The notes under the pieces: model-generated
What the model was told of the DNA's origin: nothing
Database searches by the model: none
The model's input: only the letters and a program-made list of their open reading frames with translations
Translations under genes and position numbers: made by a program
Source: a virus
Lineage: Duplodnaviria; Heunggongvirae; Uroviricota; Caudoviricetes
Virus record (IMG/VR): IMGVR_UViG_3300015174_000024
Strand: one strand, 5' to 3'
Length of the DNA stretch: 15,100 nt
In this document: piece by piece, positions 1 through 15,100 of the stretch
How positions within the stretch are numbered: position 1 is the stretch's first letter
Layout of the letters: the number at the start of each line of letters is the position of its first letter

Positions 1-165
1 ATGGCAAAGCCGATCATCACGCTCAATGGCCTAAAAATCGTCATTATGTTGGGAATGCTGGTCATTATTCTCTGCGGTATCCGTTTTGCCGCCGAGATCA
101 TCGTGCCGTTTATTCTCGCATTATTTATTGCTGTTATATATAACTTATTTCGCATAACACATTGA
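1..165 (+). pseudogene. tqsA: 5' fragment of AI-2 exporter gene tqsA (ydgG); first ~46 codons intact, then the frame diverges at about nt 138 and stops at 163-165
   Basis: Translation [46 protein letters not shown] matches my memory of the E. coli TqsA N-terminus; the following codons (YNLFRITH, stop) do not, and AT-rich element-like DNA follows. Identification is from memory, not a search. Confidence 0.5.
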
Positions 166-250
166 TTTAATTAAATAATTAACACCGCAAAAAGTGCCAA
201 AAATCGCAAAATGACTACACCAGTGACTACACCGTTCGGTGCACTGTATG

Positions 251-281
251 AAACAACGTGGAACAAATAGACACAAGAAAT
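251..281. repeat. 10-bp-phased direct repeats AACAACgtgg / GAACAAAtag / CACAAGaaat, preceded by TGACTACACC x2 (212-233) and phased A-tracts (189-211)
   Basis: Read directly in the sequence. The same AACAACGTGGAACAA core recurs at 7715-7729 and a related phased array at 13790-13836. Confidence 0.6.
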
Positions 282-863
282 ATACAGGCGGATCATCTTT
301 CCAGGGGGAAGCACACCAATTCATGAGGGGCGTTAATGTCGATATGGGGATCCCCACCTACCGGAATTTTTTTCCGGTTAAACGTTAATCAGGCTGGTGG
401 GCTTTACCTGTTCGGTAGGTGTTATGATTATCGTAATACCTTTCCCCCAATGGGGTAAAAGCATCAACCGTAACGAAAGTCGTTATGGTTGCCACTGATA
501 CCCCAAATTTGGGTATCACGAGTAAGCCCCAAAATCTGGGTGTTACTCTTACTACCCAAACTACGGGTAGTTTCCGTAGTTTCATGGTCGAGTTGCAGAT
601 CTGCAACTCCCCCATTAACCACAGGCGAATTTCCGCCTTCGGTCATTCCTTAATCATCTGCGTAATCATAATGATTATTCAGCAAGCGCAATTTTGCGCT
701 TTGCTTAAAGTTCAGCGAGTTACCGCGCAGACTTCCTCAAATTGAGGTTTCCGAAAATATCAGCGGGTTAGCGATTAAGCTGACCATTAATTAAACTGCG
801 AAAATGTCGTAGTTGTGAGGGGTGTAGCCAACCCATTTTTGGGCCGTCGGGAATATCAACCAG

Positions 864-1145
864 TTACCGCCGCAACCGCTCCGGCTTCTTCCAGTGGTAC
901 GTTATTTTCTCCTTCTCCCGATACATCTCCACGCGGCGACGGTAGGCCAGCAACTCAAGAACTCTGGTTCGTATGTTGCGCATATCCACGCCATTAAGTT
1001 CTATACCATCACGGCGCATCACCTCAGCAACAACACGCGCATAGTTTTCGGCTGTCACGCTGTCCGGCTGCGTGGCCTGTTCGTCAGCCTGCTGGCTGAT
1101 TCCGGCAACGCGGCGGATTAATCCCGTTATTTCGGCTTCTGTCAT
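864..1145 (-). CDS. hypothetical protein, 93 aa, last gene of the packaging operon
   Basis: ATG at 1145 preceded by GAGGT Shine-Dalgarno, 13 nt downstream of the terL stop; no family recognised. Confidence 0.5.
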   Translation of the reverse strand: MTEAEITGLIRRVAGISQQADEQATQPDSVTAENYARVVAEVMRRDGIELNGVDMRNIRTRVLELLAYRRRVEMYREKEKITYHWKKPERLRR

Positions 1146-1158
1146 GCTGCTGACCTCA

Positions 1159-2820
1159 TTACACCCCGCTAAATTCTTCCAGTTTCTGGCGGTGGCTGTC
1201 GCTTATATCAAAAGCAAAATCCTCATGCTCTGCCTGGAATGTACCAAACGCCATCAGCGCCGCCACGCTCGGGTCTATCTTGTTCGGTGATTTTTTCTTG
1301 TTCGGCTTGATATTGGCGTTCGCGTCACTCTGCATCACGACGTTACTCATCGACCAGGACAACACCGGATCGCCACGATGCACAATCACCCTGCGGTTAA
1401 CAAAAACTTCGAACGATTTCGCCGCCGGACTGAATCTGAGGTAGGTTTGCGGGAACGGCTCCACCTCAAAACCTGCCCCCTGTAATTGCGTTCTGAGATG
1501 CGTGGCGTTCCACGTATCAAAGCCCACCAGCCTGATATTAAATTTCTCCGCGTCCTGCATGATGTCATCTCTGATCCGGTCGTAATCAATGCAGTCGCCA
1601 GGCGTTGTGCGTATCCAGCCTGCTTTAGCCCACTGACGATAGATGGCGCGGTTTTTATTGGCGGGGTTCTGTAGCTGAAATTCCGGCAGATAGTGACGGG
1701 AAACCAGCATAATGGTTTTACCGACCGGAAAGGCATAGCACACGCTGGAAATATCGCTGGTTGATGATAAGTCCAGCCCCGCGTAACACTCCTGGCCGTG
1801 TAAATCTTCCTCCGTGAACGTTCCGGCACACTCAGCCCATGCGCCGTTACCCATCCACGGGGTAGCCCCCTGGCACCAGATATTAAATCGCTTTGTCATC
1901 ATCTCCACCCACTGCGACGGAATACCCCGCGCTTTCTGGATGGTTGAGGCCAGTTTTTCACGATCGACGGAAACATCAATATTAGGGTTCGCCTTTATCC
2001 ACATCGCCGGATCATCAACCTCGTTTTCGTCGTCCAGTTCGTAAATCAGTACAAAAATTGAATCGTTAACCTCTTCGCCGTCCAGGATCTGGCAGCAATA
2101 ATCATAGTGCTGCTTACAGGCTGAAACGACGTTGCTGCCTGATGTGGTAATGGCAAATAACAGCCCTTCGGGACGTGCGCCCATCCCCAGCTCAAGCGCG
2201 GAATAAACGCCGTTATCGGGGTGCAAGTGGTATTCGTCCACGATGGAAAGGCTGGGGTTTGTTCCCTCGATGGTTGCCGCTTTTGCTGCCAGCGGCTTTA
2301 ACAGGCTGTTGCTTTTCGGGTGTATCACCTTATGCGCCTGAATATTCACCCGCCTGCGTAACGGTCGGGATAAAAGGCACATCTGACGCGCATCATCAAA
2401 GACGATCCGCGCCTGGTCACGGCTCACCGCTGCGGTGTAGATATCCTGCTGACCGTTCTCCATAATCAGAAACCAGTTAGCCAGAATCGCGGCGGTCGTG
2501 GATTTCGCATTTTTGCGCGGCACTTCGATAAAGGCGCTCGTGTATTTGCGCCGTCCGGTGGCCTTAACCTTAAAGCCGAGGATGCACGCAAAGGCGAACT
2601 GCTGCCACGGCTCCAGCTCAATGGGTCTGCCACGCATCGGTCCTTTTACGTGCGGGCACACCCTGGAAAAGGCAATAAACCGCTCCACAACCTCACGATC
2701 GAACGTGTAAAGGGGGCTTTTAAGGTCCGAAAAGTACCGTTTAACGGCCTGTTTCAGCCGTTTACAGGCCGGAATTTTGCCCGTTTTTACGTCTTCTGCG
2801 TACTTATTCCAGGCGGTCAA
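1159..2820 (-). CDS. terL: terminase large subunit
   Basis: 553 aa; Walker A-like PRKNAKSTT and IVDEYH Walker B-like motif followed by a nuclease-like C-terminal half. Start at 2820 is TTG with a GAGGA SD 5 nt upstream; first in-frame ATG is about 60 codons in. Overlaps the terS 3' end by 17 nt. Confidence 0.9.
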   Translation of the reverse strand: MTAWNKYAEDVKTGKIPACKRLKQAVKRYFSDLKSPLYTFDREVVERFIAFSRVCPHVKGPMRGRPIELEPWQQFAFACILGFKVKATGRRKYTSAFIEVPRKNAKSTTAAILANWFLIMENGQQDIYTAAVSRDQARIVFDDARQMCLLSRPLRRRVNIQAHKVIHPKSNSLLKPLAAKAATIEGTNPSLSIVDEYHLHPDNGVYSALELGMGARPEGLLFAITTSGSNVVSACKQHYDYCCQILDGEEVNDSIFVLIYELDDENEVDDPAMWIKANPNIDVSVDREKLASTIQKARGIPSQWVEMMTKRFNIWCQGATPWMGNGAWAECAGTFTEEDLHGQECYAGLDLSSTSDISSVCYAFPVGKTIMLVSRHYLPEFQLQNPANKNRAIYRQWAKAGWIRTTPGDCIDYDRIRDDIMQDAEKFNIRLVGFDTWNATHLRTQLQGAGFEVEPFPQTYLRFSPAAKSFEVFVNRRVIVHRGDPVLSWSMSNVVMQSDANANIKPNKKKSPNKIDPSVAALMAFGTFQAEHEDFAFDISDSHRQKLEEFSGV

Positions 2821-3160
2821 GCTCGTCCTCTTCTTCTGTTTCCGGTGGGTTTTTACGGCGGCTTATCGGGTCAAAACCGAGCAAGGAGGCCATTTTTATC
2901 ATCACCCTTTCAGCGTCTGATTTCGCGCTTAATGCGGGGTTTCTGCTCTCGCCGCCCTGACTGTTAACAATGCTGAACCCGCGCGCCGCAAGGTCTGCGA
3001 CGGCTTTCCGGTACATGGAGTAGTTGACACAATACAGTTCCAGATTGCTCCAGTCGGCGGGGGTCAGGTCTCCCCGTTCCGCAAGCTGCCGCGATTTTTC
3101 CCGCCACTGCTTCACGGCGATGTCATCCAGGTAGGCGGGGGCTTTCGGTGGTCTTGCCAT
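2804..3160 (-). CDS. terS: terminase small subunit (P27-family-like)
   Basis: 118 aa; LELYC..Y..Y motif and acidic C-terminus typical of P27-type small terminases; sits immediately upstream of and overlapping terL. Confidence 0.75.
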   Translation of the reverse strand: MARPPKAPAYLDDIAVKQWREKSRQLAERGDLTPADWSNLELYCVNYSMYRKAVADLAARGFSIVNSQGGESRNPALSAKSDAERVMIKMASLLGFDPISRRKNPPETEEEDELDRLE

Positions 3161-3448
3161 GCTTATTTTTCGTCAGATTATTTTTCAAAAAATTCCCGTG
3201 CATAAAAATTTGAGGAGGCGTTCGGTGCCCGGCGGGGTCGGGTTTGTCCTGAAAACGCCCCCCACCCCGTCATACAGCCTCATCAGCGATTGCGGAAACA
3301 TTCCATAACCTCGCGGTCACGGTCGGTTAATCGCTTCGCTGTGATGCGTTCTGCGCGTCCTGACGCTTTATCTTTATGCCCTGTTTCCTGTGTCTTCCAT
3401 GCGTCACGCTGCCTTATAAGTCCACGGATAAGGCGGTTTTGTTCCCGC

Positions 3449-3889
3449 TCATTCATCAGCGTCATACATCCAGTTATTGCGGTTAGCGGCCCGTTCTTCC
3501 TCTTCACGAAATCCACCTGCGGCACGCTTGCTTTTTGTTGCCGGATCAAGCCATTTCGTTTTCTGGTTATGACACGCCTGGCACAATGGTTGATGGTTCC
3601 ATTCGGGCCAGAAGAGAACATCATCACCGCCATTAATCGGGATAATGTGATCCACCACCACGGCGGGCGTATATATCCCCTTCTCAAGGCATCGCACGCA
3701 TAACGGGTTTTTACTCAGATACATGGCGCGGTATTTGTCCCACTGTCTGGAATATCCACGCGCGCGGCGGTGTCCTCGTCTGGCATCCTCTGCACGCCAT
3801 GCCGCCCGCCTGTGCTCCTCACACTTGCCGGATTTAACGCGCCTGTTACAGCCTGGTTCTGTGCATCGTCTTAATGGTTGCCACGGCAT
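3449..3889 (-). CDS. HNH endonuclease (packaging-associated)
   Basis: 146 aa; Cys-rich N-terminus, DHIIP...N...H motif and paired Cys (CQACHN); start overlaps the connector stop (TGATG). Confidence 0.85.
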   Translation of the reverse strand: MPWQPLRRCTEPGCNRRVKSGKCEEHRRAAWRAEDARRGHRRARGYSRQWDKYRAMYLSKNPLCVRCLEKGIYTPAVVVDHIIPINGGDDVLFWPEWNHQPLCQACHNQKTKWLDPATKSKRAAGGFREEEERAANRNNWMYDADE

Positions 3890-4185
3890 CAGTACACCCC
3901 CACATCACGGTAAGCCGTCCAGAGTGCGCCTATCGTCATGGGTACGCGTGTTTTTGCGTTATCCGCGACAATCTGGCGATTTTCATACAGGTGAGCGATA
4001 AACATCATGCAGCCAATCTTTATGGCTGGCGTGAACTCCAGCCCGTCATCAAAGCGCCTGCCTATGTGTATCTGGCACGCCTCAAGCGATGCGGCAATGT
4101 ATCCGCTGATTAACTGGTCTTCATCGTCGCCATCGATGCGGCAATGGAGTTTCACTTCTTCCAGGGTGATAAGTTCTTCTGTCAT
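3889..4185 (-). CDS. head-tail connector protein (gp6-like)
   Basis: 98 aa; LITLEEVKLHCRIDGDDEDQLI motif typical of gp6-like connector family; ATGA overlap with upstream gene. Confidence 0.7.
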   Translation of the reverse strand: MTEELITLEEVKLHCRIDGDDEDQLISGYIAASLEACQIHIGRRFDDGLEFTPAIKIGCMMFIAHLYENRQIVADNAKTRVPMTIGALWTAYRDVGVY

Positions 4186-4520
4186 TTTTCCGCGCCCTCA
4201 CGACAAAGAATTTCAAGGCGTGTCCTGGCGGCATCCGGCAGCGGCTGCCCGATGATATTCAGTACACGCCCCGCCAGCGGCCCCGTACTGACCTTTATCC
4301 GGCTGGTGGCGTTGATGTCCTTCCGGTACCGTATCCAGATCCTTACGGTACCAATCGCCAGCTCTGCGCCCGATGAAATGGCCTCCTTGCTGCTGACCAT
4401 GTTCACGCTTGCCCAGAGTGTGTGACCGTCCTCCCACGTTTCGAGTATTTCGCCGGTTATATCCCTGGTCTGTTTCAGGGTCTGAATCGTTATCCTGTCA
4501 CGCAGTCGCCCTATGTTCAT
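4182..4520 (-). CDS. head closure / head-tail adaptor protein
   Basis: Start chosen at ATG 4520 (MNIGRLRDRITIQ...), which forms an ATGA overlap with the portal stop; the ORF-track upstream extension to 4562 lies inside portal. About 112 aa, family-typical N-terminus. Confidence 0.7.
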   Translation of the reverse strand: MNIGRLRDRITIQTLKQTRDITGEILETWEDGHTLWASVNMVSSKEAISSGAELAIGTVRIWIRYRKDINATSRIKVSTGPLAGRVLNIIGQPLPDAARTRLEILCREGAEK

Positions 4521-5728
4521 TCCGGTTTTTCTCCCTCGCTGATTTTTACTTCCTGTTTCCATGCCTGGCTGAACTCATCACCACCATCACGCGGTGACAG
4601 ACCTTCACGTTCGCGGGCTTCGTTCGGACACATAACGCCGGATTTGATGCCGCGCTCATAGGTGGCAAAGCGTTCGCCAGGTGTGGCCCGTAACAGGTCC
4701 GCGCTGTCAAACTCCACCTGATACCGGATACCAGGTACAGGCGAGGCCACCAGCAGGGCGTTTTTTATCTGCTGCTCAAAGTTCGCCAGCCACGGGCGCA
4801 TCGTCATGGTGAGAAATGCGCGGCTTGCCTCGCTGAAATTGCTGTAGGTGCTGTTGCTGTATTCCTGCAAAAAAATCGGCGAGACGTTGAACATTCGGGC
4901 GATGTCTTCAATGGTGAAGCGACGGGAGGCCAGCCATTCAGCATCCTGATTACTCATGCCCAGCTGCTGATAGCTCATACCCCCTTCAAGGATGGGCGTT
5001 TTTCCGGCGTTTCTGGCCCCTTTGTAGCGTTCCAGTGCGGCTAATGCCTGTTTGCCCTTCACGCCGTCCAGCCATTCGCCTGACGTGATAACCCCTGCCG
5101 CCATCATGCCATCACGCATCACGCTCGCGCCGTGGCGTTGTTGGGCCAGCCCAAGCCCCAGCGATTCGCGGCAGATGGTTACAGGTGAGCGCCCCATAAA
5201 GCCGTCATCCGTGGAGTAACGAAGGTGAAGTACTTCCCACGGTAAATAGTTGCGGGTGTTTCCGGTGTAGGCGTCAGTGATGCAGTAGCGCCAGTTGTGT
5301 TCGCCTGTCTGCTCCACGTTCACCGACTGCGGCGGGTAAGGATGTAAAGCCGCCGGAAAACCATCACGCCCCCACTGAATCACCGCATAAGCATTACCGT
5401 TTAACAGGCAGTGGCGGATCATCATTCGCTTAAACTGGTAGGGGGTTTGCCATGCGTTCGGGCGCTCGTTGAGGATGTGATCGACCGGATGAGAATCAAG
5501 CCACTCGCGGGCCTCCTTCCCCTTCTCATTGCGTACCAGGTACAGGTAACACGGCATGGTAGCCACCGCCTCAGAGATGACCGTCACGGCGTTCATGACG
5601 GCGGGCAGTGATTCCGCTGTCCCCGATGATACGTACTCACCCGCCCCCGTGTTCGATGTGCCAGCCAGCGCCATAAATTCATCCAGCGTCATGCTGCGCT
5701 GCTCTTTTTTTCTTCTGAAAGGCCACAT
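4517..5728 (-). CDS. portal protein (HK97 family)
   Basis: 403 aa; size, position between protease and adaptors, GGGGG SD 6 nt upstream of ATG 5728. Confidence 0.85.
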   Translation of the reverse strand: MWPFRRKKEQRSMTLDEFMALAGTSNTGAGEYVSSGTAESLPAVMNAVTVISEAVATMPCYLYLVRNEKGKEAREWLDSHPVDHILNERPNAWQTPYQFKRMMIRHCLLNGNAYAVIQWGRDGFPAALHPYPPQSVNVEQTGEHNWRYCITDAYTGNTRNYLPWEVLHLRYSTDDGFMGRSPVTICRESLGLGLAQQRHGASVMRDGMMAAGVITSGEWLDGVKGKQALAALERYKGARNAGKTPILEGGMSYQQLGMSNQDAEWLASRRFTIEDIARMFNVSPIFLQEYSNSTYSNFSEASRAFLTMTMRPWLANFEQQIKNALLVASPVPGIRYQVEFDSADLLRATPGERFATYERGIKSGVMCPNEAREREGLSPRDGGDEFSQAWKQEVKISEGEKPE

Positions 5729-5729
5729 A

Positions 5730-6287
5730 TCACACCCCCGCTAAATCCACCCACCAGCGGCGATTATCCGCACGCGGCATTTTTTCGGGGTGCTGCTCAT
5801 ACAGGGAACGGCGGGCCAGCTCCACGCCGGAATCGGGGTAAGCCGGTACCGATGTAACGGTAATTTCGTACAGTTCCGCCACCAGCACGGTGCGCACGCA
5901 TGGATCTGTTGTGGTATCCCATACATCCTTACGGGAGCGAAAGCCAAAGCTCATCCCCGAGATGTCCCCACGCTTAACCAGTTCGATAACGTCGCGCCCT
6001 GTACTGGTATCCGGTGGGGTCAGTTCAAAGCGTAACCCTGTTTCGTCCTCTTCCAGTTTCAGCGTGCCGGAACGGGTGCGCCCCAGTAACATGCTGTGGT
6101 CATGCTCATACAGGCCTCGAACGTCATTACCCGCCGCAAGCCACTCAGTAAACGCCCCCCGCTGGAATTTTTCGTAAAACTCCCCCCATAGCAGTTCTGA
6201 AAGCTTATCCCAGCGAACAACGTAGCCCGTCAGCGTACCGGCTCCGCTGGTAGTGATTTCCGATGACCGGATTTCCATACTCTTCAT
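5730..6287 (-). CDS. prohead maturation protease (HK97 family)
   Basis: About 185 aa; GYVVRWDK and HDHSMLLGRT motifs. Start placed at ATG 6287 (GGTGA SD); ORF is open to ATG 6302, which lacks an SD. Confidence 0.8.
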   Translation of the reverse strand: MKSMEIRSSEITTSGAGTLTGYVVRWDKLSELLWGEFYEKFQRGAFTEWLAAGNDVRGLYEHDHSMLLGRTRSGTLKLEEDETGLRFELTPPDTSTGRDVIELVKRGDISGMSFGFRSRKDVWDTTTDPCVRTVLVAELYEITVTSVPAYPDSGVELARRSLYEQHPEKMPRADNRRWWVDLAGV

Positions 6288-6302
6288 AATTTTTTCACCC
6301 AT

Positions 6303-6330
6303 AAAACACTAAAGGGGCTTTTAAGCCCCT
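6303..6330 (-). terminator. hairpin plus U-rich tract between capsid and protease genes (possible attenuator)
   Basis: Minus strand reads AGGGGC-ttaaaa-GCCCCT followed by TTAGTGTTTT, directly after the capsid stop. Confidence 0.4.
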
Positions 6331-6341
6331 TCTGTATGCTG

Positions 6342-7499
6342 TTAATCGTCGTCCTGTGGCAGTTCCAGAATCTTGATCGCGTTCGAATCCACCACGCCAC
6401 CGCCTAAATATTTCTGCGTGAAAATTTTGATGAAGCCCGGCTCTGTGAGGTTGTCCGGTCTGGTGCGAACACCTGTTTCGTGATCAACAATGTAGTAACC
6501 GCGTTTGAAGTCACCCAGGGCAATAACGTTATCCGGCATAAACTCCAGATATTCGACCGGAAGGCCCAGTAACGTATCAGGATCACCCGCCTGTAAACGG
6601 TCGCGCCAGATGTAATCACCGTTCGCGTTCTTCACCTTCTGAAGTTTTGCCGCCGTCGTGGAGTTAACCACCCAGACCGCGTTTTTGCGGTATTTTTTAC
6701 GTAATGCAAATTTCAGGTCGATCAGCGGGTCCGCAGATGTCCACGCCAGAGATTCGGAAGGTTTAATTACCTGCAACGTACCAAAATCACGCTCTTTGTC
6801 GTTCTTCTCTGCACGGGGTACGGATAAAAAGCCTTTTGCTTTTTTGTCACCGTCGCCCACAACCAGATCGCTTTCTTCGGTTTCCGTGAAGTTGTCGCCA
6901 ATCTCGCCCGTCAGCCATGAAAGGATGTCCACATCGGAAAAATCCACGATTTCCTGCGTGGTGCGCGGGTACGCATAGACCGGATACAGCTTAATGCTCA
7001 CCTCGTTAATCTGCGGGGTGCTGGTCTGTTCGCGTGCCTTACCCTCTTCACCGTGGTTAACGGTCGCACCGCCAGCGGAAACAAGCTGCTTAAACTCGTT
7101 GCTGCTGATTTTCTTCACGGTACAGATGCGGCGCATGGTGGATTCATCCGTCAGCATTCGCATGATTTCGGTGTTCAGTTCGGGGATAACGGTATAACCA
7201 CCATCAGCGGGAACGCCTGTACTTAATGCGCGGGTTTCACCTGTCAGAATGTAGTGACGTAGTTCGGCTGGGTCAGTGGTCTGACTGCTTTTACCTGGCT
7301 TGCTGCGCTCTTCGTCTGCAATGGCTTCAAGGCGGGAAATGTCTTTATCGAGGGATTCAGCTTTAGCGCGTAATTCGTCAAATTTTGCGCCCTCAGCATC
7401 GTTAAGACTGCGGTTTTCTTTTTCCGCGTTCTCCAGCATGTCGCGCATCTGATTTTTAATGGCGGTTTTCTGCTGGCGTAATTCGATTATTCTCGGCAT
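6342..7499 (-). CDS. major capsid protein (HK97 fold) with N-terminal coiled-coil delta/scaffold domain
   Basis: 385 aa; charged coiled-coil N-terminal ~100 aa, then capsid-like body; followed by protease and portal. Confidence 0.9.
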   Translation of the reverse strand: MPRIIELRQQKTAIKNQMRDMLENAEKENRSLNDAEGAKFDELRAKAESLDKDISRLEAIADEERSKPGKSSQTTDPAELRHYILTGETRALSTGVPADGGYTVIPELNTEIMRMLTDESTMRRICTVKKISSNEFKQLVSAGGATVNHGEEGKAREQTSTPQINEVSIKLYPVYAYPRTTQEIVDFSDVDILSWLTGEIGDNFTETEESDLVVGDGDKKAKGFLSVPRAEKNDKERDFGTLQVIKPSESLAWTSADPLIDLKFALRKKYRKNAVWVVNSTTAAKLQKVKNANGDYIWRDRLQAGDPDTLLGLPVEYLEFMPDNVIALGDFKRGYYIVDHETGVRTRPDNLTEPGFIKIFTQKYLGGGVVDSNAIKILELPQDDD

Positions 7500-7536
7500 A
7501 AAAAAAGTCCTGGGGTTAAGTAAGGAACTCCAGGAC
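7500..7536 (-). promoter_or_regulatory. terminator-like stem-loop plus T7 run immediately upstream of the capsid start codon
   Basis: Minus strand: GTCCTGG - 16 nt loop - CCAGGAC - TTTTTTT - ATG. The 3' arm contains the only SD-like AGGA. Confidence 0.35.
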
Positions 7537-7713
7537 GCGGCAAAAACTCAACCGTTTTTCATAAGGAAATCAGCAATCGCACCGATCGTTTTCCCGCCTG
7601 GTAATGAATATTGGCGAGAACATTAACAGGCGGAAAAGTGGCCCCAGCGTCCTGGCACCACGGGCGAGAATAATCATGATTCAGTTCGGGTAAAATATGC
7701 CGATCCGCTCAGT

Positions 7714-7740
7714 GAACAACGTGGAACAACCACGAACAAA
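7714..7740. repeat. 10-bp-phased direct repeats GAACAACgtg / GAACAACcac / GAACAAAtaa, about 220 bp upstream of the capsid operon
   Basis: Read directly; shares the 15-mer AACAACGTGGAACAA with 252-266. Confidence 0.6.
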
Positions 7741-7754
7741 TAATTTACAAAACA

Positions 7755-7780
7755 TGACAAAAAGCCGGATTGCTCCGGCT
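7755..7780 (-). terminator. rho-independent terminator after the PerC-like gene
   Basis: Minus strand AGCCGGA-gcaa-TCCGGCT followed by TTTTTGT, 7 nt after the stop codon. Confidence 0.55.
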
Positions 7781-7786
7781 GTGTGA

Positions 7787-8059
7787 TTATCTGTCCTGGT
7801 AATTTCGCCATATTTCATTACCAGCACCATCCATACCCATTTCGGCATAAGTGCGATCGACCGCCTTTTTCAGGTCTCCGTAGTTATCCGGCGGCTCCGG
7901 TGGCCTCTGTGCCTTCCTGGAACATTCCAGCCGTCGCATCGTGATGTGATGCCGTTCCTTGTCTGTCTCCACCAGTTGCATGACTTCACCCCATCGCGCC
8001 GACGCTCTCCGGTAAAAGCCTTTCGCCTCCAGTTCTTCCGCTATGCGGTCATGTACCAT
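7787..8059 (-). CDS. PerC-family transcriptional regulator (Pch-like)
   Basis: About 90 aa; N-terminal AEELEAKGFYRRASARW resembles the PerC/Pch motif as I recall it. ATG 8059 has a GAGGGG SD; the ORF track starts at GTG 8068. Confidence 0.5.
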   Translation of the reverse strand: MVHDRIAEELEAKGFYRRASARWGEVMQLVETDKERHHITMRRLECSRKAQRPPEPPDNYGDLKKAVDRTYAEMGMDGAGNEIWRNYQDR

Positions 8060-8071
8060 CGTCCCCACCCC

Positions 8072-8482
8072 TCAGAACGGAATATCATCACCGTAAGGGT
8101 CATCGCCTCCCGCTGGTGGCTGATTACCCTGTGTGCCTGTGGTCTTGCGTCGGCTCCCACCAGGACGTGCCGCACGGGCACTGATTACGCTGTCTGCAAT
8201 AACCTGATAACCCTGCCGCGTTTCCCCGTTCTGTCCGGTCCACTGGCTGACCTGCATCGTGCCGGATACGCTGGCAACGTCGCCTTTTTGATGTTTAGCC
8301 AGGAAGTCGGCCTGCTTACCAAATGCGATGACCGATAGCCATAACGTCGCCTGTCCATCCTGTGCCTGGCTGCATGGCAGCGATACCGCCATACGCGCCA
8401 GCGTCATCGGTGTACCCTTGCTGGTCTGTTTTACCTGCGGGTCGTCCACCAGCCGCCCGTAAGCTGCTATCTGTGCTGTCAT
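8072..8482 (-). CDS. ssb: single-stranded DNA-binding protein
   Basis: 136 aa; OB-fold-like core (WLSVIAFGK), Gly/Pro-rich linker and the diagnostic acidic C-terminus ending DDIPF; ATGA overlap with the upstream gene. Confidence 0.8.
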   Translation of the reverse strand: MTAQIAAYGRLVDDPQVKQTSKGTPMTLARMAVSLPCSQAQDGQATLWLSVIAFGKQADFLAKHQKGDVASVSGTMQVSQWTGQNGETRQGYQVIADSVISARAARPGGSRRKTTGTQGNQPPAGGDDPYGDDIPF

Positions 8483-8757
8483 GATTCCACCTCTCCGGTT
8501 TTAACGTTGATGGTTGTTACCTGTTCCGCTTCGGCAATCTCCCGCTCTGTCAGCGTGGCAAAATTTGCCGCCGTCGTGGTCATGAATGCGCTTATCAGTT
8601 CGGGATGTGCTTTCGCGTATCCTTCCCCCGCGTGGCGGTCTATCGTTCTGATTGCCACCTTTAAAGCGTGCTCTGTCATGTCTAACGCGCGATATTTCGG
8701 TTCTGTTCTGTCTCTGCGTTTTTTGAGTGATTTATTAAATTTCCCTGAAGTGTGCAT
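8479..8757 (-). CDS. hypothetical protein, 92 aa
   Basis: ATG 8757 with a GAGGGGG SD about 12 nt upstream; first gene after the iteron region; coupled to ssb. Confidence 0.45.
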   Translation of the reverse strand: MHTSGKFNKSLKKRRDRTEPKYRALDMTEHALKVAIRTIDRHAGEGYAKAHPELISAFMTTTAANFATLTEREIAEAEQVTTINVKTGEVES

Positions 8758-8805
8758 ATTTATTTTTACCCCCTCGTTTAAAAAGTTTTGAGTTGTGCCT
8801 CCCCT

Positions 8806-9032
8806 TGTCTACCTTATCTACCTTAGTGGCCCTCATACCAGTAATGGCGCGGCTTTCAGCGGGGTAGAGTGCTTTTATCCACTATCTACCCCGTGTCTAC
8901 CTCCCTGTCTGATTCAGGTAAAATCAGGTAGAGAGGGTAGATAGTGGGTAGACAGTAAAAAAAGGTTATCTACCTAACTTAATGCACTGAATTAAATGTA
9001 TTTTTCTTTACTCAGGTAGACAGGGTAGACAG
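8806..9032. repeat. iteron array (about 11 copies of GGTAGAnA / TnTCTACC in both orientations) with an AT-rich stretch; candidate replication origin
   Basis: Octamers at 8806, 8815, 8863 (partial), 8884, 8894, 8927, 8937, 8948, 8967, 9015, 9024; AT-rich segment 8975-9012; lies immediately downstream of the primase gene. Confidence 0.55.
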
Positions 9033-9045
9033 CAATTACAAAAAA

Positions 9046-10800
9046 TTATAAAAACGCGTCGCACTCGTCTGTTGTTATTGCGTTAGTCTGCGTTACTCCC
9101 TTAACTTTCCGCGTAATATATTCATGTCCGTAAACTTTCGCGGCTGGCTTCATAGCCTTGCCAAAGTCATTTACGTTTAGCGGTTTGCTCCTGCCTGCGT
9201 ACGCCATAAACGCCAGATAGACGCGGTAAAGGCTGTTTCTGGTCGTGTACTTCACTGAATCGCCACCGCCGCCCATCATCAGGCCGCGTGCTTCCTCCAG
9301 AAAATTCAGGAACTGGCAAAACTCAATAACCGGATCCGTCTGTTGCTTTATTGCCAGAGCTTCATCACCGTCACGCTGTTCCAGTAGTAAAGCCCGTGCC
9401 TTCTCAGGGTCGGTAAAGTTCGCCAGCAATCGGCGGATAATGACAGGGATTTCAGCCGCGATCTTTTCCGGTAGCTCCCTGTCTTTTTCGGCCTCACTGA
9501 CGATATTGTCGAAACGGAAAATCACGCGACGACGTGCCACACCTCCGGCCCGTTCGGTGAATATCATCGGGTTATTGTTGGTCGCCAGCACCACCGCCCT
9601 GATTACCGCCGTGAAACGCTTTTCGTATTTCGGGTTAATTTCCACGGGGTCACCGCCCGTGATTTTCTTGATGCCCGTTCCTTCGCCTGTATATTTCGGC
9701 TGGTCAGCCAGGACGATAAGACGACTCCCGACAACCTGCGCACGTCCACCAGCATCATCAAGCGATGTCATTTCAGCGCTTACCGTGTTCTGTTTCCCTG
9801 CCAGAAGGCTGGCTATGTGTGTGAATGTACTTTTACCGCTCCCGCCGTCTCCGGTGGCCTCAATAAACATCTGCCAGTCGTACCGGTTCGCCATAATCAT
9901 GTACAGCGCGGCACATATACGCATCATCTTGCGCGGGTCTTTTCCGGCTGCGTGCTCAAGCCATTTATGAAAGTTTGGCGCGTTATCGCGGATGTTCTCC
10001 CCTGGTGCTGGTGGCGTGTACTCAATGCCGTTGTGCGTGGTGATCCAGTTCTCCGGCGTGTGCGGGGAAAATTCCCCCGTTTTCAGGTCAAGCGCACCAT
10101 TGGCGAACGGCAACAAATCGCCGGACGGCTCGCCCATTGGTTCGGCAATAACTTTTAACGCTTCCACGGCGTTATTGATTACGCGCTTGCTGAAAGTGGC
10201 CCTGTGCTCTGAATAGATCGCCACCATTTCGCGGCTAAGTTCCATTGTGCTGACCGGACACCATACCCCGCCGCGCCATACGTGAACGATTTCACTTTCA
10301 GGATGTACGCAAACGCCATCAAAGCGATCGGCAAGCAGCTGCGCGCGCTCACTGTCCGCCATCTGCGAAAGTTGCGCCTTTTGCTTTACCGGAAGCTCAA
10401 TGACCAGACCATCAGAAAGATTCTGGCGCTCACGGGCCAGATATTCGCGCCAGTTCTCCACCTTCTGACCGTGCATACCATCAGGGTAAAAATTTGCATC
10501 CTGTACGCCTGCCGCCGCCAGCTTCTGACCAATCCCCTTTATCATTACTGGCGCAAGATATCCGGCCCTGAATATGCGCACGGATTCTCTGCCTTCCGGC
10601 ACAATTTGCAGCTTATCCAGTTCGGATAACTGCTGCTCCCCAAGCCACACAGGAGGCTCATTATCTCCGGCCATACGCGCGTCATGTTCCTGCCATTGTT
10701 TTGCGTGTGACCAGGCATCACTACCCGCAAAAATAATGACTTCTGTTTCTTTGTGTTTTATGCCGCGTGACTGCTGTTTTACGTTCGGTGCCAGTTTCAT
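9046..10800 (-). CDS. primase/helicase replication protein (P4-alpha-like, Pri-Rep)
   Basis: 584 aa; central Walker A GDGGSGKST and a D5-like NTPase region, with an N-terminal primase-like domain; ATGA overlap with the upstream small ORF. Confidence 0.85.
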   Translation of the reverse strand: MKLAPNVKQQSRGIKHKETEVIIFAGSDAWSHAKQWQEHDARMAGDNEPPVWLGEQQLSELDKLQIVPEGRESVRIFRAGYLAPVMIKGIGQKLAAAGVQDANFYPDGMHGQKVENWREYLARERQNLSDGLVIELPVKQKAQLSQMADSERAQLLADRFDGVCVHPESEIVHVWRGGVWCPVSTMELSREMVAIYSEHRATFSKRVINNAVEALKVIAEPMGEPSGDLLPFANGALDLKTGEFSPHTPENWITTHNGIEYTPPAPGENIRDNAPNFHKWLEHAAGKDPRKMMRICAALYMIMANRYDWQMFIEATGDGGSGKSTFTHIASLLAGKQNTVSAEMTSLDDAGGRAQVVGSRLIVLADQPKYTGEGTGIKKITGGDPVEINPKYEKRFTAVIRAVVLATNNNPMIFTERAGGVARRRVIFRFDNIVSEAEKDRELPEKIAAEIPVIIRRLLANFTDPEKARALLLEQRDGDEALAIKQQTDPVIEFCQFLNFLEEARGLMMGGGGDSVKYTTRNSLYRVYLAFMAYAGRSKPLNVNDFGKAMKPAAKVYGHEYITRKVKGVTQTNAITTDECDAFL

Positions 10801-11096
10801 TTTTTACCCCTGAATCCGTTAATCATGGTTTTCAGCTTCTGGATGTTTGCCCGTGCCCTGGCGTTGCTGGTGGACACGTTATGCGGCGCGGTCTGTACCA
10901 GAGAAAAATCACGCCGGAACTGATAAACAGGCATCACGCAATCATATTCGTAACCTTCACGGCGGTAGGTTACGCGCCGTTCTTCCACGCCCTTAATCAT
11001 TACCGTGCCGCCGTACTGGTCGCGGTAAATATCGCCGCGCGTAAATTTAGGGTGAGTGTTGCCACTGGCAGTTAAGCCAGAATATTTAAGTTTCAT
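10797..11096 (-). CDS. hypothetical protein, 99 aa
   Basis: GGAGA SD 9 nt upstream of the ATG; translationally coupled to primase. Confidence 0.5.
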   Translation of the reverse strand: MKLKYSGLTASGNTHPKFTRGDIYRDQYGGTVMIKGVEERRVTYRREGYEYDCVMPVYQFRRDFSLVQTAPHNVSTSNARARANIQKLKTMINGFRGKK

Positions 11097-11101
11097 TATT
11101 T

Positions 11102-11335
11102 TTATTCTCCGGTGTGCTGTTCTTTATATCTGTCGTGCAATAGATCTATTTCTTGCAGTTCCATTATTACAGGCTCAAGAAGCGTTATTAATGCCGTGGC
11201 AATTCTTGATTTTTGTTTGTCGCGTTCATTGTCGCCAAGTGTTTCAAGCCATATGCGCAATATTTCCAGCATGTTTTCACTGTGAGAAAGTGCAAGAAAT
11301 GCGCGGTCTATTGTTTCGTGGTAAATATCACGCAT
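11102..11335 (-). CDS. hypothetical protein, 77 aa
   Basis: GAGGA SD; overlaps the upstream gene stop. Confidence 0.5.
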   Translation of the reverse strand: MRDIYHETIDRAFLALSHSENMLEILRIWLETLGDNERDKQKSRIATALITLLEPVIMELQEIDLLHDRYKEQHTGE

Positions 11336-11561
11336 GGCTTACATCCTCAGGAAATTTTCTTCTATAACGCGCCTCTGCCACATATTCCGCATAATCGGCG
11401 GCGATATTCAGTACATCAAGCCCCGTTGATTTATATTCTCTCGTGGAAAGTAAGAAAAAAGCCGCTCTAATAAGTTCTGGCATTGACGAAAGCGCATCAG
11501 CCGCATCATCAGGAACGCCGGAAAATTCCTGTTTCAGGGAATTAAAACGATCATCACGCAT
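11328..11561 (-). CDS. hypothetical protein, 77 aa
   Basis: GGGGGG SD 5 nt upstream; overlaps neighbours. Confidence 0.5.
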   Translation of the reverse strand: MRDDRFNSLKQEFSGVPDDAADALSSMPELIRAAFFLLSTREYKSTGLDVLNIAADYAEYVAEARYRRKFPEDVSHA

Positions 11562-11919
11562 GTTTACCCCCCTGAATGACCTGATAACCGCAACTGGTCA
11601 GCAACTCGATAAATTCCGGCAGTGTGCCGAAACAGCAATCATCACGCAGCCGTTCACAGGATACCTCGACGCCGTTTTCGTAGTGACTCACCATACATCC
11701 GGTAAAATGCAGATCATCATCGTGATGGCTCGTTGACGGCTTAATCAGTCGCGCACGTTCCGCCAGTTCCAGCAATGCTTCAACGCTTCCGGCAATTGCA
11801 CCATCCGGCAGGTGATAATTACGCACTATGCGCCCGTTCTCCACATTGACCAGCAACTGCCCGGTAAATTTCTCATCAAACTGAATGCTGTTAAGGTCAG
11901 AAATTGACAGATTATGCAT
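11554..11919 (-). CDS. hypothetical protein, about 121 aa
   Basis: Start placed at ATG 11919 (MHNLSI...), which has an AGGAGGTG SD and overlaps the upstream stop; the ORF-track start at 11937 lacks one. Confidence 0.5.
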   Translation of the reverse strand: MHNLSISDLNSIQFDEKFTGQLLVNVENGRIVRNYHLPDGAIAGSVEALLELAERARLIKPSTSHHDDDLHFTGCMVSHYENGVEVSCERLRDDCCFGTLPEFIELLTSCGYQVIQGGKHA

Positions 11920-12136
11920 GGTGCACCTCCTGCACATCAGCCATGATAATTTTTCCGGCCTTATCCAGTGCCTGATCGGCTTTTAGCTGCACAAATGCTA
12001 AATAATGGAAGATGCATTCTGATTCTCTGGCTGCGTGTTTATGCGCCCTGTCAGCAATAACAGAAATATCAATAAGCGCGTGCATCAGCGTAGTGAGCGC
12101 GGCGGCGGCTGCGTCCGGTGTGGTTTTATTGCACAT
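11912..12136 (-). CDS. hypothetical protein, about 74 aa
   Basis: Start placed at ATG 12136 (MCNKTT...) with an AGGAGG SD; the ORF-track start at 12178 is further upstream. Confidence 0.5.
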   Translation of the reverse strand: MCNKTTPDAAAAALTTLMHALIDISVIADRAHKHAARESECIFHYLAFVQLKADQALDKAGKIIMADVQEVHHA

Positions 12137-12326
12137 GGCACACCTCCTGACGAATACGGGCGGCGAATACAGCAACACAACCGGACGGGCAACGGCTACG
12201 CGCTTCGCGTTCCGTCCAGGCGGTTACGTGGATGATTTGAGATTCTCCGGCACTTAGTGCCAGAAAACGCCACACAAAGGCAGTTTGTGTGTGCGCCAGA
12301 CGTGGGGTATGCTGTGTTCCAGCCAT
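12126..12326 (-). CDS. hypothetical protein, 66 aa, first gene of the leftward operon
   Basis: ATG 12326 preceded by AGGAG 8 nt upstream; it is the in-frame C-terminal part of an implausible 378-aa ORF-track call. Confidence 0.45.
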   Translation of the reverse strand: MAGTQHTPRLAHTQTAFVWRFLALSAGESQIIHVTAWTEREARSRCPSGCVAVFAARIRQEVCHVQ

Positions 12327-12435
12327 AATCGTTACTCCTGTTAACGGTTTGGTTAGACGCCCCGCTACTGCCGCAAACAGTTCGGGGCGTTGTCGTTTAC
12401 ATCCTCTTACTGAGGTGTGATTTAAATTAAATTCA

Positions 12436-12491
12436 ACTGAATCACAGGTCAAGTGTTTTTTGTGATTCTTTTTTGTGTATACTGAATCACA
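12436..12491. promoter_or_regulatory. divergent promoter/operator region: GAATCACA at 12439-12446 and 12484-12491, inverted copy TGTGATTC at 12461-12468
   Basis: Read directly. Inverted pair has a 14-bp spacer and overlaps a minus-strand TTGACC -35-like hexamer (revcomp of 12450-12455); the third copy abuts a plus-strand TATACT -10-like hexamer (12478-12483). Confidence 0.5.
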
Positions 12492-12513
12492 TCTTTTGTT
12501 TAGGAGAATGCAC

Positions 12514-12819
12514 ATGGCAAAAAACACTATCAACGACAAATCAAAACAGATTTCAATTCGTATCCCACATGATGCTTTTGATGGCATGGAATCCGTAAAA
12601 CTGGACGGCGAAAGCAACGCCGGATTCATAGTAACCGCCATGCGCGGGGAGATCGCCCGCCGCCAGGCAGAAGGAAGCAGTGAAAATCCTCTGATTTCTT
12701 CTCTCGATGCATTGGCGCAAGTGGAAAAAATTGGTATTAAAGCTACGGAAGAACTCGGGCAACTTATCGCCATCGCTCGTGAAGAACTACAGCGCCGCAA
12801 GGCCAAAGAATCAGAATAA
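12514..12819 (+). CDS. ribbon-helix-helix-like DNA-binding protein (candidate island repressor)
   Basis: AGGAG at 12502-12506, ATG at 12514; N-terminus KQISIRIPHDAFDGME...GFIVTAMRGEIARRQ fits a beta-strand/helix/helix pattern; divergently placed from the replication operon. Confidence 0.5.
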   Translation: MAKNTINDKSKQISIRIPHDAFDGMESVKLDGESNAGFIVTAMRGEIARRQAEGSSENPLISSLDALAQVEKIGIKATEELGQLIAIAREELQRRKAKESE

Positions 12820-12876
12820 TCACTATCAGCGCCGTGGTGTGAGGTATTACGGCGCATTGCTATGCAGGACAACACA

Positions 12877-13050
12877 ATGACCGATAAAGAATTGACCAAA
12901 ACATTATCACCGGCACGGAAAAGACGGCGCAGAAAGATAGAGCATGAATCAGAAAGATTCGCGCCATGTGCTTTTGCCCTTGAGCAATTCCTTAAAGAAT
13001 ACAGGGAAAAGCGCTCATTGCAGGTATGGCAACGAACTGAACCAGACTGA
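12877..13050 (+). CDS. small basic hypothetical protein (about 58 aa)
   Basis: Weak SD; Arg/Lys-rich (RKRRRRK); follows the RHH gene on the same strand. An alternative ATG lies at 12862. Confidence 0.3.
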   Translation: MTDKELTKTLSPARKRRRRKIEHESERFAPCAFALEQFLKEYREKRSLQVWQRTEPD

Positions 13051-13144
13051 TTGCATTGCCCACCAGCCTGATAGCGGCTATCATCCCCGTGCTTATGTTT
13101 GGGATCACACACACAAACGGCGCAGCGGGTTATCTGTTCAGAAA

Positions 13145-13174
13145 GGCGGCTACATTTCGGGGCCGCTTTTTTTA
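13145..13174 (+). terminator. rho-independent terminator ending the short rightward transcription unit
   Basis: GGCGGC ... GCCGC stem followed by TTTTTTT on the plus strand. Confidence 0.45.
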
Positions 13175-13319
13175 TGCCTGAAAAACCCCAATTTTGTGGT
13201 TTTCCAGTCTCACCAGGGCGAACGAATCCCCGCCCACGTTCTGGCGTATATTCAATCTTCATGGTTATAGCTCTGTGTTCAGATGATTGATGTGTGGCGG
13301 CTGCGTGCCGCCAGCGTGA

Positions 13320-13508
13320 TTAATGAACTGCCTTGCAGCTATCCTTCCAGGCCAGAACCTCGGATAAAGACCAGCCAACGGAACGACCGCTAAGTTTACG
13401 ACGTGATGGGAATTGTCCGGCCTTTTCCAGGCGGTAGCGGCATGAGCGGCTAAGGCCTGTTAGCTTTTCGCATTCTTTTTCACGTATAAACCGATCAGTG
13501 CTTAACAC
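13320..13508 (-). CDS. alpA: AlpA-family (Xis/Vis-like) regulator/excisionase
   Basis: 62 aa; LTGLSRS..YRL..G.FP....L....VGW...EV..W pattern; GTG start with AAGGGGG SD; located next to int. Confidence 0.8.
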   Translation of the reverse strand: MLSTDRFIREKECEKLTGLSRSCRYRLEKAGQFPSRRKLSGRSVGWSLSEVLAWKDSCKAVH

Positions 13509-13789
13509 TATTGCCCCCTTTCGTTTCTTAAAGAGTTATTTCGTGTTCTATTGCGTTGGGATGTGTCTGATTGTGTCAGGATGATTCAGAGTTGGCAAAT
13601 GTTGAGGTCGCATGGTTTACAGAAAGAGGAATAATCAGGATAAAATCATTTAAATTCATGTTAATACAAAGGCATAAAATATTGTTTCATGCCTTTTTTC
13701 TCGCTATTTAAAGAGTGATTCGCTAGTGTATAAAAAACCAGTAACACATTAAAAATCAGCTACTTATAAATCCGTACACTTTTTCGCCT

Positions 13790-13836
13790 CTTGTTCGTAG
13801 TTGTTCCGCATTGTTGCTCATTGTTGCACGTTGTAT
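13790..13836. repeat. five 10-bp-phased repeats (plus strand TTGTTcgtag/TTGTTccgca/TTGTTgctca/TTGTTgcacg/TTGTAtctgt; minus strand GAACAA-type) just 3' of int
   Basis: Read directly; related to the GAACAA arrays at 251-281 and 7714-7740 but in opposite orientation. Confidence 0.6.
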
Positions 13837-13882
13837 CTGTTCGCATATCCAGCATGCGCATACTGAAAAAACACGAAAAAAA

Positions 13883-15100
13883 TTATTTTCTTCTGGCTAC
13901 TGGTAGCGTGGTTACGTTTTCATGTGTTCCCGCCAGTATCCCTAACCGCTCCGTCCACATATCCAGCGCATTGCGTTTAGCATCCAGATAACGGGAATGA
14001 TTATAAACTCGCTGCATTCCTGGCATCTGGTGGCCTGTAAGCTGCTCCACGACATGCGGATCAACGCCTAAATCGTTCAGCATGGTTGTAAAGGTGCGCC
14101 GGATGTCATGCAGTGACCAGTGAGGATGATTAAGCCTCCTGTGCGCTAATCTTCCATACTGCGATACGCTGGCCTCCTGTTTCACTTCCCCCAGCAATAA
14201 GCCCGTGTGCCTGTTCTGCTCCACCAGCTGCGTGACGAACGGCAGGATCGCTTCCGGTATGGGCCGGAATATTGCGACCTTCGTTTTGCTGTGCTCCTTC
14301 GGAACGGTCCATAGCATTTCCGTAAAATCCCACTCCCCGATCTCCGATAACCTCAGTTCTACCGTTCTGGCTCCGAAGACAATCAGGAGGCGGATTAACG
14401 CGACGTAGTAAGGGGAGAATATTTTTTTGTCCAGTGCCTGCAATAATTCGCCAAGTTCTTTGTTACTTAAGACACGTTCGCTTATATCCGGTTTTTTCCC
14501 AACGTCCGCCACGTTCAGATCGTCCAGAACGTTGCTGATTGCATAGCGCCGCCTACGGCAGAACTTAAGCGCCTGTTTGCACGCCTGTAGCACGAATCCG
14601 GCAGTAACAGGCGTTCGCTTTGCCACCTGGTCAAAACAGGCCAGCCAGTGCCGTAGCTCGCATTTATCCAGCGGCATAGCACCAATCTGCTGTATTACGT
14701 GATTATTAAGTCGCCTTTTCAGGGCGATATAATCCACGCGGTTTTCCTTTACGTAATACTCAAGCCAGTAGGTGAGCGCATCGCCAACCGTTACGGGCTT
14801 TAACGCTTCCTGTACGGTGTAATTCATCTCATGACGTGGATTTTTCCCCTCAGCCAGCCATGTGCGACACTGTGCGGCTTTTTCCCTGGCTGCTTTCAGG
14901 CTCAGATCAGGATAACTTCCCAGCTTAATGCGTTCGGGTCGTGTCTCCCTTCCCGTTCCGGCCCTGTATGTGAAATACCAGGTCAATTTCCCTGATGTTA
15001 AATATTTCACGCTCAGGTTTCCGCCATCACTATAAAACGTGTTTTTCTCCGCTGGCTTACCATGAAGTTTCCTTAGCAAGGTATCGCTCAGTTTGTTCAT
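13883..15100 (-). CDS. int: tyrosine integrase, P4-like with N-terminal arm-binding domain
   Basis: 405 aa; HDIRRTF, LTGHQ and C-terminal VYNHSRY catalytic-Tyr motifs; the ATG is the last 3 nt of the window. Confidence 0.9.
   Translation of the reverse strand: MNKLSDTLLRKLHGKPAEKNTFYSDGGNLSVKYLTSGKLTWYFTYRAGTGRETRPERIKLGSYPDLSLKAAREKAAQCRTWLAEGKNPRHEMNYTVQEALKPVTVGDALTYWLEYYVKENRVDYIALKRRLNNHVIQQIGAMPLDKCELRHWLACFDQVAKRTPVTAGFVLQACKQALKFCRRRRYAISNVLDDLNVADVGKKPDISERVLSNKELGELLQALDKKIFSPYYVALIRLLIVFGARTVELRLSEIGEWDFTEMLWTVPKEHSKTKVAIFRPIPEAILPFVTQLVEQNRHTGLLLGEVKQEASVSQYGRLAHRRLNHPHWSLHDIRRTFTTMLNDLGVDPHVVEQLTGHQMPGMQRVYNHSRYLDAKRNALDMWTERLGILAGTHENVTTLPVARRK

What the first reader, a model, noticed from the sequence alone, without database searches (positions are those of the whole stretch)
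138..15100. Tail-less satellite that encodes its own complete capsid and packaging machinery (cf-PICI-like)
Between the tqsA junction and the integrase the element has a P4-type int, alpA and primase/helicase (satellite backbone) plus a full HK97-type head module: major capsid, prohead protease, portal, head closure, connector, HNH, terS and terL. No tail, tape-measure, baseplate, fibre, holin or endolysin gene was found in 15 kb. That combination matches the capsid-forming PICI class described in Enterobacteriaceae (established knowledge, from memory). Such elements package their own DNA into self-made small capsids and hijack only helper tails. The variant here additionally carries ssb and a PerC-like regulator.
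Basis: partly seen in the sequence, partly recalled or inferred. Interest (0 to 1): 0.75.

Follow-up and report, generated by a model that had tools for sequence, protein, structure and literature searches.

The report
Known capsid-forming phage satellite in tqsA
This is an ordinary, intact copy of an already described kind of phage satellite (a capsid-forming PICI, almost identical in its head-building genes to the published prototype EcCIEDL933) inserted in the E. coli gene tqsA.

Summary
Window 138-15100 is a ~15.2-kb island inserted in codon 46 of E. coli tqsA. The att core TGCTGTTAT lies at 129-137, and its second copy lies about 190 nt beyond the window end. The island has all 11 core components of a capsid-forming PICI: integrase, AlpA, P4-family primase, major capsid, prohead protease, portal, head closure/adaptor, connector, HNH, TerS and TerL. 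It has no tail, holin or lysis gene. It is not merely cf-PICI-like. Its capsid and packaging module is 97.4% identical in DNA (proteins 96-100%) to EcCIEDL933, the experimentally characterised prototype, and is under strong purifying selection (pN/pS 0.08). At least 137 of 5,426 complete E. coli genomes carry most of it. One claim is wrong: ssb and the PerC-like gene are not additions, because the prototype has both. The real differences are swapped modules: the att core and integrase N-terminus, the primase C-terminal part with its origin iterons, and the genes downstream of alpA. Novelty is therefore low. Side observations are 10-bp-phased AACAA arrays at four regulatory or att positions, an unexplained hairpin-rich 570-nt tract, and a plus-strand YlcI/YnfO gene.

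The parts
1..137 (+). 5' fragment of the host gene tqsA (AI-2 exporter), cut after codon 45/46 by the island
   Evidence: 100% identical to K-12 tqsA 1-137. Annotated as a truncated pseudogene in L001 and L005. tqsA is listed as a gene disrupted by integrative elements in PMC7192596 and PMC3603311.
129..137 (+). att core TGCTGTTAT (attL copy, in window orientation)
   Evidence: Shared by intact K-12 tqsA, by the left junction and by the right junction of L001 (6129-6137 and 21392-21400).
155..233 (.). att arm: an IHF-consensus-like site (155-167) and two tandem arm-type repeats GACTACACC (213-221, 225-233)
   Evidence: A 76-nt direct repeat of this arm lies at the other end of the island in L001, and motif coordinates come. 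EcCIEDL933 has the same layout with TTAACTACACC repeats. The functional assignment is inference.
252..276 (+). 10-bp-phased AACAA array (att-arm copy)
   Evidence: 9 matches against 1.5 expected in the window, clustered at four places.
290..863 (-). Gene-free, hairpin-dense tract after the packaging operon, with repeat units GCGGTAACT-N3-TGA (712-726, 856-870); function unknown
   Evidence: MFE z-score is -7.9 (minus strand) and -8.8 (plus strand), and the repeat units are. There was no Rfam, PHROG or PADLOC hit. The tract is partly conserved in EcCIEDL933.
864..1145 (-). 93-aa conserved hypothetical protein (phrog_1561)
   Evidence: It is 87% identical to the gene after terL in EcCIEDL933.
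1159..2820 (-). Large terminase TerL
   Evidence: TerL_ATPase plus TerL_nuclease. It is 98.7% identical to EcCIEDL933 TerL.
2804..3160 (-). Small terminase TerS (P27 / Terminase_4 family)
   Evidence: PF05119, 1.2e-23. It is 99.2% identical to the prototype.
3161..3282 (-). Candidate cos region: a G+C-rich stretch between orf60/HNH and terS
   Evidence: Inference only. It rests on the HK97-type arrangement of HNH, cos and terS and on the sequence read. It was not tested.
3283..3465 (-). 60-aa ORF; by position the counterpart of EcCIEDL933 'gene 1792'
   Evidence: 100% identical to the prototype ORF; phrog_3173. A mutant of gene 1792 was severely impaired in transfer. The gene numbering was deduced from capsid = 1786.
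3449..3889 (-). HNH endonuclease, packaging cofactor
   Evidence: PF01844, 1.8e-8. It is 99.3% identical to the prototype.
3889..4185 (-). Head-tail connector (gp6-like)
   Evidence: PF05135 and TIGR01560. It is 99% identical to the prototype.
4182..4520 (-). Head closure / head-tail adaptor protein
   Evidence: PF05521 and TIGR01563. It is 96.4% identical to the prototype.
4517..5728 (-). Portal protein
   Evidence: PF04860, 2.5e-90. It is 99.3% identical to the prototype.
5730..6302 (-). HK97-family prohead serine protease
   Evidence: PF04586, 7e-48. It is 97.4% identical to the prototype.
6342..7499 (-). HK97-fold major capsid protein, followed by a terminator-like hairpin at 6311-6332
   Evidence: PF05065, 1.5e-61. 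It differs from the EcCIEDL933 capsid protein at 3 of 385 residues, none of them in loop 227-248, and the S-x-G-x-x-AD cleavage motif is at residue 93.
7500..7786 (-). Control region of the capsid operon: terminator-like hairpin after perC (7763-7780), conserved TTTTGTAAATTAT, and three phased TTGTTC/GAACAA repeats (7715-7739)
   Evidence: The promoter or activator-site role is inference.
7787..8068 (-). PerC-family regulator
   Evidence: PF06069, 4.6e-43. It is 86.5% identical to the perC of EcCIEDL933.
8072..8482 (-). Single-strand DNA-binding protein
   Evidence: PF00436. It is 98.5% identical to the prototype SSB.
8806..9031 (.). Probable replication origin: 11 iterons TNTCTACC in both orientations around an A+T-rich core
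   Evidence: EcCIEDL933 has different iterons (TAACCCGCA) after its different primase. The origin function is inferred.
9046..10800 (-). P4-family primase/helicase (D5_N, DUF5906, Pox_D5)
   Evidence: TIGR01613 scores 109.1 bits, cutoff 108.7. Only the first 163 aa resemble the prototype's DUF927 protein.
10797..12326 (-). DUF4222 protein, four small conserved hypothetical ORFs, and an Icd-like ORF (12126-12326)
   Evidence: annotation of L001 and L005.
12514..12819 (+). YlcI/YnfO-family gene, the only plus-strand gene, lying antisense inside the 378-aa minus-strand ORF 12126-13262
   Evidence: NF041551, 4.1e-18; phrog_6522, 3.2e-57. AT skew flips to +0.256 at 12501-13000. In L001 the three pieces are separate genes.
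13320..13508 (-). AlpA activator
   Evidence: PF05930. It is 96.8% identical to EcCIEDL933 AlpA. alpA is essential for induction of the prototype.
13791..13835 (-). Five 10-bp-phased (A)ACAA repeats between int and alpA
   Evidence: They are conserved in EcCIEDL933. A role as AlpA auto-activation sites is inference, from PMC6092414.
13883..15100 (-). Tyrosine integrase with arm-binding domain; its annotated start lies 12 nt beyond the window end
   Evidence: It is 91.4% identical to EcCIEDL933 Int, and 20 of the 35 differences lie in residues 5-84. Annotation in L001.

Best explanation
The segment is an intact capsid-forming phage-inducible chromosomal island (cf-PICI) of the EcCIEDL933 lineage. 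It is integrated by its own tyrosine integrase into the 5' part of E. coli tqsA.

Expected life cycle, all steps inferred by homology to the prototype:
1. A helper phage switches on alpA. AlpA then activates its own promoter and the island's genes.
2. Int excises the island at the TGCTGTTAT core.
3. The P4-family primase/helicase, helped by the island's SSB, replicates it from the iteron origin at 8806-9031.
4. The capsid operon makes capsid protein, protease and portal, which assemble a small T=4 HK97-fold procapsid.
5. HNH, TerS and TerL cut the concatemer at the island's own cos site and fill the head with one ~15-kb genome.
6. The adaptor and connector close the head and dock it to siphovirus tails made by a helper or another phage. 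HK106-type tails are expected, because adaptor and connector are 96% and 99% identical to those of EcCIEDL933.
7. Cell lysis also depends on the phage.
For: Gene content:
- All 11 cf-PICI core components were found by profile HMMs.
- No tail, holin or lysis hit came from any ORF on either strand.

Boundaries:
- The island is flanked by K-12 core genes, and the two halves of tqsA carry a duplicated 9-bp core.
- The total length is about 15.16 kb; the prototype is 15.4-15.5 kb.

Identity to the prototype:
- DNA is 97.4% identical to EcCIEDL933 over window 852-7785, 93% over ssb-perC and 92.7% over int-alpA.
- Packaging proteins are 96-100% identical and of the same lengths.
- There are 136 synonymous against 37 non-synonymous differences, giving pN/pS 0.079.
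- The capsid cleavage motif and the size-determining loop are unchanged.

Function of the prototype, from the literature:
- Every packaging gene is needed for island transfer but not for phage transfer. Helper tail mutants abolish transfer. alpA is needed for induction.
- The capsid is T=4 and 47.5 nm across. Tail-less heads pick up free tails, and adaptor plus connector set tail compatibility.

Distribution:
- At least 80% of the window is present in 137 complete E. coli genomes.
- The same capsid gene (98%) occurs in Shigella flexneri, and relatives at 66-74% occur in Rosenbergiella, Citrobacter, Erwinia and Gilliamella.
- Only four weak partial matches were found among 50,697 phage records.
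Against: - Nothing in the sequence argues against membership.
- Activity in this particular host is untested. The helper is unknown, the first 12 nt of int and attR lie outside the window, and 35 residues of Int differ from the prototype.
- The cos site was not located experimentally.
- No complete E. coli genome searched matches the whole window as one piece. The best match covers 96%, so this exact mosaic has not itself been studied.
Confidence: 0.93

Rival explanations
1. It is a decayed remnant of an HK97-like prophage that lost its tail, lysis and immunity regions, leaving inert head genes next to an integrase.
For: The head and packaging genes are of HK97 type. E. coli genomes hold many defective prophages (for example L003).
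Against: - The island has precise att duplication and a constant ~15-kb size in many strains, and the same architecture in several genera.
- All packaging ORFs are full length with pN/pS 0.079.
- The backbone is the PICI type (int-alpA-primase, transcribed one way), with no cI/cro, Q or lysis remnants.
- It is near-identical to an element shown to be mobile.
Confidence: 0.03
2. It is a classical PICI or a P4-like satellite that depends on the helper's capsid proteins and only remodels them.
For: int, alpA and primase are of the type shared with classical E. coli PICIs and are distantly related to those of P4.
Against: - It encodes its own capsid protein, protease, portal, adaptor, connector and TerL. 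These are exclusion criteria for classical PICIs in SatelliteFinder.
- No Sid, Psu or Delta-type family was hit.
Confidence: 0.01
3. The island is sequence-intact but not mobile in its present host. It could lack a compatible inducer or tail donor, or have a defect in the unseen int start or attR, so that it persists mainly as a stable tqsA disruption carrying a PerC-family regulator.
For: - None of the 17 resident prophages of EDL933 is a good helper for the prototype.
- The window does not show attR or the first codons of int.
- Related copies show local decay downstream of alpA (pseudogene calls in L001 and L005).
Against: - The whole packaging module is under strong purifying selection.
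- The arm sites and core are conserved at both ends in near-identical loci.
- Modules have recently been exchanged among copies at the same site, which implies ongoing mobility.
Confidence: 0.12

Closest known systems
EcCIEDL933, the prototype cf-PICI of E. coli O157:H7 EDL933 (NZ_CP008957.1, about 1,680,100-1,695,600, between roxA and phoQ; Alqurainy et al. 2022/2023; He et al. 2025)
   Same: - Same gene order and size.
- The packaging module is 97.4% identical in DNA and 96-100% in protein.
- alpA 96.8%, SSB 98.5%, PerC 86.5% and Int 91.4% identical.
- Same arrangement of arm-type repeats and phased AACAA arrays.
   Different: - Different attB: inside tqsA with core TGCTGTTAT, against the roxA-phoQ intergenic site with core AAATATGTCC.
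- Arm repeats are GTGACTACACC against TTAACTACACC.
- The primase C-terminal two thirds (P4/D5 type against DUF927) and the origin iterons (TNTCTACC against TAACCCGCA) differ.
- The genes between alpA and DUF4222 differ.
- There are two rather than four GCGGTAACT repeat units after terL.
cf-PICI copies at the same tqsA site in other E. coli, e.g. strain SCU-204 (NZ_CP053251.2, L001) and strain Z1323HEC0108 (NZ_CP148374.1, L005)
   Same: - Same insertion point and att core.
- L001 is 99.93% identical over window 1-12147.
- L005 is 98.4% identical over 10715-15100, and 99.9% over 12100-13900.
   Different: - L001 has a different segment downstream of alpA.
- L005 has a RepA-type helicase instead of the P4-type primase.
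- The window is therefore a mosaic of modules seen in these copies.
Classical Gram-negative PICIs (EcCICFT073 type)
   Same: int-alpA-primase backbone transcribed in one direction, AlpA-dependent induction, and frequent carriage of PerC-family LEE activators.
   Different: Classical PICIs have no capsid, portal, connector or TerL genes. They are packaged in helper-made capsids through a helper-type cos site and Rpp.
Phage HK97 and HK97-like siphoviruses such as HK106 (the helper of the prototype)
   Same: HK97-fold capsid protein with protease-dependent maturation, and an HNH-TerS-TerL packaging system.
   Different: The island has no tail, lysis or lysogeny-control genes, and its gene order is capsid first and terminase last. 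The prototype forms T=4 rather than T=7 capsids, and its proteins do not cross-assemble with phage proteins.
Satellite phage P4
   Same: Integrase with an arm-binding domain, an AlpA/Vis-family regulator and a P4-family primase C-terminal domain.
   Different: P4 encodes no capsid, portal or terminase. It redirects P2 capsid assembly with Sid and uses the P2 cos site (established knowledge; one search gives the PICI-P4 comparison).

Membership tests
cf-PICI (capsid-forming PICI) | Integrase at one end, with att direct repeats bounding an island of roughly 10-16 kb | tested here: met
   Int at 13883-15100. The core TGCTGTTAT lies at 129-137, and its second copy lies 188-196 nt past the window end in near-identical loci. 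Length is about 15.16 kb. attR itself is not in the window.
cf-PICI (capsid-forming PICI) | AlpA-type (or MerR/Stl-type) regulator next to int | tested here: met
   PF05930, 1.9e-17. It is 96.8% identical to the alpA of EcCIEDL933.
cf-PICI (capsid-forming PICI) | Primase-replicase | tested here: met
   D5_N, DUF5906 and Pox_D5; TIGR01613 scores above its cutoff. An iteron cluster lies next to the gene.
cf-PICI (capsid-forming PICI) | Own morphogenesis genes: major capsid, prohead protease, portal | tested here: met
   PF05065, PF04586 and PF04860 at E-values of 1e-48 to 1e-90. All are full length and 97-99% identical to the prototype.
cf-PICI (capsid-forming PICI) | [quoted passage not shown] | tested here: met
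   PF05521/TIGR01563 and PF05135/TIGR01560.
cf-PICI (capsid-forming PICI) | Own packaging genes: HNH, TerS and TerL | tested here: met
   PF01844, PF05119, and PF03354 with PF20441.
cf-PICI (capsid-forming PICI) | No tail and no holin or lysis genes ('forbidden' components in SatelliteFinder) | tested here: met
   No such family was hit in Pfam, PHROGs, NCBIfam or PADLOC for any ORF of 50 aa or more. No transmembrane-type small ORF was found. In L001 and L005, host genes follow directly outside the att sites.
cf-PICI (capsid-forming PICI) | Proteobacterial gene order: int-alpA-replication, then capsid-protease-portal-connectors, then hnh-terS-terL, transcribed in one direction | tested here: met
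   ORF map with the annotations. It matches the description. The single exception is the small plus-strand YlcI/YnfO gene.
cf-PICI (capsid-forming PICI) | Functional hallmarks: helper-dependent induction through alpA, island-made small capsids that package only island DNA, and dependence on phage tails alone | not testable with these tools
   These are shown for EcCIEDL933. Here they are inferred from 96-100% protein identity.
Classical PICI | Lacks portal, connector, adaptor and TerL, and relies on helper capsid proteins | tested here: not met
   Portal, connector, adaptor and TerL are all present. These are exclusion markers for PICI.
P4-like satellite | Capsid-size and helper-control genes (sid, psu, delta, epsilon) and a helper-type cos site, with no structural genes of its own | tested here: not met
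   No ORF hit such families in Pfam or PHROGs. The island has its own structural genes. P2-type cos was not searched for.
Defective HK97-like or lambdoid prophage | Remnants of immunity, antitermination, lysis or tail modules, with decaying ORFs | tested here: not met
   No such remnants were found. pN/pS is 0.079 and ORF lengths are conserved.

The most novel reading that the evidence does not exclude
The 570-nt gene-free tract after the packaging operon (290-863) sits at a position where cf-PICIs are expected to carry immunity cargo. It is a chain of about ten hairpins with variable numbers of GCGGTAACT-N3-TGA repeat units, and part of it recurs at the end of an unrelated PICI. The most novel reading not excluded is that this tract is an undescribed functional non-coding module: an RNA-based accessory or defence function, or a cis-acting packaging or replication element shared by PICI families. 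A secondary possibility is that the phased AACAA arrays form one AlpA-type regulon linking excision, auto-activation and capsid expression.
Probability: 0.15. Interest if true: 0.45.

Novelty: already known. Interest (0 to 1): 0.15.

Why it matters
The finding adds little. It is another copy of a satellite family published in 2022-2025, and its head-building genes are practically those of the prototype. Three points have some use:

- **Modular exchange.** Within one lineage, the att core with the integrase N-terminus, the primase with its origin iterons, and the genes downstream of alpA have been swapped. The capsid module has stayed nearly invariant.
- **Host effect.** The island inactivates tqsA (AI-2 export). 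Others have already listed this as a candidate case of gene integrity regulated by an integrative element.
- **Regulation.** The phased AACAA arrays and the hairpin tract give concrete, testable candidates for the still unmapped AlpA binding sites and cis elements of Gram-negative (cf-)PICIs.

Tried and rejected
- **Rfam.** Both strands at E up to 0.1 gave no RNA family, so the Icd-like gene is not preceded by a recognisable C4-type RNA and the hairpin tract matches nothing curated.
- **PADLOC.** Ten unassigned ORFs gave no defence family.
- **Phage collection.** The whole island gave four weak partial hits only. One is a 16.5-kb 'induced prophage' record that shares only the terS-terL segment (13% of the query, 77.5% identity). 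The hairpin tract gave nothing.
- **Locating EcCIEDL933.** NC_002655.2 is not in the collection. A first coordinate guess landed on a lambdoid prophage. The second guess found the element.
- **Supplementary tables.** The tables of the cf-PICI paper that list its six attB sites are not held. I therefore could not check whether the tqsA site is among them. No paper in the library combines 'tqsA' and 'PICI'.
- **Regulon test in distant relatives.** I asked whether distant cf-PICIs (Rosenbergiella, Citrobacter, Erwinia, Gilliamella) carry their own phased motif both upstream of the capsid operon and elsewhere. The motif occurs only upstream of the capsid operon, or in Gilliamella next to the primase. 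The one-regulator, several-sites idea is therefore supported only within the EcCIEDL933 group.
- **Promoter and terminator scan.** Counts were at or below chance overall. I used only the two strong hairpins after perC and after the capsid gene.
- **Codon-position test for the antisense pair.** This cannot separate the 378-aa ORF from the YlcI gene, because their third codon positions coincide. I used AT skew, family hits and the layout in L001 instead.
- **Hairpin covariation.** The four-sequence alignment showed only one possible C-G to G-U double change, which is too little to call.

Full report
**1. What is in the window**

Almost all long ORFs lie on the minus strand, and no tRNA is present. 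Profile searches give a complete, gap-free map. Read in the direction of transcription, the genes are:

| Gene | Window coordinates |
|---|---|
| Tyrosine integrase with arm-binding domain | 15100-13883 |
| AlpA | 13508-13320 |
| Variable stretch ending in an Icd-like ORF | 13262-12126 |
| Four small conserved ORFs | 12136-11102 |
| DUF4222 protein | 11096-10797 |
| P4-family primase/helicase | 10800-9046 |
| 92-aa ORF | 8757-8479 |
| SSB | 8482-8072 |
| PerC-family regulator | 8068-7787 |
| HK97-fold major capsid protein | 7499-6342 |
| S78 prohead protease | 6302-5730 |
| Portal | 5728-4517 |
| Head closure/adaptor | 4520-4182 |
| gp6-like connector | 4185-3889 |
| HNH endonuclease | 3889-3449 |
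| 60-aa ORF | 3465-3283 |
| TerS | 3160-2804 |
| TerL | 2820-1159 |
| 93-aa ORF | 1145-864 |

No ORF of 50 aa or more, on either strand, hits a tail, tape-measure, baseplate, fibre, holin, endolysin or spanin family in Pfam, PHROGs, NCBIfam or PADLOC. None of the small unknown ORFs has a holin-like hydrophobic helix. The largest stretch without a gene is 719 nt, so there is no room for a hidden tail module.

**2. Boundaries**

- Window 1-137 is identical to the first 137 nt of K-12 tqsA.
- I aligned intact tqsA, the window's left end and the right end of a near-identical locus (L001, E. coli SCU-204). The host sequence is interrupted just after TGCTGTTAT (window 129-137), and the same 9 bp precede the rest of tqsA on the far side.
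- The window stops 12 nt short of the annotated integrase start. In L001 and L005 only a 60-aa ORF and about 190 nt separate int from the second core copy, and pntB/pntA follow as in K-12.
- The island is thus about 15.16 kb, with no further genes hidden beyond the window.
- tqsA is split at codon 46. Two comparative studies already list tqsA among genes disrupted by integrative elements (PMC3603311, PMC7192596).

**3. Relation to the known family**

The cf-PICI family was defined on EcCIEDL933 (10.1101/2022.09.08.507074). I located that element in the EDL933 chromosome between roxA and phoQ and compared it directly.

- The whole capsid and packaging module (window 852-7785) is 97.4% identical in DNA. 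ssb-perC is 93% identical and int-alpA 92.7%.
- Protein identities to the prototype:

| Protein | Identity to EcCIEDL933 |
|---|---|
| Major capsid | 99.2% |
| Prohead protease | 97.4% |
| Portal | 99.3% |
| Adaptor (head closure) | 96.4% |
| Connector | 99.0% |
| HNH | 99.3% |
| 60-aa ORF | 100% |
| TerS | 99.2% |
| TerL | 98.7% |

- All of these have unchanged lengths.
- Differences in this module are 136 synonymous against 37 non-synonymous, giving pN/pS 0.079. These are genes under selection, not relics.
- The three capsid substitutions avoid the 227-248 loop that He et al. propose sets the T=4 size. The S-x-G-x-x-AD maturation motif sits at residue 93, as in the prototype.
- The island has all 11 core components and none of the forbidden components used by SatelliteFinder for cfPICI, which makes it 'Type A' (PMC10085698).

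**4. What differs from the prototype**

EcCIEDL933 has both, at 98.5% and 86.5% identity, and PerC-type LEE activators are a known PICI cargo (PMC6092414). The real differences are module swaps:

- **Integration module.** The att core is TGCTGTTAT in tqsA, against AAATATGTCC between roxA and phoQ. The arm-type repeats are GTGACTACACC against TTAACTACACC. There are 35 Int substitutions, 20 of them in the N-terminal arm-binding region.
- **Replication module.** The primase beyond residue 163 is P4/D5 type here and DUF927 in the prototype. The adjacent iterons differ too: 11 copies of TNTCTACC at 8806-9031, against TAACCCGCA in the prototype.
- **Genes downstream of alpA**. He et al. also describe this as a variable region.

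Copies at the same tqsA site in other strains carry other combinations, for example a RepA-type helicase in L005. The window is 99.93% identical to L001 on the left and about 98-99.9% identical to L005 on the right. It is one mosaic among many.

**5. Distribution**

- 137 of 5,426 complete E. coli genomes carry at least 80% of the window.
- A Shigella flexneri genome has a 98%-identical capsid gene. Relatives at 66-74% occur in Rosenbergiella, Citrobacter, Erwinia and Gilliamella.
- The phage collection holds nothing similar beyond short 75-79% segments. This agrees with the published finding that these elements are distinct from phages.

**6. Mechanism**

Nothing here was tested experimentally. 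The mechanism is transferred from the prototype on the strength of near-identity.

Shown for EcCIEDL933:
- alpA is required for induction, and helper phages HK106 and HK446 induce the island.
- Every gene of the packaging module is needed for island transfer but not for phage transfer.
- Helper capsid mutants still give island particles, whereas helper tail mutants abolish transfer.
- Capsids are T=4, 47.5 nm across, and made of the cleaved island capsid protein.
- Tail-less heads are released and can join free tails.
- Adaptor and connector decide which tails fit.

Inferred for this copy: the same cycle, with HK106-type tail compatibility, an origin at 8806-9031, and a cos site probably in the G+C-rich 3161-3282 spacer between orf60/HNH and terS.

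**7. Rivals**

- **Decayed prophage.** This is contradicted by the precise att sites, the constant architecture across strains and genera, the PICI-type backbone and the purifying selection.
- **Classical PICI or P4-like satellite.** This is excluded by the presence of portal, connector, adaptor, TerL and capsid genes.
- **Intact but immobile in this host.** This cannot be excluded, because the host, its prophages, attR and the int start are not visible.

**8. Things noticed beyond the finding**

a. **Phased AACAA arrays.** A pentamer AACAA repeated at 10-bp phase occurs at four places: the att arm (252-276), the other att arm just beyond the window (L001 21283-21307), between int and alpA (13791-13835, five repeats), and upstream of the capsid operon (7715-7739). 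The last array follows a TTTTGTAAATTAT element that is conserved even in 66-74% relatives. The count is 9 matches against 1.5 expected, and 0 of 200 shuffles reach it. AlpA activates its own promoter and belongs to the Vis/excisionase-like family, so AlpA is the obvious candidate binder, but this is inference. In distant cf-PICIs a different phased motif is seen only upstream of the capsid operon.

b. **Hairpin tract.** The 570 nt after orf93 have no gene. They fold into about ten hairpins, with z-scores of -7.9 and -8.8. They hold repeat units GCGGTAACT-N3-TGA, the first of which includes the stop codon of orf93. There are two units here and four in EcCIEDL933. A 123-nt piece (492-614), absent from EcCIEDL933, recurs at the distal end of an unrelated PICI next to a tRNA-Ile gene. 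Its function is unknown.

c. **Plus-strand YlcI/YnfO gene.** The 378-aa ORF downstream of alpA is probably not one gene. A YlcI/YnfO-family gene lies antisense within it, with full-length family matches. AT skew reverses there. In L001 the three parts are separate genes. Its N-terminus looks ribbon-helix-helix-like, but the only support is a sub-threshold Pfam hit.

d. **Terminator-like hairpins.** Strong ones follow perC and the capsid gene.

**9. Verdict**

The finding is real and correctly interpreted, but it is a re-identification of a published satellite family, and specifically a mosaic allele of its prototype. Novelty is 'already known' and interest is low. The residual novelty lies only in the unexplained non-coding features.

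Noticed in passing
window 252-276 (+), 7715-7739 (+), 13791-13835 (-); L001 21283-21307: AACAA pentamers are repeated at 10-bp phase at both att arms, between int and alpA, and upstream of the capsid operon. The count is 9 matches against 1.5 expected. They are conserved in EcCIEDL933. They are candidate binding sites for one regulator, with AlpA the obvious candidate; this is inference.
   Followed up: partly
window 290-863: A gene-free tract after the packaging operon folds into about ten hairpins (MFE z about -8 on both strands). It contains GCGGTAACT-N3-TGA repeat units whose number varies between relatives: 2 here and 4 in EcCIEDL933. It gave no Rfam, PHROG, PADLOC or phage-database match. 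Function unknown.
   Followed up: partly
window 492-614; L018 6001-6123: A 123-nt piece of the hairpin tract is missing from EcCIEDL933. It is found at 93-95% identity at the distal end of a different satellite-like island (capsid-protease fusion type) next to a tRNA-Ile gene, again just after a 282-nt hypothetical gene.
   Followed up: partly
window 12514-12819 (+) inside ORF 12126-13262 (-): A YlcI/YnfO-family gene (NF041551; phrog_6522, full length) lies antisense inside the 378-aa ORF downstream of alpA, and AT skew reverses there. The long ORF is probably a chance fusion of an N-terminal ORF, the shadow of this gene, and an Icd-like ORF. The protein starts with a ribbon-helix-helix-like motif, but the only support is a sub-threshold Pfam hit.
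   Followed up: partly
window 8806-9031: Eleven TNTCTACC iterons in both orientations flank an A+T-rich core between the primase gene and orf92, making a probable origin. EcCIEDL933 has TAACCCGCA iterons after its different primase, so primase and origin were exchanged together.
   Followed up: partly
window 129-233 and 13883-15100; L004 11060-11345 and 26440-26640: The integrases of this island and EcCIEDL933 are 91% identical but use different attB sites. The attP arms are nearly the same, while the core (TGCTGTTAT against AAATATGTCC) and the arm repeats (GTGACTACACC against TTAACTACACC) differ. Twenty of the 35 Int substitutions are in residues 5-84.
   Followed up: partly
window 1-165: tqsA (AI-2 exporter) is cut at codon 46. 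The 5' fragment runs on into island sequence as a 54-aa ORF, so the gene is inactivated while the island is integrated and would be restored by precise excision.
   Followed up: no
window 6311-6332 and 7763-7780 (-): Strong terminator-like hairpins lie directly after the major capsid gene and directly after perC. The latter separates the replication/regulation genes from the capsid operon.
   Followed up: no
phage record LR881103.1 (hit H22): A 16.5-kb record deposited as 'Escherichia phage vB_KppS-Ant, induced prophage' shares only the terS-terL segment with the window (13% of the query, 77.5% identity). Its size suggests it may itself be a packaged cf-PICI rather than a phage.
   Followed up: no

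What the first reader, a model, noticed from the sequence alone, without database searches (positions are those of the whole stretch)
1..165. Element junction lies inside the tqsA coding sequence
The first 46 codons match TqsA as I recall it, then the frame diverges and stops, with AT-rich, repeat-rich DNA following. Either the island disrupts tqsA, or the att core overlaps the tqsA 5' end and the element supplies a replacement 5' end at the other junction. Integration into the 5' part of a protein-coding gene is unusual for P4-type integrases, which commonly target tRNA or gene 3' ends.
Basis: partly seen in the sequence, partly recalled or inferred. Interest (0 to 1): 0.5.

Follow-up and report, generated by a model that had tools for sequence, protein, structure and literature searches.

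The report
Phage satellite island splits tqsA gene
The window starts at the left junction of a 15-kb phage-satellite island that has inserted inside the E. coli AI-2 exporter gene tqsA and knocks it out without repairing it, a real but already catalogued and fairly common event (about 5% of complete E. coli genomes).

Summary
Window 1-137 is tqsA nt 1-137, 100% identical to K-12. The break is inside codon 46, and the ORF then runs 8 island-encoded codons to a stop at 163-165.

The whole window is one capsid-forming PICI-type satellite: P4-type integrase, AlpA, primase, capsid, protease, portal, HNH, TerS and TerL, with no tail or lysis genes.

attR lies outside the window. In near-identical islands it sits about 188 nt past the integrase ATG. 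The 9-bp core TGCTGTTAT (window 129-137) is repeated there and followed by tqsA nt 138-1035. A metagenome contig carries the matching attP.

The element supplies no replacement 5' end. In-frame TGA and TAA codons precede the core at attR, and the island encodes nothing TqsA-like. The longest remaining ORF starts at Val51, so it lacks helix H1 and most of H2.

254 of 5423 complete E. coli genomes have tqsA split this way. 57 genomes also carry a nonsense codon in the 3' fragment.

tqsA disruption by integrative elements is already published (Bobay 2013; Mageeney 2020, as a 'regulated gene integrity' candidate). Verdict: real, correctly read, already known, low interest.

The parts
1..137 (+). 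5' fragment of tqsA (nt 1-137; codons 1-45 plus 2 nt of codon 46), still behind its own promoter
   Evidence: 100% identical to MG1655 tqsA nt 1-137; island-free genomes match only this part of the first 1000 nt
129..137 (.). 9-bp identity core TGCTGTTAT of attL, the presumed strand-exchange region, shared by attB, attL, attR and attP
   Evidence: Four-way comparison: attB (MG1655), attL (window), attR (L001, L003, L004) and attP (metagenome contig L013)
1..165 (+). Chimeric truncated ORF: TqsA residues 1-46 plus YNLFRITH and a stop; PGAP annotates it as a pseudogene in relatives
   Evidence: no Pfam hit; the exact peptide is on at least 1000 public contigs
138..158 (.). Island DNA next to the core that is specific to the tqsA-targeting attP type; together with the core it forms a ~30-nt cassette that differs from the phoQ-targeting sister attP
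   Evidence: Homology with the phoQ/roxA-type island resumes only at window 156; P-arm homology stops exactly at the core
156..493 (.). Conserved P' arm of attP, about 90% identical in islands that use another attB
   Evidence: blastn against L007 and L008; also present in the attP contig L013
211..233 (+). Tandem 11-mers (A/G)TGACTACACC with 12-nt period, candidate arm-type integrase binding sites; a matching pair lies on the P arm about 128 nt upstream of the core at attR
   Evidence: (5 matches in L004 against 0.21 expected); the sister islands carry TTAACTACACC instead, alongside changes in the integrase arm-binding domain. The binding function is inferred.
440..660 (.). Array of five consecutive hairpins in non-coding island DNA; function unknown, possibly a bidirectional terminator or insulator
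   Evidence: Fold z = -8.9 and -10.3; no Rfam match; the 123-nt core 492-614 is found in 673 genomes
864..1145 (-). 93-aa ORF of unknown function (phrog_1561), conserved at the integrase-distal end of several E. coli PICI types
   Evidence: annotated homologues in L007, L008, L009 and L012
1159..2820 (-). Terminase large subunit
   Evidence: Pfam TerL_ATPase and TerL_nuclease
2804..3160 (-). Terminase small subunit (P27 family)
   Evidence: Pfam Terminase_4
3449..3889 (-). HNH endonuclease (packaging accessory)
   Evidence: Pfam HNH
3889..4562 (-). Head-tail adaptor (3889-4185) and head closure protein (4182-4562)
   Evidence: PHROGs phrog_40 and phrog_25
4517..5728 (-). Portal protein
   Evidence: Pfam Phage_portal, 2.5e-90
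5730..6302 (-). HK97-type prohead protease
   Evidence: phrog_80; annotation in relatives
6342..7499 (-). Major capsid protein
   Evidence: Pfam Phage_capsid, 1.5e-61
7787..8482 (-). PerC-like regulator (7787-8068) and SSB (8072-8482)
   Evidence: PHROGs; annotation
9046..10800 (-). D5-type primase/replication protein
   Evidence: Pfam D5_N, DUF5906, Pox_D5
13320..13508 (-). AlpA-family regulator/excisionase
   Evidence: Pfam Phage_AlpA, 1.9e-17; phrog_2790
13883..15100 (-). P4-type tyrosine integrase (405 aa from this ATG; PGAP starts it 12 nt further upstream, outside the window). The P arm and attR core lie beyond the window end.
   Evidence: Pfam Arm-DNA-bind_3 and Phage_integrase; 99.8-100% identical in three other tqsA islands; attR in L004

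Best explanation
Window 1-165 is attL of a ~15.16-kb capsid-forming PICI-type phage satellite. The element's own P4-type tyrosine integrase inserted it site-specifically into tqsA by recombination between a 9-bp core (TGCTGTTAT) in attP and the identical sequence at tqsA nt 129-137 (codons 43-46).

Integration splits tqsA into two parts. The first is a promoter-proximal 137-nt stub that now encodes a 54-aa chimeric peptide. The second is a promoterless 3' fragment (nt 129-1035) about 15 kb away, beyond the integrase gene. Nothing in the element restores the lost N-terminus, so the AI-2 exporter is inactivated for as long as the island is resident. Precise excision across the two core copies would rebuild an intact gene.

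Shown here: the junction position, the core duplication, the attP sequence, the absence of restoration, and the prevalence. Inferred: loss of TqsA function, strand exchange within the 9 bp, the arm-site role of the GTGACTACACC repeats, and helper-phage-dependent excision by analogy with EcCIEDL933. tqsA inactivation is most likely a tolerated side effect of using a dispensable, monocistronic gene as the landing site, not a regulatory device.
For: 1. Junction: window 1-137 equals tqsA 1-137; island-free genomes match only that part.

2. attR in L001, L003 and L004: core TGCTGTTAT followed by tqsA nt 138-1035. L004 matches tqsA 129-1035 at 98.9% and 1-137 at 100%.

3. attP observed directly: contig L013 reads integrase, P arm, TGCTGTTAT, P' arm, 93-aa ORF. 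It is circularly permuted relative to a linear island.

4. No restoration: in-frame TGA TAA lies just upstream of the core at attR. The longest in-frame ORF starts at GTG Val51. No sigma-70-like promoter was found facing the fragment. tblastn of TqsA against the island gives nothing below E = 1.9. Pfam AI-2E_transport covers profile positions 2-326 at 268.8 bits in intact TqsA, but 40-326 at 237.8 bits in the fragment.

5. Structure: H1 (Thr7-Phe29) forms the main cytoplasmic pentamer contact and H2 spans Ala31-Trp57 (PMC9475539). The break at residue 46 removes H1 and more than half of H2.

6. Dedicated specificity: integrases of four tqsA islands are 99.8-100% identical. The 91%-identical sister integrase sits after the phoQ stop codon with its own core and its own arm repeats.

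7. Prevalence: 254 of 5423 genomes lack a contiguous tqsA 5' region. 247 carry this attR junction.

8. Decay: the S298 TCG-to-TAG nonsense codon in the L003 3' fragment occurs in 57 genomes.

9. Element class: gene content matches the description of cf-PICI EcCIEDL933.

10. No polar effects are expected: tqsA is flanked by oppositely oriented genes, ydgV/mdtJ upstream and pntB downstream.
Against: There are no expression or phenotype data. An N-terminally truncated protein starting at Val51 or Met54 could in principle be made if transcription enters from the island, and its inactivity is inferred from structure only. The Pfam score ratio, intact to fragment, is only 1.13. attR is not in the window itself, so it is taken from relatives (L004 is 99.9% identical over window 11900-15100). 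The attP contig could derive from a tandem array, not necessarily from an excised circle. Most 3' fragments remain open reading frames (L001, L004), so decay is limited to one clone-like group.
Confidence: 0.85

Rival explanations
1. Regulated gene integrity, or a phage-regulatory switch. The satellite sits in tqsA because reversible inactivation is useful: AI-2 export is off while the island is integrated and is restored by regulated excision, tuning quorum sensing and biofilm.
For: Integration lies inside the conserved domain without restoration. A tight integrase clade uses one exact position in mosaic islands. Core duplication allows exact repair. An attP form exists. AlpA and the integrase are intact. 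Mageeney et al. 2020 list tqsA as an RGI candidate on these grounds. tqsA deletion has reported phenotypes, including more biofilm, motility and intracellular AI-2 (Herzberg 2006 as cited in PMC9475539).
Against: In the characterised cf-PICI, induction requires a helper phage and alpA. Excision therefore normally accompanies a lytic cycle, in which restoring a host gene has no obvious benefit. 57 genomes carry a nonsense codon in the 3' fragment, so excision could no longer restore tqsA there. A sister integrase does well with a harmless site after phoQ. There is no evidence here for excision without loss or replication.
Confidence: 0.1
2. The element restores tqsA by supplying a replacement 5' coding end, or a separate N-terminal piece, at the other junction, so the gene stays functional.
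For: This is the usual strategy of integrases that target coding sequences (PMC7192596). An annotated 60-aa ORF runs toward the core in the tqsA frame at attR.
Against: That ORF ends in TGA followed by TAA, two and one codons before codon 44. It overlaps the integrase start in antisense and has no TqsA similarity. PGAP marks both tqsA halves as pseudogenes in every carrier inspected.
Confidence: 0.02
3. Accidental or secondary-site integration by an integrase whose real target lies elsewhere, such as the phoQ 3' site, so that the tqsA hit is an off-target event.
For: Bobay et al. 2013 considered rarely occupied gene-disrupting loci to be possible secondary sites. A 91%-identical integrase uses the phoQ-roxA site.
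Against: tqsA islands carry their own attP core, identical to tqsA over 9 bp, within a distinct ~30-nt core cassette. They also have distinct arm repeats and a distinct integrase allele. The same junction occurs in 247 genomes on islands with different replication modules. An attP with the tqsA core exists free of chromosomal flanks.
Confidence: 0.02
4. The 137-nt piece is a duplicated fragment or an assembly artefact, and an intact tqsA exists elsewhere in the same genome.
For: None found.
Against: With the full tqsA query no genome has more than 2 places. Where tqsA is split, the best place is nt 129-1035. Both junctions recur in hundreds of complete genomes.
Confidence: 0.01

Closest known systems
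IGEs 'Eco282.16.tqsA', 'Eco33.11.tqsA' and 'Eco557.15.tqsA' of Mageeney et al. 2020 (TIGER; NAR 48:4052, PMC7192596); tqsA is also listed as phage-disrupted in Bobay et al. 2013 (PMC3603311)
   Same: E. coli islands of 11-16 kb integrated in tqsA, scored as disrupting the UPF0118/AI-2E domain without restoration, with attB:attLR score ratios of about 1.27. Same gene, same size class, same conclusion.
   Different: Those papers do not describe the element type, the core or the arms in the text available here. This window is one more instance, here typed as a cf-PICI with attB, attL, attR and attP all resolved.
Capsid-forming PICI EcCIEDL933 (Alqurainy et al., bioRxiv 10.1101/2022.09.08.507074)
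   Same: About 15 kb with int, alpA and rep plus major capsid, protease, portal, head-tail connectors, HNH, TerS and TerL, and no tail genes (one search compared).
   Different: No direct sequence comparison with EcCIEDL933 was made. The paper mentions six E. coli attB sites but the table was not available, so I cannot say whether tqsA is among them. Helper dependence was not tested here.
PICI at the phoQ-roxA intergenic site of E. coli O157:H7 and S. flexneri (L007, L005; 'Eco160.11.phoQ' in Mageeney's supplement)
   Same: The integrase is 91% identical and the C-terminal 115 residues are identical. P and P' arms are about 90% identical, with the same AlpA and the same 93-aa ORF end module.
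   Different: The core is AAATATGTCC, placed right after the phoQ stop codon, so no gene is disrupted. The arm repeats are TTAACTACACC. It is an 11-kb classical PICI without the full capsid and terminase set.
Phage regulatory switches / active lysogeny (Listeria phi10403S in comK; Stx prophage in E. coli mlrA)
   Same: A site-specific element sits inside a coding sequence, and exact excision would restore the gene (PMC7192596).
   Different: Here there is no evidence for regulated, non-lethal excision and re-integration, and one lineage has let the 3' fragment decay.
Helper-embedded PICIs in prophage late genes (PMC10111431)
   Same: Related E. coli PICIs also use gene-interior att sites. The example in O157:H7 146N4 (L012) shares the hairpin module and the end ORF.
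   Different: The target there is a helper prophage terminase gene, which gives cis-regulatory coupling. tqsA is a host housekeeping-type gene with no link to the helper.

Membership tests
Capsid-forming PICI (cf-PICI) | Size about 10-15 kb | tested here: met
   15,159 bp from window 138 to the attR core position inferred from L004; 15.2-15.8 kb in L003 and L001
Capsid-forming PICI (cf-PICI) | Integrase plus AlpA regulator plus a replication (pri/rep) module | tested here: met
   Pfam Arm-DNA-bind_3 and Phage_integrase, Phage_AlpA, D5_N/DUF5906/Pox_D5
Capsid-forming PICI (cf-PICI) | Own capsid and packaging module: major capsid, protease, portal, head-tail connectors, HNH, TerS, TerL | tested here: met
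   Pfam and PHROGs hits for all eight functions
Capsid-forming PICI (cf-PICI) | No tail or lysis genes | tested here: met
   No such gene among the ORFs or PGAP annotations of the near-identical islands
Capsid-forming PICI (cf-PICI) | att site not used by prophages | tested here: inconclusive
   247 of 254 interrupted genomes carry this satellite-type attR. No phage record covers more than 13% of the window, at 75-79% identity. The other 7 genomes were not inspected individually.
Capsid-forming PICI (cf-PICI) | Induced by a helper phage and packaged in its own small capsids joined to helper tails | not testable with these tools
   Needs induction and transfer experiments. The attP-form contig L013 shows only that an excised or tandem form of a tqsA-type island exists.
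P4-type (DUF4102) tyrosine integrase | N-terminal Arm-DNA-bind_3 domain plus C-terminal Phage_integrase catalytic domain | tested here: met
   PF13356 at 1.4e-18 (residues 4-91); PF00589 at 2.9e-16 (residues 210-371, profile 2-170 of 172)
P4-type (DUF4102) tyrosine integrase | Catalytic R-K-H-R-H/W-Y residues | not tested
   Only read by eye in the translation (ARTVE, HDIRRT, RVYNHSRY). No residue-level alignment to a characterised integrase was made.
Regulated gene integrity (RGI) case, as defined by Mageeney et al. 2020 | Integration inside a conserved domain without restoration | tested here: met
   Pfam AI-2E_transport 268.8 against 237.8 bits, ratio 1.13, with profile positions 2-39 lost; in-frame stops at attR
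Regulated gene integrity (RGI) case, as defined by Mageeney et al. 2020 | Two or more independent elements of a tight integrase clade at the same position | tested here: met
   Islands with different replication modules (primase in L001/L003, RepA helicase in L004, a classical PICI in L013) share the junction and 99.8-100% identical integrases
Regulated gene integrity (RGI) case, as defined by Mageeney et al. 2020 | Excision is regulated and actually switches the gene back on in surviving cells | not testable with these tools
   Sequence shows only that exact repair is possible. The nonsense allele in 57 genomes argues against selection for restorability in that lineage.

The most novel reading that the evidence does not exclude
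The satellite's residence in tqsA is a genuine reversible switch. Helper-phage signals or stress trigger AlpA/Int-mediated excision in a subpopulation, rebuilding tqsA and changing AI-2 export, lsr expression and biofilm behaviour. A phage satellite would then control a quorum-sensing output of its host. A further long shot is that the 54-aa H1-H2 stub, still expressed from the tqsA promoter, interferes with pentamer assembly of paralogous AI-2E transporters.
Probability: 0.08. Interest if true: 0.55.

Novelty: already known. Interest (0 to 1): 0.18.

Why it matters
The result matters mainly for annotation and strain phenotyping. About 1 in 20 complete E. coli genomes, including what looks like a clonal group whose names include ST1193 (all 40 best whole-window matches have the same length and identity), are natural tqsA knock-outs because of this satellite family. 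AI-2 export, biofilm and motility data from such strains should be read with that in mind.

The pair of 91%-identical integrases is also a compact natural example of att-site retargeting. One is benign, inserting after the phoQ stop codon, and one is gene-disrupting, inserting at tqsA codons 43-46. They differ in a ~30-nt attP core cassette, in the arm repeats and in the N-terminal arm-binding domain, and could be tested experimentally.

None of this opens a long-standing question. The tqsA target and the element class are both already described.

Tried and rejected
- Rfam scans of the whole window (gathering threshold) and of 130-900 (E up to 1) found nothing.
- The attP junction pattern found nothing in IMG/VR. 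The one metagenome scan did find it.
- megablast of the window against 50,697 phage records gave only 2-13% coverage at 75-79% identity, so there is no close phage relative and no named record.
- The integrase search of GTDB species genomes returned a single locus, S. flexneri. It turned out to be the phoQ/roxA-type sister, not a tqsA insertion.
- The promoter scan of the attR P arm found no sigma-70-like site facing the 3' fragment. This is a weak negative.
- I looked for an island-encoded TqsA-like N-terminus by tblastn at E up to 10 and found none.
- A covariation test of the hairpin module was attempted, but the copies are too similar (92% mean identity) to be informative. Only one possible compensatory A-T to C-G change was seen.
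- The Herzberg 2006 paper on the tqsA deletion phenotype is not held, so the phenotype is cited second-hand from PMC9475539.
- Table 2 of Mageeney 2020 and Table S2 of the cf-PICI paper were not readable, so their exact entries for tqsA and for the attB list could not be quoted.

Full report
**1. The observation**

Window 1-165 is an ORF of 54 codons plus a stop. It translates to [54 protein letters not shown]. A megablast of window 1-1000 against 5,426 complete E. coli genomes hit 5,424 of them. In island-free genomes such as K-12 MG1655, only nt 1-137 match, at 100%, under the annotation 'tqsA: AI-2 transporter TqsA'.

Direct comparison with MG1655 places the break between nt 137 and 138, inside codon 46. 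ATT becomes ATA, both Ile, so 46 residues are TqsA. Eight island-encoded codons and TGA follow. Downstream DNA is locally AT-rich: 25% GC in 138-200 and 43% in 138-860. It contains a tandem GTGACTACACC pair at 211-233 and many inverted repeats.

**2. What the window is**

All substantial genes lie on the minus strand, in this order along the window:
- a 93-aa ORF
- TerL and TerS
- HNH
- head-tail adaptor and head closure protein
- portal and prohead protease
- major capsid protein
- PerC and SSB
- a D5-type primase
- AlpA
- an integrase with Arm-DNA-bind_3 and Phage_integrase domains, ending at nt 15100

PGAP annotation of near-identical copies agrees. There are no tail or lysis genes. This matches the published architecture of capsid-forming PICIs, whose prototype EcCIEDL933 is 15.4 kb with int, alpA, rep and a full capsid and terminase set without tails.

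The window runs from the tqsA ATG to the integrase ATG, so the right junction is not included. No complete genome is identical throughout. Window 1-12147 is 99.9% identical to FORC_069 (L001) and WP3-W18-CRE-03 (L003). Window 11900-15100 is 99.9% identical to Z1323HEC0108 (L004), whose island has a RepA helicase in place of the primase. These satellites are mosaic, but all three relatives sit in tqsA.

**3. The far junction and the att sites**

In L001, L003 and L004 the sequence just past the integrase start reads ...AACACTAAATGATAAAA TGCTGTTAT TCTTAACCCGCTGG..., and tqsA homology resumes at nt 129. The 9-bp core TGCTGTTAT (window 129-137) is therefore duplicated. Using L004 as proxy, the second copy would lie at window-equivalent 15288-15296, and the inserted DNA is about 15.16 kb.

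I searched for the predicted attP (P-arm end + core + P'-arm start). IMG/VR returned nothing. One metagenome contig, CYGL01000683.1 (L013), reads integrase, P arm, TGCTGTTAT, P' arm, 93-aa ORF in one piece. Its two ends abut each other when mapped on a related island, so it is circularly permuted. That confirms the attP structure. It also shows that a tqsA-type island exists as an excised circle, a concatemer or a tandem array.

Both arms carry a tandem pair of GTGACTACACC 11-mers in direct orientation, 73 nt right and about 128 nt left of the core. In L004 there are 5 matches against 0.21 expected by chance. I interpret them as arm-type sites for the integrase N-terminal domain. This is an inference.

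**4. Does the element repair tqsA?**

It does not.
- At attR the tqsA reading frame is closed by TGA and TAA, two and one codons upstream of codon 44.
- The annotated 60-aa 'hypothetical protein' that runs into those stops is antisense to the integrase start and has no TqsA similarity.
- The longest ORF containing the 3' fragment starts at GTG Val51 and is 294 aa.
- No sigma-70-like promoter faces it (weak evidence).
- tblastn of TqsA, full length or residues 1-60, against the islands gives nothing better than E = 1.9.
- Pfam AI-2E_transport covers profile positions 2-326 (268.8 bits) in intact TqsA and 40-326 (237.8 bits) in the fragment. The 54-aa stub has no hit.

In the cryo-EM structure (7NB6), helix H1 (Thr7-Phe29) of the five protomers forms the main cytoplasmic contact and the central hydrophobic plug. 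H2 (Ala31-Trp57) is the membrane-embedded horizontal helix (PMC9475539). The break at residue 46 removes H1 and more than half of H2. Loss of function is therefore strongly expected, though not measured.

tqsA is flanked by oppositely oriented genes (ydgV/mdtJ and pntB), so no polar effects are expected. PGAP marks both halves as pseudogenes in every carrier inspected.

**5. How common it is, and whether the gene is kept**

With tqsA nt 1-300 as query, 5,169 of 5,423 genomes have a contiguous match and 254 (4.7%) do not. With full tqsA as query no genome has more than two places. Where tqsA is split, the best place is nt 129-1035, so there is no intact spare copy. The attR junction (P arm + tqsA) is present in 247 genomes. 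The exact 54-aa stub occurs on at least 1000 public contigs.

In L003 the 3' fragment carries S298 TCG-to-TAG. That allele is in 57 complete genomes, and the 12 listed include genomes that are also top island carriers. At least that lineage no longer maintains a restorable tqsA.

**6. A sister integrase with a conventional site**

The only hit in GTDB species genomes was S. flexneri (L005). Many O157:H7 genomes (L006, L007) carry the same type: an integrase 91% identical to the window's. The homologous P arm stops exactly at the core, and beyond it lies the roxA (ycfD) upstream region, not tqsA.

That 11-kb island lies between phoQ and roxA. Its core is AAATATGTCC, which starts right after the phoQ stop codon.

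The two attP types are about 90% identical in both arms and differ only in roughly 30 nt around the core (window 129-~158). The arm repeats differ (TTAACTACACC against GTGACTACACC). Of 35 amino-acid differences between the integrases, 19 fall in the first 75 residues, which form the arm-binding domain. The last 115 residues are identical. By contrast the integrases of the four tqsA islands are 99.8-100% identical.

The tqsA insertion is therefore the work of a dedicated, retargeted integrase and attP pair, not an off-target accident.

**7. Mechanism and rivals**

Best-supported account: site-specific integration by the satellite's P4-type integrase at a 9-bp core inside tqsA. The consequence is an unrepaired, in principle reversible knockout of a dispensable monocistronic gene.

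The main rival is that this is a regulatory switch ('regulated gene integrity'), as proposed for tqsA on bioinformatic grounds by Mageeney et al. 2020. The sequence features they require are met here. Three points make collateral inactivation more likely:
- cf-PICI induction depends on a helper phage and alpA, so excision normally accompanies lysis.
- A nonsense allele has spread in the 3' fragment.
- The sister lineage thrives at a harmless site.

Restoration by the element, off-target integration, and duplication or artefact are each contradicted by sequence, as set out above.

**8. Comparison with what is known, and novelty**

Bobay et al. 2013 already listed tqsA among conserved E. coli genes disrupted by integrated phage-like elements. 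Mageeney et al. 2020 list 11-, 15- and 16-kb E. coli IGEs in tqsA with UPF0118 domain disruption. The element class was described by Alqurainy et al..

This analysis adds detail only:
- the exact core and all four att sites
- the attP contig
- the structural consequence for TqsA
- prevalence in current complete genomes
- the decay allele
- the comparison with the phoQ-site sister integrase

The finding is real and correctly read, but already known. Interest is low.

**9. Seen in passing**

Window 440-660 folds into five consecutive hairpins, with z = -8.9 and -10.3 on the two strands, and has no Rfam match. Its 123-nt core (492-614) is 92-94% conserved and occurs in 673 genomes. It is present twice in strain KSC9 (L009). 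It is also present in a PICI embedded in a prophage terminase gene in O157:H7 146N4 (L012). In each case it lies next to a homologue of the 93-aa ORF. Its position at the island end, facing incoming tqsA transcription, suggests a terminator or insulator role, but this is untested.

Noticed in passing
window 440-660 (core 492-614): Five consecutive hairpins in non-coding island DNA, with fold z = -8.9 and -10.3 and no Rfam match. The 123-nt core is 92-94% conserved, occurs in 673 of 5426 genomes, is duplicated in strain KSC9 (L009 369-489 and 801-925), and also lies at the end of other PICI types. Possibly a terminator or insulator, or a protein-binding or packaging site.
   Followed up: partly
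L007 9672-9720 and 20870-20900; L005 2800-3000; compared with window 129-158: A 91%-identical sister integrase integrates right after the phoQ stop codon (core AAATATGTCC). The two attP types differ only in a ~30-nt core cassette and in the arm 11-mers (TTAACTACACC against GTGACTACACC). The integrase differences cluster in the N-terminal arm-binding domain. This is a natural att-retargeting pair.
   Followed up: partly
L003 18655-18657 (tqsA codon 298): A TCG-to-TAG nonsense mutation in the orphaned tqsA 3' fragment. The exact allele is present in 57 complete genomes. The listed strains overlap the island carriers; some names suggest ST1193, but sequence types were not checked.
   Followed up: partly
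window 12148-12789 compared with L001/L003; window 8500-11900 compared with L004: The island is a mosaic. The left 12.1 kb matches the FORC_069/WP3 type (primase). The integrase-proximal 3.2 kb matches the Z1323HEC0108 type, whose own replication module is a RepA helicase. No complete genome holds this exact combination.
   Followed up: partly
window 12126-13262 (-): A 378-aa open frame with no Pfam hit. Only its C-terminal ~65 residues resemble phage repressor/Icd-like families. PGAP splits the equivalent region of L004 into a short Icd-like gene, an Icd-like pseudogene and an opposite-strand YlcI/YnfO gene.
   Followed up: no
window 864-1145 (-): A 93-aa protein of unknown function (phrog_1561), conserved next to the P' arm in cf-PICIs, in the classical PICI at phoQ and in the prophage-embedded PICI. 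It behaves as part of the att-proximal end module.
   Followed up: partly
L012 14668-27138: O157:H7 strain 146N4 carries a related PICI inserted inside the large terminase gene of a lambdoid prophage. This is the 'helper-embedded PICI' configuration described in PMC10111431.
   Followed up: no
L013 (CYGL01000683.1) whole contig: An 11.3-kb metagenome contig is a circularly permuted classical-type PICI carrying the tqsA-type integrase and attP. The same integration module therefore travels on satellites with different packaging strategies.
   Followed up: partly
window 15089-15100 and beyond: The window ends exactly at the integrase ATG. PGAP starts the gene 12 nt further upstream at GTG (MSRA-MNKL...), outside the window. 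A 60-aa 'hypothetical protein' annotated antisense to the integrase start at attR is probably spurious.
   Followed up: partly
L001 7940-9695: In FORC_069 a lambdoid prophage about 10 kb upstream of tqsA has integrated into ynfG, which is annotated as a partial pseudogene. This is a second gene-disrupting integration in the same neighbourhood.
   Followed up: no

What the first reader, a model, noticed from the sequence alone, without database searches (positions are those of the whole stretch)
160..285. Left end carries an att-arm-like cluster: phased A-tracts, TGACTACACC x2 and phased GAACAA repeats
Within 150 bp of the junction there are three A4-5 tracts at 10-bp spacing (189-211), a tandem TGACTACACC (212-221, 224-233) and 10-bp-phased AACAAC/GAACAAA units (252-281). 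Phased direct repeats and curved DNA beside the core are what arm-type integrase and excisionase sites look like. The integrase has an arm-binding N-terminal domain and an AlpA/Xis-like protein is encoded.
Basis: inference. Interest (0 to 1): 0.55.

Follow-up and report, generated by a model that had tools for sequence, protein, structure and literature searches.

The report
Attachment-site arm of a phage satellite
The repeats are real and are very probably the protein-binding "arm" of the site where a phage-satellite island (a capsid-forming PICI inserted in the E. coli tqsA gene) cuts itself in and out of the chromosome. This is an ordinary kind of element, but it gives the first concrete candidate binding sites for this island family's integrase and its AlpA regulator.

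Summary
Observation confirmed. The sequence has three phased A-tracts (189-211), TGACTACACC twice (212-221, 224-233) and three 10-bp-phased RAACAA units (249-277), each well above chance.

Interpretation supported by comparative evidence; no binding was tested. The window is a capsid-forming PICI inserted in tqsA. The crossover core is TGCTGTTAT at 129-137, so the cluster lies 50-150 bp inside the island.

The block of doubled ACTACACC plus RAACAA array recurs in the same orientation just upstream of int at the other end, about 40 bp beyond the window. In six elements at five insertion sites the doubled motif sits 91.5 (distal) and 141.5 bp (int-proximal) from the overlap centre, within 1 bp, although the spacers diverge. 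An exact IHF consensus (155-167) lies between core and repeats.

The nucleotide two bases before each ACTACACC tracks the integrase N-domain type in both arms (16 loci, no exception). This favours the doubled motif as Int arm-type sites.

The RAACAA array also occurs downstream of int/upstream of alpA and before the capsid operon. This favours AlpA acting as both regulator and excision factor.

The geometry equals the published doubled motif of helper-embedded PICIs, with a different 8-mer. Verdict: a new member of a known kind, of modest interest.

The parts
1..128 (+). 5' part of the host gene tqsA (AI-2 exporter), interrupted by the island. Context, not part of the element.
   Evidence: Identical to MG1655 tqsA up to the core. 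RefSeq annotates a truncated 'pheromone autoinducer 2 transporter' here.
129..137 (+). att core: the 9-bp identity block TGCTGTTAT shared by attL, attR and attB. The inferred 7-bp overlap (strand-exchange region) is TGCTGTT at 129-135.
   Evidence: Longest common block of the two island ends and the empty site. In reconstructed attPs of relatives, the 7 bp lie between imperfect inverted repeats T(G/T)ATAAAA and ATTTATAA. The overlap differs by insertion site: TATGTCC, TCACGAT, ATCCGCT.
136..144 (+). Putative C' core-type Int site (ATATATAAC).
   Evidence: Inferred from the inverted-repeat consensus ATTTATAA(T/C) in five attPs. Not tested.
155..167 (-). IHF consensus match AATCAATGTGTTA (WATCAANNNNTTR), between the core and the repeats.
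   Evidence: One of only 2 exact matches in the window (0.64 expected). CATTGATTTAATTAAA is kept in most left arms, with 1 mismatch in L004/L005 and no match in one clpS-site subgroup.
189..211 (+). Three A-tracts about 10 bp apart (189-193, 199-203, 208-211), immediately 5' of the doubled motif.
   Evidence: Unique in the window. The A5 at 199-203 is kept in 13 of 15 left arms (variants ATAAA in L146, AAAAT in L186). The first tract is variable.
210..233 (+). Doubled motif: two 12-bp units AATG-ACTACACC and AGTG-ACTACACC. Candidate Int arm-type sites of the int-distal arm. Its midpoint is 91.5 bp from the overlap centre.
   Evidence: Exact tandem. ACTACACC-A-N-T-N-ACTACACC-G is invariant in 15 left and 8 right arms. 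A second co-oriented copy lies 141.5 bp on the other side of the core, 27-48 nt upstream of the int start. The base at unit position 2 tracks the Int N-domain type.
249..277 (+). Array of three 10-bp-phased RAACAA units (TGAAACAAC / TGGAACAAA / AGACACAAG). Candidate AlpA (recombination directionality factor / regulator) sites.
   Evidence: The same array follows the doubled motif at the same distance in the int-proximal arm: ungapped alignment, 55 of 79 identical. The AACAA columns are invariant across relatives.
7713..7742 (+). Internal copy of the RAACAA array (TGAACAACGTGGAACAACCACGAACAAATA), between the perC terminator and the capsid operon.
   Evidence: Present only in the two capsid-forming islands, L001 and L251.
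13786..13838 (-). Internal array of 5-6 phased RAACAA units just after the int stop codon, upstream of alpA.
   Evidence: Kept in L003, L004, L005 and L251, and in EcCICFT073 with 6 units.
13320..13508 (-). alpA: 62-aa AlpA-family winged-helix protein.
   Evidence: Pfam PF05930, E = 1.9e-17. PDB 8c3t, an AlpA family protein, E = 1e-6. 58 of 62 residues identical to EcCICFT073 AlpA.
13883..15100 (-). int: P4-type tyrosine integrase with an arm-binding N-domain. Its start codon is the last base of the window. The int-proximal arm and attR core lie about 40-196 bp beyond the window.
   Evidence: Pfam Arm-DNA-bind_3 (residues 4-91) and Phage_integrase. PDB 3jtz, a CP4-like integrase N-domain. Right arm read from L001, whose Int is 404/405 identical.

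Best explanation
Window 129-277 is the int-distal arm of the attachment site of a capsid-forming PICI satellite inserted in tqsA. Together with the int-proximal arm, which lies just beyond the window, it makes up an attP of about 300 bp.

Proposed mechanism (steps marked shown or inferred):

1. The Int catalytic and core-binding domains act on a 7-bp overlap (TGCTGTT, 129-135) flanked by AT-rich inverted core sites. The identity block is shown; the cleavage positions are inferred.
2. IHF bends the DNA at 155-167, perhaps helped by the A-tracts (inferred).
3. The bend lets the N-terminal arm-binding domains of the Int tetramer hold the two tandem ACTACACC units at +82 to +101. Two more units sit at -132 to -151 in the other arm, giving four arm-type sites in all (inferred).
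4. AlpA, a winged-helix protein, coats the 10-bp-phased RAACAA arrays head to tail in both arms. This would give directionality towards excision. The same protein would use the same array upstream of its own gene and, in capsid-forming islands, upstream of the capsid operon to control transcription (inferred).
5. In the int-proximal arm the doubled motif lies 27-48 nt upstream of the int start codon. Occupancy there should feed back on int expression (inferred, by analogy with P4, KplE1 and ICEMlSym).

I put about 0.8 on 'this is a functional att arm with selected protein-binding repeats'. I put about 0.55 on the specific assignment of the doubled motif to the Int N-domain and the RAACAA array to AlpA.
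For: Core and boundaries:
-.

Same block in both arms:
- The doubled motif plus array aligns ungapped between the two arms, 55 of 79 identical and co-oriented.

Fixed geometry despite divergent spacers:
- In six elements at five chromosomal sites the doubled motif is 91.5 and 141.5 bp from the overlap centre, within 1 bp.
- The alignments show invariant motif columns within 74-81% overall column identity.
- The same geometry (91-92 and 143) holds in helper-embedded PICIs, whose Int is only 40-45% identical and whose motif is TGTATTGC (PMC10111431 section 19).
- The two motifs share GTGTAnT when read on the int coding strand (direct reading).

The doubled motif is att-specific:
- There is no other exact copy in the island.

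Co-variation with Int:
- Int is a domain mosaic, and the N-domain type is independent of the core-binding/catalytic type.
- Position 2 of every unit is G or A with N-domain type A and T with type B. This holds in both the proximal and the 10-15-kb-distant arm, in 16 loci without exception.
- AlpA is 90-98% identical across the A and B types.

RAACAA array:
- There are only four phased clusters in the island: both arms, the int-alpA spacer, and upstream of the capsid operon. None appears in 300 shuffles.
- Its flavour changes to CGAACAA in the clpS-site islands, whose AlpA is only 58-61% identical.

Experimental anchor:
- EcCICFT073 has the same arms and arrays, and its AlpA is 58/62 identical.
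- In that island an int-attP plasmid integrates, AlpA activates PalpA but not Pint, and AlpA overexpression gives int-dependent excision (PMC6092414, sections 10 and 14).

Precedents:
- RDF arrays and Int arm sites overlap the int promoter in KplE1, which has five cooperative TorI sites (PMC2951348, PMC3509656).
- The same applies to ICEMlSymR7A, which has five arm sites, and RdfS binds attP upstream of intS (PMC11963761).
- In P4, Int and Vis repress Pint and an IHF site is present (as summarised in PMC7286903).
- Winged-helix RDFs and BldC bind one helical turn apart, head to tail (PMC11963761).

Other:
- IHF consensus.
- A-tract triple unique in the window.
Against: - No binding, footprint or mutant data exist for these sites.
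- The int-proximal arm was read from a near-identical genome (L001), not from the window itself.
- The position-2 / N-domain association could reflect shared ancestry of whole island ends rather than selection. Only about 3 independent type-A and 7 type-B distal arms were seen.
- In the proximal arm the motif is physically linked to the N-domain coding sequence.
- Int and AlpA both differ between the two PICI clades, so the motif change between clades does not discriminate the binder.
- The int-alpA array lies 130-300 bp upstream of the predicted alpA promoters, which is far for a simple activator.
- The simple consensus scan found no promoter in the int-proximal arm.
- The helper-embedded PICI arms show no obvious RAACAA-type array (read by eye).
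- One clpS-site subgroup lacks the IHF match.
- A-tract conservation is only partial.
Confidence: 0.7

Rival explanations
1. Swapped assignment. The region is an att arm, but the doubled ACTACACC motif is bound by AlpA (or another accessory protein) and the RAACAA units are the Int arm-type sites.
For: The authors who described the analogous doubled motif left open whether Int arm domains, AlpA or an unknown protein binds it (PMC10111431, section 19). Both Int and AlpA diverge between the two PICI clades that have different doubled motifs. Arm-type sites in other systems can also be phased about 10 bp apart (my own knowledge of lambda P'1-P'3).
Against: RAACAA arrays also sit at two internal, non-att positions next to operons. 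That fits a transcription factor, not an integrase. The doubled motif is confined to the arms. Unit position 2 tracks the Int N-domain type while AlpA stays nearly constant. The array flavour changes with the AlpA allele. Four ACTACACC units match an Int tetramer.
Confidence: 0.12
2. The doubled motif is an att arm site, but the RAACAA array is a purely transcriptional operator for AlpA, a helper-phage factor or a host response regulator, with no role in recombination. Its copy at 249-277 would control a promoter reading into the conserved non-coding region to its right.
For: The array occurs at internal regulatory positions. A weak sigma-70-like match (TAGACA-17-GATCAT, 268-296, + strand) starts inside the array. 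Right of it lies a conserved, extremely structured 360-nt stretch with z = -7.5. Tandem direct repeats at 10-11 bp are also typical of winged-helix response regulators (my own knowledge).
Against: The array keeps the same distance from the doubled motif in both arms (ungapped alignment) and is retained in every relative's two arms. The promoter match is no better than chance: 1 found against 1.8 expected. A second RAACA(A/C) set abuts the core in the int-proximal arm. AlpA overexpression causes int-dependent excision without raising Pint in EcCICFT073 (PMC6092414, section 14), which calls for an AlpA action at att.
Confidence: 0.13
3. The cluster is a non-functional relic, for example a leftover of a tandem insertion or a duplication of the int upstream region, or a chance low-complexity patch.
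For: The two arms share a 79-bp block at 70% identity, as a duplication would. One contig (L231) carries an attP-type junction, so tandem copies occur.
Against: Motif columns are invariant and distances to the core are fixed within 1 bp in elements at five insertion sites, whereas the spacers between them have diverged or been replaced. The same geometry holds in a clade with 40-45% identical Int and a different motif. All three features are far above shuffle expectation.
Confidence: 0.03
4. The repeats belong to a packaging (cos/pac) site, a replication origin or a coding sequence rather than to att.
For: The island end also holds a conserved hairpin-rich non-coding stretch of unknown role. 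A 70-aa ORF (145-357, - strand) overlaps the region.
Against: The ORF has no Pfam match and is not annotated in RefSeq. Origin-type iterons (GGTAGAC) lie elsewhere, at 8800-9040. The doubled motif is duplicated upstream of int at a fixed distance from the crossover, which neither a cos site nor an origin explains. The block is shared by islands with unrelated packaging modules.
Confidence: 0.02

Closest known systems
Doubled attP motif of helper-embedded PICIs (tgTGTATTGCantgTGTATTGCa; PMC10111431, section 19)
   Same: - Tandem 8-bp core with a 12-bp period.
- Two co-oriented copies on either side of the crossover.
- The same distances when measured the same way: 91-92 and 143 bp against 91.5 and 141.5 here.
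- The proximal copy lies a few tens of bp upstream of an inward-reading int, which is followed by alpA.
- The motifs share GTGTAnT.
   Different: - The 8-mer differs (ACTACACC, which is GGTGTAGT on the int strand).
- Int is only 40-45% identical and AlpA 50-58% identical.
- That paper states the motif was not found in other PICIs.
- Here a phased RAACAA array accompanies the motif; it was not evident in the helper-embedded arms.
- The binder is unknown in both systems.
Phage lambda attP (P and P' arms with Int arm-type sites, IHF H sites, Xis X1-X1.5-X2, Fis)
   Same: - A heterobivalent integrase.
- A 7-bp overlap between inverted core sites.
- An IHF site next to the core followed by tandem arm-type sites, like C'-H'-P'1-P'3.
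- A longer second arm of about 150 bp carrying phased sites for a small winged-helix directionality factor.

   Basis: established knowledge.
   Different: - The Int N-domain belongs to a different family (Arm-DNA-bind_3, P4 type).
- int reads inward from the long arm, not toward the short arm.
- The candidate RDF array is present in both arms and at internal promoters.
- There is no sequence similarity.
KplE1/HK620 IntS-TorI and ICEMlSymR7A IntS-RdfS recombination modules (PMC2951348, PMC3509656, PMC11963761)
   Same: - The int promoter region overlaps the att arm that carries the Int arm-type sites and several cooperative sites for a winged-helix RDF.
- The RDF doubles as a transcription regulator.
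- Arm motifs are about 10 bp long and occur in 4-5 copies.
   Different: - The motif sequences differ (ICEMlSym: TGKTGGTATC).
- Those elements insert at tRNA genes.
- Binding has been shown there and is only inferred here.
Satellite phage P4 Int/Vis
   Same: - Same integrase family, and Vis is an AlpA-family protein.
- Int and Vis both act at the int promoter/att region.
- An IHF site is present.

Basis: as summarised in PMC7286903 and PMC6092414.
   Different: The PICI AlpA is reported as an activator of the island cycle rather than only an excisionase (PMC6092414). I did not compare the P4 att sequence itself.
EcCICFT073, the experimentally studied E. coli PICI
   Same: - Same doubled motif in both arms.
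- Same arrays in the arms, and a 6-unit array between int and alpA.
- AlpA 58/62 identical; Int N-domain of type B.
- Its int-attP segment is sufficient for integration, and AlpA triggers int-dependent excision (PMC6092414).
   Different: - It is inserted at phoQ/roxA with overlap TATGTCC.
- Its packaging module differs, and it has no array before a capsid operon of the cf type.
- The arm repeats were not described in that paper, as far as the text searches showed.

Membership tests
attP/attL arm of a heterobivalent (arm-binding) tyrosine integrase | The cognate integrase has a separate N-terminal arm-binding domain. | tested here: met
   Pfam Arm-DNA-bind_3, residues 4-91, E = 1.4e-18, plus Phage_integrase. 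PDB 3jtz, a CP4-like integrase N-domain.
attP/attL arm of a heterobivalent (arm-binding) tyrosine integrase | The region lies next to the crossover core, defined by attL/attR/attB identity. | tested here: met
   Core TGCTGTTAT at 129-137. The repeats lie 50-150 bp inside the island.
attP/attL arm of a heterobivalent (arm-binding) tyrosine integrase | A repeated motif unlike the core sequence is present on both sides of the core. | tested here: met
   The doubled ACTACACC is in both arms, co-oriented. The core-type sites are AT-rich inverted repeats.
attP/attL arm of a heterobivalent (arm-binding) tyrosine integrase | Motif and spacing are conserved among relatives while the flanks diverge. | tested here: met
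   Distances of 91.5 and 141.5 bp, within 1 bp, in six elements at five sites. Invariant motif columns in 15 and 8 arms.
attP/attL arm of a heterobivalent (arm-binding) tyrosine integrase | The Int N-domain binds the motif directly, and the motif is required for recombination. | not testable with these tools
   Indirect only: unit position 2 co-varies with the N-domain type in both arms.
attP/attL arm of a heterobivalent (arm-binding) tyrosine integrase | A site for a DNA-bending accessory protein (IHF) lies between the core and the arm sites. | tested here: inconclusive
   An exact WATCAANNNNTTR match at 155-167, with 0.64 expected per window. It is conserved in most left arms but not all. 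Binding was not tested.
attP/attL arm of a heterobivalent (arm-binding) tyrosine integrase | Sites for a recombination directionality factor are present. | tested here: inconclusive
   Phased RAACAA arrays are in both arms and at internal regulatory regions. An AlpA-family protein is encoded. The assignment to AlpA is inferred.
Helper-embedded-PICI type doubled attP motif (PMC10111431) | A tandem 8-bp core with a 12-bp period, in two co-oriented copies flanking the crossover at fixed distances. | tested here: met
   91.5 and 141.5 bp here against 91-92 and 143 bp in L040, L073 and L017, measured midpoint to centre of the identity block.
Helper-embedded-PICI type doubled attP motif (PMC10111431) | Motif sequence TGTATTGC. 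| tested here: not met
   Here the motif is ACTACACC (GGTGTAGT on the int strand). Only GTGTAnT is shared.
Helper-embedded-PICI type doubled attP motif (PMC10111431) | The integrase belongs to the helper-embedded / fis PICI clade and inserts in prophage late genes. | tested here: not met
   Int is 40-45% identical to the integrases next to TGTATTGC motifs. The insertion sites here are chromosomal genes and spacers.
Gram-negative PICI / capsid-forming PICI (context of the finding) | Unidirectional int-alpA-primase-ori organisation plus its own capsid, portal, protease, HNH, TerS and TerL genes, and no tail or lysis genes. | tested here: met
   RefSeq annotation of the near-identical island L001. 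Organisation as described in PMC6092414 and bioRxiv 10.1101/2022.09.08.507074. Induction by a helper phage was not tested.

The most novel reading that the evidence does not exclude
The RAACAA array (consensus ACAACGTGNAACAA extended at 10-bp steps) is the so far undefined operator of PICI AlpA. One small protein would then use the same array in four places to couple helper-induced transcription (its own gene and the capsid operon) to excision directionality at both att arms. In parallel, the doubled ACTACACC motif and the Int N-domain would form a swappable specificity module. The same intasome scaffold, with arm sites 233 bp apart, could then be re-targeted to new chromosomal sites by changing only the 7-bp overlap.
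Probability: 0.4. Interest if true: 0.5.

Novelty: new member of a known kind. Interest (0 to 1): 0.33.

Why it matters
PICIs of E. coli, including the capsid-forming ones, are being studied intensively as gene-transfer agents. In the papers I could search, neither the DNA sites of their integrase arms nor those of the master activator AlpA have been defined.

This analysis gives exact, testable candidates that also apply to the experimental model EcCICFT073:
- four ACTACACC units;
- four RAACAA arrays;
- an IHF site;
- a 7-bp overlap.

It also shows that the 'doubled motif' geometry reported for one PICI integrase clade extends to a second clade with a different motif. That argues for a common intasome architecture. 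It would help explain how these satellites acquire new insertion sites (at least five seen here) with almost unchanged recombinases.

None of this is conceptually new for tyrosine-integrase biology.

Tried and rejected
- **Search for distant relatives through Int.** The scan of one genome per species returned only one locus, in Shigella. Deep phylogenetic footprinting was therefore replaced by E. coli variants and IMG/VR pattern scans.
- **Databases with no match.** Rfam gave no family in the window. The phage collection gave no match for the arm or for the neighbouring non-coding stretch.
- **Promoter and terminator scans.** Nothing useful was found in the left arm or the int-proximal arm, so the int promoter position remains unknown.
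- **Misplaced core.** I first placed the core at 137-145. Recounting and the common-substring script put it at 129-137.
- **Indel and third copy dropped.** I first read a 10-nt insertion with a degenerate third ACTACACC copy (GGGCTACAAC) in the int-proximal arm. The ungapped alignment is better and makes that stretch the first RAACAA-type unit, and it is not conserved as an ACTACACC copy.
- **Wrong expectation about Int divergence.** I expected the core-binding and catalytic domains to differ between elements with different cores. Instead the N-domain is the most diverged part, and the overlap sequence alone changes.
- **Helper-embedded PICIs.** I looked for RAACAA-like arrays there to test whether the array is general, and none was evident. 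The common-substring method failed to find a credible core for four of seven such loci.
- **Literature.** A search for the motif string found nothing relevant. The EcCIMP1 paper has no AlpA binding-site data.
- **Not settled.** I did not establish whether the window is EcCIEDL933 itself.
Full report
**What the window is.**
- Bases 1-128 are the 5' part of the E. coli gene tqsA, which encodes the AI-2 exporter.
- They are identical to MG1655 up to ...TTATTTAT-TGCTGTTAT, after which the sequences part.
- A near-identical island in strain SCU-204 (locus L001: first 1200 bases 99.9% identical, Int 404/405) is annotated on the minus strand as int, alpA-type regulator, Icd-like, primase, SSB, PerC, major capsid, prohead protease, portal, connector proteins, HNH, TerS and TerL. 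The 3' part of tqsA resumes after it.
- This is the organisation of a capsid-forming PICI satellite (bioRxiv 10.1101/2022.09.08.507074; PMC6092414).
- Int carries Arm-DNA-bind_3 and Phage_integrase domains, and the 62-aa protein is Phage_AlpA.
- The window ends exactly at the int start codon, so the other end of the island is not in it.

**The observation.**
- The A-tract triple (189-193, 199-203, 208-211) is the only such arrangement in the window (0.11 expected).
- TGACTACACC occurs exactly twice, at 212 and 224.
- The units TGAAACAAC, TGGAACAAA and AGACACAAG (249-277) are 10 bp apart.
- Phased clusters of this kind occur four times in the island and never in 300 shuffles.
- The 14-mer ACAACGTGNAACAA has three exact copies in the window against 0.04 expected.

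**Where the core is.**
- The block shared by the left junction, the right junction (L001) and the empty site is TGCTGTTAT, window 129-137.
- Reconstructed attPs of five relatives align as AACACTAA(A/T)T(G/T)ATAAAA - 7 bp - ATTTATAA(T/C).
- The 7 bp differ by insertion site: TGCTGTT at tqsA, TATGTCC at phoQ/roxA, TCACGAT at smrA/abgR, ATCCGCT at yifB/ilvL and AACTATC at clpS/cspD.
- I read this as a 7-bp overlap between inverted core-type sites. That is an inference from the pattern.

**The other arm.**
- Upstream of int, 38-60 bp beyond the window end, L001 reads AAAAAG-TGACTACACC-AG-TGACTACACC-G, followed by ...CTACAACGTGAAACAAGCTGGAACAAGGAAAATCACAA.
- The 79-bp block aligns without gaps to window 212-290. 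55 of 79 positions are identical, including 30 of the first 33, and the orientation is the same.
- A further set, TGAAACA-TGAAACA-AAAACAC, abuts the core on that side.
- The attP therefore spans about -151 to +145.

**Comparative test.**
- Related islands were fetched from E. coli genomes and IMG/VR contigs.
- In 15 left arms and 8 right arms, ACTACACC-A-N-T-N-ACTACACC-G and the AACAA columns are invariant. Mean column identity is 74% and 81%.
- In the clpS-site group the sequence between the core and the doubled motif is unrelated, yet has the same length within 1 bp.
- The midpoint of the doubled motif is 91.5 bp (distal) and 141.5 bp (proximal) from the overlap centre in all six complete elements.
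- This is what a geometric constraint of a nucleoprotein complex predicts. A relic would not show it.

**Published counterpart.**
- PMC10111431 (section 19) describes, for helper-embedded PICIs, a doubled motif tgTGTATTGCantgTGTATTGCa in two co-oriented copies at 81 +/- 2 and 132 +/- 2 bp from the attP centre.
- The paper says it was absent from other PICIs, and the binder is undetermined.
- I recovered such elements. Their motif always lies just upstream of an Int that is 40-45% identical to ours, followed by an AlpA that is 50-58% identical.
- Measured midpoint to centre, their distances are 91-92 and 143 bp, the same as here.
- Read on the int strand, the motifs are tGTGTATTGCa and gGTGTAGTCAc, which share GTGTAnT.
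- So this island has the same architecture in a second integrase clade with a diverged motif.

**Who binds what (inference).**
1. The doubled motif occurs only in the arms.
2. Int is a mosaic.
   - N-domain type A (window, L005, L251) and type B (L003, L004, CFT073; the L007 group is B-like) combine freely with core-binding/catalytic types I, II and III.
   - Surprisingly, the N-domain is the most diverged part between elements whose catalytic domains are 98% identical.
3. The base at position 2 of each 12-bp unit is G or A with type A and T with type B. This holds in the proximal arm and in the distal arm 10-15 kb away, in 16 loci without exception. AlpA stays 90-98% identical across A and B.
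4. RAACAA arrays also lie just after the int stop codon, upstream of alpA (13786-13838, minus strand, 5-6 units). In the two capsid-forming islands only, another lies between the perC terminator and the capsid operon at 7713-7742.
5. The array flavour changes to CGAACAA in the group whose AlpA is 58-61% identical.
6. EcCICFT073 has the same arms and a 6-unit array upstream of alpA. There AlpA activates its own promoter but not Pint, and its overexpression causes int-dependent excision (PMC6092414, section 14). That is most simply explained if AlpA also acts directly at att.
7. Winged-helix directionality factors bind as head-to-tail arrays one helical turn apart, and often regulate int as well (PMC11963761, PMC2951348, PMC3509656; P4 as summarised in PMC7286903).

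From these points I assign the doubled motif to the Int N-domain and the arrays to AlpA, with about 0.55 confidence in that assignment.

**Accessory features.**
- An exact IHF consensus (AATCAATGTGTTA, minus strand, 155-167) lies between the core and the repeats. There are two matches in the window against 0.64 expected. It is conserved in most left arms.
- Of the A-tracts, the A5 at 199-203 is kept in 13 of 15 left arms (ATAAA in L146, AAAAT in L186) and the first tract is variable.
- The A-tracts may contribute a bend, or may be part of an extended site. This is open.

**Limits.**
- No binding or genetic data exist for these sites.
- The proximal arm comes from a proxy genome.
- The co-variation rests on few independent lineages and is not corrected for phylogeny.
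- No promoter could be placed in the proximal arm.
- The int-alpA array is far upstream of the predicted alpA promoters.

**Verdict.**
- It is a standard kind of element, the arm of a tyrosine-integrase attachment site.
- In the literature I could search it has not been described for this PICI clade.
- It is useful mainly as a set of precise, testable site predictions.

Noticed in passing
window 300-860: About 560 bp with no annotated gene, directly right of the att arm. Positions 300-660 fold with z = -7.5 on both strands as a chain of hairpins and palindromes (for example CGATATGGGGATCCCCA at 338-356 and CCGGAATTTTTTTCCGG at 360-377). The piece GATATGGGGATYCCCA...GTTAATCAGGCTGGTGGG is kept at the int-distal end of islands with other cargo, and even in helper-embedded PICIs with a 42%-identical Int. 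There is no Rfam family and no match in the phage collection. It could be a packaging site or a structured RNA.
   Followed up: partly
window 7713-7742 (+), with terminator at 7763-7780 (-): A fourth copy of the RAACAA array lies between the perC terminator and the capsid operon. It is present only in the two capsid-forming islands examined (L001 and L251), which suggests a control point for the satellite's own capsid genes.
   Followed up: partly
window 13883-15100 (int), compared with L003, L004, L005, L007, L009: The integrase is a domain mosaic. N-domain types A and B combine independently with core-binding/catalytic types I, II and III. Elements with 98% identical catalytic domains use different 7-bp overlaps and different insertion sites.
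   Followed up: partly
window 8800-9040: Dense iterons (GGTAGAC/GTCTACC and CTACC variants) lie downstream of the primase gene, as expected for a PICI replication origin.
   Followed up: no
window 821-830 (-) and 854-866 (+): A single near-copy of the arm unit (TGGCTACACC) and the only other exact IHF consensus in the window (TATCAACCAGTTA) lie about 25 bp apart, just downstream of the 93-aa gene at 864-1145. Their meaning is unknown.
   Followed up: no
window 1-165; L001 17393-18298: The insertion splits tqsA and does not restore it. The 5' fragment runs into island sequence and stops at 163-165, and the 3' fragment is annotated as a pseudogene. Carriers should therefore lack the AI-2 exporter TqsA.
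   Followed up: no
L231 (IMG/VR contig), both ends: The contig holds an attL junction at one end and an attP-type junction (proximal arm, core, distal arm) at the other. It is therefore either a tandem pair of islands or an assembled circular form.
   Followed up: no
window 13520-13570 (-): A second, looser set of 10-bp-phased ACACAA/ACACA units (CTGACACAATCAGACACATCCCAACGCAATAGAACACG) overlaps the predicted -10 region and leader of alpA. It is partly conserved in relatives.
   Followed up: no
L253 (E. coli CFT073, NC_004431.1 1377700-1389200): The experimentally studied PICI EcCICFT073 sits at the phoQ/roxA site and carries the same doubled motif and arrays. Published assays for that island could therefore test the predictions directly.
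   Followed up: yes

What the first reader, a model, noticed from the sequence alone, without database searches (positions are those of the whole stretch)
1159..7499. Head module gene order is permuted relative to HK97-like phages
Transcription order is capsid, protease, portal, head closure, connector, HNH, (gap), terS, terL. HK97-like phages run terS, terL, portal, protease, capsid, connectors, with HNH far away at the genome end. Here terminase genes come last and the structural block is reversed, yet all genes stay co-oriented and are tightly coupled by ATGA and TGATG overlaps. This suggests a distinct lineage of head module rather than a recently captured phage fragment.
Basis: partly seen in the sequence, partly recalled or inferred. 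Interest (0 to 1): 0.5.

Follow-up and report, generated by a model that had tools for sequence, protein, structure and literature searches.

The report
Capsid-forming phage satellite (cf-PICI) head operon

Summary
On the minus strand the genes run capsid, protease, portal, head closure (Hc1), adaptor (Ad1), HNH, a 60-aa ORF, a conserved gap, terS, terL. They are co-oriented and joined by ATGA/TGATG-type overlaps.

The window is a roughly 15-kb island inserted in E. coli tqsA. It carries an integrase, an AlpA-like regulator, a D5-type primase, SSB and PerC, and no tail or lysis genes. That is a complete Type-A capsid-forming PICI (cf-PICI).

- **Link to the prototype:** its capsid protein is 382/385 identical to the EcCIEDL933 capsid (PDB 9GYI). 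Its packaging half is 97% identical in DNA to an element that encodes the 9GYI capsid sequence exactly.
- **Already published:** Alqurainy et al. describe exactly this conserved order for proteobacterial cf-PICIs. They conclude these are deep lineages, not degraded prophages.
- **My synteny test agrees:** every locus whose capsid is at least 58% identical shows this order. Every true phage homologue where the order could be read (40% identity or less) is portal-first.
- **Caveat on the "permutation":** two of the three claimed differences are map artefacts. HNH-cos-terS-terL is also contiguous in HK97 once the genome is circular. Terminase comes "last" only because the attachment site follows terL.

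Novelty: already known. Interest: low.

The parts
1..165 (+). 5' fragment of the host gene tqsA (AI-2 transporter), interrupted by the island
   Evidence: RefSeq annotation of the 99.4%-identical locus L001; translation
212..234 (.). att repeat TGACTACACCAGTGACTACACCG at the terL-side end of the island. The partner copy lies just beyond the window, past the integrase start.
   Evidence: A 76-nt direct repeat with a 23-nt exact core, 15,030 bp apart in L001
864..1145 (-). 93-aa ORF after terL (PHROG 1561, function unknown), the last gene of the operon
   Evidence: conserved at 87-100% in close relatives
1159..2820 (-). Large terminase TerL (ATPase and nuclease domains), TTG start overlapping terS by 17 nt
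2804..3160 (-). Small terminase TerS, P27/Terminase_4 family
3161..3282 (.). Conserved non-coding HNH-terS spacer, inferred to hold the cos site. It contains the blocks GGGGTGGGGGG.GTTTTCAGGAC and TCAAATTTTTATGCACGG..ATTTTTTGAAAAATAA.
   Evidence: The blocks are above 90% conserved in 38 divergent relatives, while the adjacent 60-aa ORF is 42% conserved. The ends of the linear record LR881103 map to window 3246 and 3173. The function itself is inferred.
3283..3465 (-). Conserved 60-aa ORF overlapping the HNH 3' end (PHROG 3173, function unknown)
3449..3889 (-). HNH endonuclease, the packaging cofactor of HNH-dependent cos terminases
3889..4185 (-). Head-tail adaptor Ad1 (gp6-like, PF05135)
4182..4520 (-). 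Head closure protein Hc1 (PF05521), 48% identical to HK97/HK106 gp7
4517..5728 (-). Portal protein (PF04860)
5730..6302 (-). Prohead serine protease (Peptidase_S78)
6311..6332 (-). A 9-bp GC-rich hairpin followed by a T-rich tail between MCP and protease. It is inferred to be a partial terminator or attenuator that keeps capsid transcript in excess.
   Evidence: HK97 and HK106 also carry annotated terminators after their capsid genes.
6342..7499 (-). HK97-fold major capsid protein, 382/385 identical to the EcCIEDL933 capsid in PDB 9GYI (T=4)
7500..7762 (-). Untranslated region upstream of the capsid gene, inferred to hold the operon promoter. No sigma-70 consensus was found. It contains the repeated AACAACGTGGAACAA-type motif at 7715-7759.
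7763..7780 (-). Intrinsic terminator after the PerC gene, which separates the replication/accessory block from the head operon
7787..8068 (-). PerC-family transcriptional activator homologue
   Evidence: PF06069, 4.6e-43
8072..8482 (-). Single-strand DNA-binding protein
9046..10800 (-). D5-type primase/helicase (the pri-rep replication gene)
13320..13508 (-). AlpA-like excisionase/transcriptional regulator
   Evidence: PHROG 2790, 2e-17; annotated as an HTH regulator in L001
13883..15100 (-). Tyrosine integrase (the window ends at its start)

Best explanation
The region is the capsid-and-packaging operon of a capsid-forming phage-inducible chromosomal island (cf-PICI) of the proteobacterial EcCIEDL933 type. 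It sits in an island of about 15 kb integrated in E. coli tqsA.

The mechanism is taken from the published prototype.
1. A helper phage triggers the island through its AlpA regulator.
2. The island excises using its integrase and replicates using its own primase.
3. It transcribes one long, translationally coupled operon.
4. Its own capsid protein, protease and portal build small T=4 heads.
5. Its own HNH, TerS and TerL cut the island's cos site in the HNH-terS spacer and fill those heads with one 15-kb genome.
6. Hc1 and Ad1 finish the neck and dock a tail stolen from the helper, which is HK106-type for the prototype.

The capsid-first order is an inherited hallmark of this satellite clade. 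Terminase appears last only because the attachment site lies just after terL. HNH-cos-terS-terL is the normal arrangement of HNH-dependent cos phages when drawn as a circle.

Shown here: gene identities, order, overlaps, island borders, absence of tail and lysis genes, near-identity to the prototype capsid, and clade-specific synteny.

Inferred: the exact cos position, the promoter, the attenuator role of the hairpin, and that this particular copy is active.
For: - **Gene content and order:**
- **Island borders:** the island is bounded by split tqsA and a 23-nt exact att repeat 15,030 bp apart.
- **No tail or lysis family** in any window ORF.
- **Link to the prototype:** MCP is 382/385 identical to PDB 9GYI, and the authors state that 9GYI is the EcCIEDL933 capsid. 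Window 817-7785 is 97.1% identical in DNA to L029, which encodes the 9GYI sequence exactly.
[quoted passage not shown] Knock-outs of each packaging gene of EcCIEDL933 abolish its transfer, and only helper tail genes are needed.
- **Published criteria for the family are all met:** size 10-18 kb, the modules, and no lysis genes or complete tail module.
- **Synteny:** 85 complete loci plus about 30 truncated loci or loci with a divergent Hc1 show the same order wherever MCP is at least 58% identical. The canonical order is seen in HK97, HK106, VW-6S and 13 paired phage records (+58).
- **Prevalence:** the module is present in 538 of 5,426 complete E. coli genomes.
Against: No experiment was done on this copy. 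The left half of the island (integrase, regulation, replication) is unrelated in DNA to the EcCIEDL933-like element L029, so the inducing helper and its signal may differ from the prototype.

The cos ends could not be fixed. Two linear database records of relatives end about 42 nt apart, and one lacks 72 nt of the conserved spacer.

No sigma-70-like promoter was found upstream of the capsid gene.
Confidence: 0.95

Rival explanations
1. It is a degraded HK97-like prophage that lost its tail, lysis and early genes and was scrambled by deletions.
For: All eight head and packaging proteins belong to HK97-type families. Hc1 is 48% identical to HK97 and HK106 gp7.
Against: - A co-oriented reversal of order cannot arise by deletion.
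- All genes are intact, and 63 loci keep all eight genes full-length.
- The size is constant at about 15 kb, with its own integrase, AlpA and primase.
- No genuine phage among 50,697 records exceeds 40% MCP identity or 36% TerL identity.
- The same element is conserved across several genera.
Confidence: 0.02
2. It is a classical Gram-negative PICI that recently captured a phage head module, that is, a young PICI-phage hybrid.
For: The integrase-AlpA-primase half is of the classical PICI type and recombines independently of the packaging half (mosaic with L029). The authors first entertained this idea themselves.
Against: The packaging module is far from every phage. It has a conserved, non-phage order in relatives whose MCP is only 58-75% identical, which implies long independent evolution. 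Published capsid and TerL trees place it in a deep satellite clade.
Confidence: 0.03
3. It is an autonomous miniature phage or a gene-transfer-agent-like particle producer that needs no helper.
For: It encodes a complete head and DNA-packaging machine. Several relatives are deposited in GenBank as 'phages' (LR881103, OR544139).
Against: The window has no tail, baseplate, holin or endolysin gene. The prototype with a 99% identical capsid needs helper tail genes gp10 and gp14 for transfer.
Confidence: 0.01

Closest known systems
EcCIEDL933, the prototype capsid-forming PICI of E. coli O157:H7 EDL933 (Alqurainy et al.; He et al.)
   Same: Same gene content and order in the capsid/packaging operon. 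MCP is 382/385 identical to PDB 9GYI. The window shares 97% DNA identity over 817-7785 with an element encoding that exact capsid. The size is also about 15 kb.
   Different: The integrase, regulatory and replication half is unrelated at the DNA level. This copy sits in tqsA. I could not retrieve the prototype's own site from the text.
The vB_KppS-Ant-type cf-PICI group (LR881103 and related IMG/VR contigs)
   Same: Same order. Identities are portal 81%, TerL 81% and MCP 65%. The conserved HNH-terS spacer blocks are shared.
   Different: Hc1 is only 38% identical and Ad1 63%. Several of these elements carry a 765-aa tape-measure-like gene after terL that this window lacks.
HK97 and its relative HK106, the helper phage of EcCIEDL933
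   Same: Same protein families: HK97-fold capsid, S78 protease, portal, gp6/gp7-type connectors, and HNH-dependent cos terminase. HNH-cos-terS-terL is contiguous on the circular map.
   Different: The phage order is terS-terL-portal-protease-MCP-Ad1-Hc1 followed by tail genes. Identities are only 26-27% for portal and TerL, and MCP is not detected by tblastn. The phages are 40 kb with T=7 heads.
Classical Gram-negative PICIs (EcCICFT073 type)
   Same: Integrase, AlpA and primase layout, about 10-15 kb, helper-induced.
   Different: Classical PICIs lack portal, adaptor, connector and terL and use helper capsids. SatelliteFinder treats those genes as forbidden for the PICI model.
cf-PICIs of Firmicutes
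   Same: Same strategy and similar gene content.
   Different: Different gene organisation and independent origin, according to the published trees. Not examined here.

Membership tests
Capsid-forming PICI (cf-PICI), proteobacterial clade | Element size about 10-18 kb, bounded by att repeats | tested here: met
   The 23-nt exact att repeats are 15,030 bp apart in the 99.4%-identical locus L001, inside a split tqsA. The criterion is quoted.
Capsid-forming PICI (cf-PICI), proteobacterial clade | Integrase plus AlpA-type regulator plus primase/replicase module | tested here: met
   Integrase by Pfam. AlpA-like PHROG 2790 at 13320-13508. D5-type primase at 9046-10800.
Capsid-forming PICI (cf-PICI), proteobacterial clade | [quoted passage not shown] | tested here: met
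.
Capsid-forming PICI (cf-PICI), proteobacterial clade | Conserved order: capsid-protease-portal-connectors, then hnh-terS-terL | tested here: met
   Window order. The same order occurs in 85 complete related loci.
Capsid-forming PICI (cf-PICI), proteobacterial clade | No lysis genes and no complete tail module | tested here: met
   Every window ORF was scanned, and none matches a tail or lysis family.
Capsid-forming PICI (cf-PICI), proteobacterial clade | Capsid and TerL cluster with cf-PICIs and are well separated from phage homologues | tested here: met
   This was judged by an identity gap, not a tree. MCP is at least 58% identical to satellites and 40% or less to phages. TerL is at least 69% versus 36% or less.
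Capsid-forming PICI (cf-PICI), proteobacterial clade | Helper-phage induction, production of small island-encoded capsids, transfer that depends on helper tails | not testable with these tools
   Demonstrated for EcCIEDL933. Only sequence identity links this copy to those experiments.
HK97-like tailed prophage (intact or degraded) | Order terS-terL-portal-protease-MCP-Ad1-Hc1, followed by tail genes | tested here: not met
   HK97 and HK106 records compared with the window.
HK97-like tailed prophage (intact or degraded) | Tail and lysis modules, or their remnants | tested here: not met
Classical Gram-negative PICI | No portal, head-tail adaptor/connector or terL; relies on helper capsids | tested here: not met
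   All of these genes are present. They are forbidden components in the PICI model.
Helper-embedded PICI (integrated in a prophage late gene) | The integration site lies inside a late gene of a helper prophage | tested here: not met
   The window sits in the chromosomal gene tqsA. Some relatives do sit inside a prophage terL.

The most novel reading that the evidence does not exclude
The capsid-first order may not be a frozen accident but a selected design. In this reading, a single translationally coupled operon is read capsid first. A hairpin after the capsid gene keeps capsid transcript in excess. The cos site is embedded between the structural genes and the terminase genes. The design would descend from a still unsampled phage lineage that had the same order. 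Nothing here tests this. The data only show that the order is invariant across relatives whose capsid protein identity to the window ranges from 58 to 100%, and absent from the phage relatives whose order was examined (about two dozen records and loci).
Probability: 0.15. Interest if true: 0.35.

Novelty: already known. Interest (0 to 1): 0.12.

Why it matters
As a discovery it does not matter, because the arrangement is the published signature of cf-PICIs. These satellites were reported in about 13% of Enterobacteriaceae genomes. Here the module is present in about 10% of complete E. coli genomes.

It is useful for annotation. This gene order, together with the lack of tail and lysis genes, separates these satellites cleanly from degraded prophages. 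RefSeq labels the genes only as generic phage proteins. Several such satellites are filed in GenBank as phages.

Tried and rejected
- I looked for the EcCIEDL933 coordinates, accession or attB site in the preprint text and found none. I used the deposited capsid structure 9GYI as the link to the prototype instead.
- I tried to fix the cos ends from two linear records of relatives. LR881103 ends at window-equivalent 3246 and restarts at 3173, so it lacks 72 nt of the conserved spacer. PQ569648 ends about 42 nt earlier. The ends disagree, so cos is placed only to the spacer.
- The sigma-70 consensus scan found no promoter on the coding strand upstream of the capsid gene.
- PQ569648 (106 kb, 'Klebsiella phage') looked like a possible large phage with this order. 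It carries the module at one end, in the same terS-first permutation as LR881103. It has only 67 annotated features, and all 16 in the stretch I examined are 'hypothetical protein'. I suspect an assembly chimera and did not count it as a counter-example, though I did not prove this.
- The degraded-prophage, recent-hybrid and autonomous-phage readings were rejected for the reasons given under the rival explanations.
- I made no formal phylogeny and relied on identity gaps and the published trees.
- The first request for the HK106 record failed on a coordinate limit and was repeated.
Full report

Yes. All long ORFs between 864 and 15100 lie on the minus strand. Pfam and PHROG scans give unambiguous assignments:

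| Gene | Coordinates | Family and score |
|---|---|---|
| Major capsid protein (MCP) | 6342-7499 | PF05065, 1.5e-61 |
| Prohead protease | 5730-6302 | Peptidase_S78, 7e-48 |
| Portal | 4517-5728 | PF04860, 2.5e-90 |
| Head closure Hc1 | 4182-4520 | PF05521 |
| Adaptor Ad1 | 3889-4185 | PF05135 |
| HNH endonuclease | 3449-3889 | PF01844 |
| TerS | 2804-3160 | Terminase_4 (P27 family) |
| TerL | 1159-2820 | TerL ATPase and nuclease domains |

They are TGAtATG, ATGA, ATGA and TGATG, and terL starts at TTG 17 nt inside terS.

The 288-nt 'gap' is partly coding. A conserved 60-aa ORF (3283-3465, PHROG 3173) overlaps the end of HNH. That leaves 122 non-coding bases, 3161-3282.

**2. What surrounds it?**

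Upstream in the transcription direction lie a tyrosine integrase (13883-15100) and an AlpA-like regulator (13320-13508). A variable 378-aa ORF and several small ORFs follow, then a DUF4222 protein and a D5-type primase (9046-10800). Next come SSB and a PerC-family gene that ends in a strong terminator. After terL there is one 93-aa ORF. No ORF matches a tail or lysis family.

The window is 99.4% identical over 96% of its length to a locus in many E. coli chromosomes. There it splits the gene tqsA. The island is bounded by a direct repeat with a 23-nt exact core. The two copies are 15,030 bp apart, and one is at window 212-234.

**3. Identity of the element**

The capsid protein is 382/385 identical to PDB 9GYI. 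He et al. state that 9GYI is the T=4 capsid of EcCIEDL933.

One IMG/VR contig of 15.5 kb, L029, encodes the 9GYI sequence exactly. The window is 97.1% identical to it in DNA over 817-7785. Beyond about 8664 almost nothing aligns; only one 82-nt match remains.

So the window carries the EcCIEDL933-type capsid/packaging module joined to a different integrase-regulation-replication half. That mosaicism fits published statements that the two halves of these satellites evolve separately.

**4. The order is already described**

[quoted passage not shown] The search criteria of He et al. list the same modules in the same order. SatelliteFinder found 969 such elements. Type A, with all 11 core genes, occurs only in Proteobacteria, and the organisation is 'very conserved'. 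The window meets every sequence-based criterion.

**5. Independent synteny test**

I collected 127 loci: related loci from one-genome-per-species contigs and from IMG/VR, plus annotated E. coli and phage records fetched earlier. I located the eight window proteins in each by tblastn.

- **Close relatives.** Eighty-five loci show the complete order MCP>protease>portal>Hc1>Ad1>HNH>terS>terL. About 30 more show the same order, either truncated by a contig end or with an Hc1 too divergent to detect. This includes every locus with MCP at least 58% identical, from Shigella, Citrobacter, Erwinia, Gilliamella, Rosenbergiella and Pasteurella elements.
- **Distant relatives.** Every locus with MCP at 37% or less in which the portal was also detected is portal-first.
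- **Phage collection.** The top hits for MCP, portal and TerL are the same few records with the MCP-first order, most of them 11-16.5 kb or shorter. Identities then drop to 40%, 36% and 36% or less. Pairing the coordinates gives 4 of 4 satellite-like records capsid-first and 13 of 13 unambiguous true phages portal-first.
- **Reference phages.** The closest genuine phage, VW-6S, has the canonical order followed by tails. So do HK97 and HK106.
It is not met.

**6. How much of the 'permutation' is real?**

In HK97 the HNH gene lies 319 nt from the right end and terS 50 nt from the left end. On the circular or concatemeric genome HNH-cos-terS-terL is therefore contiguous, as it is here. Several prophage loci show this directly (L008, L013, L058, L072).

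The linear record LR881103 is a related element from an induced lysate. It begins with terS-terL and ends after HNH and the small ORF. So in the packaged form the satellite also has terminase first and HNH last.

What is truly different has two parts. The head genes lie upstream of HNH rather than downstream of terL. Both sub-blocks also run in reverse order while staying co-oriented, which no single inversion or deletion can produce.

**7. Mechanism**

This part is inferred from the prototype. Knock-outs of each EcCIEDL933 packaging gene abolish island transfer without affecting the helper. Helper capsid mutants still allow island transfer. Helper tail mutants block both. The capsid is a T=4 shell of 47.5 nm suited to a 15.5-kb genome, and the adaptor and connector set tail specificity.

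Three features of the window are consistent with this:
- Hc1 is 48% identical to HK97 and HK106 gp7, whereas portal and TerL are 26-27% and MCP is undetectable.
- The spacer 3161-3282 contains blocks above 90% conserved among 38 divergent relatives, while the adjacent small ORF is 42% conserved. This fits a cos site, though its ends could not be fixed.
- A hairpin follows the capsid gene, as in HK97 and HK106.

**8. Verdict**

But this is a textbook member of a family described in 2022-2023 and studied structurally in 2025. The module occurs in 538 of 5,426 complete E. coli genomes.

Novelty: already known. Interest: low.

Noticed in passing
L058, L060, L110 (whole loci); L098 and L122 (about 14.5-19.7 kb): Relatives with the same gene order sit inside the terL gene of an HK97-like prophage. 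In L058, L060 and L110, prophage TerL residues 1-200 lie upstream of the satellite integrase and residues about 195-526 lie downstream of the satellite terL. In L098 and L122 only a prophage TerL fragment starting near residue 307 was seen, downstream of the satellite terL; the upstream half was not observed. The host prophage shows the canonical order side by side with the satellite order. This resembles the helper-embedded PICIs of Mageeney et al. (site A:Terminase_1:245).
   Followed up: partly
L014 2036-4333; also L086, L087, L089, L090, L091, L115, just after terL: A subset of related satellites carries a 765-aa tape-measure-like gene (PHROG 2854, 2e-176) immediately after terL. In LR881103 it lies inside the linear record of the element. 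The Pasteurella element L015 carries tail-terminator and Neck1-like genes. The window has none of these. SatelliteFinder delimits elements from the integrase to the farthest core gene, so such cargo may have been counted as outside the element.
   Followed up: partly
L010 1900-18330 and L012 (Bartonella MAG contigs): A tailed element with a heavily scrambled, co-oriented order: integrase, primase, portal, chaperone-like, protease-capsid fusion, HNH, major tail, Ad1, Neck1, tail terminator, Hc1, terS, terL, tape measure, distal tail. This shows that other permutations of HK97-type modules exist.
   Followed up: partly
window 4182-4520: Hc1 is 48% identical to gp7 of HK97 and HK106, far more than portal or TerL (26-27%); the capsid protein was not detectable. 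Among relatives, Hc1 is also the most variable head gene (38-100%). This fits the published role of these proteins in tail choice.
   Followed up: partly
window 8664-15100 versus L029: The integrase, regulation and replication half shares almost no DNA similarity with the EcCIEDL933-like element, while the packaging half is 97% identical. This is modular mosaicism.
   Followed up: partly
window 12126-13262: A 378-aa ORF with no Pfam hit, whose last 65 residues match repressor-like PHROGs 1743 and 6196. In the otherwise 99.4%-identical strain SCU-204, this region is replaced by Icd-like genes and a YlcI/YnfO gene. It accounts for the 4% of the window not covered there.
   Followed up: no
window 252-286 and 7715-7759; L001 21282-21316: A motif of the type AACAACGTGGAACAA occurs next to both att ends. 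It also occurs twice, overlapping, just downstream of the PerC terminator and upstream of the capsid gene. It could be a binding site for the integrase arm domain or for a regulator.
   Followed up: no
window 7787-8068: A PerC-family transcriptional activator homologue (PF06069, 4.6e-43) is the last gene before the head operon and ends in a strong terminator. PerC/Pch proteins regulate virulence genes in pathogenic E. coli. Its role here, as cargo or as late activator, is unknown.
   Followed up: no
phage records LR881103, OR544139, OR544138, OR850982, PQ569648: Satellites of this family are deposited in GenBank as phages. PQ569648 is a 106-kb record with only 67 annotated features that carries the module at one end. 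I suspect it is a chimeric assembly.
   Followed up: partly
L003 5923-6678 (Rosenbergiella): The portal match covers only about 250 residues, and no downstream head or terminase genes were detected although the locus continues. This may be a decayed copy.
   Followed up: no

What the first reader, a model, noticed from the sequence alone, without database searches (positions are those of the whole stretch)
7714..7740. The same phased GAACAA motif recurs upstream of the capsid operon
AACAACGTGGAACAA is shared exactly between 252-266 and 7715-7729, and both loci continue with further GAACAA units at helical phase. The second locus sits in the 287-bp gap between the PerC-like gene terminator and the capsid gene, where the head-operon promoter must lie. 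A single DNA-binding protein (AlpA is the obvious candidate, by analogy with P4 Vis acting at both att and a promoter) may couple excision to capsid-gene expression. A third, inverted array lies 3' of int (13790-13836).
Basis: inference. Interest (0 to 1): 0.6.

Follow-up and report, generated by a model that had tools for sequence, protein, structure and literature searches.

The report
Excisionase-type sites at satellite capsid promoter
A phage satellite inserted in E. coli tqsA carries the same helically phased GAACAA repeats beside its integration-site arms, upstream of its master regulator alpA and just upstream of its capsid-operon promoter, so one small DNA-binding protein (most likely the excisionase/activator AlpA) probably ties cutting-out of the element to making its own capsids.

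Summary
The window is a capsid-forming PICI (cf-PICI) inserted in tqsA. The 10-bp-phased GAACAA/TTGTTC units form three arrays in the window and a fourth on the int-proximal att arm just outside it.

The array at 7714-7760 has five units. It lies about -54 to -100 from a promoter that I predict from conservation across genera: -35 at 7694-7689, -10 at 7672-7667, and a conserved leader hairpin at the start of the transcript.

In cf-PICIs of about 20 genera, the roughly 55-65 bp cassette between a conserved TTGTAAAT anchor and the -10 changes with the int/excisionase module. It does not follow the capsid phylogeny. AlpA-type islands carry TGTTC units. HTH_17-type islands carry TACyC units, and those same units recur, in the same order, in their att arms.

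AlpA, a winged-helix excisionase and known autoactivator, is the best candidate. Binding, the sign of regulation and the transcription start site are not tested, Int is not excluded, and there are mosaic exceptions.

I classify it as a new member of the known class of excisionases that also regulate transcription.

The parts
129..137 (.). att core (TGCTGTTAT) at the tqsA/island junction, on the int-distal side
   Evidence: The same 8-9 bp occur at the other junction in FORC_069 (L001 18348-18355). tqsA is annotated as split there.
211..233 (+). Two (A/G)TGACTACACC repeats, the likely Int arm-type sites of this att arm
   Evidence: Found. The same pair lies on the int-proximal arm (L001 18196-18219). 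The motif changes with the Int subfamily: GGTGTATCA in L003/L116, GGTATCC in the HTH_17 class.
251..276 (-). att-arm array of three phased units (AAACAA, GAACAA, ACACAA on the + strand), containing the shared 15-mer
   Evidence: An identical module is present in classical PICIs that have the same Int/AlpA (L142).
7763..7780 (-). Intrinsic-terminator-like hairpin that ends the perC/replication transcription unit
   Evidence: The T-run overlaps the first weak unit of the array.
7714..7760 (-). Capsid-upstream array. It reads TTGTCA, TTGTAA (part of the conserved anchor TTGTAAATTAT, 7750-7740), then TTGTTC three times in the direction of capsid transcription, with spacings of 10, 11, 10 and 10 bp. 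It lies about -100 to -54 from the predicted start.
   Evidence: Anchor plus array are about 95% conserved in E. coli capsid modules whose flanks cannot be aligned. Units vary less than spacers.
7667..7694 (-). Predicted sigma-70 promoter of the capsid/packaging operon: -35 TTTACC (7694-7689), 16-nt spacer, -10 TATTCT (7672-7667)
   Evidence: It aligns position for position with TTTACA-16-TATCTT in other genera, which the tool calls as a promoter in L122. The anchor-to-leader distance is 78-81 nt in 34 of 35 lineages. It falls below the tool's threshold in the window itself.
7500..7661 (-). Structured 5' leader of the capsid mRNA, with a 5' hairpin GTGGTGCCAG-GACG-CTGGGGCCAC at 7661-7638
   Evidence: There are three helices, and 18 of 28 predicted pairs show compensatory changes across 25 lineages. 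No Rfam family matches.
6342..7499 (-). Major capsid gene, the first gene of the capsid-protease-portal-connector-HNH-terS-terL operon
   Evidence: Pfam Phage_capsid, E = 1.5e-61. RefSeq annotation of the same island.
13791..13836 (+). Array in the int-alpA spacer: five phased units (TTGTTC, TTGTTC, TTGTTG, TTGTTG, TTGTAT on the + strand), inverted relative to the other arrays
   Evidence: In six lineages the AACAA columns are invariant while the spacers vary. Some lineages share a 25-mer with the capsid array (L015, L029, L143).
13320..13508 (-). alpA, a 62-aa winged-helix excisionase/regulator and the candidate binder
   Evidence: PF05930, E = 1.9e-17. PHROG 'excisionase and transcriptional regulator'. 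Homologue of PDB 8C3T.
13883..15100 (-). P4-type tyrosine integrase with an N-terminal arm-DNA-binding domain. The RefSeq start codon is 12 nt beyond the window end.
   Evidence: Arm-DNA-bind_3 and Phage_integrase domains. Annotation.

Best explanation
The GAACAA repeats at 7714-7760 are the upstream operator of the capsid/packaging-operon promoter of a capsid-forming PICI. They read TTGTTC in the direction of capsid transcription.

They are the same kind of site as the phased arrays that sit next to the Int arm-type sites on both att arms and in the int-alpA spacer.

The most likely binder is the island's 62-aa winged-helix recombination directionality factor (RDF) AlpA. It would polymerise head-to-tail with one protomer per helical turn. 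Once a helper phage switches alpA on, the same protein would do three things:
- help Int excise the island, and probably modulate the int promoter, through the att-arm arrays;
- feed back on its own expression through the int-alpA array;
- activate the weak sigma-70 capsid promoter from about -54 to -100.

Shown here: the anatomy, the conservation, the register with the promoter, and the covariation with the int/RDF module. Inferred: the identity of the binder, that the effect is activation rather than repression, and the transcription start.
For: 1. The arrays are non-random and phased.

2. There are four arrays per island. Both att arms carry a composite of [GTGACTACACC x2][AACAA x3-4].

3. 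In the int-alpA spacer the AACAA columns are invariant across six lineages while the spacers diverge. Within E. coli capsid-upstream sequences, units carry 0.53 variants per position, spacers 1.65 and the rest of the region 1.07.

4. The anchor plus array is conserved at about 91-94% over about 55 bp between E. coli capsid modules whose flanks do not align and whose capsids are 63-75% identical.

5. The promoter is placed by conservation. The anchor-to-leader distance is 78-81 nt in 34 of 35 lineages, with -35 TTTACx, a 16-nt spacer and -10 TATCTT.

6. Covariation with the int/RDF module:
- The roughly 55-65 bp cassette between anchor and -10 follows the int/RDF module class. TACyC units occur in 7 of 8 HTH_17-class islands and in 3 of 28 AlpA-class islands (uncorrected Fisher p = 1e-4).
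- The classes are interleaved on the capsid tree.
- Replication modules are shared across classes.
- Sister pairs differ only in the cassette: L122 versus L125, and L128/L140 versus L124/L129.

7. There is an independent replicate in HTH_17-class islands. The att-arm array and the capsid array share units, order and spacing. In L129 the arm reads TACCC-TACTC-TACCG and the capsid array TACCC-TACTC-TACCC; L131 behaves likewise.

8. The second att repeat family changes with the Int subfamily, which fits the Int arm-type sites and leaves the phased arrays for the RDF.

9. AlpA is a PF05930 winged-helix protein. Published work:
- AlpA activates its own promoter and downstream genes, and is sufficient for excision and replication of EcCICFT073 (PMC6092414).
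- An alpA mutation abolishes cf-PICI induction and transfer (bioRxiv 10.1101/2022.09.08.507074).
- AlpA alone triggers excision in PICMIs (PMC10803314).
- Winged-helix RDFs form filaments with one DNA turn per protomer and bind both attP and promoters (PMC11963761).
- P4 Vis binds attP and regulates late promoters and int (PMC2603039, PMC7286903).
Against: - No binding or expression data exist for these sites.
- Int and AlpA alleles co-vary in every contrast, so comparison alone cannot separate them.
- There are mosaic exceptions. L003 (AlpA 49% identical, no clear att arrays) keeps GAACAA x3 at the capsid. L141 (AlpA class) has TACyC units, and L113 (HTH_17 class) has the Xenorhabdus-type units. 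All Xenorhabdus islands share one cassette regardless of module.
- The anchor and the first unit are conserved in all classes, so part of the element must be read by something common to all of them.
- Classical PICIs with the same Int/AlpA have no array at their morphogenesis genes.
- In several genera the -35 is near consensus, which fits a strictly activator-dependent promoter less well.
- Both att arms carry arrays. I recall RDF sites being confined to one arm in lambda, but I did not check this.
- The int-alpA array lies about 130-190 bp from the best alpA promoter candidate and is inverted.
- Fillol-Salom et al. saw no AlpA effect on int expression (PMC6092414).
Confidence: 0.6

Rival explanations
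1. The phased GAACAA arrays are arm-type sites for the N-terminal DNA-binding domain of the integrase, and GTGACTACACC would then be the RDF or host-factor site. Int rather than AlpA would occupy the capsid-upstream and int-alpA arrays.
For: Int has an Arm-DNA-bind_3 domain. The arrays lie on both att arms, as arm-type sites do. Int class co-varies with the cassette just as the RDF class does.
Against: The other repeat family (GGTGTAGTCA, GGTGTATCA, GGTGGGGTAC, GGTATCC) changes with the Int subfamily, whereas TGTTC-type units persist across Ints that are only 47-68% identical. I know of no precedent for an integrase arm domain acting at a structural-gene promoter. AlpA alone activates PalpA in trans (PMC6092414), and the only array near alpA is this one.
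Confidence: 0.1
2. Two different things that look alike. AlpA binds the att-arm and int-alpA arrays. The capsid-upstream element is an ancestral cf-PICI promoter module read by another factor: a host protein, a helper-phage late regulator, another island protein, or RNA polymerase alpha-CTD on phased or curved DNA.
For: The anchor TTGTAAAT and phased TGT-containing units are conserved upstream of the capsid gene in about 20 genera, whatever the RDF. L003, L141, L113 and all Xenorhabdus islands keep a cassette that does not match their module. Classical PICIs with the same AlpA lack such a site at their packaging genes.
Against: The cassette swaps with the int/RDF module between otherwise near-identical neighbours. 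In two independent motif systems the capsid units copy the att-arm units, including spacers or unit order: a 15-mer and a 25-mer in E. coli, and TACCC-TACTC-TACCx in L129. No similarity to any of 50,697 phage records was found.
Confidence: 0.17
3. The repeats are a non-functional by-product: a chance cluster, low-complexity sequence, or scars of recombination or gene conversion at module junctions.
For: The array lies exactly at a mosaic junction; sequence upstream of the anchor differs between islands. Short identical stretches could be copied by recombination.
Against: 0 of 200 shuffles reach the observed counts. There are only 4 weak hits in 1.33 Mb of control sequence. Conservation of the units is periodic, with variable spacers. 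The register with the promoter is fixed across genera.
Confidence: 0.03

Closest known systems
Bacteriophage P4 Vis (AlpA-family excisionase/regulator)
   Same: A small HTH excisionase of a satellite with a P4-type integrase. It binds attP and also regulates promoters, namely the late promoter and int (PMC2603039 and PMC7286903, citing Polo 1996, Cali 2004 and Piazzolla 2006). In both cases the int promoter overlaps the att arm.
   Different: The PICI authors describe Vis as only remotely related to PICI AlpA (PMC6092414). The target here is the promoter of a complete capsid/packaging operon, which P4 lacks. The site sequences were not compared. Vis is reported mainly as a repressor of PLE and int, whereas activation is proposed here.
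Filament-forming winged-helix RDFs: lambda Xis, P2 Cox, RdfS of ICEMlSymR7A, and BldC as a structural analogue
   Same: Head-to-tail oligomers with about one protomer per DNA turn on direct repeats. They have dual roles at attP and at promoters (PMC11963761).
   Different: RdfS shows no clear sequence motif. Here the unit is a sharp hexamer with 10-bp spacing. The arrays occur on both att arms and at a structural-operon promoter about 6 kb away.
AlpA-driven induction of Gram-negative PICIs (EcCICFT073, EcCIEDL933, EcCIMP1)
   Same: The same island family and gene order: int-alpA-primase, plus a capsid module in cf-PICIs. AlpA is a positive autoregulator and is required for induction and transfer (PMC6092414; bioRxiv 10.1101/2022.09.08.507074; PMC11773190).
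   Different: None of the papers I could search defines the AlpA operator or the capsid-operon promoter. The sites proposed here would supply both.
Pseudomonas aeruginosa AlpA / lambdoid Q antitermination
   Same: The name, and the presence of a promoter-linked DNA element and hairpins near the promoter.
   Different: Pae AlpA has its HTH around residues 128-142 and a 21Q-like fold. It binds between -35 and -10 and needs a sigma-dependent pause (PMC7969949, PMC9371919). The protein here has 62 aa, and the sites lie upstream of -35. I rejected this as a model.

Membership tests
Capsid-forming PICI (cf-PICI, EcCIEDL933 type) | int + alpA + primase/replication genes, followed by capsid, protease, portal, connectors, HNH, terS and terL, with no tail or lysis genes; about 15 kb, in a dedicated att site | tested here: met
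   Pfam hits and the RefSeq annotation of the same island in FORC_069. The island is inserted in tqsA with a short core repeat.
AlpA / winged-helix excisionase (RDF) family - the candidate protein | A small (about 60-90 aa) protein matching PF05930/HTH_17, encoded next to a tyrosine integrase | tested here: met
   PF05930 E = 1.9e-17. PHROG 2790 'excisionase and transcriptional regulator'. PDB 8C3T 'AlpA family phage regulatory protein' E = 1e-6. The gene lies 375 bp downstream of int.
RDF operator array (Xis/Cox/Vis type) | Three or more direct repeats spaced about one helical turn apart, in an att arm beside the Int arm-type sites | tested here: met
   The spacing is 10-11 bp. The arrays lie 17 bp (window 251-276) and about 8 bp (L001 18227-18261) from the paired GTGACTACACC repeats.
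RDF operator array (Xis/Cox/Vis type) | The site sequence changes together with the cognate RDF | tested here: met
   TGTTC units occur with AlpA-class modules and TACyC units with HTH_17-class modules, at both the att arm and the capsid promoter. Exceptions: L003, L141 and L113. Int co-varies as well.
RDF operator array (Xis/Cox/Vis type) | The RDF physically binds the repeats and is needed for excision through them | not testable with these tools
   Requires EMSA or footprinting, and excision assays with mutated arrays.
Activator-dependent sigma-70 promoter with upstream (class I-like) sites | -35/-10 hexamers at a conserved position, with sites upstream of -35 on one face of the helix | tested here: inconclusive
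   The hexamers are conserved in register across genera and are called by the tool in L122. The window's own hexamers (TTTACC-16-TATTCT, 8 of 12 matches) fall below the tool's threshold. No transcription start or activation data exist.
Integrase arm-type sites | A repeat family present on both att arms whose sequence follows the Int arm-binding domain | tested here: inconclusive
   Both repeat families are on both arms.
Q / Pae-AlpA antiterminator loading site | A binding element between -35 and -10, a sigma-dependent pause and a downstream terminator; the protein has an RNA-exit-channel ring | tested here: not met
   The sites are upstream of -35. AlpA here has 62 aa and only the wHTH domain, unlike the Pae protein (PMC9371919). 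In hairpin-class islands the hairpin lies upstream of the -10, not in the transcript.

The most novel reading that the evidence does not exclude
cf-PICIs across Enterobacterales carry a swappable operator cassette of about 55-65 bp in an otherwise conserved capsid-operon promoter, and this cassette is matched to the island's own excisionase. One winged-helix RDF would then license excision, its own synthesis and capsid production, independently of the helper phage's late regulators. When int/RDF modules are exchanged between islands, the cassette is exchanged or re-tuned with them. This would define the AlpA operator, (G)AACAA at 10-bp phasing, and give a rule for predicting regulatory compatibility between satellite modules.
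Probability: 0.45. Interest if true: 0.65.

Novelty: new member of a known kind. Interest (0 to 1): 0.52.

Why it matters
Published work states that AlpA switches Gram-negative PICIs on. In the papers I could search, neither its DNA target nor the control of the cf-PICI capsid/packaging operon is described.

The sites and promoter mapped here turn that gap into a simple experiment: AlpA supplied in trans, reporter fusions, and unit mutations or cassette swaps.

They also explain how a satellite that builds its own capsids could couple capsid synthesis to excision. The cassette/RDF covariation gives a sequence rule for judging whether mosaic satellites are internally compatible. That would be useful for annotating satellites and for engineering PICI-based delivery vehicles.

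Tried and rejected
- **Pseudomonas AlpA/Q-type antitermination.** Rejected. That protein has a different architecture, its site lies between -35 and -10, and here the hairpins lie upstream of the -10 or form the 5' leader.
- **Mimicry of helper-phage late promoters.** blastn of 7660-7790 against 50,697 phage records found nothing.
- **Known RNA family in the gap.** Rfam gave no match at the gathering threshold or at E <= 1.
- **Host response-regulator boxes (OmpR, PhoP, PhoB, ArcA, CpxR), IHF and LexA for the window array.** I considered these from memory only. The unit sequence or the 10- versus 11-bp spacing does not fit. No tool test was run.
- **cos/pac site or replication origin.** Judged unlikely by position. 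The HNH-terS gap and the primase-downstream gap are the usual places, and the element is locked in register with a promoter.
- **Another conserved island protein as binder.** No gene between the replication and capsid modules is shared by all islands. PHROG and Pfam gave no DNA-binding candidates among the small ORFs.
- **Recurrence of capsid-upstream units elsewhere in islands of other genera.** A search allowing 10 mismatches in 30 nt found recurrence only in the E. coli/Shigella type. The match in HTH_17 islands became visible only when units were compared in register.
- **Separating Int from RDF using islands with unrelated Ints.** Xenorhabdus was uninformative, because all Xenorhabdus islands share one cassette.

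Full report
**What the window is**

All major genes are on the minus strand. They are:
- a P4-type integrase (13883-15100);
- a 62-aa AlpA-family protein (13320-13508);
- a DUF4222 protein and a D5-type primase;
- SSB and a PerC-family protein (7787-8068);
- then, after a 287-bp gap, the major capsid gene (6342-7499), followed by protease, portal, connectors, HNH, terS and terL.

RefSeq annotates the same island in E. coli FORC_069 in this way. There it splits tqsA. This is the capsid-forming PICI (cf-PICI) architecture of EcCIEDL933 (bioRxiv 10.1101/2022.09.08.507074).

**The observation**

The 15-mer AACAACGTGGAACAA is exact at 252-266 and 7715-7729. With up to 3 mismatches it has 7 matches, all within three loci, against 0.56 expected. 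GAACAA-N4-GAACAA has 9 matches against 1.72 expected. No shuffle reaches either count. GAACAA alone is not enriched, so the signal is the 10-bp phasing.

The capsid-upstream array has five units. Read in the direction of capsid transcription it is TTGTCA-N4-TTGTAA-N5-TTGTTC-N4-TTGTTC-N4-TTGTTC, at 7760-7714. The array 3' of int has five units (13791-13836) and is inverted.

With the same strict definition, 1.33 Mb of related loci from other genera gave only four weak hits, a number consistent with chance.

**The att context**

Fetching the flank from FORC_069 showed that the int-proximal arm, just outside the window, carries the same composite as the int-distal arm inside the window. Each has two GTGACTACACC repeats followed by three or four phased AACAA units. 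The core is (T)GCTGTTAT. The island therefore has four arrays.

Classical PICIs that have the same Int/AlpA module but no capsid operon have three arrays: both att arms and the int-alpA spacer. They have none at their morphogenesis genes (L142).

In six lineages of the int-alpA spacer, an alignment made without reference to the motif shows invariant AACAA columns separated by variable spacers. Some lineages share a 25-mer, AACAACGTGGAACAACCACGAACAA, between that array and the capsid array.

**The capsid-upstream element is a promoter module**

About 443 of 5,426 complete E. coli genomes carry this intergenic region. In E. coli cf-PICIs with diverged capsid modules (63-75% aa identity; L002, L003), only about 55 bp survives at 91-94% identity. 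That stretch is the anchor TTGTAAATTAT plus the three TTGTTC units. The flanks cannot be aligned.

Across 80 loci from about 20 genera the same layout recurs:
- the anchor TTGTAAAT(W)(W)T;
- three phased units;
- then either an A-tract plus a -35-like TTTAC(A/T/C), or a covarying hairpin with a T-run;
- a -10 of TATCTT, TATGTT or TATTCT;
- a conserved hairpin (GTGGCACTCA-GACG-TGAGCCGCCAC) where the transcript should begin.

The anchor-to-hairpin distance is 78-81 nt in 34 of 35 distinct lineages. The scanning tool calls TTTACA-16-TATCTT as a promoter in L122 at exactly this place.

In L051/L120 the upstream gene is divergent, so a promoter must lie in this region.

In the window the homologous hexamers are TTTACC (7694-7689) and TATTCT (7672-7667). 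This pair matches 8 of 12 consensus positions, which is below the tool's threshold. The hairpin is at 7661-7638. That places the five units at roughly -54 to -100.

**Covariation, the main new evidence**

I classed islands by their excisionase-type gene: AlpA similar to the window or L002, AlpA similar to L003, or an HTH_17 protein with an L051-type Int.

The 30-nt unit region has TACyC units in 7 of 8 HTH_17 islands and in 3 of 28 AlpA islands (uncorrected Fisher p = 1e-4). The classes are interleaved on the capsid tree. The 4-6 kb between the RDF gene and the anchor is shared across classes; for example, 70% of it aligns between L125 and L122.

Pairwise alignments show what differs:
- L122 (AlpA) and L125 (HTH_17) are identical at the anchor and from the -10 onward. 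They are unrelated in the roughly 65 bp between.
- L129 (HTH_17) and L140 (AlpA) share even the upstream gene. They differ in only about 55 bp.

In HTH_17 islands the att arm upstream of int carries phased arrays with the same units, in the same order and with the same spacing, as the capsid cassette:
- L129: arm TACCC-TACTC-TACCG, capsid TACCC-TACTC-TACCC.
- L131: arm TACCT-TACTC-TACTT, capsid TACCT-TACTC-TACTC.

This repeats the window's observation independently, with a different motif. A second repeat family in the arms changes with the Int subfamily (GGTGTAGTCA, GGTGTATCA, GGTGGGGTAC, GGTATCC). It is the better candidate for the Int arm-type sites.

**Which protein**

The cassette follows the int/RDF module. 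In the window that module contains only int and alpA.

AlpA is a PF05930 winged-helix protein. Proteins of this class polymerise head-to-tail with one DNA turn per protomer and often act at both attP and promoters (PMC11963761; P4 Vis as summarised in PMC2603039 and PMC7286903). PICI AlpA activates its own promoter and downstream genes, and is sufficient for excision and replication (PMC6092414). It is required for cf-PICI induction and transfer (bioRxiv 10.1101/2022.09.08.507074). In PICMIs it acts as the excision trigger (PMC10803314).

I therefore assign the arrays to AlpA with a confidence of about 0.6.

The recognition helices of the window, L002 and L003 proteins are similar (SRSCRY, CRTTRY, SRSTRF). 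An L003-like AlpA in Erwinia (L118) has a nine-unit TGTTC array upstream of its gene. The L003 mosaic may therefore still be compatible.

**Weaknesses**

- Nothing here demonstrates binding, activation or the transcription start.
- Int co-varies with the RDF in every contrast.
- There are exceptions: L141, L113 and all Xenorhabdus islands.
- The anchor and first unit are common to all classes.
- Some lineages have a near-consensus -35.
- The int-alpA array is inverted and lies about 130-190 bp from the best alpA promoter candidate, whose -10 (TATCCT/TATTCT) is invariant in six lineages. Its role is unexplained; autoregulation, a roadblock to int read-through, or bridging to the att arm are all possible.
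- Fillol-Salom et al. saw no AlpA effect on int expression (PMC6092414).

**Comparison and novelty**

Mechanistically this resembles P4 Vis, P2 Cox and RdfS, which are excisionases that also regulate transcription. The protein meets the family definition. The sites meet the architectural features of RDF operators, and the covariation test is met with exceptions. Binding cannot be tested here. The Pseudomonas AlpA/Q antiterminator model was tested and does not fit.

I found no paper that defines the PICI AlpA operator or the cf-PICI capsid promoter. The library is limited, so this is not proof that none exists.

Verdict: a real, functional-looking cis-element. It is a new member of a known kind. 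Its most interesting aspect is the modular operator cassette matched to the excisionase.

Noticed in passing
window 7500-7661 (minus strand): The capsid mRNA leader (about 165 nt here, 120-150 nt in other genera) is conserved and structured. It has a 5' hairpin with a GACG loop, a long covarying helix (GGCCGTTTAA...TTAAACGGCC type), and a helix pairing CTGGTTTC with GAAACCAC just before the ATG. In the window an AGGA Shine-Dalgarno-like sequence lies inside a hairpin that is followed by seven T residues. 18 of 28 predicted pairs show compensatory changes. No Rfam family matches. This may be a translational or stability control element.
   Followed up: partly
L141 about 2290-2310; also L132, L138, L066, L073 and L100, upstream of int: Several cf-PICIs of other genera have aCTGTAyATTGTTCCAGTg upstream of int. 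This fits the CTG-N10-CAG LexA-box core as I recall it, which would suggest SOS control of int in those islands. The window-type island lacks it.
   Followed up: no
window 13850-13865: A 16-bp near-perfect palindrome, CAGCATGCGCATACTG (perfect CAGTATGCGCATACTG in sister lineages), lies between the int stop codon and the array. It is conserved in four of the six aligned lineages. Its function is unknown.
   Followed up: no
window 13668-13696: A conserved hairpin lies between the array and the alpA promoter candidates. Its T-run is on the + strand, so it would terminate transcription running antisense through alpA, for example from the + strand YlcI/YnfO-family gene at 12475-12819. It directly abuts the -35 of the alpA promoter candidate. 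This resembles the hairpin-plus-T-run cassette of many capsid promoters.
   Followed up: no
window 7719-7734: The two spacers that flank the central unit are reverse complements of each other (CGTGG ... CCACG). The array therefore contains a small dyad, CGTGG-AACAA-CCACG. The same 25-mer is found in the int-alpA array of some lineages.
   Followed up: no
window 12126-13262: This stretch is a patchwork of Icd-like pseudogene fragments. The otherwise near-identical FORC_069 island is about 560 bp longer here, so it is an indel-prone region between alpA and the replication genes.
   Followed up: no
L118 2334-2473: In an Erwinia cf-PICI, the region upstream of alpA holds five phased TTTTGCA repeats, followed directly by nine phased T(T/C)GT(T)C units. 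This is the largest array seen.
   Followed up: partly
L051/L120 2029-2247: An Ogr/Delta-type zinc-finger gene lies immediately outside the tRNA-side att of this cf-PICI. The island may therefore sit next to a P2-like prophage.
   Followed up: no
window 864-1145 (minus strand): The last gene before the int-distal att arm (93 aa, PHROG 1561, function unknown) is conserved in both cf-PICIs and classical PICIs with this att module.
   Followed up: no

What the first reader, a model, noticed from the sequence alone, without database searches (positions are those of the whole stretch)
7787..8059. PerC/Pch-like transcriptional activator carried by the satellite
The 90-aa product has the AEELEAKG..RRA..RW N-terminal signature I associate with PerC-family activators, which are known in EPEC/EHEC as prophage-borne regulators of the LEE pathogenicity island. 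Here it is the last gene before the capsid operon, followed by a strong terminator. It could be the island's own late activator, a host-virulence regulator moved by a satellite, or both.
Basis: partly seen in the sequence, partly recalled or inferred. Interest (0 to 1): 0.5.

Follow-up and report, generated by a model that had tools for sequence, protein, structure and literature searches.

The report
PchE-type PerC gene on a cf-PICI
This is a real but already annotated PerC-family gene, an ortholog of E. coli O157 PchE, carried by a capsid-forming phage satellite; comparison with related satellites suggests it is an optional small regulator, not the switch that turns on the satellite's capsid genes.

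Summary
Window 7787-8059 (minus strand) encodes a 90-aa protein that matches Pfam PerC over its full length (E 4e-43). It is the last gene of the replication operon. A GC-rich GNRA-loop terminator follows it, then a 260-nt leader and the capsid operon. The element is an E. coli capsid-forming PICI inserted in tqsA.

The gene is not new. RefSeq names it "PerC family transcriptional regulator". It is 87% identical to PchE of O157 Sakai Sp7/OI-51, the prototype cf-PICI, and about 20% of complete E. coli genomes carry a homolog.

The late-activator reading is disfavoured:
- PerC is present in all 38 closest cf-PICI loci, in 4 of 13 of the next lineage, and in 0 of 20 of a third.
- Loci with and without PerC have identical promoter-proximal leader sequence.
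- PerC sits in a variable slot, alongside ProQ/FinO-like and phrog_1957 genes.
- The predicted fold is a four-helix TPR-like hairpin with no HTH.

The LEE-activator reading is also disfavoured. Papers in the held library report that PchE-type proteins do not activate LEE1, and identical copies occur in strains labelled UPEC or from extraintestinal sources.

Best reading: an accessory, protein-binding transcription modulator. Low novelty.

The parts
7787..8059 (-). perC/pchE-type gene, 90 aa (ATG 8059; alternative in-frame GTG at 8068)
   Evidence: ORF. Pfam PerC E 4.1e-43, full length. PGAP product WP_000233313.1 'PerC family transcriptional regulator'. 87% identical to Sakai PchE. phrog_994 E 4.5e-46.
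7758..7780 (-). Intrinsic terminator ending the early (alpA-primase-ssb-perC) operon: AGCCGGA-GCAA-TCCGGCT followed by TTTTT
   Evidence: Flagged by the scan. dG -13.2, z -4.5. Conserved in all lineage-A loci with a GCAA or GAAA loop. Duplicated around ECs_1589 in Sakai.
8072..8482 (-). ssb, the gene immediately upstream; its stop codon is 12 nt before the perC ATG, so the two probably share an operon
   Evidence: Pfam SSB E 4e-17 and TIGR00621. Sequence.
7714..7750 (-). Start of the capsid-operon leader: the motif TTGTAAATTATTTGT, whose TGTAAAT(T/A) core is kept in most cf-PICI lineages, then three TTGTTC repeats spaced 10 bp apart
   Evidence: The same array type also occurs at window 251-276 and 13791-13826 (9 hits against 1.7 expected, 0 of 200 shuffles reach 9).
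7667..7694 (-). Candidate sigma-70 promoter of the capsid operon (TTTACC-N16-TATTCT); the assignment is inferred, not mapped
   Evidence: Read from the sequence. It lies at the same position as TTGCTC-N16-TATAAT in the EcCICFT073 leader and shares the 12-mer AATCATGATTAT with it. The consensus scan did not flag it.
7589..7661 (-). Two adjacent conserved hairpins of the leader: hairpin 1 at 7661-7638 with a GACG loop kept in nearly all lineages, and hairpin 2 at 7637-7589
   Evidence: 90.7% of cells paired against 34-46% when partners are slid; 11 pairs with compensatory changes; 0 of 500 shuffles reach the observed values. The hairpin-1 motif is found upstream of the capsid gene in most of the cf-PICI loci fetched. 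It is absent from HK022 and from the classical PICIs fetched.
7500..7536 (-). Hairpin that contains the capsid Shine-Dalgarno AGGA, followed by seven T and then the capsid ATG (7499); terminator-like
   Evidence: dG -14.1, z -4.45. Conserved in lineage A; lineages B and C have a different hairpin abutting the start codon, without the T-run. That the B/C hairpin holds the SD is my reading.
6342..7499 (-). Major capsid gene (HK97 type), first gene of the packaging operon
   Evidence: Pfam Phage_capsid E 1.5e-61; TIGR01554 E 2.7e-87.

Best explanation
The ORF is the PchE-type ('group 3') PerC-family gene of an E. coli capsid-forming PICI.

Shown here:
- It is a bona fide PerC-family member.
- It is the terminal gene of the rightward early operon (alpA ... 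primase-ssb-perC) and starts 12 nt after ssb.
- An intrinsic terminator separates it from the capsid operon, which has its own conserved leader.
- It occupies a variable slot that in related islands holds PerC, a ProQ/FinO-like gene, a phrog_1957 gene, combinations of these, or (in some lineage-C loci) neither PerC nor phrog_1957.

Inferred:
- The protein is a small all-helical TPR-like hairpin. It likely acts through protein-protein contacts with transcription or nucleoid factors rather than as a sequence-specific DNA-binding activator.
- The comparison is with Pch, which counter-silences H-NS/StpA/Hha complexes, and with ANR proteins, which bind AraC-type regulators and H-NS.
- Its role is that of an accessory modulator. 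It retunes host gene expression, as PchE does for curli/csgD and flhDC, and may adjust island or helper transcription.
- It is dispensable for switching on the capsid operon.
For: - Family membership.
- Orthology to PchE in the prototype cf-PICI Sp7/OI-51, with identical synteny.
- Facultative distribution. A PerC HMM hit lies within 3 kb upstream of the capsid gene in 38/38 lineage-A loci, 4/13 lineage-B loci and 0/20 lineage-C loci.
- B loci with PerC (L114, L117, L118) and without it (L111-113, L115, L119) share an identical 74-nt promoter-proximal leader segment.
- Variable slot content.
- L028/L086 keeps the leader and packaging genes but has an ssb-perC deletion fusion.
- EcCICFT073 has the same ssb-perC-terminator arrangement in front of an unrelated late-module leader.
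- Weak ANR similarity: NF033650, E 8e-4.
- Literature. Pch lacks homology to DNA-binding proteins and acts by relieving H-NS/StpA/Hha silencing (PMC4764244). pchE is expressed basally, SOS induction lowers it more than 6-fold, it represses csgD and raises flhDC (PMC6265319, PMC7369912). A PICI PerC homolog represses LEE1 (PMC11773190).
Against: - No experiment exists on this protein.
- PerC is present in every lineage-A locus sampled, even where int, alpA and primase modules are swapped. That could reflect a lineage-specific requirement rather than tight physical linkage.
- Lineage A alone has the terminator-like hairpin plus T-run directly before the capsid ATG.
- Published ChIP work reports Pch at many DNA sites, so some DNA association is possible.
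- The PchE phenotypes come largely from plasmid overexpression.
- IMG/VR loci carry no host labels and many lineage-A loci are near-identical, so the counts are not independent events.
Confidence: 0.6

Rival explanations
1. PerC is the island's late activator or antiterminator. It is made last from the early operon, acts on the leader just downstream, and lets RNA polymerase start at the capsid promoter or read through the hairpin plus T-run before the capsid ATG. The layout would be analogous to lambda Q / PR' / tR'.
For: - Position: last early gene, then terminator, leader with repeats, terminator-like hairpin, capsid.
- 38/38 linkage with the lineage-A capsid module across mosaic early regions.
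- The same position relative to the morphogenesis module in EcCICFT073.
- Only lineage A has the T-run after the pre-capsid hairpin.
Against: - Absent from 9/13 lineage-B and 20/20 lineage-C islands, which keep the hairpin-1/hairpin-2 leader and the capsid operon.
- Identical promoter-proximal sequence with and without PerC.
- No HTH, zinc finger or Q-like fold.
- The CFT073 leader shares only a 12-mer with this one, although the aligned part of its perC gene is about 90% identical.
- pchE is reported as basally expressed and lowered by SOS induction (PMC6265319).
Confidence: 0.17
2. PerC targets the helper phage. It binds a helper regulator to interfere with, or to boost, helper late gene expression (for example tail genes). 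This would be analogous to SaPI Pti proteins or P4 Delta.
For: - The TPR-like fold suits protein binding.
- The family is almost absent from phage genome records: 1 hit in 50,697. It is common in PICIs, both classical and capsid-forming (PMC6092414).
- cf-PICIs need only helper tails (bioRxiv 10.1101/2022.09.08.507074).
Against: - There is no direct evidence.
- cf-PICIs use many different helpers, and PerC is lacking in most non-lineage-A cf-PICIs.
- PchE has host phenotypes without phage induction (PMC6265319).
Confidence: 0.13
3. [quoted passage not shown]
For: Same Pfam family. Historical annotation of the family.
Against: - 87% identical to PchE, but only 31-45% identical to plasmid-borne family members.
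- PchE and the EcCIEDL933/EcCICFT073 homologs are reported not to activate LEE1 (Porter 2005, as cited in PMC11773190 and PMC6265319).
- EcCIMP1_025 represses LEE1 (PMC11773190).
- Identical copies occur in strains labelled UPEC or from extraintestinal sources, which I infer lack LEE.
Confidence: 0.03

Closest known systems
PchE (ECs_1588) of E. coli O157:H7 Sakai prophage-like element Sp7 / EDL933 OI-51 (CP-933C) = cf-PICI EcCIEDL933
   Same: 87% identical over 89 of 90 aa, same length, same position (ssb-pchE-terminator-leader-capsid) in the same kind of island. This is the ortholog.
   Different: The island sits at a different site (tqsA here; between roxA and phoQ in Sakai). Sakai has an extra 74-aa gene (ECs_1589, phrog_1957) between duplicated terminators, which this window lacks. 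There are 12 substitutions, mostly in the C-terminal half.
EPEC PerC and EHEC PchA/B/C (group 1 PerC homologs)
   Same: Same Pfam family. They share the conserved N-terminal D..AE.LE..G.YRRA..RW core and the R36/R43/C46 and M74-G75 positions. Small size, carried on mobile elements.
   Different: Plasmid-borne family members are only about 31-45% identical; I did not align named EPEC PerC or PchA/B/C sequences directly. Group 1 proteins activate LEE1 by relieving H-NS/StpA/Hha silencing (PMC4764244); PchE-type proteins are reported not to. Group 1 genes lie on plasmid pEAF or lambdoid prophages, not in PICIs (from the literature and my own knowledge).
EcCIMP1_025, the PerC-like gene of the classical PICI EcCIMP1
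   Same: A PerC-family gene carried by an E. coli PICI. Its authors also noted ANR-like similarity (PMC11773190).
   Different: About 40% identity to the EDL933 and CFT073 homologs, according to that paper. It silences LEE1-lux in Citrobacter rodentium. EcCIMP1 has no capsid operon.
ANR family (Aar, Rnr): small anti-activators that bind AraC-type regulators and H-NS
   Same: Weak profile similarity over the helical hairpin, residues 7-52 (NF033650, E 8e-4). Small all-helical proteins that work through protein-protein contacts. NCBI labels one PerC-family cluster (P0202) as ANR.
   Different: The score (19.2 bits) is below the family cutoff (32 bits). PerC proteins are longer and have an extra C-terminal helix.
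Late-gene regulators placed at the end of early operons (lambda Q, P2 Ogr / P4 Delta)
   Same: Only the genomic layout: last early gene, then a terminator, a leader with a terminator-like hairpin, and the structural operon.
   Different: No sequence or fold similarity. Not universally linked to the operon it would control.

Membership tests
Pfam PerC (PF06069) | Full-length profile match above the gathering score | tested here: met
   146 bits against a cutoff of 22.6, E 4.1e-43, residues 1-89 matched to profile positions 1-89 of 90.
Pfam PerC (PF06069) | Family-invariant residues (D4, A7, L10, R17-R18-A19, W23; near-invariant E8, E11, G14, R22, R36, R43, C46, M74, G75) | tested here: met
   All are present in the window protein in alignments of 32 and 87 family members.
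Pfam PerC (PF06069) | Small (about 90 aa) all-helical protein | tested here: met
   90 aa. AF2 model pLDDT 83.7 with helices at 5-13, 16-29, 33-50 and 60-73.
LEE-activating PerC/PchABC (group 1) | Clusters by sequence with PerC/PchA-C rather than PchD/E | tested here: not met
   87% identical to PchE. 31-45% identical to plasmid-borne family members. PchE is classed as group 3 in PMC6265319.
LEE-activating PerC/PchABC (group 1) | Activates the LEE1/ler promoter | not testable with these tools
   For the ortholog, papers report no activation (Porter 2005 and Iyoda 2004, as cited in PMC11773190 and PMC6265319).
ANR (AraC negative regulator) family, NF033650 | Profile match above the curated cutoff | tested here: not met
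   19.2 bits against a cutoff of 32, E 8e-4, residues 7-52. Related fold region only.
Capsid-forming PICI (context of the gene) | int, alpA and primase-replicase together with its own capsid, protease, portal, connectors, HNH, TerS and TerL; no tail or lysis genes; about 15 kb | tested here: met
   Collinear with Sakai Sp7 (EcCIEDL933), with capsid, portal and terminase 98-99% identical. Criteria taken from bioRxiv 10.1101/2022.09.08.507074.
Capsid-forming PICI (context of the gene) | Induction and transfer by a helper phage | not testable with these tools
   Shown experimentally only for EcCIEDL933 and a few other islands.
Dedicated late activator or antiterminator of a structural operon | Always accompanies the operon and leader it controls | tested here: not met
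   PerC is present in 38/38, 4/13 and 0/20 loci of three capsid lineages that share the leader hairpins.
Dedicated late activator or antiterminator of a structural operon | Recognisable DNA-binding or RNAP-loading fold (HTH, zinc finger, Q-like) | tested here: not met

The most novel reading that the evidence does not exclude
PerC-family proteins may be, in origin, satellite (PICI) genes: TPR-like adaptors made at the end of the induced early operon. In lineage-A cf-PICIs they could help RNA polymerase or ribosomes pass the SD-sequestering, terminator-like hairpin in front of the capsid gene, or they could remodel nucleoid proteins on the leader. On this view the LEE regulators PerC and PchABC of EPEC/EHEC are exaptations of this satellite function.
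Probability: 0.1. Interest if true: 0.6.

Novelty: already known. Interest (0 to 1): 0.25.

Why it matters
The gene adds little on its own. It is annotated, widespread (about 1,100 of 5,426 complete E. coli genomes), and its O157 ortholog has been studied.

What remains open is why E. coli PICIs so often carry a PerC homolog. No paper in the held library tests its role in the satellite life cycle. The comparative result here narrows the question: PerC is an optional cassette, not the core late switch.

That shifts attention to the conserved structured leader of the cf-PICI capsid operon and to the TTGTTC arrays shared with the island ends. These are the more promising leads on how cf-PICIs time capsid production.

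Tried and rejected
1. TTGTTC arrays as PerC sites. The same 16-mers flank int and mark the far island end in this window, in Sakai and in CFT073. That pattern fits Int arm-type or AlpA/Vis-type sites. The arrays are also present in the leader of islands without PerC. Rejected as PerC sites; the binder is unresolved, because islands with unrelated int/alpA (L111-118) keep the leader array but lack the end arrays.

2. PICI AlpA as a Q-like antiterminator, by analogy with P. aeruginosa AlpA. That protein places its HTH at about residues 128-142 and needs a long N-terminal ring (PMC9371919). The island's AlpA is 62 aa. Not transferable.

3. Leader hairpins as HK022 put-like RNA. There was no Rfam hit in the window at E<=1. 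The hairpin-1 motif is absent from HK022. An alignment good enough for a covariance model of hairpin 2 could not be made. Left untested.

4. H-NS silencing of the island as a rationale for a counter-silencer. The island is about 45-58% GC and the leader 46-47%, so it is not markedly AT-rich. No support.

5. Multi-repeat proteins hit by PerC (P0070, P0120, P0131) are low-complexity artefacts.

6. The one 100%-identical 'plasmid' hit (CP088587) carries pntB and mdtJI, so it is a chromosomal fragment.

7. No PADLOC defence matches for PerC or neighbouring small ORFs.

8. The genome-contig scan with a PerC profile returned only 6 loci, too few for a cross-genus context survey.

Full report
**What is there**

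The window is almost exactly one E. coli capsid-forming PICI (cf-PICI), read on its minus strand. It starts in the 5' fragment of tqsA and ends at the integrase start codon.

Gene order on the minus strand:
- int (13883-15100)
- alpA (13320-13508)
- small ORFs
- a DUF4222/RgdR-like gene (10797-11096)
- P4-type primase (9046-10800)
- a 92-aa ORF
- ssb (8072-8482)
- the ORF in question (7787-8059)
- major capsid (6342-7499), prohead protease, portal, two connector genes, HNH, TerS (P27 family), TerL, and a 93-aa ORF

An 1,101-bp stretch (window 7400-8500) is 100% identical in at least 25 complete E. coli genomes. In PCN033 the island interrupts tqsA.

The island is collinear with Sakai Sp7 / EDL933 OI-51. 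Capsid, portal and terminase are 98-99% identical. That element is the published prototype cf-PICI, EcCIEDL933 (bioRxiv 10.1101/2022.09.08.507074; PMC3378721).

**The observation**

The 90-aa product matches Pfam PerC end to end (E 4.1e-43) and carries every family-invariant residue.

It starts 12 nt after the ssb stop. A 7-bp GC-rich hairpin with a GNRA (GCAA) loop and a T-run follows it (dG -13.2, z -4.5).

The gene is on the minus strand.

**It is already known**

- PGAP names the product (WP_000233313.1) "PerC family transcriptional regulator".
- It is 87% identical to PchE (ECs_1588), which sits in the same position in Sp7.
- A blastn search with the gene finds homologs in 1,098 of 5,426 complete E. 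coli genomes, and every listed hit is annotated PerC.
- PerC homologs in E. coli PICIs are mentioned in PMC6092414 and studied in PMC11773190.

The family is small: 97 clusters at 50% identity among 1.84 billion representatives. Every named hit is from Enterobacterales. It is almost absent from deposited phage genomes, with 1 hit in 50,697 records. Plasmid copies are only 31-45% identical and lie in IS-rich virulence regions.

**Is it the island's late activator?**

I fetched 58 and then 80 IMG/VR loci that encode relatives of the capsid protein, the second set with whole-island flanks. I then searched the 3 kb upstream of each capsid gene with a PerC HMM.

| Capsid lineage (identity to window) | Loci with a PerC hit |
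|---|---|
| A (97-100%) | 38 of 38 (at least one is a truncated ssb-perC fusion, L086=L028) |
| B (73-75%) | 4 of 13 |
| C (68-71%) | 0 of 20 |

Lineage-B loci with PerC (L114, L117, L118) and without it (L111-113, L115, L119 and others) have the same 74-nt promoter-proximal leader segment.

The space between ssb and the leader is a variable slot. It holds PerC alone (this window) or PerC plus an ECs_1589-like 74-95-aa gene (phrog_1957). In other islands it holds that gene alone, or a ProQ/FinO-like 176-180-aa gene with or without the others.

In the classical PICI EcCICFT073 the same ssb-perC-terminator unit precedes a different morphogenesis module. That module's leader shares only the 12-mer AATCATGATTAT with this one.

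A factor that can be present or absent in front of the same leader, and that also sits in front of an unrelated leader, is unlikely to be the obligatory, sequence-specific late switch.

**What the leader shows**

The leader has its own conserved anatomy, independent of PerC:
- A TGTAAAT(T/A) motif lies 215-250 nt upstream of the capsid ATG in most lineages.
- In lineages A and B, three TTGTTC repeats follow at 10-bp spacing (7714-7739).
- Then come two adjacent hairpins, the first with a GACG loop kept in nearly all lineages.
- Last is a hairpin that contains the capsid Shine-Dalgarno sequence. In lineage A only, a run of 7-8 T follows it.

The hairpins are supported by covariation. 90.7% of cells pair, against 34-46% when partners are slid. 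Eleven pairs show compensatory changes. None of 500 shuffles reaches the observed values.

The TTGTTC arrays recur, sometimes as identical 16-mers, just after int and near the far island end in this window, in Sakai and in CFT073. That pattern points to Int arm-type or AlpA/Vis-type sites rather than PerC sites. Who binds them is unresolved. Islands with unrelated int/alpA keep the leader array but not the end arrays.

**What kind of protein is it?**

- There are no solved relatives by sequence.
- An AlphaFold2 model built from an 87-sequence alignment is confident (pLDDT 83.7) and has four helices.
- NCBIfam gives a sub-threshold ANR match over the same hairpin.

This agrees with the literature. 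Pch has no homology to DNA-binding proteins and activates only by relieving H-NS/StpA/Hha silencing (PMC4764244). ANR proteins act by binding AraC-type regulators and H-NS (PMC5570504).

For the ortholog PchE, the papers report:
- no LEE1 activation (Porter 2005 and Iyoda 2004, as cited in PMC11773190 and PMC6265319);
- basal expression that falls more than 6-fold on SOS induction;
- repression of csgD and curli;
- induction of flhDC when overexpressed (PMC6265319, PMC7369912).

The EcCIMP1 homolog represses LEE1 (PMC11773190).

**Conclusion**

Identity and context are certain.

The most likely function is an accessory, protein-binding modulator of transcription that the satellite carries in a variable slot (confidence about 0.6).

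The late-activator idea survives only as a lineage-A-specific possibility (about 0.17). In its favour, PerC is never missing there, and only lineage A has a terminator-like T-run before the capsid gene.

A helper-directed role is possible (about 0.13). LEE activation is very unlikely (about 0.03).

**Limits**

- No host labels are available for the IMG/VR loci.
- Many lineage-A loci are near-identical, so the counts are not independent events.
- Promoter positions are inferred.
- TPR-like matches to a short helical unit are generic.

Noticed in passing
window 7500-7750 (minus strand); L070-L149: The cf-PICI capsid operon has a conserved, structured 5' leader. It holds a TGTAAAT(T/A) motif, two adjacent hairpins (hairpin-1 loop GACG kept in nearly all lineages, stems covarying) and a hairpin holding the capsid SD. 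The hairpin-1 motif is found upstream of the capsid gene in most of the cf-PICI loci fetched. It is absent from HK022 and from the classical PICIs fetched. There is no Rfam match. This may be a regulatory RNA (antitermination or translational control).
   Followed up: partly
window 251-276, 7714-7739, 13791-13826 (also 13865-13880); L002 1303, 2688-2713, 8946-8971, 16541; L150 4101, 13946-13971, 15330: TTGTTC repeats spaced 10 bp apart, often as identical 16-mers. They occur near the island ends, in the int-alpA intergenic region and, in cf-PICIs only, in the capsid leader. In the window there are 9 hits against 1.7 expected. They look like Int arm-type or AlpA/Vis sites that the capsid leader also uses. 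The binding protein is unknown.
   Followed up: partly
L002 8670-8894 (ECs_1589); L053 2457-2717; L051 2811-3098; absent from the window: A second small gene family (phrog_1957, no Pfam match) lies directly upstream of the capsid leader in 13/13 lineage-B, 12/20 lineage-C and 17/38 lineage-A cf-PICIs. In Sakai it is bracketed by a duplicated copy of the perC terminator. It is more widespread in cf-PICIs than PerC. Function unknown.
   Followed up: partly
L003 5462-5998; L004 5462-6004; L113 8946-9488; L121 6590-7120: A ProQ/FinO-like gene of 176-180 aa (so named by PGAP at hits H79-H83) occupies the same slot between ssb and the late module. It sits either in front of PerC or in its place.
   Followed up: no
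window 8800-9035: Iterons of about 9-10 bp, (T/G)TCTACC(T/C), in both orientations around an AT-rich stretch (38-44% GC) just downstream of the primase gene. This is probably the island's replication origin.
   Followed up: partly
L150 7760-7800 (EcCICFT073, minus strand): The leader of the CFT073 morphogenesis module has a TATAAT box inside a palindrome (ATGATTATAATCAT). Next to it lies a LexA-box-like palindrome, CTGGATGAACATCCAG. This suggests SOS control of that late module, as in SaPIs. There is no TTGTTC array there.
   Followed up: no
L028 3036-3197 (= L086 3142-3303): One lineage-A island has a deletion that fuses the ssb N-terminus to the perC C-terminus. The leader and packaging genes are intact. 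It is a natural perC/ssb-null variant and could be tested for mobility.
   Followed up: no
L011 (CP088587.1, listed as a 32.5-kb plasmid): This record carries the whole island together with the chromosomal genes pntB and mdtJI. It is probably a chromosomal fragment, or an excised or mis-assembled segment, rather than a plasmid.
   Followed up: no
window 12126-13262 region compared with L001: Icd-like cell-division-inhibitor genes (one marked as a pseudogene in PCN033) and an oppositely oriented YlcI/YnfO gene lie between alpA and the small early ORFs. The window differs from PCN033 by an indel of about 113 bp somewhere between perC and alpA.
   Followed up: no

What the first reader, a model, noticed from the sequence alone, without database searches (positions are those of the whole stretch)
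10797..12326. Six tightly coupled small ORFs of unknown function upstream of primase
Six 66-121 aa ORFs each have a good Shine-Dalgarno and overlap their neighbour's stop, forming one operon from the operator region into the primase gene. None matches a family I can name from sequence. In P4 and PICIs the equivalent position holds helper-manipulation factors (derepression of helper prophage, interference with helper packaging or capsid size) and sometimes anti-phage cargo. These are the most likely place for undescribed helper-hijacking or defence functions in this element.
Basis: inference. Interest (0 to 1): 0.5.

Follow-up and report, generated by a model that had tools for sequence, protein, structure and literature searches.

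The report
Early operon of an E. coli phage satellite
The six small overlapping genes are real and form the front half of the early operon of a common E. coli capsid-forming phage satellite; two belong to named families (a cell-division inhibitor and the virulence regulator RgdR) and four remain uncharacterised.

Summary
Six minus-strand ORFs of 66, 74, 121, 77, 77 and 99 aa, each with a Shine-Dalgarno, run from a divergent operator region into a D5-type primase-helicase. Five of six junctions overlap.

The window is an E. coli capsid-forming PICI integrated in tqsA. The claim that no ORF matches a nameable family is wrong for two:
- ORF1 is an Icd-like division inhibitor. P1 Icd binds FtsZ, and P4 has the same first gene.
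- ORF6 is RgdR (DUF4222), a published regulator of LEE type III secretion and motility.

The other four:
- ORF2 and ORF4 are the two halves of a widespread 154-aa protein, split here by a block carrying ORF3.
- ORF3 is a tandem beta-beta-alpha module that elsewhere is fused to an AntA antirepressor domain.
- ORF5 is a narrow family that sits just before rgdR or rep.

Across 80 related loci the Icd, ORF5, RgdR and Rep positions are kept and the middle is a swappable cassette. dN/dS is 0.26-0.49.

No ORF matches a catalogued defence system. However, a sister allele of this operon in ECOR61 was reported to arrest growth when a phage accessory protein is expressed.

Verdict: real, common, partly known. 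The helper-hijacking or defence idea is plausible but unproven.

The parts
12411..12491 (.). Divergent promoter/operator region. It holds two inverted repeats built on TGTGATT / AATCACA. Read by eye on the minus strand there is a -35 TTGACC (12452-12447), a 17-nt spacer and a weak -10 TAATTT (12429-12424).
   Evidence: the repeat finder gives I3 (12411-12422 / 12440-12451), I6 (12461-12468 / 12484-12491) and direct repeat D1. The consensus scan did not list this promoter because only 3 of 6 positions of the -10 match. The promoter assignment is inference.
12357..12390 (-). Stable hairpin in the 5' leader just upstream of the ORF1 Shine-Dalgarno. No U-tract follows it and its role is unknown.
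   Evidence: Inverted repeat I4, 8/8 complementary. RNA fold of 12315-12415 gives -32.4 kcal/mol, z = -2.56. No Rfam family matches anywhere in the window.
12126..12326 (-). ORF1, 66 aa: Icd-like cell-division inhibitor and first gene of the operon.
   Evidence: NCBIfam NF033153 at 64.7 bits against a cut-off of 25. 34% identical to P1 Icd across its functional core (alignment A3). hhalign probability 95.8%, E 7.7e-9. 87.5% identical to ECs1577 of Sakai Sp7. dN/dS 0.32.
11912..12136 (-). ORF2, 74 aa, helical: a divergent allele of the N-terminal half of the 154-aa PHROG 2512 protein.
   Evidence: phrog_5146 at 1e-44 and phrog_2512 positions 1-74. Fused in frame with the ORF4 part in 11 unique alleles and in most of the 120 proteins listed, of 493 clusters found. 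This ORF2 allele (91-100% identity) occurs only in loci that also carry ORF3. dN/dS 0.47.
11554..11919 (-). ORF3, 121 aa: an optional insert made of a tandem duplication of a ~45-aa beta-hairpin plus helix unit.
   Evidence: phrog_340 and phrog_2512. Predicted secondary structure is E21-27 E30-37 H46-56 then E76-81 E84-90 H100-109, but the model is poor (pLDDT 51). Internal repeat HSP at E 1e-3. Homologues show deletions of whole units. The second unit is fused to an AntA domain in P0053. Present in 13 of 72 related loci that span Icd to RgdR and in 347 of 5426 complete E. coli genomes. The DNA alignment shows a ~350-nt insertion.
11328..11561 (-). ORF4, 77 aa, helical: the C-terminal half of the PHROG 2512 protein.
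   Evidence: phrog_2512 positions 78-154 at 1.8e-49. 100% identical to residues 78-154 of fused 154-aa proteins. dN/dS 0.33.
11102..11335 (-). ORF5, 77 aa, helical: a narrow family that sits immediately before rgdR or rep in E. coli and Klebsiella satellites.
   Evidence: phrog_2196 at 8e-42. ECs1580 of Sakai and the 72-aa gene upstream of the primase in LR881103 hit the same PHROG. Only 9 relatives among 1.84 billion representative proteins. dN/dS 0.35.
10797..11096 (-). ORF6, 99 aa: RgdR (DUF4222). Its stop overlaps the primase start (ATGA).
9046..10800 (-). Pri-Rep gene, 584 aa: the last gene of the coupled run.
   Evidence: Pfam D5_N, DUF5906 and Pox_D5. The N-terminal ~125-163 aa are shared with DUF927-type and AAA_25 RepA-type Rep proteins that follow rgdR in other PICIs.
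12514..12819 (+). Divergently transcribed 101-aa gene, called YlcI/YnfO family by PGAP. It is a candidate regulator acting at the shared operator.
   Evidence: PGAP name. phrog_6522. No Pfam hit. The regulatory role is inference from its position next to the inverted repeats.
13320..13508 (-). alpA, 62 aa: the PICI master activator family.
   Evidence: Pfam Phage_AlpA at 63.3 bits. The role of AlpA in E. coli PICIs comes from PMC6092414.

Best explanation
The six ORFs are the promoter-proximal half of the early (replication) operon of an E. coli capsid-forming phage-inducible chromosomal island.

**Expression.** They are transcribed from a weak, operator-flanked promoter at about 12420-12450. 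They are translated as a chain by overlap coupling, ending in the Pri-Rep gene. The promoter and the coupling are inferred from sequence. In characterised E. coli PICIs this operon is silent until a helper phage switches on alpA, whose product activates it. That is established for EcCICFT073 and inferred here.

**Fixed frame and variable middle.** The fixed frame is:
- ORF1, an Icd-type inhibitor of cell division. By homology to P1 Icd it most likely binds FtsZ, stopping septation while the island replicates and is packaged.
- ORF5, a small helical protein of unknown role.
- ORF6, RgdR, a small basic SH3/Tudor-like protein. It binds DNA and is known to re-programme host genes (LEE up, motility down).
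- Rep.

The slot between Icd and ORF5 holds alternative cassettes. Here it holds a two-domain helical protein split into ORF2 and ORF4 by a block carrying ORF3. ORF3 is a duplicated beta-beta-alpha module of the kind found fused to an AntA antirepressor domain elsewhere.

**Most likely role of the cassette (inference).** It interacts with phage or host proteins and tunes when and how strongly the Icd/Rep programme harms the cell or the incoming phage.
For: **Satellite identity.** int, alpA, SSB, PerC, capsid, protease, portal, connectors, HNH, TerS and TerL in about 15 kb inserted in tqsA. This is the same plan as Sakai Sp7/CP-933C, the published cf-PICI prototype (10.1101/2022.09.08.507074).

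**Coupling and coding.** Overlaps and Shine-Dalgarno sites. dN/dS 0.26-0.49.

**Icd.** NCBIfam hit, alignment to P1 Icd, hhalign 95.8%. P1 Icd binds FtsZ through its core 12-51 (PMC11897509). P1 icd overlaps ant1 and is needed for its expression. P4 has an Icd-like first ORF whose 3' junction sequence is nearly the same.

**RgdR.**

**Frame versus cassette.** tblastn table of 80 loci and architecture counts. Sakai carries a different middle pair, ECs1578/1579, but keeps the Icd, ORF5-like, RgdR and Rep positions.

**Split gene.**

**AlpA control.** PMC6092414 and PMC11773190.

**Harmful output of a sister operon.**
Against: - Nothing here was measured in cells. Promoter, AlpA dependence, coupling and FtsZ targeting are all by analogy.
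- The consensus scan did not call the promoter.
- alpA is separated from the operon by a divergently transcribed gene pair, unlike the simplest PICI map. Control may therefore rest on the YlcI/YnfO-like protein instead.
- RgdR affects host phenotypes in uninduced lysogens (PMC3378721), so at least part of the operon is expressed without induction. That does not fit a purely induction-locked operon.
- ORF2-5 have no detectable homologue of known function. The ORF3 structure model is unreliable.
- The RgdR fold match is to a generic small barrel.
Confidence: 0.75

Rival explanations
1. The block is a dedicated phage-sensing abortive-infection or superinfection-exclusion module. The variable middle genes (ORF2-4) recognise a phage protein and release Icd-mediated growth arrest. 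The cell stops before the phage completes, independently of satellite transfer.
For: - In ECOR61 a T7-group accessory gene (orf24) triggers growth arrest. Suppressor transposons fall in an Icd-like gene and the two small genes after it. All six linked genes including a primase are needed to rebuild the effect, and removing the Icd-like gene abolishes it.
- The lengths and overlaps of those three genes equal ECs1577-1579 of the Sakai cf-PICI.
- The middle cassette is swappable and evolves fastest, as expected for a specificity determinant.
Against: - No PADLOC hit.
- The ECOR61 middle genes are probably the ECs1578/1579 type, which is unrelated to ORF2-4.
- Transposon hits upstream of rep can be polar.
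- Growth arrest may simply be island induction. AlpA-driven uncontrolled replication alone reduces viability (PMC6092414).
- The reconstituted effect was described as muted.
Confidence: 0.2
2. One or more of ORF2-4 is an antirepressor-type helper manipulator, comparable to P4 epsilon or P1 Ant. It would bind a helper prophage repressor or another helper regulator, so the satellite can wake or re-programme its helper.
For: - In both P1 and P4 the gene coupled to icd is an antirepressor: ant1 in P1 and epsilon in P4.
- The Icd 3' junction, with its built-in Shine-Dalgarno, is nearly identical between the window and P4.
- The second ORF3 unit is the C-terminal part of an AntA-domain protein that sits at the same operon position in another PICI.
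Against: - No sequence relation of ORF2-6 to epsilon, orf151 or cnr.
- ORF3 itself lacks the AntA domain.
- The AntA fusion was seen on one contig only.
- Published cf-PICIs and E. coli PICIs are induced by their helpers rather than inducing them.
Confidence: 0.12
3. ORF5 and RgdR, and perhaps ORF2/4, are replication accessory factors of the island. Examples would be an origin-binding or copy-number partner of Rep, comparable in role to P4 Cnr. The reported host effects of RgdR would then be side effects of a DNA-binding protein.
For: - rgdR is always directly upstream of rep and overlaps it. This holds across three unrelated Rep helicase types that share only the N-terminal 125-163 residues.
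- ORF5-family genes take the same pre-rep position in a Klebsiella element that lacks rgdR.
- RgdR bound DNA without sequence specificity in EMSA (PMC3378721).
- P4 has cnr at this position.
Against: - No homology to Cnr.
- No replication phenotype has been reported for these genes.
- RgdR phenotypes are specific enough to depend on single residues, R20 and K35.
Confidence: 0.2
4. Some of the small ORFs are not genes, only open frames in a leader region.
For: They are short, and four have no homologue of known function. ORF3 gave a poor structure model.
Against: - Conserved order, purifying selection, in-frame indels, strong Shine-Dalgarno sites and PHROG families built from many phage and satellite genomes.
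- The ORF2 and ORF4 parts exist as one 154-aa protein in most of the 120 proteins listed, of 493 clusters found.
Confidence: 0.02

Closest known systems
Early operon of E. coli PICIs: EcCIEDL933 / Sakai Sp7 / CP-933C (OI-51), EcCICFT073, EcCIED1a
   Same: The plan is the same: int, alpA, then Icd-like, small ORFs, RgdR and Pri-Rep, then SSB, PerC and a capsid/terminase module. ORF1 is 87.5% identical to ECs1577 and ORF6 is 80% identical to ECs1581. ORF5 is distantly related to ECs1580. The Rep N-terminus is 81% identical. The integration site (ydgD to ydgG/tqsA) is the one reported for the ED1a element.
   Different: The middle cassette differs. The window has ORF2, ORF3 and ORF4, whereas Sakai has ECs1578 and ECs1579, which are unrelated. 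The Rep helicase type differs: D5-like here, DUF927 in Sakai. Unlike the ED1a protein, the window's RgdR keeps R20 of the RGD motif.
Satellite phage P4 left operon (Icd-like ORF, epsilon, orf151, cnr, alpha)
   Same: An AlpA/Vis-type gene lies upstream. An Icd-like domain is the first coding unit (73.9 bits). The small ORFs overlap by 8 nt. The Icd 3' end carries GGAGGTGT(G/C)CC before the next start, as in the window. A primase-helicase is the last gene.
   Different: No homology of ORF2-6 to epsilon, orf151 or cnr. No C4/CI-type RNA was detected by Rfam. P4 has no capsid genes, and it derepresses P2, whereas PICIs are induced by their helpers.
Phage P1 immI operon (c4, icd, ant1/ant2)
   Same: It contains a homologous Icd: 34% identity covering the FtsZ-binding core, hhalign 95.8%. 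icd is a short leading ORF translationally coupled to the next gene through a 4-nt overlap, and is annotated as required for ant expression.
   Different: In P1 the downstream gene is a KilAC-domain antirepressor, which is absent here. Control in P1 is by C4 antisense RNA, which was not found here.
ECOR61 'prophage-encoded superinfection exclusion system' (Silas et al., bioRxiv 10.1101/2023.04.06.535777)
   Same: [quoted passage not shown] Gene sizes (61 and 63 aa) and overlaps (8 nt and 1 nt) match ECs1578/1579 of the Sakai cf-PICI. It therefore appears to be the same kind of PICI early operon.
   Different: The two genes after Icd are probably of the ECs1578/1579 type, not ORF2-4. Its trigger (orf24) has not been tested on this allele.

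Membership tests
Icd (P1 Icd / NCBIfam NF033153 Icd-like) | Sequence match to the Icd-like domain above the curated cut-off | tested here: met
   64.7 bits against a cut-off of 25, residues 17-60 covering the full 48-position profile.
Icd (P1 Icd / NCBIfam NF033153 Icd-like) | Homology to P1 Icd across its minimal active core (residues 12-51) | tested here: met
   Alignment A3: 34% identity, with the equivalents of P1 R15, E32, A48 and R49 conserved. hhalign probability 95.8%, E 7.7e-9, aligning P1 residues 8-51. The core is defined in PMC11897509.
Icd (P1 Icd / NCBIfam NF033153 Icd-like) | Short leading ORF translationally coupled to the next gene of an immunity or early operon | tested here: met
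   ORF1 is the first ORF after the operator. It overlaps ORF2 by 11 nt, with AGGAGG inside its own 3' end. P1 and P4 are arranged likewise.
Icd (P1 Icd / NCBIfam NF033153 Icd-like) | Blocks Z-ring formation by binding FtsZ | not testable with these tools
   Needs expression, microscopy and two-hybrid or pulldown assays.
RgdR / DUF4222 | Pfam PF13973 domain above the gathering score | tested here: met
   85.7 bits against a cut-off of 27, residues 16-68.
RgdR / DUF4222 | 99-aa protein orthologous to ECs1581 with the conserved core 20-68 | tested here: met
   80% identity over 99 aa. The core differs only at H45R (sequences).
RgdR / DUF4222 | RGD motif (R20) and K35, the residues shown to matter for T3S activation | tested here: met
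   The window sequence reads ...KFTRGDIYRDQYGGTVMIKG..., which places R20, G21, D22 and K35. The criteria are from PMC3378721.
RgdR / DUF4222 | Activates the LEE1 promoter and represses motility | not testable with these tools
   Needs reporter and motility assays. The host of this window may lack LEE.
Capsid-forming PICI | About 15 kb island with int, alpA and rep plus its own capsid, portal, connector and terminase genes, and no tail or lysis genes | tested here: met
   Annotation of the 99.4%-identical element in NZ_CP053251.2. AlpA Pfam hit. Rep domains. The family is defined in 10.1101/2022.09.08.507074.
Capsid-forming PICI | Induced and mobilised by a helper phage through alpA | not testable with these tools
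   Shown for EcCIEDL933 and EcCICFT073 in the literature, not for this element.
P4-like satellite left operon | Homologues of epsilon, orf151 and cnr between icd and the primase | tested here: not met
   hhalign of each ORF family against the P4 proteins gives a probability of 5.5% or less. They also fall in different PHROGs.
P4-like satellite left operon | CI/C4-type immunity RNA in the leader | tested here: not met
   No Rfam match in the window at E up to 1. A leader hairpin exists but is unassigned.
Catalogued anti-phage defence systems (PADLOC-DB 2.0) | Match of any of the six proteins to a defence-system model | tested here: not met
   0 families for all six at E up to 1.
AntA/KilAC antirepressors | AntA (PF08346) or ANT/KilAC (PF03374) domain | tested here: not met
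   No Pfam hit for ORF2-5. Only the second ORF3 unit is shared with an AntA-domain protein, P0053.

The most novel reading that the evidence does not exclude
The slot between icd and the ORF5/rgdR/rep core may be a swappable phage-sensing cassette. Its products (here the split ORF2/ORF4 protein and the inserted ORF3 module) would recognise particular phage proteins and gate Icd-driven division arrest and runaway replication. If so, the early operon of E. coli PICIs would double as a widespread, uncatalogued, allele-specific abortive-infection system. The poly-G tract that fuses or splits ORF2/ORF4 in sister alleles would act as a phase switch on it.
Probability: 0.15. Interest if true: 0.65.

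Novelty: new member of a known kind. Interest (0 to 1): 0.35.

Why it matters
This operon sits in roughly three of every ten complete E. coli genomes. It contains a likely FtsZ inhibitor and a regulator that changes type III secretion and motility in EHEC. Four of its genes have never been studied.

The work here adds three things:
- It places the genes in a fixed frame (Icd, ORF5, RgdR, Rep) with a variable middle slot.
- It shows that ORF2 and ORF4 are one protein split by an insertion.
- It links the operon to a published phage-triggered growth-arrest phenotype in ECOR61 that was described as a new prophage system, without naming it a satellite.

If the middle cassette sets the phage specificity of that arrest, common E. 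coli satellites would carry a defence function missed by current catalogues. If not, the block is simply the ordinary early operon of a well-known satellite family.

Tried and rejected
**Searches that found nothing useful**
- PDB sequence searches for all six proteins and for a profile of the fused ORF2-ORF4 family returned only chance-level hits.
- tblastn of the six proteins, and of ORF1 alone, against 50,697 phage records found only one record, LR881103, which is itself a satellite-like element.
- BLASTP of ORF1 against the P4 'cI' ORF found nothing, although the HMM shows both carry the Icd-like domain.
- The Rfam scan of the whole window gave no hit, so a P4/P1-type immunity RNA is not supported.
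- The genome-contig scan with RgdR returned only two loci.
- Deep phmmer with ORF5 returned nine proteins and no fusions to known domains.

**Structure work**
- AlphaFold2 of ORF3 with 26 sequences gave pLDDT 51. The model is too poor for a fold search, so only its secondary-structure pattern was used.
- The afdb50 library was unavailable.

**Ideas considered and dropped**
- A P1 Ant-type link for ORF3 through the AntA domain. P1 Ant1 carries KilAC, not AntA.
- The 378-aa frame that continues upstream of ORF1, antisense to the YlcI-like gene. It is annotated as ECs1576 in Sakai and appears as 'N-terminally extended Icd-like' in PGAP records. I treat it as an annotation artefact because the strong Shine-Dalgarno sits at the 66-aa start.
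- An internal promoter-like site inside ORF5 (11191-11163). It is no better than what shuffled sequence gives.

Full report
**1. What is in the sequence**

| ORF | Coordinates | Length |
|---|---|---|
| ORF1 | 12126-12326 | 66 aa |
| ORF2 | 11912-12136 | 74 aa |
| ORF3 | 11554-11919 | 121 aa |
| ORF4 | 11328-11561 | 77 aa |
| ORF5 | 11102-11335 | 77 aa |
| ORF6 | 10797-11096 | 99 aa |

A 584-aa replication gene follows at 9046-10800. Each start has a purine-rich Shine-Dalgarno. The junctions overlap by 11, 8, 8 and 8 nt. There is then a 5-nt gap before ORF6 and an ATGA overlap into the replication gene.

ORF2, ORF3 and ORF4 all end in His-Ala-stop. ORF4 and ORF5 both begin ATG CGT GAT, so the junctions are near-repeats of one another.

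**2. Where the window comes from**

The whole window matches E. coli chromosomes at 99.4% identity. It is a ~15-kb island inserted in tqsA (ydgG). Its genes are integrase, alpA, the block studied here, SSB, PerC, major capsid protein, prohead protease, portal, head-closure and connector proteins, HNH, TerS and TerL.

That is the plan of a capsid-forming PICI. The prototype is EcCIEDL933, also known as CP-933C, OI-51 or Sakai Sp7. The 1.7-kb block matches 1563 of 5426 complete E. coli genomes.

**3. Are they genes?**

- PGAP calls the same six genes.
- All six fall in PHROG families.
- I used 80 IMG/VR loci fetched with ORF6 as anchor. Pairwise dN/dS among alleles is 0.32, 0.47, 0.33, 0.35 and 0.26 for ORF1, 2, 4, 5 and 6.
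- ORF3 has too few DNA alleles in that set. Its protein relatives diverge to 73% identity with only in-frame indels.

**4. ORF1 is Icd-like**

ORF1 passes the NCBIfam Icd-like model. It aligns with P1 Icd at 34% identity over the part shown to be sufficient for activity, residues 12-51. The residues predicted to contact FtsZ (R15, E32, A48, R49) are conserved. Profile comparison gives 95.8% probability.

P1 Icd binds FtsZ and blocks the Z ring (PMC11897509). In P1, icd overlaps ant1 and is annotated as required for its expression.

P4 carries the same domain in the ORF historically labelled 'cI gene product'. This explains the 'transcriptional repressor' label on two PHROGs that ORF1 hits. The P4 icd-to-epsilon junction, GGAGGTGTCCC GTG CGT AAT AA, is almost the same as the window's ORF1-to-ORF2 junction, GGAGGTGTGCC ATG TGC AAT AA.

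**5. ORF6 is RgdR**

ORF6 carries DUF4222. It is 80% identical to ECs1581, and the conserved core 20-68 differs at one residue.

Flockhart et al. showed that this protein activates LEE1 and type III secretion, represses motility and binds DNA non-specifically. R20 of an RGD motif and K35 matter for activity (PMC3378721). The window's protein has both residues.

Fillol-Salom et al. state that RgdR is encoded by all analysed E. coli PICIs.

**6. ORF2 and ORF4 are one protein split in two**

PHROG 2512 (154 positions) matches ORF2 with its first half and ORF4 with its second half. In related loci without ORF3 the two parts are one 150-155-aa ORF. This fused form accounts for most of the 120 proteins listed, out of 493 protein clusters found. 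All the named ones are from Escherichia and none has a Pfam domain.

The DNA alignment shows a ~350-nt insertion in the window at the linker ...IADCENGGV|MRDD.... The insertion carries ORF3 with its own Shine-Dalgarno. The window-type ORF2 allele occurs only together with ORF3. The mosaic block therefore runs from the middle of ORF2 to the end of ORF3.

**7. ORF3**

ORF3 relatives are confined to Escherichia and Salmonella and differ by loss of whole segments. The structure model is poor, but it predicts hairpin-helix twice. The two halves align with each other at E 1e-3, so ORF3 is a tandem duplication.

In one E. coli contig the second unit forms the C-terminus of a 196-aa protein whose N-terminus is an AntA/AntB antirepressor domain. 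That gene sits at the head of a PICI operon, followed by a single-unit ORF3-like gene, a DUF4222 gene and a DUF927 Rep. This is a hint, not proof, of an antirepressor-type partner-binding role.

ORF3 is present in 13 of 72 related loci that span Icd to RgdR and in 347 of 5426 complete genomes.

**8. ORF5**

Only nine relatives were found among 1.84 billion representative proteins. Even so, the family (PHROG 2196/5796) holds the position just before rgdR in Sakai (ECs1580). It also sits just before the primase in the Klebsiella-derived element LR881103.

**9. Architecture across loci**

Icd is always first, ORF5 and RgdR are last, and Rep follows. The stretch between is variable. The commonest form is Icd, ORF2/4, ORF5, RgdR. 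ORF3 or another small ORF is optional, and Sakai has an unrelated pair, ECs1578/1579. Alleles of neighbouring genes recombine freely.

Rep comes in three helicase types: D5-like, DUF927 and AAA_25 RepA. They share only the N-terminal 125-163 residues.

**10. Regulation**

Upstream of ORF1 lies a 187-bp divergent region with two inverted repeats on the motif TGTGATT/AATCACA. One repeat brackets a candidate minus-strand promoter, TTGACC-17-TAATTT. The other brackets the extended -10 of the divergent YlcI/YnfO-like gene (read by eye, not called by the scan).

The leader has a stable hairpin. No Rfam family matches.

In studied E. coli PICIs, AlpA activates this operon after a helper phage switches alpA on. 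I infer the same here.

**11. Function**

*Shown by homology:* a division inhibitor, a DNA-binding host regulator and a replication protein are co-translated.

*Published for a sister operon:* in ECOR61, a phage accessory protein triggers growth arrest. The arrest needs an Icd-like gene, and suppressor insertions also fall in the next two small genes. Six linked genes including a primase are required. The sizes and overlaps of those genes equal ECs1577-1579. I therefore infer that the reported 'prophage system' is a PICI early operon of the Sakai type. I could not check the sequence.

*Inferred:* the variable cassette interacts with phage or host proteins and modulates this programme.

The rival readings are a dedicated abortive-infection sensor, an antirepressor and a replication accessory role. 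They are listed with tests in the fields above. None of the six proteins hits a catalogued defence model, and none is related to P4 epsilon, orf151 or cnr.

**12. Verdict**

The feature is real and is a new allele of a known kind of operon. Four remain of unknown function. The helper-manipulation or defence idea is reasonable but unproven. Interest is moderate.

Noticed in passing
L023:3180-3200 and equivalent sites in L003, L012, L019, L028; window 11561-11575: In loci without ORF3, a poly-G tract lies just 5' of the ATG CGT GAT GA that starts the ORF4 part. Its length varies among loci: G7 in 14 loci and G10 in 2 (ORF2 and ORF4 fused in frame), G8 in 19, G9 in 12 and G11 in 1 (split). The tract also serves as the Shine-Dalgarno of the ORF4 part. 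This could be slipped-strand phase variation or homopolymer assembly error. The window has a stable G6-TAAAC.
   Followed up: partly
window 12411-12491: Two inverted repeats on TGTGATT/AATCACA and an 11-nt direct repeat ACTGAATCACA sit over both divergent promoters. These look like operators for a shared regulator. The adjacent 101-aa YlcI/YnfO-like gene (12514-12819, + strand) is the obvious candidate.
   Followed up: partly
window 12357-12390: An 8-bp perfect stem with a structured 18-nt loop lies in the mRNA leader directly before the ORF1 ribosome-binding site. The fold z-score is -2.56, there is no U-tract and no Rfam family matches.
   Followed up: partly
window 12126-13262 (minus strand): The ORF1 frame stays open for 378 codons upstream, antisense to the YlcI-like gene. 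The same frame is annotated as ECs1576 (247 aa) in Sakai and yields 'N-terminally extended Icd-like' proteins in PGAP records. The ECOR61 paper also mentions such an extension. It is probably an annotation artefact.
   Followed up: partly
window 10300-10800; L089:4601-5090; L001:12630-13004: The first 125-163 residues of Rep are conserved (61-81% identity) across three otherwise unrelated Rep proteins: D5-like, DUF927 and AAA_25 RepA. This part always lies next to rgdR, as if RgdR and the Rep N-terminal domain travel as one module. No Pfam domain covers this part.
   Followed up: partly
L087:7001-8079: Another E. coli PICI, next to the abg genes, starts its operon with an AntA-domain protein carrying an ORF3-type C-terminal unit. 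Next come a 66-aa single ORF3-like unit, a DUF4222 gene and a DUF927 Rep. ProQ/FinO-like and PerC genes lie downstream.
   Followed up: partly
L006 (LR881103.1, 'Escherichia phage vB_KppS-Ant'): This 16.5-kb record deposited as a phage has the capsid-forming satellite plan: int, regulator, an Icd-like domain at the end of a 324-aa ORF, two small ORFs, primase, capsid, portal, connectors and terminase. It also has a gene annotated as tape measure protein.
   Followed up: no
window 11163-11191 (minus strand): A promoter-like site (TTAATA-17-AATAAT with an upstream TG) lies inside the AT-rich ORF5 (40% GC), about 70 nt before rgdR. It might explain why RgdR acts in uninduced lysogens. However, the number of such sites in the region is no higher than in shuffled sequence.
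   Followed up: no

What the first reader, a model, noticed from the sequence alone, without database searches (positions are those of the whole stretch)
12327..12513. Palindromic operator with divergent promoters and a structured leader
GAATCACA occurs three times: an inverted pair overlapping a minus-strand TTGACC -35-like hexamer, and a third copy abutting a plus-strand TATACT -10-like hexamer. The leftward leader also contains an 8-bp GC-rich stem (12357-12364 with 12383-12390, 18-nt loop) just before the first RBS. This looks like the island's master switch between repression and replication.
Basis: inference. Interest (0 to 1): 0.5.

Follow-up and report, generated by a model that had tools for sequence, protein, structure and literature searches.

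The report
Satellite repressor operator inside nested ORF
The repeats are very probably the binding sites of a small repressor that keeps a phage-parasitic island of E. coli silent, and this control region also holds a probable antisense RNA and lies inside a long reading frame kept open on the opposite strand, which recalls the immunity region of satellite phage P4.

Summary
GAATCACA occurs exactly three times in 15.1 kb, all within 12439-12491 (0.46 expected), with a fourth degenerate copy at 12416-12423. The 8-bp stem is real.

The window is a capsid-forming PICI-type satellite (int, alpA, D5-type primase, capsid genes). In about 146 related loci from several genera the architecture is constant. 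The four half-sites change together in at least 8 classes, and each class goes with one version of residues 1-24 of the YlcI/YnfO-family protein. AlpA, the Icd-like gene, the hairpin, orf62 and the replicase all reassort freely. One half-site fills the first 8 bp of each promoter's spacer and another abuts each -10.

So a repressor operator over divergent promoters is well supported by comparison. Binding, transcription starts and the ribbon-helix-helix fold are not shown.

Two corrections. The hairpin covaries and pairs fully only on the + strand, followed by a T-tract, so it looks like the terminator of an ~80-nt antisense RNA covering the Icd-like start. The "intergenic" region also lies inside a 378-codon minus-strand ORF ending in the Icd-like protein, as P4 kil nests in eta. 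AlpA, not this module, is the experimentally known activator. This is a new variant of a known kind.

The parts
12416..12423 (-). Half-site 0 (TGTGATTT on the + strand; degenerate, 7 of 8). It lies immediately downstream of the leftward -10 hexamer.
   Evidence: The same position (-98 from the ylcI ATG) carries the class-specific motif in all classes.
12439..12446 (+). Half-site 1 (GAATCACA). It fills the first 8 bp of the leftward promoter's spacer and abuts the -35 hexamer.
12461..12468 (-). Half-site 2 (TGTGATTC on the + strand). It fills the first 8 bp of the rightward promoter's spacer.
12484..12491 (+). Half-site 3 (GAATCACA). It lies immediately downstream of the rightward -10 hexamer and would cover the expected start site.
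12424..12452 (-). Predicted leftward promoter, the analogue of P4 PLE: -35 TTGACC (12452-12447), a 17-bp spacer, and -10 TAATTT (12429-12424). The predicted start is near 12417.
   Evidence: Read from the sequence. In the 17 class representatives, 11 have TTGAC and the other 6 have TTGAT, TTGCA, TTGAA or TTGTA. A TA(A/T)nnT hexamer lies 17-18 bp away in nearly all of them (one has CAAAGT). The site is below the threshold of the generic scan.
12455..12483 (+). Predicted rightward promoter of the ylcI-like gene: conserved -10 TATACT (12478-12483). The -35 position (12455-12460, GTTTTT) is non-canonical and sits in a conserved T-tract.
   Evidence: TGTATAMT is conserved across classes and genera. 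The weak -35 is read from the sequence.
12514..12819 (+). YlcI/YnfO-family gene (101 aa; RBS AGGAG at 12503-12507). Predicted layout: an N-terminal Arc-like strand and two helices, then a long C-terminal helix. This is the proposed repressor.
   Evidence: NCBIfam NF041551, E=2.8e-18. AF2 pLDDT 79, helices at 19-28, 35-54 and 59-100. Residues 1-24 fall into discrete classes.
12355..12399 (+). Conserved hairpin (9 bp plus an inner 3-4 bp helix) followed by the T-rich tract GTTGTCGTTT. Proposed intrinsic terminator of a + strand antisense RNA.
   Evidence: 100% of cells paired, with compensatory changes at 4 of its 12 pairs. All wobbles are G.U on the + strand. The minus-strand consensus keeps only 5+3 pairs of this hairpin.
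12320..12399 (+). Candidate ~80-nt cis-antisense RNA. Helix 1 pairs 12321-12324 with 12351-12354. Helix 2 pairs 12330-12334 with 12342-12346, and its loop CTCCTGT carries the anti-Shine-Dalgarno sequence. The terminator hairpin follows. The RNA is complementary to the SD and ATG of the Icd-like gene.
   Evidence: MFE -32.3 kcal/mol, z=-4.65. Consensus structure with 21 pairs, 8 of them covarying. 98.3% of cells paired, 0 of 500 shuffles as good. The covariance model finds one copy per element and none in P4. No Rfam family matches. Its expression has not been shown.
12308..12313 (+). Candidate -10 (TATGCT) of the antisense RNA, inside codons 5-7 of the Icd-like gene. A weak -35 TTGTGT lies at 12285-12290.
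   Evidence: TATGAT, TATGCT or TATAAT sits at a fixed offset (43 nt before the GGTTAGA motif that leads into the hairpin) in 33 of 38 unique sequences, and is shifted by 1-2 nt in the rest. It persists where the overlapping codons change (His to Tyr or Cys; Thr to Asn or Ser; read).
12126..12326 (-). Icd-like (P4 Kil-family) 66-aa gene, the first gene of the leftward replication operon. Its SD GGAG is at 12338-12335.
   Evidence: NCBIfam NF033153, E=5.7e-18. The same model hits the Kil part of the P4 eta ORF, E=7.8e-21.
12126..13262 (-). 378-codon ORF, the analogue of P4 eta. It starts 57 nt after alpA and runs antisense through orf62, the ylcI-like gene, the operator and the hairpins. It ends in frame with the Icd-like protein.
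   Evidence: PGAP calls part of it an Icd-like pseudogene. 1725 database proteins match it at E<=0.001, and many of the 120 listed are 260-600 aa entries named Icd-like.
13320..13508 (-). alpA (P4 vis homologue), the experimentally known activator of Gram-negative PICIs. It lies upstream of the long ORF and in the same reading frame.
   Evidence: Pfam Phage_AlpA, E=1.9e-17. Function from PMC6092414 and the cf-PICI preprint.

Best explanation
The region 12327-12513 is the immunity and control region of a capsid-forming PICI-type satellite. It corresponds to the PLE/eta/kil region of phage P4 but uses a protein repressor.

(1) The 101-aa YlcI/YnfO-family protein is probably an Arc/Mnt-like ribbon-helix-helix domain followed by a long oligomerising helix. 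I propose it binds four 8-9 bp half-sites spaced about 22.5 bp apart. On each of the two back-to-back promoters, one half-site fills the first 8 bp of the spacer and one abuts the -10. Occupancy would therefore shut off both the leftward promoter (Icd/Kil-like gene, then the primase and replication operon) and the protein's own promoter.

(2) A short + strand RNA of about 80 nt, running roughly 12320-12399, is fully complementary to the SD and start codon of the Icd-like gene. It would block translation of leaky leftward transcripts. By analogy with P4, untranslated transcripts would then terminate prematurely.

(3) When a helper phage switches on alpA, transcripts from the alpA promoter carry a long ORF (13262 to 12126). 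Its translation runs through the antisense of the repressor gene, the operator and the hairpins into the Icd-like frame. This would carry RNA polymerase into the replication operon whatever the state of the repressor or the antisense RNA, and the convergent transcription would silence the repressor gene.

What is shown: the sequence anatomy, and the comparative covariation and conservation. What is taken from the literature: AlpA is required for induction, and the P4 eta/kil mechanism. What is inferred: binding, repression, expression of the antisense RNA, and translation of the long ORF.
For: Repeats. There are 3 exact copies against 0.46 expected, plus a fourth copy.

Comparative data. There are 51 unique combinations of N-terminus and upstream region among about 146 loci, from Escherichia, Yersinia, Photorhabdus, Pantoea, Lelliottia, Scandinavium, Xenorhabdus, Citrobacter and a contig labelled Pseudomonas lundensis. 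Half-sites sit at fixed positions, about -98, -75, -53 and -30 from the ATG. Their sequence changes in concert in at least 8 classes:
- GAATCACA with KSKQISIRIP
- GAAACACAC with KSQLTTVRVP
- GATATACAC with KSQMTTIRVP
- GTCTTACAC with KSQSLTARIP
- ATGCACAC or ATACACAC with KSQIKNVR(V/I)P
- GTGAATACC with KSQQLNARFP
- and further classes.

Natural domain swap. Citrobacter locus L151 is about 97% identical to the window from codon 25 onward. Codons 1-24 and all four half-sites are of another class, while the promoter hexamers stay the same.

Other candidate readers reassort. Relative to operator class, AlpA alleles, Icd type, hairpin type and the protein's C-terminus, orf62 and the replicase (an identical operator with a RepA helicase in place of the D5 primase) all reassort.

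Protein. The residues that vary between classes fall where hhalign places the DNA-contacting strand residues of Arc. An Arc-like 57-aa protein occupies the same slot in O157:H7 islands.

Antisense RNA.

Nested ORF. The frame is open through the 125-nt operator part in 13 of 14 class representatives, with a per-class shuffle P of 0.02-0.10, while the other two frames carry up to 6 stops each. Over 50 unique loci the stop totals are 106 in this frame against 407 and 563 in the other two. The P4 eta ORF ends in the same Icd-like family domain. The P4 mechanism is summarised in PMC10111431.
Against: No experiment bears on binding, start sites or RNA expression.

Membership of the RHH superfamily is only sub-threshold: Pfam PSK_trans_fac E=0.017, hhalign to Arc at 23% probability, and no RHH hit in the PDB by sequence or fold.

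Both promoters are weak by consensus: 8 of 12 for the leftward one, and no recognisable -35 for the rightward one.

The operator and the N-terminal codons are within 100 bp of each other, so physical linkage alone would produce some co-inheritance.

Half-site orientation is not constant. The IKNVR class reads as two direct and two inverted sites, which does not fit a simple palindromic operator.

The candidate antisense promoter has a poor -35, and its T-tract is interrupted.

Within the ylcI coding part, an open antisense frame is expected from amino-acid composition alone (P about 0.4-0.5). In 14 of 50 unique loci the open frame is not in phase with the Icd ATG.
Confidence: 0.62

Rival explanations
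1. The repeats are real binding sites, but the protein that reads them is not the adjacent YlcI-like protein. It could be AlpA, another island protein, a helper-phage protein or a host factor. The co-variation with the N-terminus would then be hitch-hiking through tight linkage.
For: The operator and codons 1-24 are contiguous, so they are inherited together. DNA binding by YlcI/YnfO proteins has never been shown; the literature search found nothing functional. AlpA is the only regulator with experimental support.
Against: One operator class occurs with at least 4 unrelated AlpA types, and one AlpA type occurs with at least 3 operator classes. The same holds for Icd type, hairpin, orf62 and replicase. 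A host or helper factor would not explain why 8 or more discrete specificities coexist within one species. It would also not explain why the only hypervariable protein segment nearby is the predicted DNA-reading strand, in a protein that is otherwise conserved.
Confidence: 0.12
2. The hairpin acts in the leftward mRNA leader, for example as an attenuator, an RNase barrier or a translational regulator of the first gene. On this view there is no separate antisense RNA.
For: The hairpin lies about 27-60 nt downstream of the predicted leftward start and just upstream of the SD. The window's own minus-strand copy folds well: 98 nt at -30.1 kcal/mol, z=-2.1. Helix 2 is a DNA palindrome and forms on both strands, placing the SD in a loop.
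Against: Across 28 sequences every wobble is G.U on the + strand and A.C on the - strand, and none goes the other way. The + strand consensus is 21 pairs at -25.0 kcal/mol, against 13 pairs at -12.6 on the - strand. The T-rich tract follows the stem only on the + strand; on the minus strand the stem is followed by UCUAACC. A conserved -10-like hexamer sits at a fixed distance upstream on the + strand.
Confidence: 0.2
3. The repeats are iterons, or another replication or packaging element, rather than a transcriptional operator.
For: A spacing of about 22 bp is typical of iterons. The region lies at the head of the replication operon.
Confidence: 0.03
4. The long minus-strand ORF is a by-product that is never translated, and annotation pipelines over-call it. 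AlpA-driven read-through, if it happens, would not depend on it.
For: The amino-acid sequence of its middle part is not conserved between classes and has the Cys/Arg/Ser-rich look of antisense translation. No domain is found outside the Icd-like end. Within ylcI the open frame is expected by chance. The SD before ATG 13262 is weak. The frame is out of phase with the Icd ATG in 14 of 50 loci.
Against: The frame has no stop through the non-coding 125-nt operator part in 13 of 14 sequence-unrelated classes, each with shuffle P of 0.02-0.1. It is also open through a different repressor cassette in O157:H7. When alpA is within about 760 nt, the frame has 0-1 stops all the way to alpA in 37 unique arrangements. 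P4 provides a tested precedent.
Confidence: 0.35

Closest known systems
Phage P4 left-operon immunity region (PLL, vis, eta/kil, PLE, CI RNA, t_imm)
   Same: The gene order is the same: integrase, AlpA/Vis homologue, a long ORF, a promoter inside that ORF, and a small toxic Icd/Kil-family protein as the in-frame end of the ORF and first gene before the primase. Both small proteins hit NCBIfam NF033153. The logic is also the same. Translation of the long ORF from upstream transcripts overrides immunity that acts on the internal promoter's transcripts (PMC10111431; Forti et al. 1999, cited there and not readable here).
   Different: No CI/C4-type immunity RNA or seqA/seqC sites are found, meaning no Rfam hit even at E<=5. 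Instead there is a divergently transcribed protein-repressor gene with four operator half-sites, embedded antisense inside the long ORF, plus a candidate cis-antisense RNA on the opposite strand. The long ORF is 378 codons against 138 in P4 and has no Phage_ASH or Bro domain here. BLASTP finds no pairwise similarity between P4 Eta/Kil and the window protein.
Phage P22 immI region (Mnt and Arc ribbon-helix-helix repressors, divergent Pant/Pmnt, sar antisense RNA); details recalled from memory
   Same: Both have a small Arc-type repressor with a C-terminal oligomerisation helix (as in Mnt), operators that overlap two back-to-back divergent promoters, autoregulation, and a short antisense RNA covering the ribosome-binding site of the first gene of the repressed operon.
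   Different: Homology is not demonstrable; hhalign to Arc gives only 23% probability. Half-sites are about 22.5 bp apart rather than about one helical turn. There are four to five dispersed half-sites instead of compact 17-21 bp operators. The whole region lies inside an ORF on the other strand.
Gram-negative PICI / cf-PICI regulation by AlpA (EcCICFT073, EcCIEDL933)
   Same: The island type is the same: int, alpA, replication module, and capsid, portal, protease and terminase genes. AlpA is required for induction and transfer in the prototypes. [quoted passage not shown]
   Different: Those papers describe no repressor, operator or antisense RNA. [quoted passage not shown] An O157:H7 island with the same layout, probably of the EcCIEDL933 type, carries a different 57-aa Arc-like gene with its own palindromes in this slot.
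YlcI (DLP12) and YnfO (Qin) of E. coli K-12
   Same: They belong to the same NCBIfam family, YlcI_YnfO_N (NF041551).
   Different: These are y-ome proteins with no published function found. Their genomic context was not examined here.

Membership tests
Capsid-forming PICI (cf-PICI) / P4-like satellite | Tyrosine integrase, AlpA, a primase/replicase, and its own capsid, portal, protease, head-tail connector, HNH and terminase genes, with no tail or lysis genes, in about 15 kb | tested here: met
   [not shown]
P4-type nested eta/kil arrangement | A small Icd/Kil-family ORF is the first translated gene after an internal promoter | tested here: met
   NF033153 hits window 12126-12326 (E=5.7e-18) and the last 65 codons of the P4 eta ORF (E=7.8e-21). 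The predicted leftward promoter lies about 90 nt upstream.
P4-type nested eta/kil arrangement | The small ORF is the in-frame 3' end of a longer ORF that starts upstream of the internal promoter and downstream of the AlpA/Vis gene | tested here: met
   The ORF 13262 to 12126 is 378 codons. It is in frame in 36 of 50 unique loci, and its openness through the operator is non-random.
P4-type nested eta/kil arrangement | Immunity through CI (C4-family) RNA pairing with seqA/seqC | tested here: not met
   No Rfam family reaches its gathering score in the window. There is no C4 hit at E<=5 in 12100-13700.
P4-type nested eta/kil arrangement | Translation of the long ORF suppresses termination of transcripts from the upstream promoter | not testable with these tools
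   This needs reporter fusions, stop-codon mutants and Rho inhibition.
Ribbon-helix-helix (MetJ/Arc) DNA-binding proteins | A significant match to an RHH family model or to a solved RHH structure | tested here: inconclusive
   [not shown]
Ribbon-helix-helix (MetJ/Arc) DNA-binding proteins | An N-terminal strand with alternating hydrophobic and polar residues ending in R-x-P, then helix A, a G-x-S/T turn, and helix B | tested here: met
   The sequence is KQISIRIP-HDAFDGMESVK-LDGESNAG-FIVTAMRGEIARRQ. AF2 gives an extended N-terminus and helices 19-28 and 35-54. R16, P18, E33 and F38 are invariant. The strand itself cannot form in a monomer model.
Repressor with cognate operator (immunity specificity module) | Repeated sites on the promoter that covary with the DNA-reading part of the protein and with nothing else | tested here: met
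   Direct binding was not tested.
Intrinsically terminated small antisense RNA | A G+C-rich hairpin followed by a U-tract on the transcribed strand, with a promoter at a suitable distance upstream | tested here: inconclusive
   The hairpin covaries and favours the + strand. The T-tract is interrupted (GTTGTCGTTT). A -10 hexamer is conserved at a fixed offset but the -35 is weak. The terminator scan missed it because its loop limit is 8 nt. There are no expression data.
Any Rfam RNA family | A covariance-model match | tested here: not met

The most novel reading that the evidence does not exclude
Satellites of this group may carry a three-layer immunity switch. A modular protein repressor comes in at least 8 natural specificities, each with a matching set of operators. 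A cis-antisense RNA is aimed at the translation start of the Kil/Icd-like gene. An eta-like ORF is kept open across the operator and across the antisense of the repressor gene. AlpA-driven, translation-coupled transcription through that ORF would then override both immunity layers and at the same time silence the repressor gene by convergent transcription. If so, regulatory DNA and an oppositely oriented gene would both be under selection to stay translatable on the other strand. It would also supply the repressor whose existence in Gram-negative PICIs was described as unclear in 2018.
Probability: 0.3. Interest if true: 0.75.

Novelty: new variant of a known kind. Interest (0 to 1): 0.6.

Why it matters
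[quoted passage not shown] This module is a concrete, testable candidate for the repression side. The natural specificity classes predict which islands are immune to each other's regulators. A natural domain swap (window against Citrobacter L151) already points to residues 1-24 as the specificity determinant.

It also assigns a likely function to the uncharacterised YlcI/YnfO family. It predicts a new cis-antisense RNA that is not in Rfam. It extends the P4 eta/kil principle to a case where the translated frame crosses an operator and an antisense gene. That bears on how overlapping constraints shape compact mobile elements, and on engineering PICIs as delivery vehicles.

Tried and rejected
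- Rfam at gathering thresholds and at E<=5 found nothing for the hairpin or leader.
- The generic promoter and terminator scan gave no call in the intergenic region. I therefore relied on cross-class conservation.
- A single-sequence AF2 model of residues 1-58 was too poor to use, at pLDDT 60.
- PDB sequence-profile searches gave no significant RHH hit.
- hhalign to Mnt was uninformative.
- Literature searches for YlcI/YnfO function and for an Icd-linked antisense RNA found nothing relevant.
- Forti et al. 1999 (PMC94026) is not held, so the P4 mechanism is cited through PMC10111431.
- BLASTP of P4 Eta against the window's Icd-like protein found no alignment. Family membership rests on the shared NCBIfam model.
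- tblastn of the Icd-like protein against the phage collection found one record and did not find P4.
- Iteron or origin reading: rejected, because the identical operator is linked to a different replicase.
- The open antisense frame as pure chance: rejected for the operator part, but accepted as unremarkable within the ylcI coding part.

Full report
**Context**

The window is a satellite of the capsid-forming PICI type.
- Integrase: 13883-15100 (-).
- AlpA: 13320-13508 (-), Pfam Phage_AlpA E=1.9e-17.
- A 101-aa gene on the + strand: 12514-12819.
- A leftward operon that starts with a 66-aa Icd-like gene (12126-12326) and continues to a D5-type primase (9046-10800).
- In that strain the replicase is a RepA-type helicase rather than the D5 primase, so the regulatory module is a mobile cassette.

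**Observation**

- GAATCACA has three perfect matches in the window, all between 12439 and 12491. The expectation is 0.46, and 0 of 200 shuffles reach three.
- A fourth, one-mismatch copy lies at 12416-12423.
- The four half-sites alternate in orientation and are spaced 23, 22 and 23 bp.
- The 8-bp stem 12357-12364/12383-12390 is exact.
- The generic promoter scan does not call either promoter.

**Comparative footprint**

I collected 7 loci from other genera, about 140 from viral contigs, and one Citrobacter locus.

The layout is the same everywhere: hairpin, half-site, leftward -10, half-site, leftward -35 (GTCAAG on the + strand), T-tract, half-site, TGTATAMT, half-site, RBS, ATG. Half-sites sit near -98, -75, -53 and -30 from the ATG, and some classes have a fifth at -120.

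The promoter hexamers are conserved. The leftward -35 is TTGAC in 11 of 17 class representatives, followed 17-18 bp away by TA(A/T)nnT in nearly all. The rightward -10 is TATACT, TATAAT, TATAGT or TATATT.

The half-sites are replaced as a set. Each set goes with one version of the protein's N-terminus:
- KSKQISIRIP with GAATCACA
- KSQLTTVRVP with GAAACACAC
- KSQMTTIRVP with GATATACAC
- KSQSLTARIP with GTCTTACAC
- KSQSVTARIP with GTAATACAC
- KSQIKNVR(V/I)P with ATGCACAC or ATACACAC
- RSQMKNIRFP with ACACACC-type sites
- KSQQLNARFP with GTGAATACC

Residues 30-101 are conserved in all of them.

The clearest single case is Citrobacter L151. It is about 97% identical to the window from codon 25 to the stop. 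Codons 1-24 and all four half-sites belong to the second class, and the only conserved islands in the diverged part are the promoter hexamers.

**Who reads the sites**

Linkage alone would keep the operator and the N-terminal codons together, so I checked whether anything else tracks the classes. Nothing does.
- AlpA alleles reassort freely.
- So do the Icd type, the hairpin type and the C-terminal allele of the protein.
- So do orf62 downstream and the replicase.

Concerted replacement of four dispersed copies requires a trans-acting reader that differs between classes. The only hypervariable protein segment in the neighbourhood is the N-terminus of this protein.

In that register the invariant Arg16 matches Arc Arg13. 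The class-variable positions 12 and 14 match the base-contacting Gln9 and Asn11, and positions 13, 15 and 17 are hydrophobic.

AF2 gives an extended N-terminus, two helices (19-28 and 35-54) and one long helix (59-100), at pLDDT 79.

Formal RHH membership stays sub-threshold.

In O157:H7 islands of the same layout, probably of the EcCIEDL933 type, the same slot holds a 57-aa Arc-like gene. Its Pfam Arc score is E=0.038, and it aligns to the YlcI-like domain over 48 columns. It has its own GGTAATTACC palindromes.

**Geometry**

For the leftward promoter, half-site 1 fills the first 8 bp of the 17-bp spacer next to the -35, and half-site 0 starts immediately after the -10. The rightward promoter is the mirror image, with half-sites 2 and 3. 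Occupancy is therefore incompatible with RNA polymerase binding at both promoters. The prediction is repression of the replication operon plus negative autoregulation. The spacing of about 22.5 bp (two helical turns) and the long C-terminal helix suggest dimers bridged into higher oligomers, as in Mnt. This last point is inference.

**The hairpin**

An alignment of 28 distinct sequences gives a + strand consensus of 21 pairs at -25.0 kcal/mol, with 8 covarying pairs. The same columns on the minus strand give 13 pairs at -12.6 kcal/mol.

With the structure fixed, 98.3% of cells pair, 0 of 500 shuffles do as well, and slid controls pair at 33-53%.

Every wobble is G.U on the + strand; these would be A.C on the leader strand. 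A T-rich tract follows the stem only on the + strand.

Forty-three nucleotides before the GGTTAGA motif that leads into the hairpin, inside codons 5-7 of the Icd-like gene, a TATGAT, TATGCT or TATAAT hexamer sits at a fixed offset in 33 of 38 unique sequences. It stays -10-like where the overlapping codons change (His to Tyr or Cys; Thr to Asn or Ser).

The predicted RNA, about 12320-12399, has three parts:
- a closing helix;
- a small hairpin whose loop CUCCUGU is the anti-Shine-Dalgarno sequence;
- the terminator.

It folds at -32.3 kcal/mol with z=-4.65. A covariance model finds one copy per element, two where elements are tandem, and none in P4. Rfam has nothing like it. Expression is untested.

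**The region is not intergenic on the minus strand**

A 378-codon ORF runs from 13262 to 12126. It starts 57 nt after alpA and passes antisense through orf62 and the ylcI-like gene, through the operator and hairpins, and ends in frame as the Icd-like protein.

- In 50 unique loci the corresponding frame has 106 stops between the Icd ATG and the ylcI stop, against 407 and 563 in the other two frames. In 36 loci it has none and is in phase with the Icd ATG.
- Within the ylcI coding part this is expected from amino-acid composition (P about 0.4-0.5).
- In the 125-nt operator part, whose sequence differs between classes, 13 of 14 class representatives have no stop, with per-class shuffle P of 0.02-0.10.
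- The frame is also open through the different Arc-like cassette of O157:H7.
- When alpA is near, it runs with 0-1 stops back to alpA.
- 1725 database proteins match it at E<=0.001, and many of those listed are long entries named Icd-like.

This is the P4 arrangement. The P4 eta ORF (8168-8584) ends with Kil, which hits the same NCBIfam Icd-like model. As summarised in PMC10111431, a constitutive promoter lies inside eta, Kil is the truncated product, full-length Eta is made only from the upstream late promoter after the alpA homologue, and Eta translation prevents termination. The difference here is the immunity effector. There is no CI/C4 RNA. There is instead a divergent protein repressor embedded antisense in the long ORF, plus the candidate cis-antisense RNA.

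**Model and confidence**

In the quiescent state the repressor occupies the four half-sites, and any leaky leftward transcripts are blocked at the Icd start by the antisense RNA. On induction, helper-triggered AlpA drives transcripts whose long ORF is translated through the region. This would carry polymerase into the replication operon and silence the convergent repressor gene.

My confidence in each part is:
- operator and repressor pairing: about 0.75;
- the two promoters: about 0.7;
- the antisense RNA: about 0.55;
- functional translation of the long ORF: about 0.5.

All mechanistic steps are inferred from sequence and comparison. Only the requirement for AlpA and the P4 precedent are experimental.

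**Novelty**

An RHH-type repressor over divergent promoters is ordinary, and the nested eta/kil logic is known from P4. Three things appear to be undescribed in the literature I could search:
- the assignment of the YlcI/YnfO family as a modular, multi-specificity satellite repressor;
- the candidate antisense RNA;
- an open frame maintained across an operator and an antisense gene.

I rate the finding a new variant of a known kind, with interest 0.6.

Noticed in passing
window 12126-13262 (-): A 378-codon ORF runs antisense through orf62, the ylcI-like gene and the whole 'intergenic' operator, and ends in frame as the Icd-like protein. PGAP annotates part of it (12705-13262) as an Icd-like pseudogene. 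The frame is kept open across unrelated operator classes.
   Followed up: yes
window 13320-13322 and 13262: alpA and the long ORF are in the same reading frame. They are separated only by alpA's TAA stop and 19 sense codons that contain no start codon. The SD before ATG 13262 is weak. This in-frame relation holds in the arrangements with a 500-503-nt gap, but not in other arrangements.
   Followed up: partly
window 13145-13175: A hairpin (GGCGGC, 10-nt loop, GGCCGC) is followed by TTTTTTTAT on the + strand. It is a likely terminator of the ylcI-orf62 transcript, placed convergently to alpA. It lies inside the long minus-strand ORF, where the trailing tract (CUUUCUG) is weak. It overlaps a weak, non-significant Rfam STnc50 match (E=0.51).
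   Followed up: partly
window 12862-13050 (+): A 62-aa ORF (orf62; basic, contains RKRRRRK) lies downstream of the ylcI-like gene. It is conserved at 77-99% DNA identity in many loci of different operator classes and also occurs in O157:H7 islands. It matches no Pfam or NCBIfam family.
   Followed up: partly
window 12514-12819, residues 58-101: The C-terminal half has invariant I73-G74 within LxxVEKIGxKAxEE. It gives a weak hit to the helix-hairpin-helix domain of Hef (PDB 1x2i, E=0.0079). AF2 nevertheless models it as one continuous helix.
   Followed up: no
[not shown]
   Followed up: partly
[not shown]
   Followed up: partly
L014 2674-2759 and L040 985-1069: These loci hold second copies of the antisense-RNA-like element, next to further Icd-like starts and followed by different downstream sequence without a ylcI-like operator. 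They may be tandem satellites or duplicated Icd modules.
   Followed up: no
L037, L067, L006, L041 (about 120 nt upstream of the ylcI-like ATG): Some operator classes have a fifth half-site one further period (22 bp) to the left, between the hairpin T-tract and half-site 0. The window's class has none.
   Followed up: no
L004, L005 (Pantoea, Lelliottia): In the KSQIKNVR class the four half-sites keep their positions, but their orientation is two direct followed by two inverted, instead of alternating.
   Followed up: no
L151 690-1310 (-): In the Citrobacter relative, the first gene after the leftward promoter is a 206-aa Phage_ASH protein that starts at the position where the window's Icd-like gene starts. 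The small Kil/Icd gene and the Ash/Bro-type gene therefore appear to be exchangeable at this position.
   Followed up: no
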